A stretch of 64,000 nt of DNA, taken from positions 128,001-192,000 of the forward strand of contig CAVYRH010000008.1 in NCBI GenBank assembly GCA_963770835.1, given 5' to 3'. The stretch comes from an uncultured Pseudomonadota bacterium (lineage in GTDB: Bacteria > Oederibacteriota > Muellerivitia > Muellerivitales > Muellerivitaceae). Under the pieces are notes generated by a model. The model ran no database searches. It was given only the letters and a program-made list of their open reading frames with translations, and had not been told where the DNA came from. Below are positions 1 to 64,000 of the stretch, in pieces. Both the position numbers and the translations under genes were made by a program. Every line of letters begins with the position of its first letter. Within the stretch, counting starts at the first letter, position 1.

Positions 1-296
1 GGGAAGTTCCGCCACACGTCGTTGCCGAAATGGGGCGCCGTGACGACTTGCCCTTCCCGCACCACCCCCGGAAAGCCGATGGACACCCGGTCGAAAGCCG
101 GCAGCGGTTTCACAAGCTCCACCAGGGCTTCCACCATCACCTTCGGCGGGCAAGGGCTGGGCGTTTCCACGCGCACCCGGTCCACCACCATCTTCCCTTT
201 GGCATCCAGCACCGAAGCCTTTAAACCCGTTCCGCCGATATCAATGGATAAGGTAAAGGGCTTTAAGGATTTCGATTCTTTTTTCCCTTCCGCCAC
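1..296 (-). CDS. ROK-family sugar kinase / polyphosphate glucokinase-like (5' part; runs off window edge)
   Basis: Not in ORF track. Manual minus-strand translation from GTG at 296 (GGGGGA RBS) gives TLSIDIGGTGLKASVLD...RVRVETP...RVSIGFPGVV, the ROK phosphate-1 and GxPG motifs. Confidence 0.85.
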   Translation of the reverse strand, partial: MAEGKKESKSLKPFTLSIDIGGTGLKASVLDAKGKMVVDRVRVETPSPCPPKVMVEALVELVKPLPAFDRVSIGFPGVVREGQVVTAPHFGNDVWRNF

Positions 297-461
297 GATG
301 TCCCCCTATTGCTAAATTAGAACCGCAGTATTTTACTGGATAAGGCATCGCAAGCCAGCCTTTGATTTTTGGCTCCAAGCGGTTCCACTCGAAACGGCTA
401 TCCGTCCGAATTCGAAAGTTGTATGCTCCATGCGGAAATACATACTATGAAGGAGACTTCC

Positions 462-2045
462 TTGCGCCTAAAAAGCCTGCCGATCTTGGCCCTTTTGTTG
501 TTCGTCTCGACTCCTCTTTTGGCTAAAGACGTCCCCTTTGAGGTGATTCCCTGGAACGGCTACAAAGCCGCCCTTTCCCTTACCTACGACGATGGCGATC
601 CCATCCACTTGGATTTAGTGATCCCCGAAATGAACAAACGGGGTTTGCGCGGCACTTTCTACCTGATCACAGGCAAGCTGGACCGGGTGGAGGATTGGAA
701 AAAGGCCGTCGCCTCCGGCCAGGAAATCGGGAATCATACCATCACCCACCGGCACACTTCCCAGCTCTCTCCCGACGACGAGAAAAACGAAGTGGTGAAT
801 GCCAAGCAAAAGCTTGAAATGCTGTTCAACGTCCCGATCCTGACCCTGGCCTATCCTTTCGTGGAAATCTCGCCGGGCCTCAAAAAATGGGTGGAAGCCG
901 AGGATTTCGCCGCCCGCGGCGGGGGCGGCAACGGCTACCTGACGCCGGATATGGACCCCGACTGGTACGACATCCCCGCCCAGGTCACCATGACCAGCTA
1001 TGCCTACGAGACTTACAAGAATTGGATCGATCAGGACTTGTCGTCCGGGGCCTGGACGGTCCTGATGATTCACGGCGTCGAGGGGACCACCTGGGGCTGG
1101 CAGCCCATCACCAAGACCAATTTCCTCCATTTACTCGACGACCTGGTCAAAAACAAAAAGGACCTTTGGACCGCGCCCTTTGGCGAAGTCGCGGCCTATT
1201 GGCGCGCCCAAAAGGTGCTGGAGAAGGCGGAGCCTCAAAAGAACGGGACCACGACGACCCTCAAATGGGATATACCCGTGAATTTCCCTCAAGGCGTAAA
1301 GGTGAAATTGTCCATCCAAGGCGATGGGCTCAAGGTCTCCCAGGCCGGAAAAGCAATCGAACCCCTTTCCCCCGGCATCTATGCCATCTCCTTTGACGCC
1401 AAGGAATTGACGTTGGAAAACGCGTCATGGAAGCCCCAAGCTGTCTCAACGCCTAAAACGGTGGCGGCCCAGGCACCGGTGGTGGCCGCCGGCCCTTCCG
1501 TCGCCCCTCCCGACAAGGACGTCTTAAAGGTGGATGATTTCGAATCCGGTTCGCCGGCCTATGGCGGCGGATGGACGGAAGGCTGTGATTCCAACGGGGT
1601 CACCAAGCTCTCCCCTACACCCTTTGCCCCCCTGCCGGGCGGTTCCCCCAAGACTCCCGGCCATTGCGCGGGCATGAAAGGCCATATGGGCCCCATGCAG
1701 GCCCCCTGGCCCTGGGCCATCCTGTCCGAGAATCTGGACGCGGGCGGCAAGCCCGTGGACCTCTCGGCTTACCGGGCTATCCGGTTTTACACGAAGGGGG
1801 ACGGCAAAACCCATTCGGTGGCCCTCAACAAGGCCGCCATCACGGATTATGCCGACTATCAGGCGGGCTTTGTCTCACCCCCTGACTGGACCCAGGTCAC
1901 CATTGCCTTCGCGGATTTCGCCCAGCCCAATTGGGGAAAACAAGTGGAGAAGAAATTCAACGACGTGGTCAAGCTGAGCTTCAGCCCCAACACGCCCGAT
2001 GCGGATTTTGATTTCAAGATCGACGACGTGGAATTCCTGAAATAG
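462..2045 (+). CDS. Secreted polysaccharide deacetylase (NodB/CE4-like) with C-terminal CIA30/CBM11-like carbohydrate-binding domain
   Basis: Signal peptide; LTYDDG, EIGNHTITH, LAYPF and LMIHG motifs; C-terminal DDFE...DLSAYRAIRFYTKGDG...IDDVEF. TTG start at 462 follows AAGGAGA. Confidence 0.8.
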   Translation: MRLKSLPILALLLFVSTPLLAKDVPFEVIPWNGYKAALSLTYDDGDPIHLDLVIPEMNKRGLRGTFYLITGKLDRVEDWKKAVASGQEIGNHTITHRHTSQLSPDDEKNEVVNAKQKLEMLFNVPILTLAYPFVEISPGLKKWVEAEDFAARGGGGNGYLTPDMDPDWYDIPAQVTMTSYAYETYKNWIDQDLSSGAWTVLMIHGVEGTTWGWQPITKTNFLHLLDDLVKNKKDLWTAPFGEVAAYWRAQKVLEKAEPQKNGTTTTLKWDIPVNFPQGVKVKLSIQGDGLKVSQAGKAIEPLSPGIYAISFDAKELTLENASWKPQAVSTPKTVAAQAPVVAAGPSVAPPDKDVLKVDDFESGSPAYGGGWTEGCDSNGVTKLSPTPFAPLPGGSPKTPGHCAGMKGHMGPMQAPWPWAILSENLDAGGKPVDLSAYRAIRFYTKGDGKTHSVALNKAAITDYADYQAGFVSPPDWTQVTIAFADFAQPNWGKQVEKKFNDVVKLSFSPNTPDADFDFKIDDVEFLK

Positions 2046-2111
2046 CCGGGTTCTTGCCCGATCACCAATTAAACGCTTCCGATGGTTTTCCGGTCCCCAT
2101 CGGCGGAACCT

Positions 2112-3140
2112 TCAAGGTACGATTAAAAACTTGCCCCGTTTCAAGACCGTTTGTCCGTTCTTAATGGCGTAAAAGTAAACGCCGGGCGAGACCGTGGCCC
2201 CGTTTTGGTTTTTCGCCCATTGCCACTCCGTGGGATCCCCCGATCGGTTGACCGCATTCACCAGTTCACCCGAGAGGTCATAAATGTAAACCTGGGAGTT
2301 GGGGGGCAAACAGCTGATCTTCAGGGAATGGTCATGGGCGTATCGCAGGCTGTAAGGATCGGGCCAAACGTTGATGGGGCAGGTGGGGGTAAAAGTAAGC
2401 GTCGGCGTGAAGGTGTTGGTGATGGTGGGTGTCATGGTAATGGTGAACGTGTTGGTGGGCGTGAAGCTGTTCGTTGGCGTGGGGGTTACGGTGGGGGTAA
2501 AGCTGTTGGTTGGCGTCAAAGTCGGCGAAGGGGTAAAGGTGAAGGTGGGTGAAAGGGTTTGTGTCGGCGTCAAAGTGATGGTGGGGGTCGGCGTCAAAGT
2601 GGGCGTGAAAGTAATGGTGGGGGTGTTGGTCGGGGTATCGGTCAGGCAACTGACTGAATAAACCAAAGGCGCGGCGTTTGCCACCGTTGACGGCGAAGAC
2701 GCGCTAATGGACGTGAAGATCGTGACGGAATTGGTCGCGCAAGAACTGACCGTCGCATTATAGGAAACGGTGAGGGATTGGTTCGGCGCGAAGGTTCCAA
2801 CATCCCAGGTCACAATCCCCGCATTTTCAGAGCAGAAAATTCCACCCGTGCAGAAATTGTACGTGAAATCGGACGGGACACTGGCCGTAACCGTGACACC
2901 GTTCAGGGGCATCGCCCCGTTAGTCCAGGTAACGCTAAGGCTGCCCGTTTCTCCGACAACCAATTGGGCTTTGGCGCCGGAATAACCCAGGAACAAAAAA
3001 AACGTCGAAGCCCAAAATATTTTCCAAATCCGCCCGGTTTTGATCCTTGTGGAAGCGGCGGGCGCCGGCACCTTTGAAGGCCCATCAGGGCGCTGGAAAT
3101 TCTTCCCCGGCAAAACGAATTTGGATAAAAGGTTCCACAT
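2112..3140 (-). CDS. Secreted protein: DUF11/Ig-like domain, Thr/Pro stalk, T9SS-like C-terminal domain (true start probably downstream of 3140)
   Basis: Hydrophobic signal [37 protein letters not shown] repeats; VWPDP...IYDLSGELV...PGVYFY...GKFLIV. Confidence 0.7.
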
Positions 3141-3384
3141 TTATAAAAACGACCTTCAAGATTTATGTTCCGGCTTTCCCCAAACCCAGAAGCTACAACC
3201 GGGTCAGGAAAACTGTTGTAAGTTTATCACGCAATTTAAAATACGATCCTTCACCAGGGACAACTCATCCCACCGGGTGGTGAACCGATCGATTAAACCT
3301 GGGATTTCACGCTCCAATGCCGCGCAAAGCCCTCCGTCGCCAAACGCAAGGCCACTCCTCCCTTTGGACATTTCAACCTCCCCG

Positions 3385-4353
3385 TCACTTGTTTGAGAAC
3401 ACCCATTCCAAAAAAAGTTGCTGGGCAACCTGGTTCCGGCCGTTGATCCACGGGTCGCAATGGCCGCAAGTCACGGGCTTATCTTTCACGCGCTGCAGTT
3501 CTCGGCGGTATTGCGCCATCTTATCCGCCAGGCCCAAACGGCGGCTCAGGGAATAGCAATCGCTGAGGGCGCAAAAATCACCCGGGTGGCTGGAATAATA
3601 GTCCTCAAAATAGGCCAAATCCTTCGGGGACTGGGCATGGAGGGGATGGACGCTGTCATAGGTCTGGACCAGGTCCAAAAACCCGTCCTTGTCCCGGGTG
3701 AATTCCTTGCCGGTCCACCGGATGGGCCGCCCGTAATAGATTTGGAACTCATCCCCGCTTTTGATCATGGCCCTCTGGTAATCCACCAGGATCGGCTTGC
3801 CCGATTCCTTGGTGACCCGTGGCCCTTCCCCGAACCCTTGGAAGGATGCCAATTTTTTAAAACTCCCGGCCTCAGGGCTGTCCTTAAAGGCGTAAATATC
3901 CGCGATTTGCGTCGTGCCGGAAGAGGAATAAACCACCAGTTGGTCCCTGCCCGCGACGGTCAAGTCGGCGCCTTCATAACCCTCGTATTTTTTGCCGCCG
4001 CCCAGTTCAACCTGGATGAGTTTCCAATCGCCTTGGACCTTATGGAAATAGGCAAAACCCGATCCCGCGTCCTCGACCATTTGGCGTTCGGAATTGTAAA
4101 CCACCCCCACGTCCCGGTAGCCGGACACCCCGATAATAACGTCGGTTTCGGGGGTTTTTGAGAACTCATGGTAGGCGGTGCCGGCGATGTTCCAATAGGT
4201 CCCCTTTTGGGAGGGGTATTTTTTGGCGATCCTATCGTTGATATCCCCCAAGCGGATCTGGCCCATCGCAATGAGCATGCAGGCTGTTTCATCCGTCGCG
4301 AAAGCCGGAAACACCGGCATCAGCAGCAATAGCAGAACGAATATTTTTTTCAT
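3385..4353 (-). CDS. Hypothetical secreted protein
   Basis: Long ORF with MKKIFVLLLLLMPVFPAFA signal peptide and GAGGTG RBS. Confidence 0.7.
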   Translation of the reverse strand: MKKIFVLLLLLMPVFPAFATDETACMLIAMGQIRLGDINDRIAKKYPSQKGTYWNIAGTAYHEFSKTPETDVIIGVSGYRDVGVVYNSERQMVEDAGSGFAYFHKVQGDWKLIQVELGGGKKYEGYEGADLTVAGRDQLVVYSSSGTTQIADIYAFKDSPEAGSFKKLASFQGFGEGPRVTKESGKPILVDYQRAMIKSGDEFQIYYGRPIRWTGKEFTRDKDGFLDLVQTYDSVHPLHAQSPKDLAYFEDYYSSHPGDFCALSDCYSLSRRLGLADKMAQYRRELQRVKDKPVTCGHCDPWINGRNQVAQQLFLEWVFSNK

Positions 4354-4477
4354 TTTTGTCACCTCAATGGATGGTTAAAAGTTGGTGGTTTGGTGGCTGG
4401 AGAATCGAAGGAAACCGGAACTATCCTGCCCCCGGCTTCGCGGAGCGGGAGTAGCCCTCAACGCTTGGGAAAATGGA

Positions 4478-4813
4478 TCAAATTCTTAAGCAGAGAAAAC
4501 CGTGGGGACATCCAAAGGCAGCTTTTTTAACCGGCACAGCGCCATAGGAGGGCGCAACTTCTAATGGGAAGGAGCCGGGTGATTTCGATAGAACCTCCCA
4601 AAAGTGGGTTGTTTTCTCGTCATCCCGGTCGCATTTTAAAAAAACGTAACGGTAGGAAACCGGTGGGTGATTTGCTTTAGAAAGGTAGCTTGGCGCGGAG
4701 ACGGGCCCCGTGGAACCCCCTTGCGCCAAAACGGTCACACTGGGTTTTAAGGAATATAAAAGTAATCCGAGGATTAAAACCATTTGAATGAAAGGTCGAT
4801 AGCGAGGAATCAA
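4478..4813 (-). CDS. Small hypothetical membrane-anchored protein ending in ...LRI
   Basis: N-terminal hydrophobic segment; fills an intergenic gap. Confidence 0.4.
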   Translation of the reverse strand: MIPRYRPFIQMVLILGLLLYSLKPSVTVLAQGGSTGPVSAPSYLSKANHPPVSYRYVFLKCDRDDEKTTHFWEVLSKSPGSFPLEVAPSYGAVPVKKAAFGCPHGFLCLRI

Positions 4814-5032
4814 TTGATCATCCCCATGGAATGGTCCATTTGCCGCCCAACGCTTAACAACATGGGCTCATCTTGCCTGTATCTATTTTTCCACTTACCG
4901 CCCGCTTAAACAATCCCCTTCAATCTTTCAATTTGTCCATGAATTTACCCGATTTTATCCTTTAGAGGACAGGTTGTTATAGGGGTCCGTCGTTGCTATG
5001 GTTAGTCAAGAGGCGAAAACAAGGAGTCGGTC

Positions 5033-5455
5033 ATGGAACAGGAAAACATGCGGGTTGCCGCGATCGAAGAAACGACGAGAATTGGGGAGGCCCGGGAAAG
5101 TTTGAGGATCGCCGGGGAATATCTTGCGGCGGTGAACGCCCGCAATCTCCAAGCGGTCGGTAAAACCCTGCATCCCGACCTTCATTTCGTGGGCCCGGCG
5201 GGCGAAGTGCACAATCGCGAAAGCTTTTTGGAGGTTTACCACAAGGTGTTCGCCAATTTAGGGAAGTTGGATATGACGACCGAGGCCTTGTCGAATAACC
5301 TGATTTATTTCAAGTATTACATGGTCATGCCCGCCCCCATCGGCCCGATCCAAGGCACGATGAAGACCACTCACGCGGAAGACGGGCTCATTAAAAAAAT
5401 TGAAATGATCTATCACTCCGCGGCGCTTGAGAATAATTCAAATCCCCCCAAATAA
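5033..5455 (+). CDS. SnoaL-like / NTF2-family protein
   Basis: AGEYLAAVNARNLQAVGKTLHPDLHFVGPAGEVHNRESF...DGLIKKIE; AAGGAG RBS. Confidence 0.7.
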   Translation: MEQENMRVAAIEETTRIGEARESLRIAGEYLAAVNARNLQAVGKTLHPDLHFVGPAGEVHNRESFLEVYHKVFANLGKLDMTTEALSNNLIYFKYYMVMPAPIGPIQGTMKTTHAEDGLIKKIEMIYHSAALENNSNPPK

Positions 5456-5484
5456 CCCAAGGGACTAGGACCCTTTTTTGTTCA

Positions 5485-5511
5485 AAGCTTGTCCCCTCGG
5501 GGACAAGCTTT
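5485..5511. terminator. Strong hairpin between convergent genes (probable bidirectional terminator)
   Basis: AAGCTTGTCCCC-TC-GGGGACAAGCTT perfect inverted repeat. Confidence 0.6.
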
Positions 5512-5526
5512 CGAATCAAATCCCGG

Positions 5527-6153
5527 TCATCTTACCCTCATCTTTTCCTTTTCCCATTCCATAAACCGGACCAGTTTGGGCAACAGTTTCTTTCCATCGT
5601 TCAGGATGACTTCCATGATGAAAATCCCCCTGGAGCCGTGGTAAAGGATCTCCGCCCGTTCATTCAATTTTTTCCCCAAGGGCTCGATTTCCCCGCGCTG
5701 GACCCCCCGTTCCAGGAACTTCCTGCACAGGTCGATGCCCAGGGCATTGAACCGCCGGATGATCTTCAGTACTTCCCTGTCCCGCACCGCCAGCAAATAA
5801 AGCTCGACCACCGCCTTCACGGACTGGGCGGTGAACATCATTTTTTTCACCTTCGCGGACTCGAGGTATTCCTTGAGGACCTCCTCATTCGATAGGTCGT
5901 TTCGGAAACCCCGTTCCATCCCCTTGAAAGCTTCTTCCATCAGGATCTCGAACATCTGGAGGAACAGCTCGGATTTGCTTTTGAAATGGTGGTAAAAGCC
6001 TCCCTTGGACCGCTTGGCCCGGAGCACCACGTCGTCCACGGAAGTTTCGTGGTAACCCTTCTCGCAAAACAACTCAAAAGCCGCCTGGAGGAATTCTTGG
6101 CGGGAAGCTTTCGGTTCCTTAGGCCGCCTCAATCCGCCCTTTCGGTCAGTCAT
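5527..6153 (-). CDS. TetR/AcrR-family transcriptional regulator
   Basis: FLQAAFELFCEKGYHETSVDDVVLRAKRSKGGFYHHFKSKSELF HTH; start overlaps upstream stop. Confidence 0.92.
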   Translation of the reverse strand: MTDRKGGLRRPKEPKASRQEFLQAAFELFCEKGYHETSVDDVVLRAKRSKGGFYHHFKSKSELFLQMFEILMEEAFKGMERGFRNDLSNEEVLKEYLESAKVKKMMFTAQSVKAVVELYLLAVRDREVLKIIRRFNALGIDLCRKFLERGVQRGEIEPLGKKLNERAEILYHGSRGIFIMEVILNDGKKLLPKLVRFMEWEKEKMRVR

Positions 6154-7411
6154 AAAAACTCGCCTCCAAGATAAAAGTGGGTGGAACCGCCCCAAATTGG
6201 CTTTGGGCAACCGTATTGAGGGAGGCCGCGCCGTAGGCGAAATAAACCGCCCCTAACACGGTGATGTTCTGGCCCGCGTCCCAGGACAGGGATGGGACCA
6301 AAACCCCCGAATCGTCGATGAGGCTTTGCAGGACTTCCAGGTTGCCGTGCCAGAAACCGTCCAGGTCATAGCTCGCCTGGAATCCCAGGGCCTGTCTTCC
6401 GGTGATCTGGGTATCGCCCCGCTCGATGCGGTTCAAATAATCCGGGTTGGCCAGCAAGGCCGGTAAGCCGCCGGCCTTCGCCACCCCGAAGCCCGAATAG
6501 TGGTATTCCAGGAGGATTTTCAAACCCGTTCCGATATTGAAGTTGTTGGAAAAACCAAGGAGGGTCTTGGGGACGAGGCCGGGGTCGCCGAACATGCCCG
6601 AACCGGGCACGTCCCCGGGCGTCTGGAACACCGCGAACTCGCCATGGGCTTCCAGGTCCCCGATCACGACCGAACTGGTGGCGCCGTACATCATGTCCTG
6701 CGCCCTCTTGGCGACCAACAGTTCCTCATCGATGTTGCCCTCATAACCCCGGAACCTTACCCCCAGGGCCGATTGGTCCCAGGTGGGTCCCCAGGCCGAA
6801 ACCATATCCACCGAAGTGGTGTCGGTGGTCTTGATGTCCGCCCGGATGGCGTCCACGCCGCTGCGCCATTCCTTATCGAGCTGGAGCGGGGTGAACGGCG
6901 AGAAAATATCCACCGCGCTGAAAAGTGTTCCCCGGCCCCAGCCGATGGCCTGCCGCCCGATCGTCAGGTTGATATTTTGGGTTTGATAGGCGAAGGAAGC
7001 CCGGTCCAATTCCTGGTAATCCAGGGTTTTCCCCGTTTGAAAAAGGTTTCCGCCGATTTGGGTAATGCGATAGGGAACGGGATAGGTGGTCAAGAGCGCG
7101 GAGGAGATTCCCAGCGAGGAACCGTTCACCCCGATGACCCGGTTGTCATAGGCGGCGTCCAAAACGATTTCGGATTTCTGGCTGTAAATAGCCTCAAACC
7201 GGATGCGGCCGAAGAGGGCTTCCGACGGGCCCATGCCCTCCAGCGAAGGGTCCGAGGAGGGAGCGGAGACGAACCCGAATGTTTCCAGGGCCGAGTTGAA
7301 CTTGAGTGACGAATCGCCTTCCTCGTCGGTCCAAAGGTCCCTGGCGGGACAGACCGTATATAGGAAGAGGAATGCCAGGCCCAGCCATAAACCCAACCGG
7401 GCCCTCTTCAT
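6146..7411 (-). CDS. Outer-membrane beta-barrel protein of the LolA-like/FtsX exporter operon
   Basis: Signal peptide; LDRA...IGRQAIGWG...DIFSPF...GVDA motifs; aromatic C-terminus (FYD). Confidence 0.7.
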   Translation of the reverse strand: MKRARLGLWLGLAFLFLYTVCPARDLWTDEEGDSSLKFNSALETFGFVSAPSSDPSLEGMGPSEALFGRIRFEAIYSQKSEIVLDAAYDNRVIGVNGSSLGISSALLTTYPVPYRITQIGGNLFQTGKTLDYQELDRASFAYQTQNINLTIGRQAIGWGRGTLFSAVDIFSPFTPLQLDKEWRSGVDAIRADIKTTDTTSVDMVSAWGPTWDQSALGVRFRGYEGNIDEELLVAKRAQDMMYGATSSVVIGDLEAHGEFAVFQTPGDVPGSGMFGDPGLVPKTLLGFSNNFNIGTGLKILLEYHYSGFGVAKAGGLPALLANPDYLNRIERGDTQITGRQALGFQASYDLDGFWHGNLEVLQSLIDDSGVLVPSLSWDAGQNITVLGAVYFAYGAASLNTVAQSQFGAVPPTFILEASFYD

Positions 7412-8097
7412 TGCGGATGGTCCTCCCGGATCACCCCGTCTTCCAGGGTGACCACCCTCGCCGCCCGGTTCATCATCCTCTGGTCATGGGTGGCGAAGAG
7501 GAAAGTCATGCCGTATTTATTTCTAAGCCCCAGCATCATGTCCATCAAGGATTCGGCGTTGGCGCCATCCAGGTTGGCAGTGGGCTCGTCCGCCAGCACC
7601 AATTTGGGCCGGGAGACGACCGCCCGGGCCACCGCCACCCGCTGCTGTTGGCCGCCTGAAAGTTCCGCGGGCCTGCGGTCGGCCAGCTCGGCCAGCCCTA
7701 ATTCATTCAATATTTCCATGGCCCGGTCCCGCCTTTCGGACCCTACGCCTTGCAGTTCCAGCACGAACTCGACGTTTTCAATGGCGGTCAGGACCGGCAC
7801 CAGGTTGTAGGCCTGGAACACGAACCCCAAACTATGCAGGCGCAGGTCGGCGCGTTGTTGCTTGGAAAGCTTGGAGACTTCCTGTCCCAAAACGTGGAGT
7901 TCCCCGCTGGTCGGCGAATCCAAGGCGCCGATCAGGTTCAGGAAGGTGCTTTTGCCGCTGCCGCTGGGTCCCACCAGGGCCGCGAACTCGCCTTCCTTGA
8001 GTTCGAAATCGACGCCCTTCAGGGCCTGGACCTCAAACTTCCCGGCCGTGAAGGTCTTTTTCAAGCCTTTGGCTGAAATCAACAAGGAGTCGCTCAT
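7408..8097 (-). CDS. ABC transporter ATP-binding protein (LolD/MacB-like)
   Basis: GPSGSGKS, LSGGQQQRVA, LADEPT, ATHD; ATGA overlap with upstream permease. Confidence 0.95.
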   Translation of the reverse strand: MSDSLLISAKGLKKTFTAGKFEVQALKGVDFELKEGEFAALVGPSGSGKSTFLNLIGALDSPTSGELHVLGQEVSKLSKQQRADLRLHSLGFVFQAYNLVPVLTAIENVEFVLELQGVGSERRDRAMEILNELGLAELADRRPAELSGGQQQRVAVARAVVSRPKLVLADEPTANLDGANAESLMDMMLGLRNKYGMTFLFATHDQRMMNRAARVVTLEDGVIREDHPQ

Positions 8098-9350
8098 AAG
8101 GCCGTCCTTAGGGCTTCCGCCGGATCCAGCCGCACCGCGAACCAGGCCGGATAGAGGGAAGCCAGGAATGTGGACGCGTAGGCTAAAAAAGCCGCGTCGG
8201 TAAAAAACCAAAGGCCGAAACTTCCATACATGACCGGGTCGATGACCGTTCCCACCGCGGTCATGGACTGTCCGGCCAGTGGGAGTCCCACTTTGGCGAA
8301 GTAGTAAGTAATGGGGCCCGCCAGGGCCAGGATGAGCGCCAGCGAGATCGTGCCCAGCGCGAAAGCCTCGCTCAAGGCCAGCTTAACGACCGAACGGCTC
8401 CCCATTCCCAGGGCCGAAAGGATGGCCAATTCCTTCCGCCTCTCCAGCATGGCGGTCAATTGGGCGCTGGCCACTCCCAGGAAGGCCACCGAAACCAGGA
8501 GGACGGTGATCAAACCGGCCATGACCGCGTTCATTTGGACCGCCTCCTGGCTTTGGGGGCTGACCTCGGCCCAGGTCCAGGCCTTGTCCCCCGCCGGAAG
8601 TTGGGACTGGATCCAGCCCCGGACCGAATCCGCCTTGTCCGCGTCCTTGAGGATGACCGTGATTTCCCCCGCGCCCGGGATCCCGCTGAGGTCCTCCACG
8701 TCCTCCATCGTCGTTTGGCAGATCAATTGGTCCATTTGCTTGGTCCCCAGGTTGACGATGCCCACCACGTCGAACATGTCGCTTTTCATGGCGCCCAATG
8801 GGTCCACCACCGTGGCCTCCACCTGATCGCCCGTGGCAACCCCCAAATGATCGGCGATTGATCTTCCCAAAACCATCGCGTGCCGGTCGCCCGTTTGCAG
8901 GTACCGGCCCGATTCCATTTGCCGCACGTAACGCAGGGCCTTGGGCTCGTTCTGCGGGTCCACCCCCGTGATTTCCACGCCGCTGAGCCGGGTGCCCATG
9001 GCAAGCATGCCCTGGATTTTGACCCGCGGCGTGGCCACCTTGACCTCGGGGTTGCCGCGCAATTGGCCGAGGACTTTCTGCCAATCGGCCAGGCGAAGCT
9101 GGTCGTTGCGCCCGATGATCCAATTGTCCGCGGCCACCTTGATGTGGCCGGTCCCTCCCTCGGCTACGTTGCGGATGAGCATCTCGACCTTCCCCTTGGA
9201 CAGGCCGATGTCGATGAGCGCGATGGAGCACCCGATGGCGACCCCCAGGGCCGAAAGGAGGGTGCGCCGGTGGTTGCGGCTCAGGTTCCGGACGGTGAAT
9301 TTGGAGGTGATGGAAAGCCGGTCCATCCCATTAAAAAGTTTTAATGGCAT
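8094..9350 (-). CDS. ABC transporter permease (FtsX/LolE-like)
   Basis: RNLSRNHRRTLLS; ERRKELAILSALG; SLYPAWFAVRLDPAEALR. Confidence 0.9.
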   Translation of the reverse strand: MPLKLFNGMDRLSITSKFTVRNLSRNHRRTLLSALGVAIGCSIALIDIGLSKGKVEMLIRNVAEGGTGHIKVAADNWIIGRNDQLRLADWQKVLGQLRGNPEVKVATPRVKIQGMLAMGTRLSGVEITGVDPQNEPKALRYVRQMESGRYLQTGDRHAMVLGRSIADHLGVATGDQVEATVVDPLGAMKSDMFDVVGIVNLGTKQMDQLICQTTMEDVEDLSGIPGAGEITVILKDADKADSVRGWIQSQLPAGDKAWTWAEVSPQSQEAVQMNAVMAGLITVLLVSVAFLGVASAQLTAMLERRKELAILSALGMGSRSVVKLALSEAFALGTISLALILALAGPITYYFAKVGLPLAGQSMTAVGTVIDPVMYGSFGLWFFTDAAFLAYASTFLASLYPAWFAVRLDPAEALRTAL

Positions 9351-10591
9351 GAGCGCATGGCCTCCACCGGTTCCAGCTTGCCGATCCTTTTGGCGGGCCA
9401 AATAGAAGCCAGGAGGGACGTGACGCAGACGGCCACGACGCCGCCCAGGACGTCCTGGAGCTTCAGCACAAAGAAGATGTTCCCGTTGAGGTTCATCCCC
9501 TCGATACCGAAACCCCCGTTCTTGAACGCCGGCCCCAAATCGAGGCCGTGTTGGACGAAGTGCCAGGTGACGCCCAATCCGATAAGGGTGCCGGCCCCGA
9601 CGCCGACGATCCCCAGGGTGAGGGACTCGAAGATCACCATCCGCAGAAGGCGGAAGGGCTTGCAACCCAGCGCCAGCAGCATGCCGAATTCATGGACCCT
9701 CTCGAAAGTGGCCATCAGCATCGTGTTCGCCACGCCCGCCATGGTGGTGAGAAAGACGAGAAGGAGAATGACGACGTTCATTTTTCCGATCATTTGAAGC
9801 AGGGTCACCATGTAGGGAACCAGTTGGTCCCAGCTGAGGATTTCATAGGGCTGGAGGGCCGGGAGGTTTTTGAGCGAGGATAAAACGCCCGGAATAGCCG
9901 CCTGGCTGTCCGCGTGGATGGCCAGTTCGTGCACCTGGTCCCCCATGGCCAGGAAGTCCTGGGAGGCCTTCAGGTCCATGACGATCCCGCCCTGGTTGAT
10001 CTGGTCGATGGGGGTATTGATGACCACCTTGATCCGGTAGAGCCCGCTGGTGATGGATCCGTCCACCGCCTGGCCCATCAAAGCCAGGGTGTCGCCCGGT
10101 TTAAGGCCCATATCCTCGGCCAGTCCCCGGCCCACCAGCACCTCGGCGGAACCCGGAATTTGCTGGGGGGAAAGTCCCTCCAAAATACCCCCCGGCGCGC
10201 TTTCGGAGGGCACATTCAATCCTGTCACCTCGGCGACGTGCCCCATTTCCTGGAGCGAAGCCAGGACGGGGGCGTAAATCCTGGCCGAAACGCTTTTAAC
10301 GTGGGGTTGTTGCAGGATGAGGCTTTCCAGGGCGGAAGCCTTGTCGATCACGCGTTCCATGGCGCCGTCGTCCCTGTATTTCTTGGCGTGGATTTGGATA
10401 TGGCCCAGCAGGGGGCCGGTCAAGGTGTCGAAAATCTTCGCGTCTTCACCGTTCATGAAACTGTTGATGAAGATGAGGGTGGCTTGGGCGATGGCGATGG
10501 CCAGGCAGGCCATGGCCGTTCGTTTCGGGTTTCGGCCCAAATTGCGCCAGCCGATGAGGGCGTCCGAGCGCCAGCCGGCGGGGGCGCCCAT
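9341..10591 (-). CDS. ABC transporter permease (FtsX/LolE-like)
   Basis: WRNLGRNPKRT; ERVHEFGMLLALG; SIWPAKRIGKLEPVEAMR. Confidence 0.92.
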   Translation of the reverse strand: MGAPAGWRSDALIGWRNLGRNPKRTAMACLAIAIAQATLIFINSFMNGEDAKIFDTLTGPLLGHIQIHAKKYRDDGAMERVIDKASALESLILQQPHVKSVSARIYAPVLASLQEMGHVAEVTGLNVPSESAPGGILEGLSPQQIPGSAEVLVGRGLAEDMGLKPGDTLALMGQAVDGSITSGLYRIKVVINTPIDQINQGGIVMDLKASQDFLAMGDQVHELAIHADSQAAIPGVLSSLKNLPALQPYEILSWDQLVPYMVTLLQMIGKMNVVILLLVFLTTMAGVANTMLMATFERVHEFGMLLALGCKPFRLLRMVIFESLTLGIVGVGAGTLIGLGVTWHFVQHGLDLGPAFKNGGFGIEGMNLNGNIFFVLKLQDVLGGVVAVCVTSLLASIWPAKRIGKLEPVEAMRSCH

Positions 10592-10592
10592 C

Positions 10593-11351
10593 TTATTGCC
10601 TTTCCAGTTGGGACAAGCTGAAGGTGCTGTCGGGAACCGCCGCGTTGAACTGCATGTCCAAATAATAAATATCCGTTTGATGCCCCGGCTGGTCCACCGA
10701 TTCCAGCGAAAGATGGGTCGGCAATAACCGCCCCCCCATGTTTTTAACGTCCAGGAACTTCATGGTCCGGGCCAATTGCCCCTTGCGGTTGAAATATTGG
10801 GCCTGGATGGGCAATGTGCCGGCTTCATTCAGGATAAACACGATTTTCTGCCACCGGCCCACCACCCCGGGCCGGACATCCATCGTCATCTTCCAACCCG
10901 CCGGGTCGGCCGAATGCCCGTCGAGGCGGGTGTCGAAATCGTTCAAGTAGGAGGTGCTTTTGACCAGGTCGTCGTTGGTGAAGTCGGTTCCCATCCAGGA
11001 ACTGAGCATCATGGAGGGGGGAATGCGGATGGTGCGGGATATTTTGGGGAGGTAATTCCAAAGGTTGTTCCCGACTTTCAGGGTGGCGGTTCCGGCCTCC
11101 CTGGCCGGGTCGTCGATAATGATCAGGGACTTTTCCGTTCCCTTGGTCCAAATGCGCATTTTGAGGATGCGGTTTTGGGTCTCGGTTTTGGCGGTCAATT
11201 TCATTTCGCCGGTGGAGGCCGACGACCGGAACAAGTCGTCCAGGAGGTGGACGACAGCCTTCACGTCGGGCGGCGTCCCGGCGGAAGTGTTTGAAACCCA
11301 CAGGAGGAACATCCCCAGCCCGGCAATAAAGGTTTGAAATTGATTTTTCAC
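10593..11351 (-). CDS. Outer-membrane lipoprotein-sorting protein (LolA-like)
   Basis: Signal peptide; LWNYLPKISRTIRIPPSMMLSSWMGTDFTNDDL. Confidence 0.88.
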   Translation of the reverse strand: MKNQFQTFIAGLGMFLLWVSNTSAGTPPDVKAVVHLLDDLFRSSASTGEMKLTAKTETQNRILKMRIWTKGTEKSLIIIDDPAREAGTATLKVGNNLWNYLPKISRTIRIPPSMMLSSWMGTDFTNDDLVKSTSYLNDFDTRLDGHSADPAGWKMTMDVRPGVVGRWQKIVFILNEAGTLPIQAQYFNRKGQLARTMKFLDVKNMGGRLLPTHLSLESVDQPGHQTDIYYLDMQFNAAVPDSTFSLSQLERQ

Positions 11352-11410
11352 GATTCACCTCCCACGCCTTCACCAAATTAACGGGTCTTCAGGGGCAAAG
11401 CAACCCCAAT

Positions 11411-11426
11411 CAGACTAATGAGTCTG
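11411..11426. promoter_or_regulatory. Probable TetR operator just upstream of the exporter promoter (-35 TTGCTT/17 bp/-10 TAATTT on minus strand, ~11375-11404)
   Basis: CAGACT-AATG-AGTCTG inverted repeat; the operon ends in a TetR gene. Confidence 0.55.
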
Positions 11427-11602
11427 TTTTAACACATCATTGAGACAGCTACCGAATTGATCTTCTTGTATTCCTGGTGAACATGATAAACCGCTCTCAA
11501 TAAGATGGATCCGTCCGGGATGGATTTTGTCTACGCATAGGGAAAAATAATTCGGGGCGGGGTAAATTTCATTAGCAACAGCGATTGCCTTCGGCTTTTT
11601 CT

Positions 11603-11632
11603 TTGTCCAATGCAGGTCCCCGTCGTGGACAA
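11603..11632 (+). repeat. 30-bp palindromic site, copy 1 (TTGTCCAATGC-AGGTCCCC-GTCGTGGACAA)
   Basis: Related copies at 12396, 34650, 37043, 39102. Confidence 0.8.
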
Positions 11633-11670
11633 GCTTTTATCCCACAGCAGACGTGCCATCAAAAAAGTTC

Positions 11671-12321
11671 TTACAGATCATATTTCAACCCTATGTCGAA
11701 GGATTCAAAGTCATAACCTTGATATTCCTTATTGAGGATGCCGTTCCAATCCCACTGAAAGAGGAGATAGGTTTGGGGCCAAAGCTTGACGTCCATCCCA
11801 ACCCCGGCCAAAAGGGCGATGCCCACCCCGCTATCCGCCGGACTGGTGAGAGAAAAGGGATAGCCGTAATTCGGATTGGTAGTCGTCAACCCTTCCAGGT
11901 TGAAGAGGTGCATTCCCGTGCCGAACGAGGCATAGGGCACCACCGGATTATCCTGGGCGAGGAATTTGAATTTCCCATTGATCAGGAAAGCGAGATCCTC
12001 CTCCCCTCCCCCCGAGACGGTCGCCCCCCCATTGTTTTTGTAATAATCAGGATTCACCGGCAAAGAGTAATAACGGACGTTGAATACCAGGGAGAAGAGC
12101 TGGGAGAGATCGACGCCCAAACCCAAACCGAAATTGTATCCCGGGTTTACCTCGGTTTCGTCACTGGCGTCCGTGGTTGTCCCGCCGCCAAAAACATAGA
12201 GGGAGTAGCGGTGCTCCACGGGGGCCGGGGCGTTGGGTGGAGGAAGGTTGTCGGCTCGCAAACAAGAAAATGAGATCACGACCCAAAGAATAAAAACCAA
12301 GAATAGTGATCGGCGGTTCAT
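11671..12321 (-). CDS. Outer-membrane beta-barrel protein (OmpA/OmpW-like membrane domain)
   Basis: Signal peptide; alternating beta strands, VPYASFGTG, C-terminal IGLKYDL. Confidence 0.8.
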   Translation of the reverse strand: MNRRSLFLVFILWVVISFSCLRADNLPPPNAPAPVEHRYSLYVFGGGTTTDASDETEVNPGYNFGLGLGVDLSQLFSLVFNVRYYSLPVNPDYYKNNGGATVSGGGEEDLAFLINGKFKFLAQDNPVVPYASFGTGMHLFNLEGLTTTNPNYGYPFSLTSPADSGVGIALLAGVGMDVKLWPQTYLLFQWDWNGILNKEYQGYDFESFDIGLKYDL

Positions 12322-12395
12322 GAATCCCCTTTTACAACTCTCAGAATCGAATGACATGGCTCCCGATATTAAACGGTTTTCAAATTCTCTTGTTC

Positions 12396-12425
12396 TTGTC
12401 CACTACACCTCCCCGTCGCGGACAA
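12396..12425 (+). repeat. 30-bp palindromic site, copy 2 (TTGTCCACTAC-ACCTCCCC-GTCGCGGACAA)
   Basis: Same arms and orientation as copy 1. Confidence 0.7.
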
Positions 12426-12439
12426 AGTTTTAGCCAGGC

Positions 12440-13732
12440 TCAGCTTTTACGCATTTCCAGGAAACTCTTGAAATCCATCGTGACCTGGTCGGCATAGGCG
12501 TGGGCGATCACCTGCAGCATGCTCAGGAACTTCTTTTCCCTTCCCTTCAGGCGCTTCCAGGTCTTGGCGGCGAAATTTTTGCGCGCCCGCGCGTGGGCCC
12601 GGGCCAGCACCTGGCCCATCTGCTGGGTGACGCCGGCGTCCACCTTGCCGAAGGGCAGGGCGTCCTTATAGGGCGACCTCTCCCTCACGCAGTATTCGCC
12701 GTCCTCCAGCTTCAACCAGCCCAGCCAGGGGTCCACGTCCTTCCCCAGGGCCTGGTAGGCCAGCACGACGCGAAAGGCGTGGTGGCCGCCGCAGGCTTCC
12801 TTGGTTTTGTGCTTGTACTTCTTCGGCAGGTAGGCCCAGGGGCTGGGTTTGGGTTGGAGCTTGATGTCCAGGATGCGGTAATACCCCTTGCCGCCCGCCT
12901 CCACCTCCGCCAAAACGTAATAGCGGTTGAACCCGTAGGATCCCACGCCCTGGTGAAGGCGCAAGGCGATGTCCTTCACCTCAAAATAACCGATTTGCTT
13001 GACGGGCCAGGGTTTCAATTCTTCGGCGTAATCCTTCAGGGCCTCCCGGATCTTGGTGTCCATTCCCGGCGGGATCGTGTCCAGGTCGGGGTTTTTCCGG
13101 TTGAAGACCAGGTCCCCCTGCTCCTCCACCGTCCAGCGGTCCAGCATCCTTTTGCGGTCGTGCTTGGCATAGACGTGCTCCAGGAAATGCCTCAAGCCGC
13201 CCTTGGCGGTCTTGTGGTCCATGGGCTCCCAGGCGCAATCCGGGTCCTTGGCGCAGCGTTCCACTTCCCGCAGGTATCCCTTGGCGCAGGCCTTCACCAG
13301 CTCCCGGCGGTGGTGGGGCTTCAGCTTGTTTTCCCTCGCCAAGAGGTTCAGGCTCACCACCAGCCGCCACAGGTCGAACTGGTAGTCGGCCACCACGCTT
13401 TCGTCAAAATCGGTCACGTCGTACACCAGCCGGCCCTTGGCGTCGGTGAAGGCGCCGAAGTTGCCGCAATGCATGTCCCCACAAAGCCAGGTGCGGTTGC
13501 CCATTTTGCCGCCGAAATACTTGGTCAGGTGGGTCGCGCCGAAATCGGCCCAATACAAATGGTCCGTTCCCCGGAAAAAAACGAAGGGCGACGACGACAT
13601 TTCCTTGAATTTCTCGTCGCGCCTTACGGGAATGAGCTTATGGTTGAAGAGGTCGATCTCTTTCCTCACCCAGTCGGGGCGGGGTTGGGGGAAAAGAACG
13701 TCGGCGTGGGGGTCCACGAAAGGCTTAGCCAT
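12440..13732 (-). CDS. DUF2252-family protein (kinase-like fold)
   Basis: MSSSPFVFFRGT, WLCGDMHCGNFG, YDVTDFDE, GVGSYG..RYYVL, LARAHARA. Confidence 0.88.
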   Translation of the reverse strand: MAKPFVDPHADVLFPQPRPDWVRKEIDLFNHKLIPVRRDEKFKEMSSSPFVFFRGTDHLYWADFGATHLTKYFGGKMGNRTWLCGDMHCGNFGAFTDAKGRLVYDVTDFDESVVADYQFDLWRLVVSLNLLARENKLKPHHRRELVKACAKGYLREVERCAKDPDCAWEPMDHKTAKGGLRHFLEHVYAKHDRKRMLDRWTVEEQGDLVFNRKNPDLDTIPPGMDTKIREALKDYAEELKPWPVKQIGYFEVKDIALRLHQGVGSYGFNRYYVLAEVEAGGKGYYRILDIKLQPKPSPWAYLPKKYKHKTKEACGGHHAFRVVLAYQALGKDVDPWLGWLKLEDGEYCVRERSPYKDALPFGKVDAGVTQQMGQVLARAHARARKNFAAKTWKRLKGREKKFLSMLQVIAHAYADQVTMDFKSFLEMRKS

Positions 13733-14038
13733 GGTTTATCCAATCTGGAAAAAATGAAGCCACAAGTATCAAGATACGCCCGTCATTCGCGGTGGACAAC
13801 GGCAAAAAACGGTTCCACGCCGCCCGCACTCAAGCGGGCGAAGCGTTGTGCAGAAGTCGCGCGAATCGGCGAAGCCGAAGAGCAAAAAAGGACTTCTGCG
13901 AAGCCGCCCGCCCTCAAGCCACTTTGCCGAGGCCACCAGCCGAGGCATAAGACTTGAGTGTATTGGAGCCAATATAAAAAAGGCTCCAATGAAAACTATT
14001 TTAAATTTGTGGAACCGCGGGTGGGGGATTCGGGAGGC

Positions 14039-14542
14039 CTATTCCGAAACCCAGGAAACGGGCAGGTTGGATTGGGGCACAGCCACCACGGACTGTAAAA
14101 AAGTGGTAAAAACGGAATTGCAGGTGACCCCCCCGGGAGTCGGGCAAGTTTCCCCTCCGTTGTGATAAAGCACTTGAATATGGTCCGGATAGGTGCAAAC
14201 GGAGACGATCACCGGCGGATTCGCCGAGCACATGCAATCGAAGACAACGGTTTGGCTTAATTCCAGGATCATTTGGGTTGAAAAATTGACCGCGGGAACC
14301 GCCGTTCCGGTCCCATTGACGTTGGTCCATTGCGTTTGGTTTTGGATCACATAATCTCCGCTGGCGACTCCCCAAGCGGGCGTGGAGGCGAGTGGCGTGA
14401 AACCGCAAACCGGGGTGGCAATGACGGTGGGGCTAGGGGTCGCGGTGGGCATCGGGTTCGGGCCGACGCCAATCGGTTGTTGGCAAGCCCAAGGCGCAAT
14501 GCACAAAACGATGAACACCGATGGGATAAGGAACCTTTTCAC
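14039..14542 (-). CDS. Lipoprotein with PrcB-C-like domain
   Basis: GTG start, lipobox-like PWAC; VIQNQTQW...PAVNFSTQMIL. Confidence 0.55.
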   Translation of the reverse strand: MKRFLIPSVFIVLCIAPWACQQPIGVGPNPMPTATPSPTVIATPVCGFTPLASTPAWGVASGDYVIQNQTQWTNVNGTGTAVPAVNFSTQMILELSQTVVFDCMCSANPPVIVSVCTYPDHIQVLYHNGGETCPTPGGVTCNSVFTTFLQSVVAVPQSNLPVSWVSE

Positions 14543-14794
14543 GCGCCGCCTCCGGTTTAATATTGCCTTGATTATACCACTCAAAAAACATCCCCCAACG
14601 GAACAGCCAATTCCCAAACCGCTTAACCTTTCTCTCCGTATAGTGAACCGGCCTTCTTATTCCCGTTTAATCCTGAAAACAAACCGCAAAAACACCAAAT
14701 ATTCATAAGGCAACCTTAAAACCGGCCCAAATAGCTTAGCGATTCGAGTGGCTGGCTTGAGGTTCTTCTTGTTTGGATGCGGCTTTTGAACCGC

Positions 14795-16612
14795 CTATCT
14801 CCTTCGAGCCAGTAAAACCCCGGAACCTGATTTGATTTGCAATTCCTGTCCCACCCGGATCGCGGAAACGTCGGAAAAAACCAGCCTCACCTTCACTTTA
14901 TCGTTGGAAAACTCCAAAACCATGTCTTTCGGCAAAACCCGGTTCCTGATCACATCGTTGTAATTATATTTCACCAGCCGGTCGGCTAATGTCCCCACGG
15001 GTATTTTCCCCAGGGTTTGGTTCCCATATTCGACCAGGAGGTATTGGCTTTGGATTGGGAATTCAAGGACATAGCCTGTTGCATTCTGATTTCCCGGACG
15101 CTTGGGGTTGGCGCCTTGGTTAAATTGGTTAAAGCCGAAATTTTGCTGCCAATCATAACCGGCAATGTCTCCGATCAAGCTGGTTTTCCAGGCGTGGTAA
15201 TAAGTTCTCCCGCTATAAGGATTGTTGGGGAAATATTTCACCGGGTCCAGCCCGAACCAATCCATCAGTTGGGGTAAATGGGAGAGACTGTTCTCCTTGT
15301 CCCAGTTCAACCCCCGTAATTCCTCCGGGAGCCAATCTCGGAGAGGTTTCAGGCCGTACTCATAGGCCATTTGGCGGAAATCCCAATAAATCCTGTTTTG
15401 GGTTTTGGCGTCGGGTTGGGGAGAAACTTTGACCAACCGCCCATTTTTTAATAATCCAAATTCGATCAGGTCCTGTTTCAGCGCGTCTTGTCGGTCCTGG
15501 CGGGTAAGCTGTGCCGGGCTCAAAGGGCCCACGGAAGTGACGCCTAACATCACCACGAGGGAGAGAACGGGCCTTTTCCAACCCGGCTTTTTTACCAAAA
15601 GAAAATAAAAGAAAACCGCTCCCAGCCAAACCATCGTGAACAAGGAATCATAATCCCAGACGTTCCAACCTCCCCCGTGATGCATGACGAGCGGGGCAAA
15701 TGCCATGGCTGACAGCAGCAGGATCGAGACGAGGGCAAGGATCTTGGGATAAAGGGCCATCCAAGGACGGTTTTTCCCCAAGCGAAGGATGGCTATTAAG
15801 CCGATGGAATAAAAGGCCAGGGCAAAGAAGAAAATCCTTTCATCAACAAGGTAGTTTTGAAACCACCGGACCGCGAAGTACCCATGGAAGGATTTAATGA
15901 ACTCAAAGAGATAACCCCCGCCAAGGACCAGAAGCGCCCCGGCCAACCACCCAGAGCCCGTTAGGGTGTTTCCGGCTCCCTTTTCTTCCGGGGCATAAAA
16001 GCTTTTTTCCAGGACCCCCAGGAGATACCAGGAAATAACGAGGTAACGGGTTATGGGGAAAATAAGTCCTTGATTGCCCGAGTATTGCAATTGGGGAAAG
16101 AAAGGGAGCAGGGACCGCACCACTCCATCCACCAAAAACAAAAGAAGGTAGGCCGCGGCCAGGCCTTGGATCAAATTCACCACAAAGGCCCAAAGCTTTT
16201 CCGGTGAATATTCCCTCTGGGTCAGGGGGAACAACAGGGCGGTCAAAGAAACAAAATGTAATAACCGTTGGTGGGAAGGGCTCAGGGAATAATCGCTGTT
16301 AAAATAAAAATAAGCGGCTTCCACCACCGCGAAGCCCAAGGCATAAGCGGCCGATCGGTACTTGAAGTTTTTTAACCGCGGGCTCGCGAGCCATTGATGG
16401 AGAAGCGCGAAAAAAGATATTCCGAGGAGAAAGCTGTCCAGCAGGTTATAAAAATCGATAGAAACGGAAAAAGTTGGAAAGTATCGGGAGAAAAACATCT
16501 GGTATCCCGACCCGATGGCGTAGAGAAAACCGAAAAGAAGGACAAAGGGATATTTCTTTACATAACTAAAAAACCCGATTCCGGGGTAAAACCAAGGGCC
16601 TTGGCGGTCCAT
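14795..16612 (-). CDS. Polytopic membrane protein (DUF4153-like)
   Basis: ~11 hydrophobic segments, then TSVGPLSPAQLTRQDR...LIEFGLLKNG and a soluble tail. Confidence 0.65.
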   Translation of the reverse strand: MDRQGPWFYPGIGFFSYVKKYPFVLLFGFLYAIGSGYQMFFSRYFPTFSVSIDFYNLLDSFLLGISFFALLHQWLASPRLKNFKYRSAAYALGFAVVEAAYFYFNSDYSLSPSHQRLLHFVSLTALLFPLTQREYSPEKLWAFVVNLIQGLAAAYLLLFLVDGVVRSLLPFFPQLQYSGNQGLIFPITRYLVISWYLLGVLEKSFYAPEEKGAGNTLTGSGWLAGALLVLGGGYLFEFIKSFHGYFAVRWFQNYLVDERIFFFALAFYSIGLIAILRLGKNRPWMALYPKILALVSILLLSAMAFAPLVMHHGGGWNVWDYDSLFTMVWLGAVFFYFLLVKKPGWKRPVLSLVVMLGVTSVGPLSPAQLTRQDRQDALKQDLIEFGLLKNGRLVKVSPQPDAKTQNRIYWDFRQMAYEYGLKPLRDWLPEELRGLNWDKENSLSHLPQLMDWFGLDPVKYFPNNPYSGRTYYHAWKTSLIGDIAGYDWQQNFGFNQFNQGANPKRPGNQNATGYVLEFPIQSQYLLVEYGNQTLGKIPVGTLADRLVKYNYNDVIRNRVLPKDMVLEFSNDKVKVRLVFSDVSAIRVGQELQIKSGSGVLLARRR

Positions 16613-16716
16613 ACAGACTCCTTGAGCGGCAAATATTTAAAAGAAACCATAAACGTGGCGGCGATGTGTTCAGCGGAGAATAGCGCTCCGTTTTTAACTG
16701 ATCAACCCTTAACCCG

Positions 16717-19700
16717 CTACCTCAATACCAGCAACTTACTGATCCGGCGGCCCTGGGTGGTGGTCACCACCACATAGTAAAGGCCGTTGGCCAGGGCGGT
16801 TCCCCCGTTGTCGGTCAAGGGCAGGCTCAACTGCGTTCCCGCCGCCGCCTTGGCAAGGTTGATTTCCCTCACTTTCCGGAAAGCCAGGGTGAACACCTGG
16901 ATCTTTACGCTGGAACCCGTCGTCACGTAGCCCCGCAGGGTGACCGGCCCGGGCCCGGTCGCCGGGTTGGGATAAATCCCGATGACTCCGCCGGGAGTGG
17001 AAGTGATCGTTGGCGTAGAAGTAAAAGCCGGAGTAAGCGTGATCGTCGGGCTGAAGGTCGGTGTGGATGTGGGTGTGACGGTCCAGCTTGATGTTGGGGA
17101 AGCGGTCGGTGTGCTGGAGGCTGTCGCCCTGGGCGTCCCCGTGGGCGTCGGCGAGGCCGTTAAGGTCGGGCTCCGGGTGGGTGTGGGGCTGGGGGTCTGC
17201 GTGGCGCTGGAAGTGGGGGTAAAGCTGGGGGTTGGTGTTCCACTTGGGGTCGGCGTCCCACTCGGCGTCGCCGAAGCCGTCAAGCTGGGGGTGTTCGTCA
17301 CCGTGTAGCTGAACAGGGGGGTGGGGGTGATGGTCCCGGTTGCGGTGGCCGAGGGGGTCAGCGTGGGAGTGCGGGTCACGGTGAGGGTCGGCGTAGACGT
17401 CATTGAACTGCTTGCGGTGAAGGTCGGCGAAGCCGTCATCGAACTGGTGGCCGAGGCCGTCGGCGTGGCCGTGGGGCTTTTCGTGGGGGTGGCCGTGGGG
17501 CTGGCCGTAGCCGTCAACGTATTGCCCGCTGTGGGGCTGGGCGTGGCGGTCGCGCCGGACGCCGCGTTGGCCATTTTCCAAACCCCTCCGCCGAAGGTGC
17601 CCACGTAAGTGGCGTTGTTGCCGAAACCCACGTGCTGGATGGAGCTGAAAGGCAGGGTGGTCACCCGGGCCCAGGTGCCGCCGCCGTCGGTGGTCTCGAA
17701 AAAGCCCTGGTTCTCGGTTCCGTAATAAACGGTGGTGGGGTTGGAGGGGTCGATGCTGGGGGCGTAGCCGTAGGGCGTGTGGCCGGGGGGCATGGCCATG
17801 AGGGTCCAGCTGGTGCCCCCGTTGGTGGTGCGGTAACAGCCCCCGCTTGAGGTCTTGGCGTCCTGGGCCGCCAGGAAGATCGTGGCGGGGTTGGAAGGGT
17901 TCACGTCGAAGTCCGTAGGGTAATAGGGCGCCACCCCGTTCACGTTGGCGGCGATGTTGGTCCAGGTGCCGCCGCCGTTCGTGGAAAGAAAGAGCCCCCC
18001 GGGGTTGGCGTAACCCGACTGCGCCGACAGCAGGCAGTAAAGGTTGCTTCCCACGATCTTCAACGAATAAACGTCCTTGTTGGTTCCGATGGTGGGCTGG
18101 GTGGCGCAGGCGGCCCAGCTGGCGCAATTGTTGGCGGATTTATAGACGCCCTGCCCCCAGAGGGCCGTGTAAAAGACCTGGCTGACCGGGTCGTAAACGA
18201 TGGAAGTGTCGGGCGCGGAAGGCAGGCCCGTGGCCGAATTGGTCCAGGTTCCGCCATAGTTGGTGCTCTTGATCACCCCGCCTGTGCCGGCCTTGCCGAT
18301 AGGGTTGGAATGGTCCAGGTCGTGCAGGCTGGAAACCGCCGCGAAGACCGTACCGGCGGTGGCGTTGAAGGCCAAGTGGTAGAAGGTTTCGGTCCATCCC
18401 GAGGGGAAAGAAGCGTCGTTACGGCGGGCCGTGTTGTGCCAGGTGGCCCCCGAGTCGCCGGACCAGCAAAAGCCGATGTCCGAGGCGCAGATATAGTTGT
18501 AATTGGCGTTGTTGGGGTCGAAGGCGTATTGGAAAACGCTGGTGACCTCCAGCCCCCGCGAGGACCAGGCCTGGCCCTGGGAGGGCGGCGCGGTCCCGGC
18601 GAAGTTGGAATAGGCCTCCGTCCAGCTCACCCCGGCCGTGTCGCTCTTGAAGGTCTCCCCCAGGTCGCTGAACATCACCTGGCTGGAATTCGCAGAATTC
18701 ACCCCCAGCCCGTCCACCGGCGAGCCCCAACCCGAGAAGCTCAGGTCGAAATCGATCCACCCGTCAAAAAGGTTGGCCACGGGGGAAGCGTCCACGAATA
18801 CCTGGGCCCAGGAAGTCCCGCCGTTGGTGGTCTGCCAAACGGTGCGGTTATTGTTGTTGGTGGCGTAGGCGGTGCTGGTGTCGTTGTCCGCGCCCGCCAC
18901 CATGGCGAAGGTGTCGGCGTTGCTGGAAAGGGTCCAGGCGGCGGCGTTGGTGGAGGTATAAAGCTCGTTGGTGTTGGCGTCGATGGCGAAAAGCCGGGTT
19001 CCCCCCGCCGTTCCCGTGCTGGCCCCCGTGAACCCCAGCACGTTGGCCGGGGTGGACAACCCCGTGTTGGCGGCGGCCCAGCTACTTCCCTCGTTGGCCG
19101 ATACGAAAACCCCCGCCGAGGTGCCCACGTAACAGGTGCGGTTCCCCACCGGCGTGGATTGGTCCACCATGAACCCGCTCACATAGCCGGAAGTTCCCGT
19201 TCCCGCGCTAAAACTGGTGCCCCCGTTGGTGCTCACCCAAACGCCGTTATCCGTCCCGATCAAAATGAAATTGGCGTTGCCCCGGTCGATGTAAATGAGG
19301 GTCACCCTTCCCCCCGTGTTCCCCCAGGCGGGCCAGGGGGCCGGGTTTGCGCCGGACACCACCGACCAGGTCAACCCGCCGTCGTTGCTCACCAGCAGGT
19401 TGGGCGGGTTGTTTTGGGTGTCCTGCTGGGCCCCGAAGCCATAGACGATGTTGGCGTTGGTGGGGTGGAATGCCATGGGGCACATCACCCCGTCGTTGTA
19501 GCCGTAATCCACCGCGGTGCTGATCTGGTAGAAATCCAGCATGGCCCAGGTGTTCCCGCCGTCCGCGCTGCGGTACCAGCCCGACATGTCACAGCCCACA
19601 AAGCGCAGGTTGGAATTAAGGGGAGAAATGGAAGGCGCGTATTGGGCCCCGCCGCCGCCCATCCCAACCGTGGTCCAGGTTTGGGCATGCAGGAAGTCCG

Positions 19701-19791
19701 GGCAAAGGGCGAGGAGGCCTGAAAAGGCGAGGGCCCCTATCCAGGCGGGGAAAGAACCCTGTCCCGGGGTATGAAAGGCGCGATAGGGCAT
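16717..19791 (-). CDS. Secreted BNR/Asp-box beta-propeller protein (GH74/xyloglucanase- or Vps10-like) with Thr/Pro stalk and T9SS-like C-terminal domain
   Basis: VGCDMSGWYRSADGGNTW and many SxxGGxTW Asp-boxes; TPT stalk; IYPNP...LANGLYYVVV...KLLVLR. Confidence 0.85.
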   Translation of the reverse strand: MPYRAFHTPGQGSFPAWIGALAFSGLLALCPDFLHAQTWTTVGMGGGGAQYAPSISPLNSNLRFVGCDMSGWYRSADGGNTWAMLDFYQISTAVDYGYNDGVMCPMAFHPTNANIVYGFGAQQDTQNNPPNLLVSNDGGLTWSVVSGANPAPWPAWGNTGGRVTLIYIDRGNANFILIGTDNGVWVSTNGGTSFSAGTGTSGYVSGFMVDQSTPVGNRTCYVGTSAGVFVSANEGSSWAAANTGLSTPANVLGFTGASTGTAGGTRLFAIDANTNELYTSTNAAAWTLSSNADTFAMVAGADNDTSTAYATNNNNRTVWQTTNGGTSWAQVFVDASPVANLFDGWIDFDLSFSGWGSPVDGLGVNSANSSQVMFSDLGETFKSDTAGVSWTEAYSNFAGTAPPSQGQAWSSRGLEVTSVFQYAFDPNNANYNYICASDIGFCWSGDSGATWHNTARRNDASFPSGWTETFYHLAFNATAGTVFAAVSSLHDLDHSNPIGKAGTGGVIKSTNYGGTWTNSATGLPSAPDTSIVYDPVSQVFYTALWGQGVYKSANNCASWAACATQPTIGTNKDVYSLKIVGSNLYCLLSAQSGYANPGGLFLSTNGGGTWTNIAANVNGVAPYYPTDFDVNPSNPATIFLAAQDAKTSSGGCYRTTNGGTSWTLMAMPPGHTPYGYAPSIDPSNPTTVYYGTENQGFFETTDGGGTWARVTTLPFSSIQHVGFGNNATYVGTFGGGVWKMANAASGATATPSPTAGNTLTATASPTATPTKSPTATPTASATSSMTASPTFTASSSMTSTPTLTVTRTPTLTPSATATGTITPTPLFSYTVTNTPSLTASATPSGTPTPSGTPTPSFTPTSSATQTPSPTPTRSPTLTASPTPTGTPRATASSTPTASPTSSWTVTPTSTPTFSPTITLTPAFTSTPTITSTPGGVIGIYPNPATGPGPVTLRGYVTTGSSVKIQVFTLAFRKVREINLAKAAAGTQLSLPLTDNGGTALANGLYYVVVTTTQGRRISKLLVLR

Positions 19792-20003
19792 GTCTGTCCC
19801 TTAGGTTGGAAAAGTTCTCGGTTCTTGCCTTCAAATTTTAACACCGATTTCCAAACCGGCAGGACAAAGGACAAAGGAATAAGGGACAGGCGTTATACCC
19901 TGGCTAAAAATGAGGCATCGGGGGCGGTTCGGGGGGAAAGGGCCTGCCCTGCGGAACTTCAGGTTAGCAGGGCTGCACATGACTGGGACCTTTGTTTAGA
20001 TCC

Positions 20004-20342
20004 TCAATCGCCGATGATCTCGCTGAGACCCTCAACGATTTGGGAAAGTTCCTCAGGGGTGGCATGACCTAATTTACCCCCAAGCCGTTCGACGGAGAGG
20101 GTCCTGATTTGGCTGATTTTAACCCAGGATTTCTTGGGAAGCCTTTTTCCACTGAGCTCAAAAGTAAGCGGGAAGCCGGCCTTGGGTTCCTGGCTGGTGA
20201 GGGCCAAGGCGATAACCGTGCCCGATCTTTCGTTGAAAATATCATGGCTCAAAACCAGGACCGGCCTTTGGCCGGATTGCTCATGGCCCTTGGCCGGGTT
20301 TAAATCGGCCCAGAGAATGTCTCCCCTTAATATTTTGGCCAA
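20004..20342 (-). CDS. PemK/MazF-family toxin
   Basis: RGDILWADLNPAKGHEQSGQRPVLVLS...SQIRTLSVERL. Confidence 0.93.
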   Translation of the reverse strand: MAKILRGDILWADLNPAKGHEQSGQRPVLVLSHDIFNERSGTVIALALTSQEPKAGFPLTFELSGKRLPKKSWVKISQIRTLSVERLGGKLGHATPEELSQIVEGLSEIIGD

Positions 20343-20569
20343 TTTTTTAACTCGCCCGCTAACCCCTCATCGGCCAGGGCCTGTTCGGCTTTCGGGTTCA
20401 ATTTCGCGCATTCCTTGGCGAGGCGGCCGCGGCCCAGGTGGGCGATTTTTTCCACAAGGGCCTCGTTGATGGCCCGGCTTCGATTGGAAAAAACTTTCTT
20501 TTCCACCAGTTGGTCGACGGTTTTAAGGATTTTTTTGTCGAGCGAGATGGCGATTTTAGCGGTGGACAT
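20327..20569 (-). CDS. Ribbon-helix-helix (CopG-type) antitoxin
   Basis: KIAISLD...VDQLV...FSNRSRAINEAL; overlaps toxin. Confidence 0.88.
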   Translation of the reverse strand: MSTAKIAISLDKKILKTVDQLVEKKVFSNRSRAINEALVEKIAHLGRGRLAKECAKLNPKAEQALADEGLAGELKNWPKY

Positions 20570-20579
20570 CCCTACCTCC

Positions 20580-20600
20580 GGTATGACTTTTTATCATACC
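20580..20600. promoter_or_regulatory. Probable antitoxin autoregulatory operator
   Basis: GGTATGA-N7-TCATACC directly upstream of the antitoxin RBS. Confidence 0.6.
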
Positions 20601-20671
20601 TTCAATTTATCCAAGGGGGTGCCGGTTGTCAAGGATTGGCCGGGAGTCAGGCCCCTTTTCGACTGCTTTTT

Positions 20672-21322
20672 TTATTGGATCTGGTAACCCGCCTGGAGCG
20701 AAAGCGTGCTGTTTTGGGGGCCGTTGGGATAGTTGGGATAAACCGAGGTCAGGCCCAGGTCGTAACGAAGGTCGATCAAAAACCCGTCGATGTCCAACCC
20801 CGCCCCGAACAGGACGCCCCCCTCCAGCGTGTTGGCGTTGAGCGAAGCGTTGCCCGTGGCCAGGTTTTGGACCGAATAATGCTCAAAGGCCGTCAAAAGA
20901 ACGTCCACGGCGGGGCCGGCTGACAGGCTGCCGGTGAGGTGAGGCGAAAGCGGGGTGTGCGCCTTGAGAAGCAGGGGGAATTCCAGATAATTAAAGTTAA
21001 AAGTGTAGTTTGCATTGGTGGTGCCCATTTGCAGGCCCGGGCCGGTCACCGGAATATTTTTAAAGTTGATGGTCCTCCCCTTCATGGTGAAGTCCGCCTC
21101 GGGCTGGAAGGATAAAAAATCGGAAAGCCCGAACTCGGCGAAGACCCCGCCGGTCAGGCCGAAGAGGACATCGGGTTGAACTTGGGAGGACGGTCCGGAG
21201 TTAGCGACGACCTGGTTGGCCATGTTGGCCCCGGCGTGGAAGCCCAAACCCACAGGGTCGCCCCAGGCGGAGTGCCCAAACCCGAAAACCAGCAATATCA
21301 GCGCCGGCAATAATTTTTTCAT
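20672..21322 (-). CDS. Porin-family / PorT-like outer-membrane beta-barrel
   Basis: Signal peptide; SFQPEADFTMKG, NYLEFPLLLK, DLRYDLGL motifs. Confidence 0.8.
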   Translation of the reverse strand: MKKLLPALILLVFGFGHSAWGDPVGLGFHAGANMANQVVANSGPSSQVQPDVLFGLTGGVFAEFGLSDFLSFQPEADFTMKGRTINFKNIPVTGPGLQMGTTNANYTFNFNYLEFPLLLKAHTPLSPHLTGSLSAGPAVDVLLTAFEHYSVQNLATGNASLNANTLEGGVLFGAGLDIDGFLIDLRYDLGLTSVYPNYPNGPQNSTLSLQAGYQIQ

Positions 21323-21720
21323 TTCGTCATTCCTTTTCTATTATATAGAAATACACCGCCAGGGAGTTCAGGTTCAGGCCGCTTTCCAGGAAAGTTGTCC
21401 TCAAACCTTTCCCTATTCCCATCAAGCTTGATCCCGATTCCCTTGTCCGAAATCAGTATAAGGGGGGGAATCCGGCTAAACACTTTTTAAAGCAGATCTT
21501 ATTTTGGCGCACCAACGTTCCCAAGCAGAAGCCGTGATGGCGGCCGTGGACCGGCTCAACGATAACCACGGGACGGTTGAAAAAGTCCTATCGCGATTTG
21601 TTTCATCTGAGTTTTCAACCATAAATAACGGTTTTTCGCGGATGCCGGCTCCATTGTGAGGGGTCCCGGATTGCGGTAAAATAATTTGTCCCGCAAGCCT
21701 CTTTCCGTGAATATGAAAAG

Positions 21721-23796
21721 GTGCCTTCTTTGAAACGAACTTTATTATTCTTATTCATGGCTGCTTCGTTTTTGATAACCCTGTCCCTTGCCTGCAGTAA
21801 AAGCTATTCGGTTTTGCCCGTCTCCGCCCCCGCCCCTCCGGCCTCCACGGCCTCTTTCACGCCGACCTCCTCGCCCTTTTTCACGCCGAGCCCCACGTCC
21901 ACCTCCACCAAGACGCCCACATCCACGGTCTCAGCCACCGGTACTTTCACCAGCACCGTTACGAACGCCGGCACCCCCACCAACACGGCCACCAACACAA
22001 CCACTTCCCTGCCCACCAACACGGGTACGTCCACCACCTCCAGTACCCCTACCCCCACGCCCACGATCAGCCCCACCCCCTCCAACACCAAGACTCCAAC
22101 CTTGATCCCCACGTTTACCTGTACCGGTACTCCGACGAACACCCCCACCATTACGGATACTCCCACCATCACCTACACGCCCACCATCACGGACACTTTT
22201 TTCCCCACCTACACCTACACCTTCACCCCCACTTCCACGGTCACCAACACCATAACACTCACTTTCACCTTCACCCCGACGGGCACCATCCCCACCTTTA
22301 CGCCCACCAGCACCTACTCGCCCGCGCCCACTCCCCTTTGCGGGAGCGGCGCCACCACCTTCGGGGTAACCCTGGCCGGGGAGTACGCGGCCGGGCCTTT
22401 CGCGGGCCAGGGTATTTTCTGGCAGACCGCGAGCCTGTCGCAGCCCGCGACCCTGACGGGACTGGTTTTCCAGTCCAGCGGCGGTGGCGGTAACGTCCGC
22501 GTGGCCATCTACGGGGGATCGGGTCTGGTCGCCCAATCCTCCCCCATGGAGACGGTGGCCGGGTGGAATATCTTCCCCATGCCGAATACCTACCTGGCCC
22601 CGGGCGGGTACACCCTGGCCTTTCAAGTGGAAGGCGTGGCCAACGCGCCATCGGGGGAGGCCGGCCTTGTCGCCACAGGCACCACCCTGGGGTACACCGG
22701 TTATTACGCTTACGCGCCTTTCCCGGCCGCCTTGCCGGCCGCGGCTTACACCAACAGCACCGAGTACATCGGCTTTTACGCCCTCGGTTGCCCCGCCCCC
22801 GTTTGGACCAATACACCGACGCCCAATGCCACCCTCTTCACCTCGACGCCCACGGTCACCATAACCCCCACGGCGGTCATCCATTGGAGCCAGGCGGCCA
22901 CCTCGGTGAGTGCCGCCGGGGGCCGTTACGGGCAGTCGAGCGCGGCTTTCAACGGCGACATGTGGGTCATCGCGGGGGATAAATCAACCGGGGCCGCCAA
23001 AGATGTGCTTTATTCCAGTGACGGCGCCAATTGGAACATCGCCACCTCCAGCGCGGCCTTTCCCGCCCGCCTGAACCACCAAACCGTGGTCTTTAACAGC
23101 CTCCTGTGGGTCCTCGGCGGAATCAGCAGCGCGGTGCAGTCGGTGGCCACCACGTACAACGACGTGTGGTCCTCGCCCGACGGCGTGAATTGGACCTCCG
23201 TGAACGCCAACGCACCCTTCGCCACCCGCGAATTGTTTTCCTCCGTGGCCTTCAATCCCTACACCGGCGGCAACGATGGGGCCCTCTGGGTCATCGGCGG
23301 GGTGGGCGATAGCTCCGGAAATTCCACTTATTTGGGGGATGTTTGGTATTCCCAGGATGGGGCCAATTGGACCGAAGCCACGGCCAACCCCGCTTTCGGC
23401 GCCCGGTACGCGCATTCCAGCGTTGTTTTCAACAACAAGATCTGGGTCATCGGCGGGGTAAGGCCCGGGTCGGGCGCGTTCAGCGACGTTTGGTCCTCGT
23501 CCGACGGCGTCAATTGGACCGAGGCCACGGCCAACGCCCCCTTCACGCCCCGGTGGGAATTCACGGCCTTGGCCTACAACAACCTTATGTGGGTTATCGG
23601 CGGGTTCACTAATTCCGGGGCGCCTTTAAATGACGTCTGGTCCTCACCCGACGGGGTGAATTGGACCGAGGAAACCCCTTCGGCGGAGTTCAGCGCCAGG
23701 GGGCTTCATTCCAGCGTGGTGTTCAACAATGAAATGTGGGCCATATGCGGTTCCACAGGTTCCACTTCCCTCAACGACACCTGGCATTCGCCTTAA
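21721..23796 (+). CDS. Lipoprotein with Thr/Pro stalk and C-terminal Kelch-like beta-propeller
   Basis: LSLAC lipobox; TPT stalk; ~6 repeats FNxxxWVIGG...NDVWSSxDGVNWT. Confidence 0.8.
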   Translation: MPSLKRTLLFLFMAASFLITLSLACSKSYSVLPVSAPAPPASTASFTPTSSPFFTPSPTSTSTKTPTSTVSATGTFTSTVTNAGTPTNTATNTTTSLPTNTGTSTTSSTPTPTPTISPTPSNTKTPTLIPTFTCTGTPTNTPTITDTPTITYTPTITDTFFPTYTYTFTPTSTVTNTITLTFTFTPTGTIPTFTPTSTYSPAPTPLCGSGATTFGVTLAGEYAAGPFAGQGIFWQTASLSQPATLTGLVFQSSGGGGNVRVAIYGGSGLVAQSSPMETVAGWNIFPMPNTYLAPGGYTLAFQVEGVANAPSGEAGLVATGTTLGYTGYYAYAPFPAALPAAAYTNSTEYIGFYALGCPAPVWTNTPTPNATLFTSTPTVTITPTAVIHWSQAATSVSAAGGRYGQSSAAFNGDMWVIAGDKSTGAAKDVLYSSDGANWNIATSSAAFPARLNHQTVVFNSLLWVLGGISSAVQSVATTYNDVWSSPDGVNWTSVNANAPFATRELFSSVAFNPYTGGNDGALWVIGGVGDSSGNSTYLGDVWYSQDGANWTEATANPAFGARYAHSSVVFNNKIWVIGGVRPGSGAFSDVWSSSDGVNWTEATANAPFTPRWEFTALAYNNLMWVIGGFTNSGAPLNDVWSSPDGVNWTEETPSAEFSARGLHSSVVFNNEMWAICGSTGSTSLNDTWHSP

Positions 23797-23882
23797 GGCA
23801 AACCCCTCCTATTCTTTTCCCGGGATGCCCCCTTTTCCCCCCGTGGTAAAATCGCTGGGCTCTGCGGATACCAAAATAAGCG

Positions 23883-24079
23883 GTAGTGGTCAGTTTTAAA
23901 ATACCACTTCACCCTCACCCCGCCCTCTCCCCTCGAGGGAGAGGGAAATTTAATAAAACCATCGCCCTTTGGCTTTGGTTTTGTGGGTACATAAGGGATT
24001 TCCCCTATGAGAGCCGTTTGGGAGATGGGTAGGGTGAGGGGTACTTTTGGTTTCTTCGTAAATCAAATTGACCCACTAC
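23883..24079. mobile_element. MITE-like element with GTAGTGG(G)TCA(G/A)TTT termini carrying CCCTCACCCC-type REP hairpins
   Basis: Left GTAGTGGTCAGTTT, right TCAAATTGACCCACTAC; internal CCCTCACCCCGCCCTCTCCCCTCGAGGGAGAGGG. Confidence 0.6.
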
Positions 24080-24098
24080 AAAATAAGCGGGGGAAAAT

Positions 24099-25703
24099 AT
24101 GAAAATCGAATCGTTCACGCCTTATCTCATCAAACGGCTGATGGCGGAAGGTTACGGGGAAAAAACCGTCCCTGAGGCCAAAAAGCTCGAAGCCGAATGC
24201 GATACCCTCCTGACTTACTCCGACGGGTTCACCTTCAAAATGGCCTGCGTCATCGACCGCGAAAAGGCGAAAGCCCGGGGCTTCCAAATGCCCTTCGAGG
24301 AACTGCTGGCGATCGGGAAAGCCTGCCTGAAATACGCGGGGAAAGTCAATTCCGCCCAAATGCCCATCTATCTCCAGGTGATCGAGGTGGGCCCGGCTTC
24401 GGGGGAGGACCAGCAAAGGCTCCAGCCCTTGAGGACGGGTGTTTTCTCCAAGGCCCATATTTCATCGTGGATCCTTGACCCTTCCACCTCTTCGGTTTGG
24501 ACCAACGCCCCCGCGAACCTCCGCTGGTGGATGCGCCGTAAGTTCCAGAAAATGATGGCCGAGCCGCGCTTGAGCGACGAGGAAATGTTCAAGCCCCCCG
24601 TCCTCGTGCGCGAAAACCCCGGCCCGCCCCTTTTGACCTACGGCATGCTGGCCCTTTTGGCCGCCGTTTTCATCGCCGAGCAGGTTTTCCACGTTGGCCC
24701 GCCCTCCACGGGCCTGCTGTCCCCCAGCCTCCAGACGCTCATCGCCATGGGGGCCTCGGGGCGAGACCTGGTGGCCGTCCATGGGCAATGGTTCCGGCTT
24801 TTCACGTCCATCTTCCTGCACTCCGGCCTCATTCACCTGGCCTTGAACGGCATCGCCTTTTATTTCGGGGGCATCGTGCTGGAAGCCCTTGTGGGGCGCG
24901 CCTGGATGTTTGCCATCTTCATCCTCAGCGGCCTGGCGGGTTCCGTTCTCTCGATAGCCGCCAACCCGCCCGAGCTGGTTTCCGTGGGGGCCTCCGGGGC
25001 CATCATGGGCATGATGGCCGCGGCCTATGTTTTCGCTTCCCGCCTCCCGCGCGGCGCCGCACGCACGCAAATCCAAATGCGGCTCATGGGCGTCCTCATC
25101 CCCTCGCTGCTGCCTTTCCTCAACCACGTTCCTGGGGAACACGTGGATTTCAGCGCCCACCTGGGCGGGGCCGTCATCGGCCTGTTCCTGGGCCTCGCCG
25201 TTTACAGGGCCTGGCCCAAGGAAAACCCCCTGCCCGGCCTGATGGGCCTGGCCCGGGCCGCCGCCTTCGCGGGGCTCGCCCTTTGCCTGGTCGCGGGGTT
25301 CCTGCAGGCCAGGGTTTATGACCAGATGAGCCAGGTTTCGGCCCTGGTGATCCCCGACGACCAGATGCCCAACTCGGATAAGGAAGGCGCCGCCCGTTCC
25401 GCCGACCTGGTGGCCCGCTACCCGCACGACCCCCGGGCCCTTTACTTCCGCGCGGAAGCCTTCATGGACGCCCGCCAGTACCCGGACGCCGAGAAGGAAT
25501 TGCGGCTGGCCCTGGATGAAAAGGTAATCCTCAGCACTTATTTGGATAAAAGGATGGAATTCAGCATCCGGGGGGTCCTGGCCGGGCTGCTGGCGGACCA
25601 GAAGCGCTGGCCGGAGGCCAAGGAAGTGGCCAAGCCGGTTTGCGAGGGTGACCCGGACGGGAAGATGGGCAAGTACCTAAAGGAACATGGATTTTGCGAC
25701 TAG
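24099..25703 (+). CDS. Rhomboid-family intramembrane serine protease with N-terminal soluble domain and C-terminal TPR-like domain
   Basis: WFRLFTSIFLHSGLIHLALN, VGASGAI (catalytic Ser), AHLGG (catalytic His). Confidence 0.92.
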   Translation: MKIESFTPYLIKRLMAEGYGEKTVPEAKKLEAECDTLLTYSDGFTFKMACVIDREKAKARGFQMPFEELLAIGKACLKYAGKVNSAQMPIYLQVIEVGPASGEDQQRLQPLRTGVFSKAHISSWILDPSTSSVWTNAPANLRWWMRRKFQKMMAEPRLSDEEMFKPPVLVRENPGPPLLTYGMLALLAAVFIAEQVFHVGPPSTGLLSPSLQTLIAMGASGRDLVAVHGQWFRLFTSIFLHSGLIHLALNGIAFYFGGIVLEALVGRAWMFAIFILSGLAGSVLSIAANPPELVSVGASGAIMGMMAAAYVFASRLPRGAARTQIQMRLMGVLIPSLLPFLNHVPGEHVDFSAHLGGAVIGLFLGLAVYRAWPKENPLPGLMGLARAAAFAGLALCLVAGFLQARVYDQMSQVSALVIPDDQMPNSDKEGAARSADLVARYPHDPRALYFRAEAFMDARQYPDAEKELRLALDEKVILSTYLDKRMEFSIRGVLAGLLADQKRWPEAKEVAKPVCEGDPDGKMGKYLKEHGFCD

Positions 25704-25756
25704 AGGACTGGATTCGATTCGGGGCGGGCCACCCGAGGCCAGTAAGGGCGTTTCTA

Positions 25757-25942
25757 GTGCCGGTCCAGTGAGGAGCCCACAAGGCGAGTCACAAGGTTTG
25801 GTCCCATCCATTCCAATGGAATGGATGCAAGCTGAGGGTGAAGGTCCCCTGTACCGAGTCAACAAGACGAGGTACATGTTTTGGGTGTGCTGATGCCTAA
25901 GCAGGCATCAGCGGCACCGTGCAGATTCAAAAGGAATCTGTA
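25757..25942 (+). ncRNA. Highly structured non-coding element (candidate ncRNA or 5' remnant of a group II intron)
   Basis: Six consecutive hairpins, including two perfect 10-bp stems; GTGCCG...CGGCAC closing pair; strand is a guess. Confidence 0.45.
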
Positions 25943-26028
25943 GGCGGGGGGATTTGATCGGCCGGACAAAGAAAGGGGAAGAACTTTCTTTTTCGGAACT
26001 ATGCACTTGGCGTACTTTAAGTCAAAAA

Positions 26029-26120
26029 CCCTCGCCCCTTGGGGGAGAGGGTAGGGTGAGGGGTGACTTAGCCGTCAAATCCACCCTCATCCCGGCCTTC
26101 TCCCCTCAAGGGAGAAGGGG
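26029..26120. repeat. Pair of CCCTCACCC/GGGAGAGGG REP-like hairpins
   Basis: CCCTCGCCCCTTGGGGGAGAGGGTAGGGTGAGGG...CCCTCATCCCGGCCTTCTCCCCTCAAGGGAGAAGGG; relatives near 23911, 32344, 53755. Confidence 0.75.
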
Positions 26121-26290
26121 AAAGCAACGGCAAATGGCCTCGCTTAAATGGGTGACGTCAAAGCCATAGTTCCGTTCTTTTTTTAGGCCTGGCCCCGTTT
26201 ACCGGCGGAGCCGGGCCAAGCCGCCTTGCCCGGCGGCTCTTTCGCCGTTGAATCCCTTGACTTCCTAATTGCATATGCAAGAATATATGC

Positions 26291-26590
26291 ATGTACGGCA
26301 TCGAATTTTCAACCGGTGTTGGGGAGGACATGAAGCCCATCCCGGCCCGGGACCAACGGATCCTGATGGACGCCATCGAGGAACAGCTGGCCCACCAGCC
26401 GGGCGTCCGGACGAAAAACAGGAAGGATCTTGTGAACCTGGTTCCCCCCTGGCGGTTTGTCCCCCCCGTTTGGGAGCTGAGGGTTGGGGATTACCGGGTT
26501 TTTTACGACCTTGATGAGGGGAAAAAGGTGGTTTATGTGCGGGCTATCCGGTTGAAGCCGCCCCACAAGCGAACGGAGGAAATTTTATGA
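26291..26590 (+). CDS. RelE/ParE-family toxin
   Basis: IEEQLAHQP...WELRVGDYRVFYDLDE...VYVRAI. Confidence 0.88.
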   Translation: MYGIEFSTGVGEDMKPIPARDQRILMDAIEEQLAHQPGVRTKNRKDLVNLVPPWRFVPPVWELRVGDYRVFYDLDEGKKVVYVRAIRLKPPHKRTEEIL

Positions 26591-26835
26591 AAACAGTCAA
26601 TGTCCGCGAACTCCAGAAAAATGTTAAGGGGTATTTGGCCGCCTCCCAGAAAGACCGGGTGGTTTTGACCCGGCACGGCAAGCCGACGGCGGTGCTTGTG
26701 GGCGTCGAGGGGGAGGACTGGGAAACGGTCGTCCTGGAAACGAACGCCAAGTTTTGGGACTTGATCCAAAAACGCCGCAAACAAAAGACCATTTCCCTGG
26801 CGGAAATGAAAGAACGTTTAAAACTGAAAAAGTAA
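26587..26835 (+). CDS. Phd/YefM-family antitoxin (downstream of toxin)
   Basis: MKTVNVRELQKN...VVLTRHGKPTAVLVGVE; ATGA overlap. Confidence 0.88.
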   Translation: MKTVNVRELQKNVKGYLAASQKDRVVLTRHGKPTAVLVGVEGEDWETVVLETNAKFWDLIQKRRKQKTISLAEMKERLKLKK

Positions 26836-26865
26836 GCCGCGCAGGCCAAATCTTTAGCGGAAGGC

Positions 26866-26941
26866 GGCCAAGCCGGTTTGCGAGGGCGACCCGGACGGGA
26901 AGATGGGCAAGTACCTAAAGGAACATGGATTTTGTGATTAG
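26866..26941 (+). repeat. Second copy (76 bp) of the rhomboid gene 3' end
   Basis: GGCCAAGCCGGTTTGCGAGGG...GGATTTTGTGATTAG nearly identical to 25629-25703. Confidence 0.9.
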
Positions 26942-26979
26942 AGAAGGTCCTGGCCGGTTATGAAGGAACTTCAGGGCCG

Positions 26980-28326
26980 TTAAGGCCCAAATACCTGGAC
27001 CAGGCTATCGCCCGAATCCGCCACGAAATAATCCCCGGACGCGCTCGAGGCGATCCCTTCGGGATACAAGAAATAACCGTGGCCGCCGGTATTGCCGTAA
27101 GACCCCCATTGGCCGAGGAAATTGCCGCCGGACCCGAATTCCTGGATCACCCAATTGCCATAGTCCGACGTAAAGACGTTCCCCGACCCATCCACCGCGA
27201 CACCCCACGGGTCGTGGAACGTCCCATTGCCATTCCCCAGGCCGCCCCATTGGGTGATCAGGCTGCCGGAAGCGGAATACTCATAAACATAAAAATAATT
27301 CCGGTCGGTGACATAAACGTTGTAGGGGGAAACGGGGCTGACCGCGACCCCTTGTGGGAAAATCGACCCGCCCCAGCGCGTGACGGTCACCCCCGATGCG
27401 GTGAATTCGTCAATGTAATTGTTCTCGGCGACGTACAAATTGCCGTTGGGAGCCGCGCTGATCTCGTCAATGATGCTGAAGGTACCGGACCCATAACCCG
27501 TCCAGGTGGCGACCGGCACGCCCGCCGGGGTGTATTCGTAGACGGCTCCATTGTTGATATCGGTGACATAAACGTTGCCGTTCACCGGCCCGACGGCGAT
27601 CCCATAGGGGTCGGACAAGGAAGTCGCCCCATAGGTCGACCAGCCGGTGATCGAGGTCCCGCCCGAGGTGAAAACGGAAACTTGCCCGGGGCCCTCGCCG
27701 ACAACGTAAACGGTCGTCCCGCTCGAATCCACGGCGACTCCCTGGGCATGGGGGAAGGCCCATTGGGTCTTGAAAGGCGGAAGGGGGACGTAGGTGTTGG
27801 TGGGGGTGAAGGTGAAGGTCGGGGTGGGGCTGTTGCTCGGGGTGTTGGTGGCTGAACTCGTCGGGGTGAAAGAACCCGTCGGCGAATCCGTGACGGTGGG
27901 CGTGGAAGTCGGGGTAGCGGTGGCCGTACTCGTCGGCGTGGAAGTAAAGGTAAAGGTGTCGGTCACGAAGATGGTGACGGGTGTCCAAGTGGCGGAGGGG
28001 GTCCAGGTGGAGGTAAAAGTGCCCGTAACGGTGGGGGTGGCGGTGTTGACCGGGGTGGAAGTCGGCGATCCCGTCCGGGTCGCCGTAGAAGTGATGAGGA
28101 TCGTCACCGGGGTCCAGGTGGAAGTGGGGCTTAAGGTGATGGTGAAGGTCGCTGTGGCCGAACCCGTGGGCGTGAAAGTGGCCGTGGTGAGGATAGTCAC
28201 GGGCTGGTCGACCGTAACCGGCGCGGAAGGGCTGGATTTGCTGGTGCAAGCGACCGGGGAAAACCACAAAAACGAGAAGGCGATGAAACTAAACCCGGCG
28301 AAATAAATGATTCGGCGCATGATCAC
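26980..28326 (-). CDS. Lipoprotein with Thr/Pro stalk and NHL-repeat beta-propeller
   Basis: PVAC lipobox-like; PxGIAVxxxGNVYVTD repeats; QWGGLGNGNGTFHDPWGVAVD. Confidence 0.85.
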   Translation of the reverse strand: MIMRRIIYFAGFSFIAFSFLWFSPVACTSKSSPSAPVTVDQPVTILTTATFTPTGSATATFTITLSPTSTWTPVTILITSTATRTGSPTSTPVNTATPTVTGTFTSTWTPSATWTPVTIFVTDTFTFTSTPTSTATATPTSTPTVTDSPTGSFTPTSSATNTPSNSPTPTFTFTPTNTYVPLPPFKTQWAFPHAQGVAVDSSGTTVYVVGEGPGQVSVFTSGGTSITGWSTYGATSLSDPYGIAVGPVNGNVYVTDINNGAVYEYTPAGVPVATWTGYGSGTFSIIDEISAAPNGNLYVAENNYIDEFTASGVTVTRWGGSIFPQGVAVSPVSPYNVYVTDRNYFYVYEYSASGSLITQWGGLGNGNGTFHDPWGVAVDGSGNVFTSDYGNWVIQEFGSGGNFLGQWGSYGNTGGHGYFLYPEGIASSASGDYFVADSGDSLVQVFGP

Positions 28327-28426
28327 TTCCGGCGAAAGGCGGCTTTCGAAAAGCGCCTTAAGCTTACCACCCCCACCTGGTGGAGGGTGGAATTTTTCGG
28401 GGCCAAAAGCCCCTTAATTGGGCCCG

Positions 28427-28725
28427 GGGCCCTTTACTTCCGCGCGGAAGCCTTCATGGACGCCCGCCAGTTCCCGAACGCCGAGAAAGAATTGCGGCTG
28501 GCCCTGGATGAAAAGGAAATCCTCAACAATTATTTGGATAAAAGGATGGAATTCAGCATCCGGGGGGTCCTAGCCGGGCTGCTGGCGGACCAGAAGCGCT
28601 GGCCGGCCTGCCTGCCGAAGCCTTGGCGAAGGCAGGAGGCCAAGGAAGTGGCCAAGCCGGTTTGTGAGGGCGACCCGGACGGGAAGATGGGCAAGTATCT
28701 AAAGGAACATGGATTTTGCGATTAG
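28427..28725 (+). pseudogene. Third copy (~300 bp) of the rhomboid 3' end (TPR tail) with a 30-bp in-frame hairpin insertion
   Basis: ALYFRAEAFMDARQ...KEHGFCD nearly identical to 25435-25703; no own RBS evident. Confidence 0.85.
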
Positions 28726-28842
28726 AGTCCTGAGTTGGATTCAAGGTTTGGATGGGTTGATCGACCGGGCAAAGAAAGGGGGGAGAAATTTCTTTTTTCA
28801 GGCCCGACTCCGTTTACGTGAAACCTCGCTACTGTCGTACCC

Positions 28843-30096
28843 CTATATTCTTAAATTTTTATTTACATTTAGCTCTAGTTCTTTTGCAGCAAGCTCTCTC
28901 TGCAACTGCTCATTGGCCCGCCTCTGCTCCTCTTGTTTTTCCATCTTCATATTGTATGCATAGCGAGCAGTCGCTGTTGGCAACCACTGTTTAAAATATT
29001 CGATAACCCTCTGCACATTATTCGCGTCGACCCCGATTCTTGCATTGTCGTGAACGATACTAAATGTTTGTGGTTCATAACCCATGGCATTTGAATAACT
29101 CCCCATATTCTGAAGAGCAAATACCCATTTATTATTCACTGGCTGACTCAATTCTAATAATAATTGACCATCACGCCATTGAGCATCTATTAAGCGAACA
29201 GGATCGGTTATCAATGGATCCTCTTCTTGATTTACAGGAACAACCTTTTTAGCATTTAACTCGCTTATTTTTTGCCGTGTAACAAATTCATTTTTATGTG
29301 CAATAAGTTTGTTTTTTACTACCTCAATAGTCTGTGGCCTTTCATCCCGATTTTGCCTGATCATTTCCGCAATTATTTGGTCCAGATACCCATATTGGTT
29401 AGCTAAACTTGCAACAGTTTTATATTCAGTCCCCTGGGCTATTTCGCCAGTAAACATTTCATTTAAAATTAGTCCCAAAGCATAAATATCTGTCGCCTCA
29501 TTTGCGCTTTGACCCCTCTTTTTTTGTTCTGGCGCTGCATATTCGAAGTTCGCCATACGTGCGCCGGAACGTGTTTCAACGAATGTGTAATGTTCATCTT
29601 CAAGAAACCGGGCTATACCGAAATCGGCAACCACAAGTGTATCGCTTGGCGAATCGAACAAAATGTTCTCGGGTTTTAAATCTCGGTGGATCGCCTTTCT
29701 CAAATGAGCTGCCTCTACTCCGTCCAATATTTGGCTAAAGTAATGTAATACCTTTTCTGGGCTTATTTTCCTTTCCATAAGATCGCGCGCCGACCCCGAA
29801 TAAAGCGGCATAACATAAAAAAGGCTTTTTTCTTTTCCCTGATGAACCCCGCGATCAATTATCGTCAATATGTTCTTATGTTCGTTTTGTTCGCAAAAAG
29901 CCATTTCGCGCTTGAATCTTTTCACTTTTTCCCAAGTTGCTTTGTCCGGTGATAAAAGCTTAATTGCAATTGGTTTGCCTTCGTCATCTGTTCCACCATA
30001 TACACGTCCAGCTCCACCTTCACCGATAATTCTGTCGACCGTATAAATTCCGTAGGTAGTTTCAAATGAGATTGATTTTTTTAAATTCACCGTCAT
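28843..30096 (-). CDS. Hanks-type Ser/Thr protein kinase (AT-rich islet)
   Basis: GEGGAG, AIK, HRDLKPEN, DFG, APE, DIYALG; no TM segment. Confidence 0.93.
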   Translation of the reverse strand: MTVNLKKSISFETTYGIYTVDRIIGEGGAGRVYGGTDDEGKPIAIKLLSPDKATWEKVKRFKREMAFCEQNEHKNILTIIDRGVHQGKEKSLFYVMPLYSGSARDLMERKISPEKVLHYFSQILDGVEAAHLRKAIHRDLKPENILFDSPSDTLVVADFGIARFLEDEHYTFVETRSGARMANFEYAAPEQKKRGQSANEATDIYALGLILNEMFTGEIAQGTEYKTVASLANQYGYLDQIIAEMIRQNRDERPQTIEVVKNKLIAHKNEFVTRQKISELNAKKVVPVNQEEDPLITDPVRLIDAQWRDGQLLLELSQPVNNKWVFALQNMGSYSNAMGYEPQTFSIVHDNARIGVDANNVQRVIEYFKQWLPTATARYAYNMKMEKQEEQRRANEQLQRELAAKELELNVNKNLRI

Positions 30097-30114
30097 AAAT
30101 CATACCCTCCGATT

Positions 30115-30858
30115 TTAACTTGCAACTTTTTTCAAACACCATTCGCAATCGCACTCCACCTCGTGGAACACTACCGTAAAAAAAATCGACCCCCAAAACC
30201 GCATAATAATTACATGTTCTTTTGGCGTGTCGGGCCGATAACCATATTTGTAAACAAAGATATCCTCATGAACACCAGCCGCCGTTATTTCTTAGAGATG
30301 TCCTTTTAAATGTTCAGGCAACGGAACACCCGGTGGATAAACATTCGTTACAAACTGGTGATTGGAGGGTAGTGTTTTTTTGAAATTAAGATAATAAATT
30401 CCACGAGCTATTTTCAAAACGACTCGGTCGATTCTCGGCCCATCGATTGGGTAGAACATTTTTCTTTGGGGAAGAATAATGCCGGTAACAGTTCTCCTTA
30501 AAAAATATTGGGTTTTATTCATAATTTTTGAAAACCACCTAGTCTTGTCAGGATATTTCAACATTTGATTTCTAAGGTCTCGGAACAAAGCCAAGCCTCC
30601 CGGACTCCGATTTATCACCAAAGGAGCAAGGATCATTGCGAAATATTGTTCGTCAAGTTTGTATTGTCCATTACACCCTTGGTGAGCTGGCGCTTTAGGC
30701 AATCTTCTTTTTAACTTTCCGTTTTTTCTGTATTCCTTTGGATAAAAAACCTTAGCTGGAACATGGTCGTCACTCTGTCTGTCAGCCTCGTTAGTGCTTT
30801 TGGGATCTATTGTTTGACCGCAAAGATAACAAATTTGGTTTTCTTGAGGTGCTTCCAT
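30115..30858 (-). pseudogene. HNH-like zinc-finger nuclease family protein interrupted by an in-frame TAA at 30292-30294
   Basis: CYLCG...SDDHVPAK...HQGCN; same frame continues EITAAGVHEDIFVYKYG...MRFWG...FHEVECDCEWC to TAA at 30115, just ahead of the kinase RBS. Confidence 0.65.
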
Positions 30859-31144
30859 AGTCGCACTTTCATTTAAATTACTCCGGACATAAAAAAACCC
30901 GGGATTTCTCCCAGGTTGCGTTTGAGTCGTAGGTGTTGTTTTAGTAGTGGGCCACGCGCTCGTGAGGAGAAAGCTTTTAGTAGTCCTGCCAGTAATTATA
31001 GTTGGCTTCACTTTAAGATCAACCAAAAAAGTATACACCGGTATACTTTTTAACATGCCCAAAACAAGCTCTTTTAAAACCAAATATCTTTTTGGCTGCT
31101 TCCCCGGTGGCGGCAGCAACCGTAACCGGCGGAGACATCCCCCT

Positions 31145-32284
31145 CTATCCCTTGCGGTAGGGATATCCCTTCATCTTGTTCTTGAACTCGGTGATGGGCG
31201 GCGTGTTGTTTTCGGTCGAAATATCCCTGAATTCCTCCAGCTTTTGCCTCTGCTCATGGCTCAAGTTCGTCGGCACTTCCACCATGGCCTTCACGAACAA
31301 ATGGCCCTGGCCCGGCCCCTTGGGGTTCTTGATGCCCTTATCCTTCAGGCGAAAGACGAGGCCGGTTTGGGTGCCGGAGGGGATCTTCATCTTGACCGGG
31401 CCTTCCAAGGTGGGCACCTCGATCTCGGCGCCCAGGGCGGCCTCGGCCAGGGTGACGGGGACCTCGCAATGAAGGTCCAGCCCCTCCCTTTTAAAGAAAA
31501 CGTCCGGCTTGACGCGCAGGTAGACGAAAAGGTCCCCGGCGGGGCCGCCGTTGGGGCCCCCTTCCCCCTCGCCGCGGAACCGCAGTCGGGCGCCATCCTC
31601 GGCCCCGGCGGGAACCTTCACGGAAAGGGTTCGTTCTTTTTCCAGGCGACCGTTGCCGTGGCAGTTGGGGCAGGGGGAGCCGGGGATGCGCCCCTGGCCG
31701 TGGCAGCGGCTGCAGGCGCGGGCGAAGCTGAAAAAGCCCTGGGATTCGTGGATCTGGCCCGACCCGTGGCAAACGGGGCAGACCACCTGGCCCGAACCGG
31801 CCACCGCCCCGGTGCCATGGCAAACATCACAGGCCGAGAGTTTCCGGAACCGGATTTCATGGGCCGTCCCGAAGGCCGCGTCCTGGAAAGTGACGTCCAA
31901 ATCGAAACGCAGGTCGTTGCCCGTTTCGGCCTGGCCGCCGGAGCGGGCGCCGCCGCCGAACATGTCGCCGAAGATATCCCCCAGGTCGGGCGCTTCCTGC
32001 GGGCCGTAACCGGGAGGGGGGGCGCGGAAACCACTGGGCCCTGCCCCGGGAAAGCCGGCGGGCCCGTCGTGCCCGAATTGGTCGTACTCGGCTTTCTTTT
32101 TGGGGTCCGAGAGGATGCCGTAGGCCTCGTTGATGTCCTTGAACATCTCCTCGGCTTTTTTGTCCTTGGGATGGAGGTCGGGGTGGTATTTTTTCGCGAG
32201 GGTCCGGAAGGCGTTCTTGATCGCCTCGTCACTGGCCCCGCGCGGAACGCCGAGCAAGTCGTAATAGTCTTTTTTAGGGGCCAT
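31145..32284 (-). CDS. dnaJ: Molecular chaperone DnaJ
   Basis: DYYDLLGV...KYHPD J-domain, G/F region, four CxxCxGxG repeats, GDLFV C-terminal domain. Confidence 0.95.
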
Positions 32285-32312
32285 CGTTGTTATTACCGTT
32301 CATATGGGGTTC

Positions 32313-32495
32313 GGCAGTGGGTCAGTTTGAAAAAAACACTTCACCCTCATCCCAACCTTCTCCCCTCAAGGGAGAAGGAGCGAGTCTCCCTCTCCCTTGA
32401 GGGGAGAGGGCGGGGTGAGGGTGGTTGTTCCTGGGCCGCATTACATGCCTTTTCGCAGGTCAGGCTCGCAACGACAGCTAAACTGACTTACTACC
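32313..32495. mobile_element. Second MITE-like element with the same termini as 23883-24079, carrying REP hairpins
   Basis: GGCAGTGGGTCAGTTTGA ... CTAAACTGACTTACTACC. Confidence 0.55.
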
Positions 32496-32590
32496 TACAA
32501 ACAGGGGTTTCTTAAGATGGTTTAGGCTAACACGTTCCCCCGGACTTTCCCATGCTTCCGGGGGGACGCCGGCCGTCAAACCGATAAAGT

Positions 32591-34484
32591 TCAATGAATT
32601 CCCAAAACGCCCTTTGTCTTATCGGCAGTGGATTCGACTTCATTGGCCGTATTGACCGCGCTTTGAACATCCTTCACCCCATCCCCAACGGCCTTGAGCG
32701 GGTCCTCTCCCTTCGCTGAAGCTTCGGGCGCCTGCTTTTCCTTCTCGGCTTGGGCCGCTGCTTCCCCGGGACTCAATTCCGTCACCTTTTCCACCAGGCT
32801 TTGGCCATCCGGGTGGTGCTGAATTTGAAGGATCAGGCCGACGGGCCGGGTGGTTGTGGCCACCCCATCCCTCTGCTTGGTTTGCTCGCCCTTCACCAAG
32901 AATACCCCCGAACCACCCTCCATCTGCAGAAACTCGGCCTGCGGGCTCTGGAAGACATAAACCAGATTTTGTTCCCCTATCTGTTTGAAAAAAGCCGGCC
33001 CGAAATACTGGCTCCGGAAGGTGGGAAAATAAGATTTGAGCAAATGGTTTTTGAGATATTCCAAATTGTCGGATACGGTATCAGCAGACATATTGAAAAA
33101 ATTGCCTGCGATATCGGTGGCAAAATCGGCCTCATTCGCGGCCCAGGAAGGAACAACCTGGGCCGAGTTCGAAGTGTGAAGTTTGGAGTTCGAAGTTGAA
33201 ACCAAAGGCCCCTTCGAACCTGAAACCGGACTCAAGGCAGAATTAGGAATTGAAACCGACGGGGCCGGATTCGGCGCTACCTGTCCGGAATGGACAATGC
33301 GGTACCCCATCCGGGTCACAAGCCGGATGCCCTGGTGGATAAGGAAGCTCCCCGCCCAAAGCACCAGGAAGGCCACCAGGAAGGTGGCCCAAGTGGTGTT
33401 TTTGACCCCCATCTTCTGGAACAACCCGGTGATGGCGTGGGGCCCTTGTGAACCCGGGAACAATCCGGTTGGCGATATGCCCGGGGGCTTGCTTTATCTG
33501 TTTCCCGAGGATATTCCCCACAATGGACGCGCCTACCTGTGCATGGGTAGAGGCGGAATCTGGTACCGGGGTTTGCTTTAATTCAGAGGCTAATACCCCC
33601 TTCGTTCCAACAGCGCTCACAGGGAAAGACCCCTGTGTACCCTCAAAACCAAAGCCCTTTTTGAAAGGGGGATCAAAATCTTCCGGTTTATTACCCCCTT
33701 GCACCCATTTGACCAGCCCCTTTACCTGGGGACCCGTCATTTCACGGGACAGGATGACCGGCATTGCCTTCTCCACCAGGGCTTGGACATCCCCAAGGGA
33801 CCTTTTGTCCCAGAGGGCGGTCAGCGGATAGGCGACCTTCTCTAAAAGCTGCCATTTTTCACGATTTTCGGATATGCGATTTTTAAGGGTTTCCGCATCA
33901 TTGTCCAACGGTTGGACAATATCATTATTCCCCTTATTTTTTGCATCCCCTTCGGTCCCCTTGGACTCGGATTGCTCCAAGTGCTCCAGGATCAACCTCC
34001 GGGAGGTGAGGTTCAGCACCCCTAATATTTGCCTGGCCCGCCAGATCCAGGACTTGGCCACCCCCACTTTAGCCGCAATCTCGTCTTCGCTAAGCCCAAG
34101 GCCCGTCGCCAGGTAAGGTTCCCAGCTTTCGTAATCGTCAAGCCAGTAAGGCTTGGAACCCTTATTGGAGGTGATGGCCCTTAGTTTCGCCTCCTCCAAG
34201 GGGCAATCCACCTCCTCAACCTCCATGTGGGCCCAGCCCAGCCTTCCGGCGGCGAGGAACCGCCTTTGGCCCTCAATAATGGCAAAAGGAGATTTACTTT
34301 CCCCCTTCCAGGTGATGATCCGGGGGGGCTTCCGACCGGACTTCATGAAGGCCATGAGGTCCTGCATTTCGGATTCGTTTTTGTATTTGCGGGGGTTCCA
34401 ATCCGGCACGTAAAGCTCGGACCGGGGGACCATCCGGATGACGGGTTGGGTAACTTCCGGGGCGGGATTCTGGGCGGTTTCCAT
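32591..34484 (-). CDS. ParB/Srx N-terminal domain protein probably fused (+1 frameshift near 33440) to a TM helix and a TraE/VirB8-like domain
   Basis: WNPRK...IIEGQRRFLAA ParB box and HTH-like LSEDEIAAKVGVAKSWI; overlapping ORF 32591-33463 lacks a good start. Confidence 0.6.
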
Positions 34485-34649
34485 AGGGCCTCCTGATTAT
34501 GAATTTCCGTGAATGGAAAAAGATAAACCGGGAAGTTGGGGCCCGTCAATTTCGAAATGGATTTGAGCTGATTTTTAGGCGGGAGGAAGGCTGTTCTGCA
34601 CTTTTTATGGCCGTTAATCCGGCCAACCCGGCGGTGGAATGCGCCTAGG

Positions 34650-34680
34650 ACATCCAATGCGGGGTCTCCGTCGTGGACAA
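34650..34680 (+). repeat. 30-bp palindromic site, copy 3
   Basis: ACATCCAATGC-GGGGTCTCC-GTCGTGGACAA. Confidence 0.7.
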
Positions 34681-34709
34681 AAAAAAGCCGGGCTCAGGAG
34701 AGCCCGGCT
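34679..34709 (-). terminator. Rho-independent terminator of the 34734-36830 gene
   Basis: AGCCGGGCTC-loop-GAGCCCGGCT followed by a T run on the minus strand. Confidence 0.75.
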
Positions 34710-34733
34710 ACCATGTTAAACAAATCTAAATCC

Positions 34734-36830
34734 TCAAGGTGAAATCACCGCCACCGCGCTGGAACCGGCGACGGCCACAAGGATCCCATTCCCGTTGGTC
34801 ACGGAGGACCAGTACTGGGAGCCGGGGAGGGTTTCATTGGTCCAAGTAACCCCGTCGGGCGAAGTCGCCGCCACCGCGCCGCCATAAATAACCGCCACAA
34901 ACAACCCATTCCCATAGGTCACCGAATCCCAGGACTGTGTGCTGGGGAGGGTTTGGGCCGTCCAAGTGATCCCGTCGGGTGAGGTTGCCGCCTTCGCCGC
35001 GCCGCCATAAGCAACCACCACAAACTCCCCATTCCCGTAAGTGACGGCGTACCAAGCCCCCGTACTGGGGAGGCTGCGGGTCGTCCAAGTGATGCCGTCC
35101 GGTGATGTCGCTGCCACCGAGTTATTGGGGGTTATCGCCACAAAAACCCCGTTCCCGTAGGCCACGGAGGTCCAGCCCGCCGAACTGGGCATGGTGCGGG
35201 ACGTCCAGGTGACACCGTCCGGCGAGGTGGCTCCCACGGGACTGCCGATTCCACTGGCGAGGGCGCCAGCCGCCACAAAAACCCCGTTCCCATAGGCCAC
35301 TGATTTCCAGTTCTGTGCGGCGGGGAGGTTATGGGCCGTCCAGGTGACGCCGTCCGGTGACGTCGCTTCCGCCGTAGTGCCACTCAAACCACTGCCGGAT
35401 GCGACCGCCACAAACTCGGAATTCCCATAGGCCACTGACTCCCAGGCCTGTGAGCTGGGGAGGGTTTGGGCCGTCCAATTAATCCCGTCGGGCGAAGTCG
35501 CCGCCACCGTGCTGGGTCCGGCGGCAACCGCCACGAAAATACCGTTCCCGTAGGCCACGGATGTCCAGTTCTGCGAGCTGGGAAGGGTTTCAGCCGTCCA
35601 AGGCATGGGTGTGGGGGTGATCGTCGGGGTGAAAGTGGGGGTGGAAGTGGAAGTCCCCGTGGGGGTGGTGGTGGCTGTGTAAGGGACGGCCGGGGTGGAA
35701 GTGGCCGTGGCGGTCGGCCCGCCCGGGGCGCCGGGGCTGAACTTGACCGGGTATTCGTAACCGCCGGTATTGGCTTCTTCCACGTAGATGTTTCCCGAGG
35801 CGTCCACCTTCACGTCCCAGGTGAAGACGTTGCCCGCCAGGTCCAGCTCGTCGCAGAAGGTGCCGTCGGTCTTGAAGACCTCGATCCGTCCGTTGGTGGC
35901 GGTATCGTCCACCACGTAAACCAGGTTGCCCGGCCCCACGGCTAGGCCCATGGGCGTGTAAAGCTGCCCCTGGCCCGACCCGCCGTTGCCCCAGCCGCCG
36001 AGGGCCTGGAGGCTGGGGCTGTAAATGGCCACCGACTGGCCCTGGCCGTCCAGCACGTAAAGGTTGTCGTTGGAATCGGTGGAAAGCGCGTTGGCGTAAG
36101 CCAGGAAGCCGTTGCTGGAAACCGAGGCCAAATCGGCGCCCGCTGTGGTCAGCTTGCGGATCAGGACATAGCTATTGCCGCCGGCCACCACGTAAAGGTT
36201 GTTCTGGGAATCGATGGTCATGCAGTAGATCTGGCGCATCGCGCCGTCCGAATTGGAACTGTCATTGAAGGCCCCGATGGAAACCCCCGAGGAATTGAAT
36301 TTTATGATTTCGGAGGTGGTGAGGGTGGCGCCGCAGCTGCCGTCATTGGTGATGTTATTGTAGGCGTAATAAAGGTTCCCGGAGCTGTCGGCGGCCATTC
36401 CTCCGCAGGCGCCGTAGTCCAGGTTGCTCACGGAGTTGCCGGAAGGATAAAATTCCCGTTGGTAGGGCCCGGACAGGCTGAATTGCTGCACCCGGTTGTC
36501 GAGGCAGGAGAGCGGGCCCTTGCCGGCATCATAGACGTAAAGATAGCCATTGGCCGGGTCGATGGCGAGGTCGTTTCCGTATCCCAAGCCCCCGGCGGCA
36601 TAAACGCCCGCCACGGTGACGGATAACCCGGCGCCGGTGGTTCCGATTTGAAAAGAGGCCGAGGGCGCCGTCAGGGGACATGCCACGCTGGTGGCCGGGC
36701 CGCCGCCGCTGTTATTGTTCCCTCCCCCGCCGGAGGGCGAGGAAGGCATGGATTTTTTGCCGGGGCAGCCGATGATTAAAAAGGTAAATCCAACCAGGAG
36801 CAAAAAAATCCCCGCGATGCGGCACTTCAT
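34734..36830 (-). CDS. Lipoprotein with NHL/SMP-30-like propeller, Thr/Pro linker and seven WxSVAYGNGxFVAV...SPDGxTWT repeats
   Basis: LIIGC lipobox; repeats visible in the translation. Confidence 0.82.
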   Translation of the reverse strand: MKCRIAGIFLLLVGFTFLIIGCPGKKSMPSSPSGGGGNNNSGGGPATSVACPLTAPSASFQIGTTGAGLSVTVAGVYAAGGLGYGNDLAIDPANGYLYVYDAGKGPLSCLDNRVQQFSLSGPYQREFYPSGNSVSNLDYGACGGMAADSSGNLYYAYNNITNDGSCGATLTTSEIIKFNSSGVSIGAFNDSSNSDGAMRQIYCMTIDSQNNLYVVAGGNSYVLIRKLTTAGADLASVSSNGFLAYANALSTDSNDNLYVLDGQGQSVAIYSPSLQALGGWGNGGSGQGQLYTPMGLAVGPGNLVYVVDDTATNGRIEVFKTDGTFCDELDLAGNVFTWDVKVDASGNIYVEEANTGGYEYPVKFSPGAPGGPTATATSTPAVPYTATTTPTGTSTSTPTFTPTITPTPMPWTAETLPSSQNWTSVAYGNGIFVAVAAGPSTVAATSPDGINWTAQTLPSSQAWESVAYGNSEFVAVASGSGLSGTTAEATSPDGVTWTAHNLPAAQNWKSVAYGNGVFVAAGALASGIGSPVGATSPDGVTWTSRTMPSSAGWTSVAYGNGVFVAITPNNSVAATSPDGITWTTRSLPSTGAWYAVTYGNGEFVVVAYGGAAKAATSPDGITWTAQTLPSTQSWDSVTYGNGLFVAVIYGGAVAATSPDGVTWTNETLPGSQYWSSVTNGNGILVAVAGSSAVAVISP

Positions 36831-37042
36831 TGTTTGGCCTTTCGGATAAACATTAAAACGTTTGGCCAAACAATCGGTTTGGGAAAATGTCTTAGCTCAT
36901 GGAGTATAGGCGTTTTTGTAAGTATTAGATACAGTTAGCATATTCAAAGCCGGGGCATCCCGGTGAAAGCCGGGAAATCATCAGCGGCTTTTGTCCAGTT
37001 ACCGCGCGCGGAAGGATTTCGGGGGGAACGAAGGGTATTGGG

Positions 37043-37072
37043 TTGTCCAATGCGGCTCCCCGCCGTGGACAG
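37043..37072 (+). repeat. 30-bp palindromic site, copy 4 (IS110 target)
   Basis: TTGTCCAATGC-GGCTCCCC-GCCGTGGACAG abutting the IS left end. Confidence 0.8.
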
Positions 37073-37145
37073 GTAACATGATGGCCATTCCACCGCCGGG
37101 ATTAAACTATTCCCGGTGAGTAGCCACTCATAAGGAGGAATGACC

Positions 37146-38216
37146 ATGAAACAGATTAGCAAAAAAGGATTCCAAGGCAAGGAGGTATCCAAGCGGGACG
37201 CCGTGTTTGTGGGGCTCGATGTCCACAAACGAAGTATTTACGTAGCAATCAGGATCAATGGAAAGGAAACCGGAACCAAGTCTGTGCCCGCGGATTGGGA
37301 AGCTGTGGTGAAGGTTCTGGAGCCTTACCGAAAAGGGTTAAAAAAGGTCGTCTACGAGGCAGGACCTACTGGCTTTGGCTTGGCACGTCGCCTTCGGGAA
37401 GTGGGATACCCATTGGACGTCATCGCCCCGAACAAAACACCTCGTGTAGCTCAGTTGGAAACAAAATCCGACCGGTTGGACTGCCGCAAGCTGGCGGAGT
37501 ACGCCGAAAAGGATCTCTTGCGGGCTGTGGCGATCCCAACCCTCCAGGAAGAAGCGGATCGGCAAGTGGTGCGTTTGAGAAACGCGATGGTGGAACAAAA
37601 ACGCAAGGCCAAACAAAGGATCAAAAGCTTTTTCCTCCAATATGGATTCAAGGAACCTAGAGGGCTGGATTACTGGACCCACGAGGCCATCGGAGTTTTG
37701 CGGGATATGGAACTGCCGCCGGCCCTGAGATTCACGTTGGATAGCCTATTGGAAGATCTCTTTTACTTTGATAGGCAGCTTAAAGACGTGAACATACGTT
37801 TGCGGGTCATGATGAAGGACAAGGCCTACGAGAAAAAGGCTAAGATCCTCAGGTCCCACCCGGGAGTGGGTGAAGTAACGACCCTGCAAATGTTAACGGA
37901 GATTTACCAGCCGGAGCGCTTTCAAAACGCCAAACAGGTGGCGGCTTACGTGGGGTTGGCCCCAAGGATCAGGCAAAGCGGAGAAACTCGAAAGGAAGGC
38001 CATTTGCAGAAGGCCGGAAAAGGAACCTTGAGGGCTACCTTAGTTGAAGCTGCCTGGTCATGGATTCAAAAGGATACCCAGGCCAACCGCGTTTTCCGCC
38101 GGTTCGTCCGTAATACGGGGCATGTCAACAAAGCGATTGTGGCAATGGCTCACAAGCTTTTGATTCACCTTTGGACTATGTTGGTTCGAAAGGAAGTTTA
38201 TCGGCCCATGCTCTAA
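37146..38216 (+). CDS. IS110-family transposase (DEDD recombinase)
   Basis: FVGLDVHK, VYEAGPTG, KSDRLD, PGVG, YVGLAPRIRQSG; AAGGAGG RBS. Confidence 0.96.
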   Translation: MKQISKKGFQGKEVSKRDAVFVGLDVHKRSIYVAIRINGKETGTKSVPADWEAVVKVLEPYRKGLKKVVYEAGPTGFGLARRLREVGYPLDVIAPNKTPRVAQLETKSDRLDCRKLAEYAEKDLLRAVAIPTLQEEADRQVVRLRNAMVEQKRKAKQRIKSFFLQYGFKEPRGLDYWTHEAIGVLRDMELPPALRFTLDSLLEDLFYFDRQLKDVNIRLRVMMKDKAYEKKAKILRSHPGVGEVTTLQMLTEIYQPERFQNAKQVAAYVGLAPRIRQSGETRKEGHLQKAGKGTLRATLVEAAWSWIQKDTQANRVFRRFVRNTGHVNKAIVAMAHKLLIHLWTMLVRKEVYRPML

Positions 38217-38219
38217 AGA

Positions 38220-38400
38220 GGTTTCAGCCTCAGTTTCGTGATTCGACCCCTTAGGAATGACCACGAGTTTTAGCTGTGCCTTAGGCACGTTGGACAGGTG
38301 GTGGCTTCCCTCAGGATTATCGAATTCTTATCTTGTGCCTCGAGCACGAATAGCAGCGTGAATCCACGAAACCAAAAGGCTGACCGTAGGAGAAAATTGG
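38220..38400 (+). ncRNA. Putative bridge/seek RNA in the IS right end
   Basis: Multiple hairpins; contains TGGACAGGT (38291-38299) matching the left target junction. Confidence 0.55.
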
Positions 38401-38446
38401 ACTTGAGGAATGGCCTCATAGCAGGAATGGCCTCATGGTTTTAAAA

Positions 38447-38791
38447 CTATTCAAACAGGATAATCTTAAGATTTTCGATCAGCTTTGCCTTATTCAACGG
38501 ATTTAACTCGCCCAAATGCTTGACGAACCGGCGGTTATCAATGGCCCGGATTTGATCGACTAAGATGTCGGAATTTTTTTTAAGGCCCATTCCTTTTTTG
38601 GAAAGGTGAACCCGGAGGATTTCCGCCCCGCGGATGACTTGTGTGGTGATGGGGCAAACAATAGTGCTGGGGTGTTGGCCGTCATTTAAAAGGTTGGTTT
38701 GGAGGACGACGACCGGCCTTGTCTTGCCCGGCTCCGTGCCGAACCGCGGGCTTAGGTCGGCCAGGTAAACATTGAATTTCCTAATCTTCAT
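38447..38791 (-). CDS. PemK/MazF-family toxin
   Basis: YLADLSPRFGTEPGKTRPVVVLQT...DQIRAIDNRR. Confidence 0.93.
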   Translation of the reverse strand: MKIRKFNVYLADLSPRFGTEPGKTRPVVVLQTNLLNDGQHPSTIVCPITTQVIRGAEILRVHLSKKGMGLKKNSDILVDQIRAIDNRRFVKHLGELNPLNKAKLIENLKIILFE

Positions 38792-39027
38792 TCGAGGGTT
38801 GCTTCCTCAAGCTTTTCCATCTCCCCGAGGATGTCCATGGAGTTCTTCCGCGTGAGCAGGGATTCCTTCAGCAGTTTTTTCCTGAGCCCTTTTCGGCGGT
38901 TGAAAGCGTTATAAAAATCCAACGCCTCATTGATGTAGGCATTTCGGGACATATGAAGCCGTTTGGTTAGGATTTCTACATCCTCGAAGATTTCACCTTT
39001 AATTTTTAGGGACAGGACCTTGGTCAT
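38788..39027 (-). CDS. RHH-type antitoxin
   Basis: LSLKI...MSRNAYINEAL; ATGA overlap with toxin. Confidence 0.82.
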   Translation of the reverse strand: MTKVLSLKIKGEIFEDVEILTKRLHMSRNAYINEALDFYNAFNRRKGLRKKLLKESLLTRKNSMDILGEMEKLEEATLE

Positions 39028-39039
39028 TCCGGGCTCCTT

Positions 39040-39070
39040 TGGAGGTATATACGAATAGTATATACCTCCA
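39040..39070. promoter_or_regulatory. Probable TA operator
   Basis: TGGAGGTATATAC-GAATA-GTATATACCTCCA perfect 13-bp inverted repeat. Confidence 0.65.
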
Positions 39071-39101
39071 ATTTCAAAAGGAATAAATAGTTTTAACCTG
39101 G

Positions 39102-39128
39102 TTGTCCAATCCAGTCCTCGCCGTGGAC
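39102..39128 (+). repeat. 30-bp palindromic site, copy 5
   Basis: TTGTCCAATCC-AGTCCTC-GCCGTGGAC. Confidence 0.7.
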
Positions 39129-39156
39129 CCTGCCTGCCACCCGGATAACGCTGCTT

Positions 39157-40470
39157 TTATTGGTTTGAACCGCCGAGCGGCGTGAGCTGTATCTGTTTGG
39201 CGAGTCCATAGGCGGCCGGAAGGTCGCTGTCGCCGGTTACGAGCACACGGCCGATGACGAGCACCGAATTGTTCGGCGATGATATCCGCGCCACCCCGCC
39301 CGGCACCGCGCCCTGCCAGCCCGGACCACTAATAAGATAATTTCCCGCCTGGGTGCCGGTGGCGCGCCGGCCGACGTAGGCAAAATTAGTGTTGTTCGAC
39401 GGATCAGTGAATTGCACGCTGTAGTAGCGGCCTGACATGTCCGGCACATGCAGGATTTGCGGCCCTTGACGGAGGTCCAACCAGCCGGCCGAAAGCAGCG
39501 TGTCGCGGTTTACCCCGGTCGTCGCCAATTTCGAGCTTGAGGCGGGCGGGTGGAGGGGGTCCGCGAAGAGGGCTTGGGGCTCCGTATAGATCGTATTGAT
39601 CGAAACGGGGCCGTCGCCGAACCCTTTCACAAGGATCGCTTTCTTGTATACGTTCAGAATGAGGCTTGGCCAAAAAGCGATGAGCGCGAAGGTAATGAGC
39701 CCCCATGCGATGACCGCCAATAAGGCGAATGGAACGAGATCGGTCCCCCCCCTAAAGAACCGCCTGTAGACGGCCCACGCGACGACTGCGGTTGTGACGA
39801 TCGCAATGAGATGTTGGGATATCACATCCGGTATCATCGCGCCTAAACCACCGGCGCCGCCGGGTCCTTGCGCCTTGACCACCGGCGGCACTTGGTACTT
39901 GCCCTCGAGGATGGCCGCGCCAGGCTGGTAAACGCGCAGCCAAAGCAAAAAAGGACCGGCCGGCGCGGGCAGCCAATTCGGCTCGTGGCCGGCCGGAGCC
40001 GTGTTTTGAATATAGATATCCACCGAGCCGTCGGCGTTCGGCACCAGGCCCGTTCTGTCGCTGACGCTGTAGCGGTTGAGGGGGTTCGGCACAAATTGAT
40101 TTTTCGCGTTACCCATCGTCAGCGACCAGAACGCGTTGTTGGGCGGCAGGCCGCCCGGCGGGAAGCGCAATAGGTAGCCGTTCCGGCCGTTGAGCGCGTG
40201 GCCCGCGCCATCGACTTTCGTCAGCCAATACATCGCCTCTTGCGGTACGTTGACGGGACCGGGAAAGATGAGGGAACAGGCGGCCCGCTTAAACAGGCCG
40301 TTGCCGGGCACCCCGCATCCCAATAAGGTGACCCAGCCGTTGACATTCGTGGCCATGAACCCCGCTAAGATTTGGAACGTGATCCAAGCCAACCAGGCGC
40401 CGACGAAAATTCCCTGCACGCCGTGATCGTGGACGGGCCTGTTAAGGATGTTGGTTAGGGTATTTGCCAT
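39157..40470 (-). CDS. DUF1214-TM-DUF1254 fusion protein
   Basis: LPPNNAFWSLTM...NADGSVDIYI...NWLPAP (DUF1214); NRDTLLSAGWLDL..GPQILHVPDMSGRYYSVQF (DUF1254). Confidence 0.8.
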   Translation of the reverse strand: MANTLTNILNRPVHDHGVQGIFVGAWLAWITFQILAGFMATNVNGWVTLLGCGVPGNGLFKRAACSLIFPGPVNVPQEAMYWLTKVDGAGHALNGRNGYLLRFPPGGLPPNNAFWSLTMGNAKNQFVPNPLNRYSVSDRTGLVPNADGSVDIYIQNTAPAGHEPNWLPAPAGPFLLWLRVYQPGAAILEGKYQVPPVVKAQGPGGAGGLGAMIPDVISQHLIAIVTTAVVAWAVYRRFFRGGTDLVPFALLAVIAWGLITFALIAFWPSLILNVYKKAILVKGFGDGPVSINTIYTEPQALFADPLHPPASSSKLATTGVNRDTLLSAGWLDLRQGPQILHVPDMSGRYYSVQFTDPSNNTNFAYVGRRATGTQAGNYLISGPGWQGAVPGGVARISSPNNSVLVIGRVLVTGDSDLPAAYGLAKQIQLTPLGGSNQ

Positions 40471-40553
40471 TCGCTTATTATGCGCCTTGCCCGGAATGGT
40501 GAAAAGCGCCGGGCAAAAGAAACATCCGCTGAATGCGGTTTAAATAGGCGCTT

Positions 40554-41105
40554 CTATTTTGCCGGCTCATAGTAAAAAATGACCGCGCCGCTGCCGAATG
40601 TTTTTGTTTTTGAGAGTTTAAGATTGATTCGTTCCCCGACGTTTTTAAAGAGTGGCGAGCCGCTACCTAAAATAACGGGGTGAACGACAAGCTGGAATTC
40701 ATCGACTAAGCCAAGCTTCGCCAAGGCTACGATTAAACTGCGGCTGCCCGCTAAAATGTTTTTACCCGCTTGCTGTTTGAGGTTTAAAACTTCTTCCTTA
40801 ATGAGTTCCTTTTTCAATATTGAATTTTTCCAGCCGACCTTTTGCAGCGTACGGGAAAAAACGATCTTTGAAATTTTATCGATGAGTACCGCGAATTCAT
40901 CGTCCAGTTTGTCGCCGGACGGTTTTTTTACCATCGCCGGCCAATAATCCTCCATCAGTTGATAGGTTATCCTTCCGTACAGGAGGGTGTCCGCGTCGCG
41001 CAACAGGTCATTGAAAAAGCGCATCCCTTCGTCGCTCGGGACCATCGCCGTGTGGTCGCAAAACCCGTCGAGCGTCATATTGATGCATGCGATTAGTTTT
41101 CTCAT
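40554..41105 (-). CDS. Dihydrofolate reductase-like (RibD C-terminal domain) protein
   Basis: MTLDGF, LLYGRITY, KIVFSRTL, LVDEFQLVVHPVILGSG. Confidence 0.9.
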   Translation of the reverse strand: MRKLIACINMTLDGFCDHTAMVPSDEGMRFFNDLLRDADTLLYGRITYQLMEDYWPAMVKKPSGDKLDDEFAVLIDKISKIVFSRTLQKVGWKNSILKKELIKEEVLNLKQQAGKNILAGSRSLIVALAKLGLVDEFQLVVHPVILGSGSPLFKNVGERINLKLSKTKTFGSGAVIFYYEPAK

Positions 41106-41155
41106 ATCATGATTTCTTAATTAAAAATTTAAAATTCATAATTGAAAATTGCCTT

Positions 41156-41752
41156 TTAAGCTCCCATCGTACCTGTCTTAACTTTTCCAACCCGCTTGTA
41201 ATTGGCAAAGATCACTCCGGTGGGCGTCACCATACTCTCTATCAATGTAAAGGCCGCCGGAACCGCGTCACTTCCAAACAACTTTTTTCCTTTACCCAGG
41301 ATTAAGGCGCAAATTCTGAGCCAGAGTTCGTCCACCAGGTCATTCTTCAGCAGGAGCTGGACGAGCATGCCGCTGCCGTGGACTTGAAGGTCCGGGCCTT
41401 TTGATTTTTTGACCTTTTTGATGTCCGCCAGGCTTTTGAGGAAAACGGAGTTTTTCCAACCGGACTTTTTCAGGGTCTTGGACAGGACGTACTTGGTGCC
41501 GTTATTGATGCCGGGCCAATAGTCCGCGTGCTGGGGCCAGTAGGGCTCCCAGCTCTCAAACGTTTTTCGGCCCAAAAGATAATCCGCGGGTTGGGCAAGT
41601 TGTTCCCTGACCTTAGCCCTCCCCATTTCGGTCATATAAGGCACGAACCACCCTCCATATTTGAAACCGCCCGATGGATCTTCCTTGGGGCCGCCGCCCG
41701 CTTGCATGACGCCATCTAATGAAATCATGGATAAGACGATTATTTTTCTCAT
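41156..41752 (-). CDS. Dihydrofolate reductase-like (RibD C-terminal domain) protein
   Basis: ISLDGVMQA..GPKED, LLGRKTF, VHGSG.LVQ.LL...LVDEL. Confidence 0.9.
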   Translation of the reverse strand: MRKIIVLSMISLDGVMQAGGGPKEDPSGGFKYGGWFVPYMTEMGRAKVREQLAQPADYLLGRKTFESWEPYWPQHADYWPGINNGTKYVLSKTLKKSGWKNSVFLKSLADIKKVKKSKGPDLQVHGSGMLVQLLLKNDLVDELWLRICALILGKGKKLFGSDAVPAAFTLIESMVTPTGVIFANYKRVGKVKTGTMGA

Positions 41753-41830
41753 GGAATGACAGCCTCCAAAGTTTTACAGGGTGCCGGCGAAGCCGCACTG
41801 CTTTTGCGCAAAAGTTCCATAAGCACCCTG

Positions 41831-43891
41831 TTACGGGGTCGTGCAACTCGTTCCAACACTCACGCCCTGGGAAAGCGCCACGTTGGAGTTGGACACGTAA
41901 ACCGTGTAGAAGCTCGAGGGGGTGCAGGTCCCCCCGTCGCCGGTGCCGTCGTAATAGTTTTGGTATTCCCCGGCCGGGACCGAAATATTGTTCCCGCCGC
42001 TGTAGCTGGCCCCTCCCGCGCTGTCGTAAAAGGCCCCGATATAGTAGTCGCCGGGCCAAAGGCCGCCGAGACTGTAGGTGCCGTAGTAACTGGTGCCGTT
42101 GTTGGGCAGGCTGGTGATCTGGGTGACGGCCCCGGACCAGACAGAGGAAAAGGGATCGGAGGGGTTCGTAAAGGCGAAGACGTAAAGGGGCGTGCCGGCG
42201 GCCGGTGCGCCGTCGCCCATGAGCAGGGACACGGGCCCCGAGACGCCGTACTGCGCGTAGTAACAGCTGTCGCCAAAGGCCAGGGCGGGCCCGGTGGTGT
42301 TGCCGTTCACGTAAACCGGCGCCAGGCTGGACCTGAGGTCGCAGCCGCTGTTGGCGGCCCCGTAGGCGGTGTAATAGTCCCCGTTGGGAGGCTGCGTATT
42401 AGGCTCACCTGGGTACCAGCCTCCACCGCCCGCGTTGTAAATGGCGGCCAGGTAATAGGTTCCCGTGGTGACGGGAAAACTATAGGATCCGCTGGAGCTG
42501 GTGAGGGTCACCGAAGCCAGGGGGGCCGAATTATTGCCGGGCCCGATGTTGGGCGTGTTGAACAAAAGGACGTAAAGGGGATAGGTGGAATTGACCGTTC
42601 CCCCGCCCGTGTAGTTGACGGTGCCCGAAAGGGTGAGGGCCTGGCTGAACTTGCAGGAGTCTGCGAAGGTGAGGGCCGGCCCGGCGGTGGTGCCGTTCAC
42701 GAGGACGGCGGTGGGATCCAAATCGCAGCCGCCGTTGCCGCCCCCGTAGGCAAAATAGGAATCCCCATTGGGAGGAGCGCTCCCGCCCGGCCCGCCCCAG
42801 CCGCCGACCGAGTCGTAAATGGCGACCAGGTAATAGGGCCCGGTGGTCACCGGGCCGCTGGACAGGGTATTGAAGGAGTAAGTACCGGTGGCGGTCGTGA
42901 ACGAAGTATAGGTGAGGGGCATGCCGCCCTCGACTTGGGACGTGTTAAACAGCATCACCCAAACCTTGTTGTTGGTCCCCACCGTTCCGCTTCCGTTATA
43001 AGTCACCGCCCCCGAAAGGCTGCCGTTGGCGTAATAGGCGCAGCTGTTGCCGAAGGTCAGGGAGGGCCCGGTAGTGGCCCCGCTGACGAAAACGGGCGTG
43101 GTGGAAACCAGGCTGCAGCCGCCGGTGCCCCCGCCGTAGACGTCGTAATAGCCGTTGATGGGCACGTAATGGGTGGCGACGCCCGTGTTATAAACCGCCA
43201 CCAAATAATAGTTGCCGGTAGTGAGGCCGGTAAAATTGTAGGTGCCGAGGGTGGCGGACATGGAAACGGAAGTCACGGGGCTTCCCTCCAGGATGTCGGG
43301 GTTGGTGAAGAGGATCACGCTCAGGGGGCCGGCCACGGTGCCCCCGTTATAGGTGACGGTGCCCGACAGGCTGTTGGTGGCGGAGAAGCCGCAGCCGTTG
43401 CCGAAGGCCAGGGTAGGCCCGATGGTATTGCCGGAAACCGTCACCCCCAGGGAGGCATTGAGGGTGCAGCCGTTGGAGCCGCCCCCATAGATATAGTAGT
43501 AATCGCCCGTGGGCGGCGCGTTGCCGCTGAAGGGGCTCCAGGTGCCGGTGGCGTCGTAAACGGCGCCCATGTAATAAGTGCCGGGGGCGACCGACGTGAA
43601 GTTATAGGTTCCGTCGGCGGACAACAAGGTGACCGCCGAATAGGAGCTGCCCTGGAAGAGGGCGTTGTTGGACAGGAACACGTAGATGGGCTTCAGGTTG
43701 TCCACGGGGCCCCCGCCGGTGTAACTCACGGCGCCGGAGACGGTATAAGTGGCGCCGTAATAGGGGACGGGCGTGGCCGTGGGCGAGATGTTTTGCGGGG
43801 TAGTGGGGCTCTTGGAGCCGCAGGCGGTGATCCCGGCGGACCCAAGGGCGATGAGGACTGGAAACAGCAAAAGGTAATAACGGAATTTCAT
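41831..43891 (-). CDS. Lipoprotein with five tandem ~125-aa Ig-like repeats
   Basis: ITAC lipobox; repeats SGxVxYxG...GTYxF...GxYYLxAxY...GGC...GPxLxFGxxC. Confidence 0.82.
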   Translation of the reverse strand: MKFRYYLLLFPVLIALGSAGITACGSKSPTTPQNISPTATPVPYYGATYTVSGAVSYTGGGPVDNLKPIYVFLSNNALFQGSSYSAVTLLSADGTYNFTSVAPGTYYMGAVYDATGTWSPFSGNAPPTGDYYYIYGGGSNGCTLNASLGVTVSGNTIGPTLAFGNGCGFSATNSLSGTVTYNGGTVAGPLSVILFTNPDILEGSPVTSVSMSATLGTYNFTGLTTGNYYLVAVYNTGVATHYVPINGYYDVYGGGTGGCSLVSTTPVFVSGATTGPSLTFGNSCAYYANGSLSGAVTYNGSGTVGTNNKVWVMLFNTSQVEGGMPLTYTSFTTATGTYSFNTLSSGPVTTGPYYLVAIYDSVGGWGGPGGSAPPNGDSYFAYGGGNGGCDLDPTAVLVNGTTAGPALTFADSCKFSQALTLSGTVNYTGGGTVNSTYPLYVLLFNTPNIGPGNNSAPLASVTLTSSSGSYSFPVTTGTYYLAAIYNAGGGGWYPGEPNTQPPNGDYYTAYGAANSGCDLRSSLAPVYVNGNTTGPALAFGDSCYYAQYGVSGPVSLLMGDGAPAAGTPLYVFAFTNPSDPFSSVWSGAVTQITSLPNNGTSYYGTYSLGGLWPGDYYIGAFYDSAGGASYSGGNNISVPAGEYQNYYDGTGDGGTCTPSSFYTVYVSNSNVALSQGVSVGTSCTTP

Positions 43892-44143
43892 AAACGGCCT
43901 CCCCAGGGCGCCTTCTTAAGGGTTTCCCGGCGCCTCTCTTTGCCAGCGATATTACCCTTGGAGGGAATGGGGAGCAAAGAGGTTTTAGGAGAGGGCAAAC
44001 CCCTCGTTTACCCCAGGCGGAGAAGCCCAATCGTTTATGGGGGAAGCGGCTCAGCGGAAGGGTAAAACTTCCCGGCCTCGGAGGAGATTTAACAATTCCA
44101 TTACAAAAGCTTCCCTCAATCGATGGGCGAGATTCTTAGGAAT

Positions 44144-44299
44144 TTATTTTTTGCGGCGGTTGGCGGATCGGCGGTTTCCCTTGCGCGAATCGTCCTTGCG
44201 GATGCCGATCAACCGGCCCGGGAAACGCCGGTCGCCCGGCTTTCGGCGCTCGGATTTTCTTTTGCTGACGGCGGGGATCGTTTTTTTCATTTTAGGCAT
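44144..44299 (-). CDS. 51-aa Arg/Lys-rich small protein
   Basis: Manual translation MPKMKKTIPAVSKRKSERRKPGDRRFPGRLIGIRKDDSRKGNRRSANRRKK; below the ORF-track size cutoff. Confidence 0.5.
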   Translation of the reverse strand: MPKMKKTIPAVSKRKSERRKPGDRRFPGRLIGIRKDDSRKGNRRSANRRKK

Positions 44300-44324
44300 T
44301 TTTCGCTTTCACTATTCATTAAAT

Positions 44325-44510
44325 TTACTTTGATATGGATCCAGGTTTATCGGAAAGCTCCGGCCTGTACTTTTTCCGATTCCACCCAATCACGCATTCC
44401 ATCATGGTGGGGGCATCCCCGGTGCCGCCGGTGTAACAAGCCGACATTTCCAGGTATCGCCTCGAGGCTTCCTTTCCCCATTTTCCAGCCGTTGCTTTAG
44501 TCTTGGCCAT
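44325..44510 (-). CDS. Small hypothetical protein
   Basis: AAGGAGAAG RBS before ATG; co-oriented with neighbours. Confidence 0.5.
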   Translation of the reverse strand: MAKTKATAGKWGKEASRRYLEMSACYTGGTGDAPTMMECVIGWNRKKYRPELSDKPGSISK

Positions 44511-44573
44511 AAAACTTCTCCTTGGTTGGTTGATTCAATCGGCTTTGCAAGTGGGCGGGTCGGGAGGAATGGT

Positions 44574-45010
44574 TCATTTCACGTGAACGTAGAGGAGTTC
44601 GTCCTGATCCATGGTTTGGGAGTTGGCGAACGGGTCGATAAATTTTATTCCTTTAATTATGGCCATTCTTCCCTGGTCGGCGCCGGCGGGGTTTAAATCA
44701 ACCCCATCCGTAGTGGCGCTCTCAACAACGATCGCGTCGCAGCCGGCTTGGCGGGCCTGGGGTTTGCACAAATACACGGACGAAACCGCGGACCGCGCGG
44801 GATGTTGCGTGCTTCCGCCGTAGGAGAATAGGCAAACCTCAATGTAGGAATGCGGTATCGATTCCTCGCCGACGTAAACCTTCATGTCGTAATCGGGCGG
44901 TTGGGGGGGTAATCGTGGTGTCCAAGCCGGATAAGGCTCGGTGGAACGCAGCCCGCCAAACCTAAAACCAGGATGAAAGCAAAAATACCGGCCCATTTTT
45001 TTCTTTTCAC
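44574..45010 (-). pseudogene. Lipoprotein frameshifted in a 7-G/C homopolymer (44903-44909)
   Basis: GTG-KRKKWAGIFAFILVLGLAGC lipobox frame joins the PPQPPDYDMKVY...ARQAGCDAIV frame if one C is added. Confidence 0.6.
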
Positions 45011-45224
45011 GGCTTCCCCCATCCCCCGCTTCAAGATCCCCCACTCACCTTCATTTAAAGCAAGTTTTATTCCCCTCCGGCCGCAAGGGAGGATCGTTCC
45101 AGCCCGTCCATATCGTTTAAACAGGCCGGTTATTTTCCCGCTTTTATTTTTTGCGGACCGCCCAAAGGAGCCGCCGATCAAAACGATACCGCAAAACTCT
45201 CATTTTGATGCTTTCCACGGGCGG

Positions 45225-45482
45225 CTAAACGGGGCTTCCCACCGCCAATTCCAGCAGGGCCACCACCGCCTTATCCGCGTCCTCGCCTTCGGCGGTAATT
45301 TCCAGCCGTTTGCCCTTGGCGCGAAGCAGCCCGATCATCTCGACGAGACTTTTGGGGTCTACCTCGGTTTTTCCTTTTCGGATGCTGATCCTGGATTTGA
45401 ATTGATGGGCCGCCAGGCTGATTTCCATCAAGGTATGCGCTTGAAAGGCAGAAGCTTGGGGACGGCTGTATTTGAGTACCAT
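45225..45482 (-). CDS. HPr-family protein lacking His15 (Crh-like)
   Basis: FKSRISI...VDPKSL...ITAEGEDA..AV.AL HPr fold; AFQAH in place of GLHAR. Confidence 0.8.
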   Translation of the reverse strand: MVLKYSRPQASAFQAHTLMEISLAAHQFKSRISIRKGKTEVDPKSLVEMIGLLRAKGKRLEITAEGEDADKAVVALLELAVGSPV

Positions 45483-45570
45483 TGGAATGACCTCCATGAG
45501 AAACGGTTGAAGGGGTGAACGATCGATTCGGGAAAGATGATTGGAACAAGGGGGAAAGAGGTGAAAAAGC

Positions 45571-45936
45571 TCAAATTCTCAAGAAAAAGGGATAGGGGGA
45601 ATGATTCGATTTCGAGAGGAGGGGCGGCGAATCCATTTCCATTCCAGCCGCTACCCGCGACGGATCCTTGGCTGGGCTTGCTTTTGAATGGGAATCCAAG
45701 GGTTTCTGGGATTTCGAATCGCTTTCGCGGGTCTGGGATTCCAGCTGGCGGGCCAAGCCGCAGGAATGGTGCGGGGCCGGGCAGGGTTGGAGGGTGGCCT
45801 TCACGGGAAAAGCCGGGTGTTCCTTGATGCCCAGGCTGAGCAAGGGGCGAAGGACAAAGGGGGTCAACACGGCCGCTACCAGGCCGATCAATGAAGCTTT
45901 CCTCAACCACCCCACGAGTCCCAGCACAGGAACCAC
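45571..45936 (-). CDS. Small hypothetical membrane-anchored protein ending in ...LRI
   Basis: N-terminal hydrophobic segment; start uncertain. Confidence 0.35.
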   Translation of the reverse strand: MVPVLGLVGWLRKASLIGLVAAVLTPFVLRPLLSLGIKEHPAFPVKATLQPCPAPHHSCGLARQLESQTRESDSKSQKPLDSHSKASPAKDPSRVAAGMEMDSPPLLSKSNHSPYPFFLRI

Positions 45937-46078
45937 CCGTCTTAAAAAAGGAGGGCGGAAAAAAGGCCGCCGGGCCCCATGGGCCGGTGGATGCCTTTCA
46001 TTCCCTCTCCATGGTTCAGACGCGCGCCGGGCTGAAAGGTTTCGGCCTTAACACGGTGATGGGATGGGGACGGGGAAA

Positions 46079-46423
46079 TTATTTGGCCAGGAGGGTTGCT
46101 TTTTCTTCCCCGGGTTGTTGGACGGCCTGTAGGATCTCGCGATTGAGGTTCATGGCGGCTTCGCCCATGACCCTTTCCAAAACTTCGTAGCCCACGATGC
46201 CGACCTTGGATTTTTGCAGGTTCTTGACGAAATTCTCGGCGTGCCTCAGGTTCTCGGCGCTCCAGGGCCCGCAGTAATGCGAGGCTTTCCGGCTCCAGTC
46301 CTCGAAAAACTTCGCCCATTCCATCACTTCATCGTTGGTCGCGCCCCTGCTCATGTCGAAATGAATGCGCAGGGTATGAAGCGACTGGTCCAGGCCCAGG
46401 TAAAAAGAGTTCGAGGTATTCAT
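46079..46423 (-). CDS. Hypothetical 114-aa protein, paralog A
   Basis: Highly similar to 46705-47049; AGGAG RBS. Confidence 0.85.
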   Translation of the reverse strand: MNTSNSFYLGLDQSLHTLRIHFDMSRGATNDEVMEWAKFFEDWSRKASHYCGPWSAENLRHAENFVKNLQKSKVGIVGYEVLERVMGEAAMNLNREILQAVQQPGEEKATLLAK

Positions 46424-46508
46424 AGTTTCACGGCTCCTAAAATTTTAAATTCCAATTAGGCCCTGGGGGTTCGGGGGAAAAAGGCCCGGAAGACTATTCT
46501 TTTAAAAA

Positions 46509-46607
46509 GCATATCGAGTGCCAAAGGAAAACCTGGAAAAGCGGCTTTTGGGGAGGGCACGACGGCGGGAAACTGGGAAAATATTACGCACTTCCCATTT
46601 TTGGGTA
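46509..46607 (-). promoter_or_regulatory. Sigma-54 promoter (TGGCAC-N5-ATGC, 46509-46523) with degenerate tandem upstream palindrome (46574-46607)
   Basis: Match to the -24/-12 consensus; motif shared with three other promoters. Confidence 0.65.
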
Positions 46608-46704
46608 AAGTTTTCTAACCGCGAAACCGAAACACGATGGCCCATAGGGTTAGGGACTGGGTTTGGAGGCTTTTGGGAGGGCCGCCATTGCCAGGCCCCA
46701 TCTT

Positions 46705-47049
46705 TCAAGCTTTAACGGATTGTTTGATCCCGCCGTCGTCGCGGACGGCCTTCAGGATCTCGCTATTGAGGTTCATGGCGGCCTCCCCCATGACCCTTTC
46801 CAGGACCTCATAGCCCATGATGCCGACCTTGGATTTTTCCAGGTTCTTCACGAAGTTCTCGGCGTGCCTCAGGTTCTCGATGCTCCAGGGCCCGCAATAA
46901 TGCAAGGCCTTCCTGCTCCAATCCTGGTAAAACTTCGCCCATTCCACCACTTCATAATTGCTCGCCCCCCGGCTCATATCGAAATGGACGCGCAACCGGT
47001 GAAGCGCCTCCTCCAGGTCCAGGTAAAAAGCGTTTGAATGATTCGCCAT
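46705..47049 (-). CDS. Hypothetical 114-aa protein, paralog B (last gene of che operon)
   Basis: 10 bp downstream of cheB stop with AGGAG RBS. Confidence 0.85.
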   Translation of the reverse strand: MANHSNAFYLDLEEALHRLRVHFDMSRGASNYEVVEWAKFYQDWSRKALHYCGPWSIENLRHAENFVKNLEKSKVGIMGYEVLERVMGEAAMNLNSEILKAVRDDGGIKQSVKA

Positions 47050-47059
47050 CGGAGTTCTC

Positions 47060-48136
47060 CTATCTTTTCTCTTTCACTGCCATAGCCGGCGTCATCAAGG
47101 CGTTTATTTTGGATTGGATGGCTTCAGCCATCCGGTTCAAGGGGACAATTTCCTGGGCCGCCCCTTGGGCCACCGCTTCTTTCGGCATGCCGTAAACCAA
47201 GCAGGATTCCTCATCCTGGGCCAGGGTGGCGGCGCCCGCCCGGCGCATGGCTAGCAAGCCCTCGGCCCCGTCCTTTCCCATCCCGGTGAGGATCACCCCC
47301 ACGGCATTAGGACCGGCGGCTTGCGCCACGGAATGGAAAAGCACGTCCACGCTGGGCCGTACGTGGTGCACGGGGGGCCCCTGCCGGCATTCCACCCGGT
47401 ACTTGGCCCCCGTTCTCCTTAACAGGAGATGTTGGTTCCCCGGGGCCAGGAGCACGGTGCCGTCCTTGACCTCGTCCCCGCTTTGGGCTTCCCGCACCCT
47501 CAAGGCGCAGGTTTTGTCCAGGCGCTCGGCGAAGGTCCTGGTGAAATAGGGGGGCATGTGCTGGACCACCAGGATTCCCGGATGGTCCGCGGGGAGGGCC
47601 TCCAGCAGTTCCGCCAGGGCCTGGGTGCCGCCCGTGGAGGCGCCGACAGCCACCACCTTGTCGCTGGTGATTTCAATTGCGCGTCGTTTTTTCGCGGAAG
47701 CCGCCTGGGGGCCTTTCCCAAATCTCCGGCGGGGGCGCGCCTTTGCCCCGGCCTTGAGGCTTTCCACCAGCTGGCGCAGGGTGTTTTCCTCCAGTCCCGC
47801 CGCCATGCCGCTTCCCGGCTTGCCGATCACGTCCACCGCGCCGGCATCCAGCGCCCTCAAGGCCAATTCACTCCGGGCCTCGGTGAGGCTGGAAAGTACC
47901 ACCACCGGCATGGGGTAATGGGCCATCAGGCGGTCCAAAAAGGTAAGCCCGTCCATGCGGGGCATCTCCAGGTCCAGGGTCAGCACGTCCGGCTTTTTCA
48001 GGAGGATCAAGTCCCGCGCCACGTAGGGATCGGCGGCCACTCCCACCACTTCCAAGCCGGCTTCCGTCAGCCGCTGGGAGAGGACGGAACGCACCACGGC
48101 CGAATCGTCCACGATGAGGACCCGGACGCGGTTCAA
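47060..48136 (-). CDS. cheB: Chemotaxis response regulator protein-glutamate methylesterase
   Basis: REC domain + GASTGG, VQHMP, RPSVDVLF, LTGMGKDG. Confidence 0.96.
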   Translation of the reverse strand: MNRVRVLIVDDSAVVRSVLSQRLTEAGLEVVGVAADPYVARDLILLKKPDVLTLDLEMPRMDGLTFLDRLMAHYPMPVVVLSSLTEARSELALRALDAGAVDVIGKPGSGMAAGLEENTLRQLVESLKAGAKARPRRRFGKGPQAASAKKRRAIEITSDKVVAVGASTGGTQALAELLEALPADHPGILVVQHMPPYFTRTFAERLDKTCALRVREAQSGDEVKDGTVLLAPGNQHLLLRRTGAKYRVECRQGPPVHHVRPSVDVLFHSVAQAAGPNAVGVILTGMGKDGAEGLLAMRRAGAATLAQDEESCLVYGMPKEAVAQGAAQEIVPLNRMAEAIQSKINALMTPAMAVKEKR

Positions 48137-48516
48137 TTGGCCGCGCCTAACGCTCTTTCGATTACCTGCCGCAGGAGGGAGGCCTCAAAGGGCTTTTGCA
48201 CGATCTCCTTCACGCCCTTTTGGGCCAAGTGCTCCAAAACCGCCTTGTCCCCCTCCGAGCTCACGACCACCACAGGCAGGGCGGAAAGCATCGGGTCGTT
48301 TTTCATTTCCTCGATCATTTCCTGGCCCGTCATGTCGGGCATGTTCAGGTCCGCCAGCACCAGGTCCACCCAGTTGCCGCGCATCTTCTCCAGCCCCTCC
48401 CTTCCGTTGGCCGCCTCCCAGATTTCCCCCAGGGGCAGCTGGGTCATGCCCAGGACCTTCTTCACCATGCCGCGCATGGTGCTGGAATCATCCACCACCA
48501 AAATATTGAACGCCAT
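48133..48516 (-). CDS. cheY: CheY-like response regulator
   Basis: ILVVDDS, LADLNMP, VSS, QKPF. Confidence 0.85.
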   Translation of the reverse strand: MAFNILVVDDSSTMRGMVKKVLGMTQLPLGEIWEAANGREGLEKMRGNWVDLVLADLNMPDMTGQEMIEEMKNDPMLSALPVVVVSSEGDKAVLEHLAQKGVKEIVQKPFEASLLRQVIERALGAAN

Positions 48517-48644
48517 TCTTCCCTCCTAAAAATGAGTTTGAAGTGCGAAGTTCATGGTTCGAAGTTTCAGTAGGTTTTTGTTTGGCGATTCCAAACAAAA
48601 ACTTCATTCACTTTGAACTGTAGACTGCGAACTTCGAACTGCCA

Positions 48645-49145
48645 TTAAAGTTCATGTTCTCCTTCAGCGTCCTTCACCAGGGTCCTTCCGTCCTCCATGC
48701 GCAGGCGCAAGGTCCGGCTGGCCGTGCCCCCCGTTTCCTCGGCCAGGACCGGCAGGCTGTTTTTCCACAACAGCTTCTTGGCCATCAAAAGATTCCGCCT
48801 TCCGATGTCGAAAAATTCCCCGTCTTTTAGCACTTTGGATCCGCCCGCCAGCTTCACTTGGAGGGACTTCCGGGTCGCCCCCAAGGCGAAAATCTCGTTC
48901 AAGAAAAGCGCCAGCCCCGTATCGCCGAAGGTGGCGGGCTGTGCCTGGGCTTTTTCCGGGTTGATCCGGGAATCCGGGAGCATGAAGTGCAGCAGGCCGC
49001 CGACCCGGGCTTGCGGGTCGTAAGCCGCCACCCCCAGGCAGGACCCCAGGCTGTAGGTCACCAGGACCTCCTGGGGCCTGGTGCTGGTTTTGCAGTCCCC
49101 CACTCCCACGACCACCGTCAGTTGGCCCGTCTGGACTCTCTCCAT
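48645..49145 (-). CDS. cheD: Chemoreceptor glutamine deamidase
   Basis: LGSCLGV, GGLLHFMLP, KLAGG, IGRRN, ETGG..SR. Confidence 0.93.
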   Translation of the reverse strand: MERVQTGQLTVVVGVGDCKTSTRPQEVLVTYSLGSCLGVAAYDPQARVGGLLHFMLPDSRINPEKAQAQPATFGDTGLALFLNEIFALGATRKSLQVKLAGGSKVLKDGEFFDIGRRNLLMAKKLLWKNSLPVLAEETGGTASRTLRLRMEDGRTLVKDAEGEHEL

Positions 49146-49358
49146 TTTCGATTCCTTTAAAACCTTTTCTCACCGCCAAGACGCCATGCCGACCTTCATA
49201 TAAGACTTTAAAGAGGTCGGTATAGTACCGATTTCATTAACTCCCTTATGGAAAATCGGCACAAGACGCCAAGGAAGGCAAAACAAAACCTTGGGTTTTA
49301 AAACAATTTCCGGGCACTCATCTTTCGCTGTTCTTGGTGCCCTTGGTGCCTTGGTGGT

Positions 49359-49700
49359 TCAATCGCCTTTTTCGGCGGGGCTGCCGCCCTCGATGATGGC
49401 GCGCACCCTCTCGGAGAAAAACTCCTGCTTGAAACGGATATGGGCCGCCAAAACCTTGGCGAAGCGGGCCACGCCCTCATTGCCATTCGCCCAAACCAAT
49501 TCTTCCAACAACCGGTGGTCGGTCAGGACCCGGCCGATGTAGCCGCGGCCGTAACCGGCGCCCTCGCCGTATTTTTGGAGGAATTCAGCCTCGGCGCTGA
49601 AGTGGGGCTTGATCTCCGAGGTCCACAGCCGCCAAAGTTCGGCGCCGAGGGATTCCCCGCCGTTTTGTTCCTGGATTTGTTCTTGTTGTCCGTTGCTCAT
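49359..49700 (-). CDS. Small degenerate hemerythrin-like protein
   Basis: IKPHFSAEAEFL...DHRLL...LAAHIRFKQ; uses the 3' part of ORF 49359-50264, whose 5' part shadows the next gene. Confidence 0.55.
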   Translation of the reverse strand: MSNGQQEQIQEQNGGESLGAELWRLWTSEIKPHFSAEAEFLQKYGEGAGYGRGYIGRVLTDHRLLEELVWANGNEGVARFAKVLAAHIRFKQEFFSERVRAIIEGGSPAEKGD

Positions 49701-49711
49701 CGTCATTCCTC

Positions 49712-50515
49712 TCATCTTTTTAATTTTCTCAGGGAGTTGGACTGGCAGTCCCAAAGGCGGTTGATGGCCGCCATGATTTCCTCCGGGCTGGCCGGTTTGG
49801 GCAGGAACTCCATGCAGGTGTCGTATTTGTACTCGGCCTTCAGGTCGGAGGCCTCGTTGGAGGAGAAAACCAGTACCGGTTTCTGCTTGAGCAGGTTGTT
49901 CTTCCGGATCATCTTCAGGAAGGTACGGCCGTCCATTCCGGGCATCTGCAAGTCGGTGATGATCAGGTCCACCTTCTTTTGGGCCATCTCGGAGATGGCG
50001 TTGCGTCCGTCCTCCGCCTCGCGGATCACGCAGCCGGGCAGCTCCCGTTCCAGGATCCGGCGCACGAAGTTGCGGATGGTTGTCGAGTCCTCGATCAAGA
50101 GGATGTGCCTTTCCTCCCCCGGGCGGGTCTCCGGATCGGCCTCGACCGTGACGGTGGGGCCCAGGGTTTCCAATTGTTTGAAGAATTCCCACCTTTTCTT
50201 TTTCGAAATCACCGCTTTCACGCAGGTTTGTTTCTGGAAGGCCTCGCTGTCCTCGGAGACCCAATCGGTCAGGAGGAAAACCGGCCTTTTGGAGGGCTCC
50301 AGAACCTGGAGGAGTTCATGCCCTTCCAAACCGGGAATGGCGAACTCGGTGACGACCAGGTCGGTTTGGCCCGCCCTCAGGACTTCCTTGATTTGGCTGG
50401 GCGTCCCTGCCTCCCTGACCTCGAATCCCAGGATTTCCAGGCGGAGCGTAACGTACTGCCGGAAAGTCGGGTCCGCGTCGATCACCAACGCTGTTTTGGG
50501 GCTAACGGTAACCAT
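49712..50515 (-). CDS. Tandem dual-receiver response regulator (pseudo-REC + REC)
   Basis: LVIDAD...DLVVTEFAIPG then LLIEDS...DLIITDLQMPG...LPKP. Confidence 0.85.
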   Translation of the reverse strand: MVTVSPKTALVIDADPTFRQYVTLRLEILGFEVREAGTPSQIKEVLRAGQTDLVVTEFAIPGLEGHELLQVLEPSKRPVFLLTDWVSEDSEAFQKQTCVKAVISKKKRWEFFKQLETLGPTVTVEADPETRPGEERHILLIEDSTTIRNFVRRILERELPGCVIREAEDGRNAISEMAQKKVDLIITDLQMPGMDGRTFLKMIRKNNLLKQKPVLVFSSNEASDLKAEYKYDTCMEFLPKPASPEEIMAAINRLWDCQSNSLRKLKR

Positions 50516-50567
50516 ATTATTTCTCCTTCACTTCGCTTCTTTTCTCCGGACCCTTACGGGCCTGGGC

Positions 50568-51407
50568 TTAAGGCTTTACGTACACCGAGGAGGCCACCGG
50601 CCTCAGGGGGTGCTTGATGGCCAGGAGGCTTTCGGCCAGGCCTGTGAAAAAATAGCCGCCCTTTCGCAAGGTCCCCGCCATGCGGTGGACCAGCGCCTGC
50701 TGGACGTCCTGCTCGAAATAGATCATGACGTTGCGGCAGAAGACCACGTCGAAGGGGTTGCGGAAGGGGAAGTTTCCCCCGTTCAGGTTGAACCGGTGGA
50801 ATTGGACCATTTCCCTCAGGGCCCCGCCTACGCGGTAGGCCCTTTCCGCCCCCTTGCCGCCCGCCTCGAAATATTTCTGGAGCAGGGACGGCGGCACCCC
50901 TTGCACCTTTTCATTTTCATAAATTCCCGTCACGGCCTTATGGATCATGCGGCTGGACAGGTCGGTGGCCAGGATCTTCACACGGACCTCCGTCCCCACC
51001 GAGGCTTCCCTAGCGCCCATGGCCAGGGTGTAGGCCTCCTCGCCGGAGGAGCAGGCCGCGCTCCAAATCCTCAGGGTCTTGTCCGCCCTTTGGGCGGCGC
51101 CTTGGAGGAGCTCCGGCAGGAACCTTTGGGCCAGGAGGACGAAATGCTTGTCTTCCCGGAAAAACTCGGTCTTGTTGGTGGTCACCACGTCCAGCATGCG
51201 GGCCAGCTCCTCCCCCGACTCGTCCGAAAGCACCAACTCGTAGTACTCCTTGAACGAGGTGAGGGAGAGGGCCCTCAGGCGTTTGGCTAGGCGGGCCCGC
51301 AGGAGTTCCGATTTCACCGTTCCCAAATGGATACCGCTGTGGCGGCGCACCATTTCAGAAAAGCGCTGGAAATCCGCGGGCTTTAGCTCTTGTGTCTGGC
51401 TTTCCAT
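50568..51407 (-). CDS. cheR: Chemotaxis protein methyltransferase
   Basis: TTNKTEFFRE, RIWSAACSSGEEAY, ATDLS, FCRNVMIYF. Confidence 0.96.
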   Translation of the reverse strand: MESQTQELKPADFQRFSEMVRRHSGIHLGTVKSELLRARLAKRLRALSLTSFKEYYELVLSDESGEELARMLDVVTTNKTEFFREDKHFVLLAQRFLPELLQGAAQRADKTLRIWSAACSSGEEAYTLAMGAREASVGTEVRVKILATDLSSRMIHKAVTGIYENEKVQGVPPSLLQKYFEAGGKGAERAYRVGGALREMVQFHRFNLNGGNFPFRNPFDVVFCRNVMIYFEQDVQQALVHRMAGTLRKGGYFFTGLAESLLAIKHPLRPVASSVYVKP

Positions 51408-51436
51408 ATTCAAAACCTCCGACCAAACATTTTTCC

Positions 51437-51548
51437 ACCACCAAGGTCACCAAGAGCACCAAGAACAACAAAGGCTTTATGTGTTTTCTTGCCTTGGACC
51501 CGGTTTAGGTTTTGCCTTTCTTGGTGAACTTGGTGCCCTTGGTGGTTC
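51437..51548. repeat. Inverted arrays of 9-mer CACCAAG-type repeats (also ~49171-49360)
   Basis: CACCAAGGTCACCAAGAGCACCAAGAA ... TTCTTGGTGAACTTGGTGCCCTTGGTGG. Confidence 0.7.
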
Positions 51549-51557
51549 ATATTGTTT

Positions 51558-53174
51558 TTAGAAATCCCTTAGGTCTTCATGCCCCAGGGGAATGACTTCC
51601 TCGGGGGAGGACTTCGCGAAAGCATGGACCAGCGTTTTATGTGTGATTTTCTTCTTGTCGCGGCCGTTTCCCGAAGGCGCCGTTGAGGGCTTGAACGAAG
51701 CCGCTTGGAAAACCGCCGGCTTGGGGGCCGCCACGGGGGCCTGGAAAGTAAGCTTGGCCGCGTCCTGGTTGCCTTCCGGCAGGACCGCCAATTGCACCAC
51801 CATGTCCTTGAGGGTTTGGGCCTGGCTGGACATTTCCTCGCTGGAGGAGGCCAGTTCCTCGGCGTTGGAGGTGTTGCGCTGGGTGACCTTGTCCATCTGG
51901 GCCACGGCGATGTTGATTTCCTCGATGCCCTTCGATTGTTCCTGGCTGGCCGCGGCGATCTCGCCCACCAGGTCGGAGACCTTCTTGGCCCTGTCCACGA
52001 TCTCGGAGAGGGTCTTGCCCGCTTCCTCGCTGACGCGCACGCCCTGGCCCACGCGCTTGGCGTTTTCCTCGATGAGGGCGGCCGTATCCTTGGCCGCTGT
52101 GGCGCTGCGGTGCGCCAAATTGCGCACCTCCTCGGCCACCACCGCGAAGCCCTTGCCGTGTTCCCCGGCCCGGGCCGCCTCAACGGCGGCGTTCAAGGCC
52201 AGCAGGTTGGTCTGGAAGGCGATCTCCTCGATGGTCTTGATGATCTTGGAGATCTTTTCCGCGCTTTCGTTGGTCTCGATCATGGACTTGACCGTCTCCC
52301 CGACGGCCTGGTTGCCTTGCAGCACCATGGCGCGGGTGTCTTCGACAAGTTTGGAGGCGCGAAGGGCGTTTTCCGCGTTCTGCCGGGTCATGGAGGCCAT
52401 TTCCTCGAGCGAGGAGCTGGTTTCCTCCAGGCTGGAGGCCGATTCCCCCGCTCCCTCGGCCAATTGCTGGCTTGCGGAGGAGGTCATGGAGGAAGCCGAG
52501 GCCACTTGGTTGGCGCTTTCAATGAGTCCGCGCGTGAGGGCCCTTAAGGTTCGGGCCACCCCCAGGGAAATCATGAGGTTCAGGAAAATACCGCCCAGCA
52601 CGAGGAGCACCAGCAGGACCCCGATTAGCCGCCCGTTGGCGATTTGGTCGATGACCGCCGTCTGGGAATCCTGGACCTTCTTGTTCAAGAGGGCTACATA
52701 GCCCTGGCTGGCGTTGTCGAAATCGATGGTGATGTCTTTCAGGTAGGAGGTGTAAAGTTCCAGCGAAGCGGTTTTTTCAATCGGCTGCTGGACGAGGGCG
52801 GTCAACTTGGTGGCGACACCGTCCAGCTGTTCCCCCAGTTTCCTCAGGAAGTCCTGCTCGTCGGCATCGGTCTCCACTGTTTGTAAGTCCTGGTAAGCGT
52901 CCTGCGCCTTTTTCAGGTAGACCATGGTGACGTCCTTATGGTGCTGGTCCTTGACGATGGCCACGTCCTTGCCCTTGGAAACCGCCAATTGGAAATTGTT
53001 GTCCAGCTCCTGGGCCAGGCGCACGGCCGTGCTGGCCTTGACCACTTGTTCCAGGCCCTTTCCCGCCGAGTGCAACAGCGCCAGGAATTGGATAAAAAAG
53101 AAGACCATCAGCGCTGCCACCAAAATCGACGACCCCACCAGCTTGGTATCCAGCTTCATTCGGTTAAAACCCAT
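51558..53174 (-). CDS. Methyl-accepting chemotaxis protein (helical periplasmic sensor, C-terminal DLRDF pentapeptide-like tail)
   Basis: Two TMs; [34 protein letters not shown]. Confidence 0.96.
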
Positions 53175-53176
53175 GA

Positions 53177-53704
53177 CTATCCCTCCTTTGTTTCGGTGGA
53201 CGCCTGGGCATCCCCTGTGAGTTGCTCGAGCTTCTTGAGTTCTTGAAGGTCCTGCTCCTGCATGACCTTGTCCATGTCCAAAAGGACGATGACCCGTCCC
53301 TTGGTCTTGGAAAGGCCCGTCACGAAATCCAGCTTCATGTCCTCGCCCAGGGCGGGCACCGGTTCCACGTCCGAGGCCGCGATTTGGACCACCTCGCTGA
53401 CCCCGTCCACCAAAAGGCCGGTCAGGACCTGCCCTTCCTTGCCCTCCACCATGGTGGTGATGATGCAGGTTTCCCGGGTAGCCGCGGATTCGGGAAGGGA
53501 GAATTTCCGGCGCATGTCCACCACGGGAATGATCTTTCCACGTAGGTTGACCACGCCCCGTATGTGCAGGGCGGTCAAGGGAACGGGCGTGATTTCCATC
53601 ATGGCCACGATTTCACGCACCCTCAGGATCTCGATGCCGTATTCCTCGCGGCCCAATCGGAAGGTGAGGTACTTGCCTTCCGTTTTTTTCAAGGTTGCTT
53701 CCAT
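53177..53704 (-). CDS. cheW: Chemotaxis coupling protein CheW
   Basis: [43 protein letters not shown]. Confidence 0.95.
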
Positions 53705-53914
53705 TGTTCGCTCCTTATTGAGTTCCGGCCTCGACACCGGTTTTCCGCTTCATCACCCCTCACTCTTCCCTCTCACGCAAGGGGCGAGTGTTTTTTTTGG
53801 TTTTCCCCCTCTCCCTTGACGGGAGAGGGCGGGGTGAGGGTGAAAAAAAGTTCATCTATACAAACCGAGGCATTACCCATCTTTCTCTCAAAGCCGTTCG
53901 CCCTTCCTTCTAAA

Positions 53915-54027
53915 GCAATCGAGGTGCCAAGTTTGTCACCCTTAAAAAGCTTGAAAAATAAGGCTTCTAGGATTTTGCCATCTTCCTTTCACTGCGCAAC
54001 TTCTTGGCAATGCCCAATATTTGGGCA
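53915..54027 (-). promoter_or_regulatory. Sigma-54 promoter (TGGCAC-CTCGA-TTGC) with tandem UAS at 53993-54027
   Basis: Perfect -24/-12 consensus; TGCGCA-N5-TTGGCA-A-TGCCCA-N5-TGGGCA. Confidence 0.8.
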
Positions 54028-54054
54028 GTAGAAAAATCCGGTGCGTCTGAGTTT

Positions 54055-54178
54055 GTCATTGCGAGGAGGTACTGTTTTATTTGGTGCCGACACGGCAATC
54101 CTAACCAATCAACAAACTACAGTTTTTTGATCGTTTCGGATTGCCTCCTCGGTCAAAAATCGACCTCCTCTCAATGAC
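54055..54178. repeat. GTCATTGCGAG...GCAATC / GATTGC...CAATGAC REP-like pair
   Basis: Inverted repeats visible in the intergenic region. Confidence 0.6.
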
Positions 54179-54422
54179 GACCAAATTCAAATTGAGCTGC
54201 CACTGGAAAATTCAGGAAATCGGGAAGGCGGGGTGCGGTTTCCGGCGGGCTTAGGAATTCTTTTGCTTCCCGTTCATCCGGTCGAGGAGTTCCTGGGAGG
54301 AAATCTTCGATCCCGAGGCGGAAAAAATAATTCCGGGTTGCCTTAACTTTTCGTCCCGGGGAGGGGTTGGGGAAGCGGGTTTTCCCTCCTCCGGGGCTTG
54401 CCCGGGAATGCCCTTCCCTTCC

Positions 54423-55859
54423 TCAGGCATGGGCCTTGGCCAGGGACGGGGCGGTTTTGATCGGGGCCCTCTTCGACGTGGGGCTCCCGGGGAAGGAAGC
54501 CACCCCTTGTGTTTTCGCCCCCTCCAACACGCCGGTCAGCTTGCCCACCATTTCGCGGACGGAAGAGGCTTGGGAGGCCAATTCCACGCTGGACGAGGAC
54601 AATTCCTCGGCGTTGGCGCTGTTGCGCTGGGTGACCTTGTCCATCTGGGCCACGGCGATGTTGACCTCGCCGATGCCCTTGGATTGCTCCTGGCTGGCGG
54701 CGGCGATCCCCAGCACCAGCTCCGAAACCTTGGCGGCCTGGGCAACGATCTCCGACAGGGCCTTCCCGGCCTTCTCGCTGACCGCCACGCCCGCGGTGAC
54801 CCTTTGGGCGTTTTCCTCGATGAGGGCCGCCGAATCCTTGGCGGCCTGCGCGCTGCGCTGGGCCAGGCTGCGCACTTCCTCGGCCACTACGGCGAAACCC
54901 CGCCCGTGTTCCCCGGCCCGGGCCGCCTCCACGGCGGCGTTCAGGGCCAGCAGGTTGGTCTGGAAGGCGATCTCCTCGATGGTTTTGATGATTTTCGTCA
55001 CCTTTTCCGAACTCTCCTTGGTCTGCCGCATGGACTTCACGGTGCCTTCGACGGCCTGGTCCCCCTGGAGGATGAGCTCCCGGGAGTCCCTCATGAACTG
55101 GGCGGCCTGCCCTGCGTTGTCGGCGTTTTGTCGGGTCATGGAGGCGATTTCCTCCAGCGAGGAACTGGTCTCTTCCAGGACGCTGGCAGACTCGGAGGCC
55201 CCCTCGGACATCTGCTGGCTGGCGGTTGAGATTTGGGAGGAACTGGAGGCCATCCTCTCGGCGCTCCCGCTTAAGGATTCGATGATTTCTTTCAGAGGCC
55301 CCGAAACCTGCTTTTCCAGCGCGAAAGCCACCAGAAAGGAGACGGCCAGCGAAAGCAACAGGACAATGGCCATGACGCCGGTGTAGCCGGCCATCTTGGC
55401 GTTCATTTCCTTCATGTCCGATTCCAGGTAGATCGTCCCCTTGAGGTCCTCGCCCATCCGGATCTCATGGAAAAGCGAAACCTTGCCGTCGGCAACCTCG
55501 AACCCGTCCCTCTGGACGGACGGAAACCCGCCCGCGCCCGCCGAGCCCGGCCGGAATTGGGCGAAAAGGTCCCCCTTGGCGTCGTAAAAGCAGGCGCCCA
55601 GGATGTGGGGATTGGCCTTCAAGGTCTGCAGGATGTTCTCCGCCGTGTTGGCGTCGCTGAAGGTCAGCGCCGCCGTGGCGTTTTCCCCCAGGACCTGGGC
55701 CAGGTTGGAGAGGTTCGCCGCCATGATTTTGGGGAAGGTGGCTTTTTCGTTGGAAACCAGGATCAAGGCCGCCAGGATGAGCGAGAGGGCCGTGGAAACC
55801 ACGGCGATCCCCATGATCTTGGTCCTGAGGGAAATCCCCTTCAAAGTCGTTCCGTTCAT
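54423..55859 (-). CDS. Methyl-accepting chemotaxis protein with CHASE8 (YfiN-type) periplasmic domain
   Basis: [44 protein letters not shown]...[11 protein letters not shown] signalling hairpin. Confidence 0.9.
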
Positions 55860-55860
55860 G

Positions 55861-56424
55861 TTATTCCTCCGCCTGGTAAAGCTTGGCGACCTGTAAAAGC
55901 TGGGAGCTGATGGAAAGTCCCGCCTTCTTGGCCGCGGATTCGTTGAGTGTCAGGGTGATCTTCTGCCCTTCCTGGTCGAACTGGATCACGCCCCCCTTCA
56001 CGGGGAACTGGTCGATCTCGGAAACCGTCAGGACGGAGGCCCCCTTTAGGGCTTTTAGGATTTCCCCCACCTGGTCCTTCTCCGAATAAGAGATGAAGAG
56101 CACCTGGCACTTGGCCAGCTTGGACCCCATCCCCGCGCTGAAGTCCCCCAGGCGCTTCACCTGCAGGGTGTGGCCCCCGGCGGTCTTTCCCTGCACCGCG
56201 CCGTCCAAGGCCGCCCCGAAGGGGTCGTCGCCCAGGATGCCGATGACCAGGGGGCTGCCGTCGTCCAGCGCCCCCTGGGGCCAATGGACGAACTGGGTGA
56301 AGTTGTAGAGATAGGCGGCTTTGACCCCGTACTCGGAGACTTCCCCCGCCGCCGGTTTGGGCCCGGCGGCCAGGAGAAGAAGCCCTAAGGAGAGGAAGAG
56401 AGTTTTGAATGCTTGATTTTTCAT
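55861..56424 (-). CDS. YfiR-family (DUF4154) periplasmic protein
   Basis: [57 protein letters not shown]. Confidence 0.92.
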
Positions 56425-56448
56425 GTGTTTTTTCCTTTCTCGCGGCGG

Positions 56449-58597
56449 TTAATAACGGACCGTGACTTGGCCGTAAACGCTTGGCACGATCTCAGTGGGA
56501 GAAATGCCGTAGGACTGAAGGGTTTCCGTGTGGGCCCCTTCCAGGTCCATGCCCCAGAAGGCCACTTCCAGGTTGTCGGTGGCCTTGAAGTCCGCCCCCA
56601 GGTCCCAACGGACATAGTCGGGGGTGATGGAATTGCCCGAGTTGGCGTCGTAAAGGAAGGTGGCATCGGTGTAATAAATGTTGTTGTTGAGCTCCAGCCC
56701 CTTGACCGGCTCATAGGTCAGGCGGCAGTTGATCAAATTGTGCGGCGGCGGCGCGCCCAAGTTGACGCTGGAGGCGTTGATCATGGCCTGGTCGTAGCTT
56801 TGGTAGGTATAGCCCAAGGCCGCGTGGAAGCAGGAAGCCGGTTCCCACTTGATGCTGGTTTCCACGCCATAGATGTCGCCTGAACCGCCGTTAACCTCTT
56901 GGTAGGCTGGCATGACGCTGGTGTCGATGATGCCCCCCGCCGGGGAGGCGAAAACCCCATTGACGCCAGGGATGGCGATGAGCTGGTCGTAGTGATTGTA
57001 GAAAGTGGCGATATCCAGCGTACTGTCCTTGGTGGGGCTGGTCCGGAAGCCCAGTTCGTAAGAGACCAGGGTCTCCGACTTCAGGTTGGGGTTCGGCACC
57101 AGCCCGGAGTAATAGGCGGGCGTTCCAGGCCCCATCGTGCCCGCGGGCAACCCGTAAAAGTACAGGTAACCGGTGTCCGCCAGCTGGTTGGGAGTGCGCA
57201 CGGCCCGGGACACGGCGGCCCAAAGGCTGCTGTTGTCATCCGGCAGGAAGAGCAGGCGCCCGGAAGGCTGCAGTTCATTGCCCGTGTAGGGGTTGTTCTC
57301 CAGTTTGGCCCCGCCGGTCAGGTAAAGGCGGCCTATCCACCAGGGTCAGTTTGTCCTGTAGGAAACCCGAGTAGATGTTCTGGTTCTGGGGCGTGTAATA
57401 CCAGTCGATCTGGTTGAAGAACTGGTCGGCGATGTTGCGCCAACTCCCTCCCCAGGTGATTTCGTTGACCGAAGCCAGGTGGAAGCGGTGCTGGAACTCG
57501 ACGTCCAGCTGCCCCACGTTGGAGATGCGGCTGTCGCCGGTGGTGGTCAGGTTGTTGTAGTCGTAATAGGCGAAGGCTTGGATCTGGGAATCATCCTCGA
57601 AATCCCTCGTCCAGCGGCCCAGGATGTGGGCATTTTGCTCCACATCGGTATTGATATCCGTGAAGAACTGGAAGTTCTGGGCGTCGAAGAAGTTGTCGGC
57701 AGCGGTGTTGAGCTGGGCGTAGTTGAAATAGCCCTTTTGGCCCTCGCCTTCCAAGGTCCATTGGTCCGCTCCGTCGTGGAGGTCGGCCCGGAACCCGGCC
57801 CTGAAGTCGTACCACTCGTCGTTCCAGGTGCTTCCCAGGATGGTCTCCCCTTCCCCCGTGCCCGGGTTCAAGGAAGGGTTCTGGTTGTTCACCTGCCCGT
57901 AAACCCGGTAGTAAAGGTCATCGCCGGCCTTGCCGCCGTAGCGGAAGGCGCTTCCACCGTTCAGGGCGCTGGTGCCGCTGACCCCCGAGGGATAAAGATT
58001 GGTCCCCCCATTGGCCGAAAGGTAGAGGCCCTGGGTCTGCTTGGCGTCCTTGGTGATGATGTTCACGATGCCGTTGACCGCGTTGGAACCCCAAAGGGTG
58101 CCGCCCGGCCCCCGGATGACCTCGATATGGTCGATGTCCTCCAGCATTACATCCTGCTGGTTCCAGTTGACGCCCCCCAGGATGGGGTCATAAACGCTGC
58201 GCCCGTCGACGAGCACCAGCATCTTATCGTTGTAGTTCGCGTTGAACCCACGGGCGCTGATGGCCCATTGGTTGGCGGACTGGCGGGCCACTTGCACGCC
58301 CGGCACCATGGCCAAAAGGTCGGCCACGGTCTTGGCCCCGCTGCGCCGGATATCGTCGGCCGTGATGACGAAAATGGCCGAGGTGGCTTCCCGCAGGGAC
58401 TCCGCCTTTTTGGAGGAGGAAGTCACCACCACGTTCAGGCCGGCCAGGTCGGCCAGGCTGACCGAGGTCAGGTCGTTCGCAGTCTTCCCAACTTGGTTTT
58501 CATCCGCGATCGCCGGGAAAAATCCTCCCGACAGCAGGATGACCGACAAGGCCGCTAGGGCCTTGAGAACTTTTAAACTTCTTTCAAAAAACTTCAT
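56449..58597 (-). pseudogene. TonB-dependent receptor split by an apparent 1-bp insertion near 57334
   Basis: Plug motifs VITADDIRRSG, LVLVDGR, IEVIRGPG..LWGSNAVNGIVNIITK; the frame change at GTGGAT-A-GGCCGC restores RLYLTGGAKLE...PSGRLLF...; C-terminal VTVRY. Confidence 0.85.
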
Positions 58598-59087
58598 GAC
58601 TTCCTCCAAAGATTGAATTGAACTTCCCGGCTTCCACTTCCACGGCCAGCCCGTCCACGTCCAACAAAAAGACCTGTCGGCCCTGGAATCGAACCGGCCC
58701 CTGGAGGAATCCCTCCATGACGCTTTCTTCCGCCCCCGGATCGTCCCCGGTATCCTTTTTCCGGATTTCGATGATTTCCCGGACTCCATCCACCAAGAAC
58801 CCCATCAAAAAGGGCCCGTCCCAACCTTGGGCCATAACGGTGACGATGCATTGGTCCGAAGGCCGTCCGGCCTTTCCCTGGCCCAAGCGCCGCCTCAAAT
58901 TCACGACCGGCACGGTCTTGCTCCGGAGTTTGAGGACCGAGTCTTCAGCGGCCTCCCCCCGGGACAAGGAATCCACCAAGGGGGACCCGAGGATTTCCCG
59001 GACCTTCTGGATTTCCACCGCGTATTCCGTGCGGCCGATGAAAAAAGCGAGGAACCTTCCTTCAATATTTCCAATCATGGTTTTCAT
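58584..59087 (-). CDS. cheW: Divergent CheW-like protein
   Basis: FLAFFIGRTEYAVEIQKVREI, LRSKTVPVVNLRRRLG, GFLVDGVREI. Confidence 0.8.
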   Translation of the reverse strand: MKTMIGNIEGRFLAFFIGRTEYAVEIQKVREILGSPLVDSLSRGEAAEDSVLKLRSKTVPVVNLRRRLGQGKAGRPSDQCIVTVMAQGWDGPFLMGFLVDGVREIIEIRKKDTGDDPGAEESVMEGFLQGPVRFQGRQVFLLDVDGLAVEVEAGKFNSIFGGSHEVF

Positions 59088-59099
59088 CGTTTCTTTCCC

Positions 59100-59654
59100 C
59101 TACCTTTCCGGCAGGACCGTGGCGACTAGGACGCCGACGGTTTTCGACCCATCCACGACGGGGAAGGCGATCTCGACCGTTTGCGAGGAGCCCATCGGAA
59201 AGGGCTGGTTCACGTAAACCTGGCCGGCGCCGTGGTTGAAGCAATTGGCGAAACAAGGATCTTCATCCTGGAGGAAATCATGGGGTTTGAAGATCGTCCC
59301 CACGACCCGGCCCTGGGCGTCCAGGGTGAAGCAATCCACCAGCGATATTTCCTTGATGAAACCGGCCCACAAGGACTGGCTGGAGGGCTTCTTCCGGTAG
59401 GCTTCGACAAGGTCGGAAAGCTCCGTGCTGCGGACCCACTGCTCCTGGATTTCCTGGACCTTGGCCCCATCGGTCAACCGGCGGTTCTGGTCCTCGATGT
59501 CGGCCACCACGTCCTTCTCCTGGGCCAACTGCTGGATCAGCGCGAAAGTTTGCCTGGAGATCGACAACCCCTGGACCGCGGGTCCTTCGGCCATCGCCCC
59601 CCCTTTTCCCAGCAAAAACATTGTCAAAATCAGTGGTAAAGCCGCCTTCTTCAT
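59100..59654 (-). CDS. Secreted stand-alone PDC/Cache-like sensor domain protein
   Basis: Signal peptide; FTLDAQGRVVG...DFLQDED...GAGQVYV...IAFPVVDGSKTVGVL. Confidence 0.6.
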   Translation of the reverse strand: MKKAALPLILTMFLLGKGGAMAEGPAVQGLSISRQTFALIQQLAQEKDVVADIEDQNRRLTDGAKVQEIQEQWVRSTELSDLVEAYRKKPSSQSLWAGFIKEISLVDCFTLDAQGRVVGTIFKPHDFLQDEDPCFANCFNHGAGQVYVNQPFPMGSSQTVEIAFPVVDGSKTVGVLVATVLPER

Positions 59655-59672
59655 GCCATTTCTCCTTAAAAT

Positions 59673-61679
59673 TTAATTTCCGGCGGTGAGGGCCGGGCTG
59701 ACCTGGCCCCCTTGGACAAGGGCGTTTAAGTCGAGGATGAATCCCACTTGTCCGTCGCCCAGGATGGCGCCGCCCGCCACGCCCGGGAGTCCCTGGAGGT
59801 GCTCCCCCAGGCCCTTCACCACCACCTGCTGCTTGCCCACTACCTCGTCCACGACCAGGCAGGCTTCCCTGTCCCCCACTTGCACATGCACCACCACGGC
59901 TTGGTTTCCCTTGGCTGCGGCGCACCCGAACCACTCGGAGAGCTCCACCACCGGGATATGCCCGAAGGCGGTGGTGAGCCATCCCCGGGACCCGGAGACC
60001 TGGTGGCTTTCCGTTTCTTTCAAGGCCAGAAACTGGCGGACATGGAAGGACGGAAGGATGTAACGGGAGGAACCGACCCGCACCACGATGCCGTCGATGA
60101 GGGCCATGGTGAGGGGGATGCGGAAGATAAAGGCGGTTCCCTGTCCCTCATGGCTTTCCACTTGGATGGAACCCTTGAGGGCCAATATTTTGCGTTTGAC
60201 GGCGTCCAGCCCCACGCCCCGGCCCGAGACTTCGGTGACCTTGTCGGCGGTGGAAAACCCCGGCAGGAAAATGAGTTCGGTCAGGCGTTCGCGGGAAACC
60301 TCACCTTGGTTGAGGAAGCCCAGGGCGGTTCCTTTTTGGCGGAGTTTTTCGTAGGAAAGCCCCGCCCCGTCATCCTCCACCCGCAGGACGAAATCTCCGC
60401 CCTGGTGCCCGGCTTTCAAGGCTAAGCATGCCTCGGCGGGTTTTCCGGCCTTGGCCCGGCCCTCGGGGGTCTCGATGCCGTGGTCGACGGCGTTTCGAAG
60501 GAGATGGACGAGCGGGTCCACGAGTTCCTCGGTCATGCGCTTGTCCAACTCGGTCTCGCCGCCCTCCAGTTCCATCCTCAAAGGTTTGCCGGTCTTTTGG
60601 GAAAGGTCACGGGCCAGGCGGGACATGCGGTGGAAGAGGGGTTGGACCGGAACCATGCGAAGGGAAAGAACGATCTCCTGGAGCTGGCGCGAGATCTTGC
60701 CCAATCGGGAGGACTCGGCCGACAAGTGCCCCAGCACGCCCGCAGCCGCGATGCCTTCGGTGACCTGGGATTGGCAGATGGCCAATTCCCCCACCGTTTC
60801 CAGGAGCTGGTCCATTTTTTCCACGGCGATCCGGAGGAAATGGTCGGCCTGGCCTTGGGCTTCTTCCGTGGGGGAAGCCCCCGGGGTCTTGTGATCGCCG
60901 GTGCGGGCAAGGTTTGTTTTGTTTTCTTTTCCCGATAACTTGGCCACCAGGGCTTCCACGTCCACCAGGGGAAATTGGCCCGCCGAAAGCCCGGCGACGA
61001 TGAGCCCAATCTGCTTTTTCACCAGGTCACCCGATTCCAGGAGGAGGTCGATTTCTTTTTCGGTGGGTTTGCCCTCGCCGTTTTTATAGGCTTCCAGGAT
61101 GGCTTCCGCCTGGTGGGCCAGGTGGGCCAGGCCGGAGAGGCCCATGAAGCCGCAAATGCCCTTCAGGGTGTGGAAAGGCCGGTAAACTTTAAGGGGGTCC
61201 CAGGTTTCGCCCTGGATTAAGGACAAAAGGCCCGATTCGATGGCCTGCAGATGCTCCGGCGCCTCGGCCACGAAATCCTGGAATCCGCTCAGATCATCGG
61301 ACAGGATGGTGAAAAGGCCGTTTTCGGAGGCTGTTTTTAAGGGGGTTTGGTTGGTTTCAACGCCGTTCCCGGGTGCGGCTTCCTCGGCCAGGATCCTTCC
61401 CATGTGATGCACAGCCTCCGCCATGGCTTGGGAAAGCCTTTGGCATACTTGTTCCACAGGGCGGCCCGACTGGAGGCCTTGGAGGACTTGACGGGCCTGC
61501 GCGCCCAGCAGGCCCGTTGGATAGGACGGGAGACCGGCGGTGGCGGACAGCCAGGAGGAGAAGTCACCGGCCAAAGCCAGGACTTCCTCCCGGTTGTCCT
61601 CTCCGCAAAGGGCCATTCGGGCGCCCAATTGGGAGAGTTGCCGGTCCAGCTCTGTTGAATTCAAGCGGTCCTCACTCAT
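59673..61679 (-). CDS. cheA: Chemotaxis histidine kinase CheA with extra N-terminal helical domain
   Basis: HPt FHTLKG; LVHLLRNAVDHGIE, EDDGAG, FLPGFST, GRGVGLD; C-terminal CheW domain. Confidence 0.96.
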   Translation of the reverse strand: MSEDRLNSTELDRQLSQLGARMALCGEDNREEVLALAGDFSSWLSATAGLPSYPTGLLGAQARQVLQGLQSGRPVEQVCQRLSQAMAEAVHHMGRILAEEAAPGNGVETNQTPLKTASENGLFTILSDDLSGFQDFVAEAPEHLQAIESGLLSLIQGETWDPLKVYRPFHTLKGICGFMGLSGLAHLAHQAEAILEAYKNGEGKPTEKEIDLLLESGDLVKKQIGLIVAGLSAGQFPLVDVEALVAKLSGKENKTNLARTGDHKTPGASPTEEAQGQADHFLRIAVEKMDQLLETVGELAICQSQVTEGIAAAGVLGHLSAESSRLGKISRQLQEIVLSLRMVPVQPLFHRMSRLARDLSQKTGKPLRMELEGGETELDKRMTEELVDPLVHLLRNAVDHGIETPEGRAKAGKPAEACLALKAGHQGGDFVLRVEDDGAGLSYEKLRQKGTALGFLNQGEVSRERLTELIFLPGFSTADKVTEVSGRGVGLDAVKRKILALKGSIQVESHEGQGTAFIFRIPLTMALIDGIVVRVGSSRYILPSFHVRQFLALKETESHQVSGSRGWLTTAFGHIPVVELSEWFGCAAAKGNQAVVVHVQVGDREACLVVDEVVGKQQVVVKGLGEHLQGLPGVAGGAILGDGQVGFILDLNALVQGGQVSPALTAGN

Positions 61680-62202
61680 GGGGATTTCCCTGGGTGCGGC
61701 CGGGGGCGGAAGTTTTTTCCAACCAAAGGCGGACTTCCACCGGCATGTTTTCGACGAGAAGGGCCAAGGCGGCGTCGGGCTGGCCCTCGGGCCAGAGCGC
61801 CGGGTTGCTCAACTGGGGCAGGTAAGGGTCGAAGCTGCCCCCGGTGCAATTGCGGAGCACCGTCAGTAAATGGCCGAAATAGAGGTTCACGAATTCGCTG
61901 AAGGCGTCGGCGTGGGGGATGTCCTGGAGGGCCTTGTCTTCCCCGGAAACATTCTCCCAAAGGTATTGGCCGAATCCCTCGGGCGCGCGGACCACCAGGA
62001 ACCCTTCCACGGGCCCGGTGAAACCCACCATCCGTTCCAGGGGGAGGTGGGCGGGGCCTTCGACCGGCAAACCCATGAAGTCGCAGGGCAAAAAGGCCCA
62101 TCTTTCCAGGACCGTTTGGAAAACCTCGAAGAGTTCCTGGTGATGGATCGCGGGAACGGCCAAGGAAGCGGGTGATCCGTTATTGGGGAACGAGTTCGTC
62201 AT
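61672..62202 (-). CDS. cheX: CheX/CheC-like phosphatase
   Basis: VGFTGPVEGFLVV...DAFSEFVN (E-x-x-N); GGAGGAG RBS. Confidence 0.7.
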   Translation of the reverse strand: MTNSFPNNGSPASLAVPAIHHQELFEVFQTVLERWAFLPCDFMGLPVEGPAHLPLERMVGFTGPVEGFLVVRAPEGFGQYLWENVSGEDKALQDIPHADAFSEFVNLYFGHLLTVLRNCTGGSFDPYLPQLSNPALWPEGQPDAALALLVENMPVEVRLWLEKTSAPGRTQGNPHE

Positions 62203-62220
62203 TTTCTCCTCCGAATTGCA

Positions 62221-62385
62221 CAGGATGTTGAAAAACTTCTTAACCTTCAGGGTATTGCATATGGTTTTGCGCCCTGTAGCAGCCAAGGGCTTGGCACGAA
62301 TCGCCTTTGAACCCTTTTGATTTTCAAAAGGGTTTTCGTGCCACAGATACAAAAAAGTCCACCCTTGGACTTTTTCAACAACCTG
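62221..62385. mobile_element. 165-bp MITE-like element in the cheX leader
   Basis: Terminal IRs CAGGATGTTGAAAAA / TTTTTCAACAACCTG; long internal hairpin. Confidence 0.55.
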
Positions 62386-62390
62386 CTAAA

Positions 62391-62502
62391 GCAATCGGAA
62401 TGCCAGCTTTGTCACACTTAAAAACCTTGGAAAATCACCCTTTCTTTTTTTGTAACCCTCTTTTTACTGCCCAAGTTCTTGGCAATGCCCAATTATTGGG
62501 CA
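62391..62502 (-). promoter_or_regulatory. Sigma-54 promoter (TGGCAT-TCCGA-TTGC) with tandem UAS at 62468-62502
   Basis: -24/-12 match; TGCCCA-N5-TTGGCA-A-TGCCCA-N5-TGGGCA. Confidence 0.8.
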
Positions 62503-62687
62503 CAACGGCGGCCGGCAGTTCGCAGTCGACAGTCGGCAGTAATGTCTAAAAGGCCTTGCCGTGAACCAAGGCCTGACAATAGATTTTTAGTTTTTTATTT
62601 GGGTTTTACTGAGGACTGTTGACTGCCGACTGATTTTTCAGTTGGATTTTGCTGTCGATTGCGGATTGCCGGCCGTCGACTGTTTTT

Positions 62688-63158
62688 TCAGTTGGGAATG
62701 AGATAGAGGAAATGAACCGGGGGGTTGCCTTCAGGGCGGAGAAGATCGGGAATCTCAACCATGTTCGAGGGAAGCTCGATTCCTCCCCGGACGGTGTAAT
62801 CCTGTAGGCCGGATTCGGCGGCTTCCGCCGCCTTCTCCAAGTCGATGACCTGGATAGGCAATCCGGGCTTGGCCAATTGGCGGCCAGCTTCTTCCAAAAG
62901 GTTGGAAAGCTTTTTCAAGCTTGTTTCGGACGGCTGTTGCGGGTCGACGTCGCCTATGACCTGCTCGACCCTCAAGGCGATCAGGTTCGAGGCGCAGGAA
63001 ATCCACGGGCGGGCCCTTTCCAGCCAAACGGTGAAATCCTGGGCCAGTTTCCCAATTTTCCGCCAATGGGCGGCATTGGGCTCCTGGATACGGCCCTTGA
63101 GGAATTCCAGCTGGCTTTCCAGCGCCTCAAGATGGATAGGCTTATTTTCGTGCTTCAT
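62688..63158 (-). CDS. Hypothetical protein homologous to the extra N-terminal domain of CheA
   Basis: Ungapped manual alignment gives 21/79 identities; start at 63158 lies downstream of a sigma-54 promoter. Confidence 0.75.
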   Translation of the reverse strand: MKHENKPIHLEALESQLEFLKGRIQEPNAAHWRKIGKLAQDFTVWLERARPWISCASNLIALRVEQVIGDVDPQQPSETSLKKLSNLLEEAGRQLAKPGLPIQVIDLEKAAEAAESGLQDYTVRGGIELPSNMVEIPDLLRPEGNPPVHFLYLIPN

Positions 63159-63226
63159 ACTGGTTCCTTTTCGGCTTTTAGCTTGCTTGTAAGAAGGAAA
63201 TGCGTCGAAACCTTCCCTTAACAAAG

Positions 63227-63337
63227 GCAATTCAAGTGCCAATAGGAAACCAAGAAAAAGCCTTTAAAACCTGGGATTTTTCCATCCGGAGAGCCGAAGA
63301 ACTGCGTAAAAATTGCGCACTGCTCAATTTTTGGGAA
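63227..63337 (-). promoter_or_regulatory. Sigma-54 promoter (TGGCAC-TTGAA-TTGC) with tandem UAS at 63303-63337
   Basis: Perfect -24/-12; TGCGTA-N5-TGCGCA-C-TGCTCA-N5-TGGGAA. Confidence 0.78.
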
Positions 63338-63433
63338 ATCCGGAATCGCTCACGGCCTCAACCGTAAACAGTTGGTCGGGGGTCTAGGTGCGTCGCTTGT
63401 CACGCCTGCAATAAACCTTGATGAGGCAGGACC

Positions 63434-64000
63434 CTAGGTCGCCGCCACCAGCAGCGCCTCCGAACCCGGCCGAAGGCCATCGGCCCTGTCGGCGAAATAA
63501 CGTTTCGCCAGGGTGGCCGACAACGTGGTCTGGACCTCCCTAAACCCGGCCTCGCGGGCCAGGGCCAGCATCTCTTCCGGGGTAAAGTAGCTGAGGAAAG
63601 GCGTCCCGCTGGCCTTTGCCCCCCGCGCCGCCGCCTCATATCCGGGTCGTTCCTCGGGTTCGGCCATTTCCATCGGCAGGATGAAGGTCATGGCCAGCGT
63701 GGAGCCGGGGGCGAGGGCCGCGGCCGGGCGCAAGGTAGCCGTGACGGCGTCCTTCGTGAGATACATGCTGACCCCGGTGGAGGCGACGACGGCGGGCCTG
63801 CGGGCGTCAAAACCGGCGGCCTGGAGCCGCTCCAACCAGGAACCGCCTGCCTCGAAATCGACCGACACGAGCTTAAGCCACTCCGGGACGCCGAACCCTA
63901 GCTCGACCAGGCGCCGGCGCTTCCAGGCCTGGGGACCCGGACGGTCGACCTCAAGCAGCTTGAGGTTTGAGGCGATCTCCGGCCTACGTTGGGCGAAACT
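63434..64000 (-). CDS. Class I SAM-dependent methyltransferase (LCM-like), 3' part
   Basis: EVDRPGPQAWKRRRL...VDFE...GFDARRPAVVASTGVSMYLT; open to window edge. Confidence 0.85.
   Translation of the reverse strand, partial: SFAQRRPEIASNLKLLEVDRPGPQAWKRRRLVELGFGVPEWLKLVSVDFEAGGSWLERLQAAGFDARRPAVVASTGVSMYLTKDAVTATLRPAAALAPGSTLAMTFILPMEMAEPEERPGYEAAARGAKASGTPFLSYFTPEEMLALAREAGFREVQTTLSATLAKRYFADRADGLRPGSEALLVAAT

Follow-up and report, generated by a model that had tools for sequence, protein, structure and literature searches.

A 30-bp symmetric site bounds mobile gene cassettes in an uncultured bacterial lineage, with a short serine recombinase as candidate enzyme

To our knowledge, two gene-cassette systems have been described, integrons and dif modules, both based on tyrosine recombinases. 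The window analysed here, a stretch of 64,000 nucleotides from an uncultured soil bacterium (FCPU426), carries a 30-bp site that is present in about 100 copies in the source genome. As in integrons and CALINs, single-gene cassettes stand co-oriented in rows with a site after each, are mobile as units, include toxin–antitoxin cargo and form many arrays with no enzyme nearby (PMC4889954); likewise, IS1111-type elements and group II introns use integron sites as targets (PMC3001079). However, IntI, attI and Pc were not found for the cassette sites here. Whereas attC is a hairpin of variable length with R and L boxes, conserved in structure over sequence, the present site has a fixed length of 30 bp and is conserved in sequence, a duplex palindrome without hairpin covariation, with central exchange and scattered arrays. 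The dif modules of Acinetobacter are also accessory modules, toxin–antitoxin pairs among them, that are shuffled between replicons and bounded by short (28–30 bp) dyad sites, but pdif sites are organized as 11-6-11, alternate in orientation and have modules that move in pairs (PMC13141974), whereas the sites described here are 14-2-14 and all direct. The cassette site is unrelated to dif, and the dif-like site of the host differs from it in sequence. No description of this cassette system was found in the literature searched, mostly outside subscription journals.

A matrix scan of the genome retrieved 85 site copies at a score of at least 20, against 0 in the reversed genome. The site is present in 27 of the 30 other genomes from the same family (28 of 31 counting the source genome) and in 0 of the 67 genomes scanned from other orders, and its sequence is near-constant between genera. 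The scan of genome and relatives that the original prediction had proposed has in this way uncovered a large, family-restricted set. All copies belong to one site type, two 14-bp arms around a GA dinucleotide (14-GA-14), which replaces the arms of 11–13 bp and core of 7–9 bp first put forward. The GA centre is kept in 474 of 497 sites; bases 17–19 are variable, column 17 being other than C in 63 of the 497. Arrays are dispersed over some 30 clusters in the genome and confined to rows of accessory genes. Orientation, also proposed for checking, is uniform in each of the 17 site-bearing contigs, where all sites are direct and no inverted doublets occur. The clusters of genome G000 share no conserved head gene, the Rfam search of the window gave zero matches, and a match to viral contigs was sought without result.

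Within the window, a site-like palindrome lies at each of the five places originally singled out, all in a single orientation, at 38, 14, 53, about 10 (IS discounted) and 26 bp from the stop of the upstream minus-strand gene. The consensus as first written describes a family far beyond chance but has a single exact match in the window. Three of the sites are good copies, and the other two, of 29 and 31 bp, have decayed. The tail of a two-site cluster is a good 14-GA-14 copy at 11603–11632 (minus strand, matrix score 43.7); the other site, at 12396–12425 (minus strand, score 39.0), has a good left arm and a variant right arm (GA GGTGTAGTGGACAA). Between them, an outer-membrane β-barrel gene of 228 aa (11671–12357, minus strand; PF13505, E 4e-6, just under the cut-off) forms a single-gene cassette of 793 bp with one site at each side, and no DNA homologue of it was found among the loci compared. 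The stop of the next gene, DUF2252 by family match (12440–13732, minus strand), lies 14 bp before the site. An upstream boundary of this putative cassette was sought and none was found, and the DUF2252 homologue in G002 has no nearby site. The right half-site near 13789 once thought to bound this gene lost its support: it is at chance level, does not rank among the window's top ten left-half scores and contains an 8-mer that occurs about four times per 64 kb outside sites.

A three-site cluster runs from a decayed 29-bp head site with a poor second arm (39102–39130, minus strand; half scores 5.1 and 7.4) to a decayed 31-bp tail site with one extra base (34650–34680, minus strand), whose left arm is good (left half 22.5) and whose outer arm reads ACATCC instead of TTGTCC. 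Distinct from the tail site is a terminator-like hairpin (34686–34709, minus strand), which belongs to a repeat lipoprotein gene of 711 aa with NHL/EPTP-like repeats (34734–36869, minus strand); the cassette is about 2.4 kb, and related repeat genes occur in the C15 array. A good site copy follows at 37043–37072 (minus strand, score 38.2), with an IS at its outer edge. Beyond it lie a MazF/PemK-like toxin gene (38447–38791, minus strand; PF02452) and a 79-aa gene (38788–39027, minus strand) without family match, probably the antitoxin, which homologous cassettes keep alongside the toxin gene. Homologous MazEF modules begin at a full site in the same place in L210, L211, L061 and the C15 array of G000, and the module found in the window precedes a site in relatives, being a cassette there too.

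A cassette spans the right arm of one site, a co-oriented gene and the left arm of the next. Consistent with this organization, co-oriented ORFs end within 120 bp of 79 of 91 sites (control 27 of 91), at a median of 21 bp. Identical cassettes occur with different neighbours, both inside the genome and between genera: cassettes of 891, 794 and 991 bp are repeated with breaks at sites, and a 1003-bp cassette shows 100% identity between G000 and G004. Each arm variant moves together with its cassette, a column-12 variant tracking the upstream cassette and columns 17–18 the downstream one. When sites were compared in pairs (flanks at 95% identity, pairs with an intron or IS flank left out), 13 of 13 differences fell in the left arm in the 14 pairs with only the downstream flank in common, and 35 of 37 in the right arm in the 14 pairs with only the upstream flank in common, two of which differ at column 11. 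Judged from these differences, exchange maps to columns 13–16, the central four bases around GA, with inner bounds set by one pair each and the 28 pairs partly non-independent. Breakpoints had been named as a check in the original prediction, and joins do coincide with the sites, lying inside them around the invariant GA. Together with co-orientation and IS targeting, they support the proposal of a gene-cassette system not described before, with its enzyme encoded elsewhere. Contigs of runs X1–X4, of low and patchy coverage, yielded neither a two-site joint nor a circle for window positions 33000–41500 and the C15 array, and five relatives gave no syntenic match across either window cluster.

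A short serine recombinase is the likely cassette enzyme on sequence grounds. The candidate (P0001, G000 C17:12078–12905), a conserved protein of 275 aa encoded on another contig than the window, contains Resolvase and Recombinase domains only. It belongs to a single clade (100/99) of 19 proteins of 275–283 aa, all of which end just before the zinc ribbon. Catalytic motifs, including the nucleophile serine, are invariant in the clade, and dN/dS is 0.08–0.16 in 7 of 10 pairs, the other 3 being saturated. The predicted fold matches serine integrases in an alignment-based model (a single-sequence model, at pLDDT 42, was unusable). Matches to CcrA/B profiles are weak and far below cut-off. All 14 copies or fragments of the short enzyme have a site just past the stop codon, against 0 of 12 long relatives. 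The closest relatives, at 50–59% identity, are enzymes of about 510 aa whose genes end at a tRNA-like sequence. The gene for the enzyme stands convergent to the tail of the array and is accompanied by ArdC and RadC genes; the site next to it is either an ordinary copy or a variant. The large serine recombinases, such as phage integrases and SCC CcrAB, share its catalytic and recombinase domains, and their central-dinucleotide geometry is the one that sequence comparison suggests here (PMC3783163, PMC5499577). However, they carry a zinc ribbon and a coiled coil, both absent from the short enzyme, and use attP and attB sites of 40–50 bp, whereas one short symmetric site type occurs here and some 100 sites per genome bound enzyme-less single genes.

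Taken together, gene cassettes have been exchanged at the 30-bp sites, probably by the 275-aa serine recombinase, which would cut at the central GA. A dimer of the short enzyme, catalytic and recombinase domains alone, would bind the two arms; the recombinase domain of large serine integrases contacts 13 bp per half-site (PMC3783163). Recombination between two direct sites would release a circle with one hybrid site, the circle could insert at any resident site, and the asymmetric GA would hold all cassettes in one direction. Lacking a coiled coil, the enzyme may make no distinction between attP and attB, and all sites would therefore be equivalent, with arrays growing wherever a site exists. 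Integrases that lack the coiled coil are promiscuous (PMC3783163, PMC5499577). Engineered versions are poor at intermolecular integration when they lack the coiled coil, and their binding is about 25-fold weaker once the zinc domain is removed (PMC3783163); insertion by the short enzyme alone is doubtful for these reasons. The enzyme may be carried by a site-bounded mobile element together with ArdC and RadC genes, an element that would visit genomes and decay, leaving enzyme-less arrays like the two in the window. By a modest balance of probability, this is a third, independently evolved cassette system, in which a minimal serine recombinase that has lost its directionality domains acts at a symmetric site of 30 bp to excise single-gene cassettes and also to insert them, moving genes between genera of the uncultured lineage.

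The proximity of enzyme and site would also be expected of an element that does no more than target the site, like the IS and the introns. It is rather unlikely, though to be taken seriously, that the cassettes are real while the short enzyme is the integrase of one such element and a host-wide enzyme (Xer, another tyrosine recombinase or a further protein) moves them. Sites occur in 28 of 31 family genomes, whereas the intact short enzyme was found in only 5; it had no match in site-rich G012 (99% complete), G018, G023 and G071, and G014 gave a long relative only. The neighbouring ArdC and RadC genes, the three other mobile elements that target the site, its constancy across genera and an orientation that follows the replication arms in G004 point the same way. 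Against this, the single Xer is rejected as the cassette enzyme because it has its own dif-like site, an 11-6-11 palindrome unlike the cassette site and directly upstream of the gene in most of 17 loci; no cassette site lies within 6 kb, and a dif-like match of the same kind is found even in site-free G009 and G022. The tyrosine recombinase originally expected beside site clusters did not emerge, only 1 of 12 in G000 lying within 3 kb of a site (0.7 kb); six of the 12 are island-type paralogues, and the best IntI match there (TIGR02249) reaches 44.6 bits against a cut-off of 265. Bases 17–19 vary although they would fall inside any core of 6–8 bp; counting against the serine reading, Xer sites tolerate one spacer mismatch (PMC13141974). 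Exchange is central around GA, the only site-linked recombinase is of the short serine type, and site length and GA centre suit its domain content.

Single-strand mechanisms, either HUH nicking in the loop of a hairpin or a hairpin reaction like that of integrons at the replication fork, would account for the near-perfect palindrome and the strong orientation bias: the site strand coincides with the G-rich strand at 86 of the 99 sites in G000, and orientation flips at dnaA in G004. A universal replication-arm rule nevertheless fails in G014, where two sites on contig C4 point towards dnaA. Watson–Crick pairs between the arms match the independence expectation at all 14 positions (497 sites), columns 20–23 frequently disrupt stem pairing, IntI is lacking and the sole site-linked HUH gene is an IS200-like gene inside one cassette, making such a mechanism improbable. 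The same want of arm covariation weighs on the alternative raised in the original prediction and now disfavoured, a self-spreading REP-like 3′ repeat or protein-binding site with apparent exchange arising by homologous recombination or gene conversion. REPs, like these sites, are insertion targets of IS110 and group II introns; the sites stand directly behind stop codons, and the genome has two RAYT-like Y1 genes of 320 aa. These genes, however, lie at least 49 kb from any listed site, and uniform orientation without inverted doublets, confinement to accessory-gene rows, joins at the site centre and a lipoprotein gene with a terminator of its own render a REP-like origin very improbable.

If the preferred serine-recombinase reading is correct, an integron look-alike has been assembled from unrelated parts, cassette capture having re-evolved from phage-type integrases, and such arrays would escape attC-based searches. 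The system would be a natural test of what zinc and coiled-coil domains do, and would provide a new pair for genome engineering, a compact recombinase that needs no cofactor and acts in both directions, and a site the size of loxP. It would also be a second system for asking how cassettes form and what draws both IS110 elements and group II introns to cassette sites. Here too the site is a target of group II introns, and IS110 is a site-targeting parasite. An IS110-family element of 1365 bp (37072–38436, plus strand, by family match; transposase 37140–38216) is inserted at the outer edge of the site at 37043–37072, and its empty allele, joining 37071 to 38437, is present in runs X1 and X2.

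A weight matrix of the site, a 30-bp palindrome with two 14-bp arms around a GA dinucleotide (columns 15–16), recovers 85 copies at a score of at least 20 in the 4.58-Mb source genome (G000), as against none in the reversed genome. The list grows to 99 once gapped copies are counted, and about 8 further copies are split by introns. In gene direction the consensus is TTGTCCACGACGGG GA CCCGTCGTGGACAA. The sites are clustered, with 17 on the 28-kb contig C15, and are uniformly oriented within each of the 17 site-bearing contigs of G000. The pattern is present in 27 of the 30 other family genomes and in the single sister-family genome, and is absent from all 67 genomes taken from elsewhere in the phylum; a search of viral contigs gave no match. 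Among 80 listed loci of the genome collection, FCPU426 is the candidate division named; some other records carry just an uncultured-bacterium title, and one is labelled Firestonebacteria. Orientation bias is strong: in the genome G004 (C1 and C2) site orientation follows the replication arms, flipping at dnaA and converging near an xer gene, a rule that fails in G014 (C4).

Within the window (G000 C8:128001–192000), all five positions at which co-oriented palindromes had been proposed hold a site-like palindrome in the same direction. Three are good 30-bp copies (matrix scores 38–44), while relative to this form the site at 34650–34680 has one surplus base and that at 39102–39130 is one base short. 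Their described location close behind minus-strand genes is confirmed, with 10–53 bp between stop codon and site when the IS is discounted, as is justified because contigs of two runs join position 37071 to 38437. The additional half-site at 13789 is not supported: it does not rank in the top ten left-half scores of the window, and chance alone yields its 8-mer about four times in 64 kb. The boundary proposed there for the DUF2252 gene is likewise unsupported; the homologous gene of G002 lacks a site. The window holds two small, partly decayed arrays that lack an enzyme. Directly behind the tail site lies a 413-aa gene (33243–34484) with a weakly ParB-like N terminus (E 3e-4). Two tandem RibD_C (dihydrofolate-reductase-like) genes are found upstream of the cluster (40554–41752), and a RibD-like gene stands between two sites in G004 (locus L210, 5669–6259).

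Cassette anatomy was examined over 62 inter-site segments. A co-oriented ORF ends within 120 bp of 79 of 91 sites, compared with 27 of 91 for the opposite-strand control, and the median gap between ORF end and site is 21 bp (91 sites). Among 27 proteins scanned, the cargo includes toxin–antitoxin pairs, one GNAT enzyme and one protein of beta-lactamase fold, together with numerous unknown proteins. Cassettes of 891, 794 and 991 bp occur as identical copies beside differing neighbours, identity beginning or ending at the site; six G000 cassettes match loci of other genomes from site to site, and one is 100% identical over 1020 bp to a locus in another genus. Homologues of the window MazEF module occur in G004, G020, G023, G024, locus L061 and G000 C15; four of them have a full site at their start and five stop shortly before one. 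For the OMP and lipoprotein cassettes, the DNA compared contains no full-length homologue, so that their mobility is inferred from the site family. Identical cassettes with changed neighbours and breaks at sites bear out the gene-cassette reading of the original prediction, and it is very likely that sites and flanked genes form a cassette system.

The position of exchange was mapped with 497 unique sites, a flank being 100 bp at ≥95% identity; intron- or IS-flanked pairs were left out. In 14 pairs alike only in the downstream flank, 13 of 13 differences fall in the left arm, and in 14 pairs alike only in the upstream flank, 35 of 37 fall in the right arm, the other two being at column 11; some pairs have a member in common. 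Since a column-12 variant goes with the upstream cassette and columns 17–18 differ along with the downstream one (one pair per bound), exchange is bounded to columns 13–16. GA occupies columns 15–16 in 474 of the 497 sites, columns 17–19 are more variable and columns 20–23 freely so. At each of the 14 positions, arm-to-arm pairing matches what is expected under independence (497 sites), which argues for recognition of the site as duplex DNA and not as a hairpin.

The assignment of these sites to a tyrosine recombinase is not supported: no IntI was found in G000, the single Xer is discarded as the cassette enzyme because it has its own dif-like site, and only 1 of 12 tyrosine recombinases of G000 has a site within 3 kb. 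A single divergent Xer appears to serve the order; an 11-6-11 dif-like palindrome lies immediately upstream, and a conserved ~35-bp inverted repeat brackets the gene (G000 C11:156053–157117; loci L011–L027).

The candidate enzyme is P0001 (C17:12078–12905), a short serine recombinase of 275 aa with resolvase and recombinase domains only, the sole PF00239 match in one search. Its structure model (pLDDT 82.7) matches serine integrases. It belongs to a clade of 19 proteins (275–283 aa, 68–100% identity, support 100/99), from which the next relatives are separated by a gap, at ≤59% identity. All 19 end just ahead of the zinc ribbon; their catalytic motifs do not vary, and dN/dS, where measurable, is 0.08–0.16. 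The 3′ end is visible in 14 distinct copies or fragments. In 12 of them a site in opposite orientation follows 7–33 bp past the stop; of the remaining two, one site is intron-split and one lies 144 bp past a premature stop. None of 12 long relatives has such a site. The G000 gene is part of a 7-kb segment that is flanked by two sites and also carries ArdC and RadC genes. The short serine recombinase probably drives the cassette system. Only 5 of 31 family genomes carry an intact gene, and searches of several genomes rich in sites did not recover it. Either the recombinase element visits genomes and then decays, as suggested by many 3′ fragments of its gene beside sites, or another enzyme does the everyday cassette work.

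For the short recombinase, a mechanism can be proposed from a solved integrase, in which the recombinase domain covers 13 bp per half-site and the zinc domain bases 16–24, and products form only with parallel alignment of the central dinucleotide (PMC3783163). An enzyme devoid of the zinc domain would thus need ~14 bp per side, the arm length of the cassette site. Because integrase becomes promiscuous once its coiled coil is removed (PMC3783163; PMC5499577), the reaction would be non-directional: two direct sites would release a circle, which could insert at any site, and the GA dinucleotide would set cassette polarity. The main objection is that such truncated mutants show weaker binding and poor integration (PMC3783163; PMC5499577). 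The system works like integrons and CALINs and like dif modules, yet fails the defining tests of either (PMC4889954 and PMC13141974, respectively); it uses the parts of large serine recombinases, minus the directionality domains. A literature search of incomplete coverage found no published description of it.

The window IS110 (37072–38436) is inserted where the arm of a site ends, a position taken by 4 of the 5 G000 copies. IS110 also occupies an arm end in two loci of a relative, and its 3′ non-coding part holds TTGGACAGG, which matches the target and is a candidate bridge-RNA guide. Two group II intron families also target the site. One, with a 455-aa reverse transcriptase, enters after about base 12 and accounts for the ~8 split copies mentioned above (for example G000 C3 near 106–108 kb, C2, C4, C16, C20 and C23; locus L209); the other, mostly without ORF, lies ≤2 bases after the site in 21 of 497 sites. 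Integron attC sites likewise draw both IS elements of this class and group II introns (PMC3001079).

A 1475-bp unit, which starts with the right arm of a site, comprises cas1 (PF01867), a 111-aa gene whose size and position make it putatively cas2-like, and a CRISPR-like repeat of 37 bp (G000 C3:47196–48670, C15:15755–17229 and C16:36001–37475; L276 of G004). The repeat is present in 6 of 31 family genomes. Its 27 copies in G000 (C3 48–102 kb and 383–401 kb, C15, C16) are clustered at spacings of 0.15–12 kb; almost all point the same way, they frequently lie within genes, and none of the listed places holds a short-spacer array. Several flanks duplicate sequence from elsewhere in the genome exactly, the identity breaking at the repeat; Cas1–Cas2 of the unit possibly capture kilobase-long pieces. 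A separate dispersed repeat family of CACCCTCACCCC...CCCTCTCCC type, common in relatives, occurs in both orientations (window 23908–23946, 26024–26123, 32385–32423 and 53753–53844). The window also contains local duplications of 117–300 bp at 74–96% identity (25431–25720/28423–28742, 46120–46419/46743–47042 and 51772–52517/54520–55265).

Follow-up and report, generated by a model that had tools for sequence, protein, structure and literature searches.

The window, a 64,000-nucleotide stretch from the 4.58-Mb genome of an uncultured soil bacterium (26 contigs; close relatives of the genome carry the label candidate division FCPU426), contains a gene for an IS110-family recombinase at 37146..38216 (features lie on the plus strand unless stated otherwise). 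The gene encodes 356 amino acids from an ATG 7 bases behind an AGGAGG, or 358 amino acids when read from 37140. Its product carries the PF01548 and PF02371 domains, that is, a DEDD RuvC domain plus a domain at the C terminus bearing the catalytic serine, and matches NF033542 with 240 bits against a cut-off of 140; in 65 sequences D27, E73, D111 and D114 are invariant and S280 almost invariant (numbered from 37140). Domains, profile score and conserved catalytic residues thus place the protein in the IS110 family in the broad sense. Related proteins numbered 1064 at E<=1e-60 among 8000 scored, and the closest named ones (ISCARN28, ISSfr2, ISSso6, ISEc45 and ISHvo10) are 28-34% identical. A recombinase tree, which covered no IS621, ISEc21 or IS1111 itself, nor ISCARN28, placed the element in a separate 21-row clade (100/99) of almost exclusively uncultured sequences, outside the clade of four short IS1111-like references and beside ISHvo10 and the ISSfr2/ISEc45 group, with a weak root. 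With the same reservation about the root, it differs from IS5708, ISPsy16 and ISShdy1 in lying outside their clade. The element has 75 bases of non-coding DNA before the gene and at least 206 after it. Its left inverted repeat is predicted to pair with the ribosome binding site (37133-37138; pairing window 37083-37147) at -29 kcal/mol, and the same pairing reaches -40 kcal/mol in the 92% relative, the partners changing together in homologs. This pairing is likely to be a guard against read-through translation.

The element begins at the edge of a 28-bp palindrome (37044..37071, 13-GA-13 on the minus strand), as had been claimed in an earlier note on this DNA, and since its first base is an A the palindrome stays intact after insertion. 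The core dinucleotide is AG (37071..37072; the opposite strand reads CT, which is also the core of IS621). This core, proposed before, fits all junctions including the empty site described below; cores of CAG or CA were rejected, because AG with a cut after C fits every junction, AA targets included. The element spans AGGTAAC to CATAGC, with the cut between C and AG. A 7-base left terminal extension (37071..37077), which holds most of a -10 box TAACAT (37074-37079), is followed by a left subterminal inverted repeat of 14 bases (37078..37091), of which 13 pair with the right repeat and one T is extra. We found four full copies in the genome, the window copy included, and as further remnants a copy cut short at 531 bases and, where a contig stops, an older right end with 96% identity; the older single-ended copy has a damaged end too. 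Over 1366 bases the window copy shows no mismatch to any of the three other full copies (3/3), and the identity of the four points to recent movement.

The right end carries a duplication. In the three other full copies it reads ...CCTCATAGC-AG-GAATGGCCTCATAGC-AG followed directly by the flank, so that the unit AGGAATGGCCTCATAGC is present twice before AG and flanking DNA, and the 17-bp duplication is consequently internal to the element; these copies have terminal extensions of 7 bases on the left (AGGTAAC) and 3 on the right (AGC). In the window AGGAATGGCCTCAT occurs at 38406 and 38423. The first 17-bp unit (38406..38422) is the inner end, made up of the right subterminal repeat (38407-38419) and AGC, and the second (38423..38436) is the outer end, complete in 3/3 of the other full copies and present here with 14 of its 17 bases. 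In the window copy the second repeat is not followed by AGCA (AGC plus the core A), and the right extension is missing. The earlier note had let the element stop at ...CAT with the repeat just outside; both statements were mistaken, as the other full copies end ...CATAGC and all four share the internal repeat. A duplication of flank or target was excluded by the other full copies and by contigs of individual sequencing runs. A single right-end unit is present in the 92% relative, in other homologs and in this genome's older copy, and the genome contains no left-behind 17-bp scars, the repeat being confined to the four full copies (8 matches). Tandem right-end units were seen in 2 of 30 guide sets (defined below), as 17 bp x2 in this element and as 39 bp x4 in homolog L019 (L019:2001-2157), where every unit starts at AG.

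Joining the ends in a circle is predicted to create a promoter, TTGAGG-17-TAACAT, through a 10-base spacer (AGC + AGGTAAC) at the inner end. The -35 box TTGAGG (38403..38408) stands 17 bases from TAACAT only when the inner right end joins the left end; with the outer end joined, AGCAGG stands at the -35 position, and the outer end is the one used at all three complete right junctions. In the metagenome locus L020 (1589 onward) a right end runs into a left end with a 10-base spacer, as a circle or a tandem. A junction promoter had been proposed before, and its TTGAGG and 17-bp spacing stand; the 7-base junction and the CATGAT box do not, since the L020 junction has the 10-base spacer and the -10 box is TAACAT. 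The geometry recurs in 25/25 guide sets having both ends, but the junction patterns demanded AG/AA, TTG and three -10 bases, so that conservation of the promoter is partly built in and the spacing alone is an independent result. No circle joint of this element was found in the contigs of four sequencing runs, and a promoter-like match at 38291-38320 was at chance level (1 found, 2.0 expected).

The right non-coding end is likely to encode a two-loop bridge (or seek) RNA with four readable guides. The predicted target-binding loop (38261..38304) is closed by an outer stem (38261-38264/38301-38304) and contains an inner hairpin (38276-38288). Its 5' target guide (38266..38275) holds TTTTAG-CT (38268-38275), the complement of which predicts AG-CTAAAA to the right of the cut, and its 3' target guide, TTGGAC-AG (38290..38297), has the same sense as the palindrome arm to the left of the cut. 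The first segment would pair with the top strand and the second with the bottom strand, so that the top-strand match lies 5' of the bottom-strand match. Directly behind the 3' target guide lies GT (38298..38299), a likely handshake guide whose first base covaries with the left end. In the donor-binding loop, around a hairpin at 38335..38347, we recognized a 5' donor guide, TTATCT (38328..38333), which can pair with the left end AG-GTAA with one G-U, and a 3' donor guide, ATAGC-AG (38350..38356), in the same sense as the right end and nearly invariant, which puts it beyond covariation testing. The earlier note had read TGGACAG and TTATCT as guides, and had missed the second target guide and the second donor guide. 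The identity it reported between 38291-38299 and 37066-37074 is real (TGGACAGGT at both places), but with 66 copies in the 4.58-Mb genome this 9-mer is weak by itself and takes its meaning from covariation in homologs; the extra GT with which it ends is likely the handshake guide. A search of Rfam over 36800-39300 gave no match. In a viral collection the donor loop had no match, the left junction had one chance match, and the recombinase had 22 protein relatives.

We assembled 96 homologous loci, of which 47 were parsed. L049 and L083 (poor parse) and L007, L010 and L012 (duplicates) were dropped, which left 42 loci with 34 guide sets; L020 has no right flank, and the flank of the window copy was taken from its empty site. 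Covariation was scored with one locus per guide set against 20,000 shuffles, the best of three registers being taken for the 5' guide in observed and shuffled data alike. The 5' target guide agrees with the right flank at 137 of 156 positions over 26 sets (shuffled 65 +/- 6; 109 vs 44 in a fixed register), the 3' target guide with the left flank at 85 of 116 over 29 sets (shuffled 43 +/- 5), and the 5' donor guide with the left end at 87 of 116 (shuffled 71 +/- 3). The handshake base after the 3' target guide agrees with the first left-end base after the core in 27/29 sets (shuffled 10.9), whereas its agreement with the target flank's first base is at chance (7/26). None of the 20,000 shuffles reached the observed value for either target guide, the 5' donor guide or the target-loop handshake, although guide sets are related rather than independent and shuffle counts therefore overstate significance. 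The donor-loop handshake is weaker (13/26; 142 of 20,000 shuffles as high), and the second handshake base is not above chance.

Comparisons within single genomes do not depend on independence between guide sets and are unaffected. In G067, a genome of the same genus with a different guide, 9/9 right flanks match the predicted AGGCTCT at 5-7 of 7 positions (exactly in 5 cases, through a single G-T wobble in 3 and with two mismatches in 1), and in G052 3/3 flanks match at 5-6 of 6. The structure is conserved as well: in the homolog alignment 92% of cells in the stems are paired, 8 of 13 pairs show two-sided change (0/500 shuffles), and two loops are seen, both containing an inner hairpin; the variable guides are unpaired. 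RNAalifold returned the same helices and left all guides unpaired. Folded as a single sequence, the right end does not stand out from shuffles (z -1.4). Covariation of guides and stems across homologs supports the proposal of a bridge RNA in the right end, of TGGACAG as a target guide (unpaired within its loop and covarying with flanks) and of TTATCT as a donor guide. Together with the architecture, namely subterminal repeats, 7+3 ends without target duplication, a long 3' non-coding region and the guide order, it also agrees with the kind of element first named. For IS1111 elements subterminal repeats of about 11-13 bp are expected, and here 13 pairs with one extra left base are found (37078-37091 vs 38407-38419). 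As judged from its sequence, the window element is an intact IS1111-type member of the IS110 family.

An empty site could be recovered by checking the contigs of four sequencing runs. One X1 contig joins 37071 to 38437, reading GTGGAC-AG-GTTTTAAAAC (1/4 runs; X1 is possibly the assembly's own sample). The right target half (38437..38447) accordingly consists of the core G and GTTTTAAAAC, 10 bases from the stop codon of a mazF/pemK gene. This gene, for a PemK/MazF-type toxin (38447..38791, minus strand), belongs to the neighbouring cassette, outside the element. In register, the right target half matches the 5' guide at 2/6 positions. Contigs from X1 and X3, from two studies, cross both repeats and continue AGCAG, with loose ends at 38436; a right-side flank newly found in run X3 is unmatched in this assembly. 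The odds are about even that the AGCA missing from the window's right junction reflects an error of the assembly consensus, produced by mixed empty and filled alleles, and not a biological event: an empty allele exists, the right end is complete in 3/3 other full copies, and none of the four runs' contigs spans this junction, but the end of the older single-ended copy is damaged as well, and a shifted guide match, seen post hoc, could cause an imprecise exchange. The match in question, TAAAACT at 38442-38448, covers 7 bases of the 5' target guide and is shifted three bases from the core register.

Of the five left junctions mapped in this genome, four fall at a palindrome arm, which can be either one, and both insertions of the 92% relative (2/2) are at the palindrome family. 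All four palindrome insertions here are on arms followed by AG, such arms being 52 of 172 (p about 0.008); in the 92% relative one guide base is changed, and AA arms are used (2/2). The fifth junction belongs to the copy on contig C26, which sits at a non-palindromic site with a 6/6 match to the 5' guide and whose left junction was found in 3/4 runs. The earlier idea of a recombinase programmed against this repeat family is therefore right in so far as one guide reads the palindrome arm and 4/5 junctions are there, but the other guide reads variable DNA outside it. For six known events the right flanks match the 5' guide at 5, 4, 6, 2, 5 and 4 of 6 positions, the window being the lowest. Over the three palindrome sites with known right flank this amounts to 11/18, which does not clearly exceed the score of unoccupied AG arms (p 0.064). 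Seven arms with 4/6 matches carry no insertion, nor does a perfect 13-base match within a gene. A further palindrome arm (G000:C16:21039-21055, this genome) is followed by sequence resembling the left end, the rest being absent, either as a relic or by chance.

Insertion could be RNA-guided and yet owe its preference for the palindrome to no more than a 7-base guide match and to the survival of copies where intergenic insertion does no harm, with neither hairpin nor cassette system having a role in the choice of target. We regard this as a serious contender, if somewhat short of probable. Insertions are strongly enriched at palindromes when all TGGACAG sites serve as background (p 7e-5), but not significantly so when non-coding TGGACAG alone is counted (p 0.077, with a crude ORF mask), the C26 copy lies away from any palindrome, and homologs with other guides ignore palindromes even in palindrome-rich genomes (G067, G052). 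Against this, in the subfamily each of the six positions of the 5' guide usually shows 21-25 matches in 26 and the 3' guide matches mainly at 2-3 bases, whereas palindrome insertions here tolerate 2-5 of 6 in the 5' guide yet show 5/6 in the arm. Moreover, the G067 target is itself a small palindrome, and a target stem-loop raises the efficiency of ISPpu10 (10.64898/2026.03.19.712850). The rebuilt target of the same-genus homolog L147 (G067:C64) is a short palindrome with one central base.

The palindrome next to the element is one of 87 called genome-wide, with none in 2 shuffles of 2 Mb, and the window contains it at 11604-11631, 12397-12424, about 34652-34679, 37044-37071 and 39103-39129. 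The copy at 37044..37071 folds into a hairpin of -9.1 kcal/mol, a stability reached in 0/200 shuffles. It occurs in 24/30 other genomes of the family and in 0/68 genomes of the same phylum outside it. Neighbouring sites are co-oriented in 55/57 cases, and so is the longest ORF in 53/55 segments between them; one 863-bp segment is identical at 4 places, and segments recur unchanged between different neighbours. Each half of a site stays with the segment to which it belongs: 5 pairs show 1 left and 0 right differences and 5 show 0 left and 6 right, the 10 informative pairs being partly dependent. The only PF00239 match of the genome, a 275-aa Resolvase+Recombinase protein (G000:C17:12078-12905), ends 15 bases from the last site of its row. 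At >=70% identity to this short serine recombinase a site is found at the gene end in 8/10 loci, with a ninth about 190 bases away and one without; in more distant serine recombinase loci the count is 0/5. These observations suggest that the 28-bp palindrome is the crossover site of a serine-recombinase gene-cassette system. The assignment to the serine recombinase is put no higher than likely, because the enzyme was found (E<=1e-40) in just 9/31 family genomes, while 25 have sites. It is not an integron attC, the target of the IS1111-attC subgroup, but a 28-bp 13-GA-13 palindrome, which we take to lack the attC core and to be shorter than attC. No description of this palindrome as a cassette-exchange site was found in the literature, at abstract level.

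It is unlikely, by comparison, that these targets are REP-like or terminator hairpins or sites for a tyrosine recombinase (11-6-11). Such readings draw on the good folding of the sites as single strands, on their attraction for group II introns, on the presence of 12 tyrosine recombinases in the genome and on the gap between 9/31 genomes with the enzyme and 25 with sites. Yet the single orientation within rows, the one gene per segment and the identical segments between different neighbours fit a crossover in mid-site, as do site halves that move with their own segment; the short serine recombinase abuts a site in 8/10 loci, and no tyrosine recombinase is so linked in the array flanks inspected. 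The 11-6-11 tyrosine-recombinase reading was set aside given the sole PF00239 protein next to a site and the contrast between 8/10 and 0/5 loci. Six of the 12 PF00589 matches are related phage-type tyrosine integrases (C1, C2, C5 x2, C10 and C26; 56-80% identical); the others include one RIT-like trio and only one Xer-like protein (labels by inspection). Group II introns start right behind sites in L197 (G000:C3:38200-43600) and L198 (C11:107300-111700), some encoding a reverse transcriptase and others being an ORF-less form of 801 bp, of which there are at least 5 identical copies. A second IS110-family element occurs at L197:2099-3244 and 5 more places (30% identity, AG core, 7+3 ends); the 3 copies inspected lie antisense in intron reverse-transcriptase regions, giving a nest of site, intron and IS. 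The cassette across the site from the element (34734-36869, minus strand) encodes a 711-aa likely lipoprotein with NHL and seven repeats of about 40 amino acids.

Taken together, we assign a probability of about 0.88 to the reading that this is an intact IS1111-type insertion sequence whose right end likely makes a two-loop bridge RNA guiding the recombinase to GGAC-AG-CTAAAA-like targets, with most mapped copies at the outer edge of a palindrome that is likely a serine-recombinase cassette crossover site. That the protein alone does the targeting and the RNA matches are chance is extremely improbable: a single 9-mer match is indeed common, but covariation over 26-29 guide sets and inside G067 refutes this, short of experiment. 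Excision to a circle would require both target flanks, by analogy with ISEc11 and ISEc21, for which circle formation needs them (PMC11187229), and would be followed by guided strand exchange at the core AG, as in IS621. Since only the outer end has true target DNA behind it, the outer right end would be the one used; as a circle from the outer end has no -35 box, movement would have to draw on read-through or on supply in trans, and weak read-through expression suffices and action in trans is possible in the system described in PMC13626964. The variant with the doubled right end would then have spread despite a lost junction promoter and, if so, amounts to a natural test of the idea that pairing with the target flank selects which end is cut. 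The palindrome left whole by insertion would let the element ride with cassettes.

More tentatively, and at odds we would put a little below even, a bridge recombinase may have undergone natural reprogramming towards the crossover site of a serine-recombinase cassette system not described before: the arm would be read by the short guide, the hairpin would make a poor long-guide match tolerable, the site would be restored and the element would hitchhike with cassettes and have its site in common with group II introns, in the manner of IS1111-attC elements at attC, while the duplicated right end would remove its own circle promoter. With every guide assigned and with support from natural reprogramming, the element, an apparently active bridge recombinase from a large uncultured clade, is a ready candidate scaffold for testing in genome editing.

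Like the seekRNA elements of the IS1111 group (PMC11187229), the element has subterminal repeats with the 7+3-base terminal extensions known from IS1111, a long non-coding region after the gene, a top-strand match 5' of the bottom-strand match, a predicted junction promoter and a palindromic target; it differs from them in its recombinase (356-358 vs 330-350 aa) and in the internal 17-bp right-end repeat. Palindromic repeats or recombination sites are also the targets of ISEc11, ISPa11 (REP) and ISKpn4/ISPst6/ISPa25 (attC) (PMC11187229), unlike which the present target is neither attC nor a described REP. With IS621 (PMC11208160, PMC11208158, PMC13626964; PDB 8wt6, ISCro4 9t56) it shares DEDD plus serine, two loops and four guides and, on the other strand, the core CT (PMC11208158), with the T invariant and the C looser, and handshake bases after the 3' guide. 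Unlike in IS621, the RNA lies in the right end, the DNA orientation relative to the gene is opposite, the subterminal repeats are long and the protein is distant (E 3e-22). By analogy we infer that on the opposite strand the 5' guide corresponds to the IS621 left guide, the 3' guide to the right guide and GT to the handshake pair. From sequence alone, the "reversed" IS1111-type guide order would thus correspond to the layout of IS621 as read from the opposite strand, down to the handshake base, an equivalence not found stated in the accessible parts of the literature examined.

Targeting of REP and attC, help from a stem-loop and tandem end repeats are already in print. The clade, the palindrome target and the covariation of the handshake for a right-end RNA were not found in literature seen mostly at abstract level, and the end motifs of the window element did not appear as an element sequence in the available supplements of the bridge/seekRNA literature. 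ISPpu10, of the IS110 group, for which stem-loop-assisted targeting was tested by experiment (10.64898/2026.03.19.712850), inserts beside a target stem-loop that overlaps the guide-bound half, as does the present element, where such a role is only suggested. Tandem units also occur in expanded IS110 loci (10.64898/2026.08.14.744561), where non-coding units are bounded by one donor half (n = 468); in the present set they occur in 2/30 guide sets, and in this element, unlike those loci, a minimal unit has moved along to new sites in all 4 full copies and stands between -35 and -10. Finally, the element resembles ISEc45, ISSso6 and ISHvo10 in having subterminal repeats with AG-type ends, and it shares a YEAGPTG motif, compared only by eye, with ISCARN28, a bridge-RNA example in Durrant 2024.
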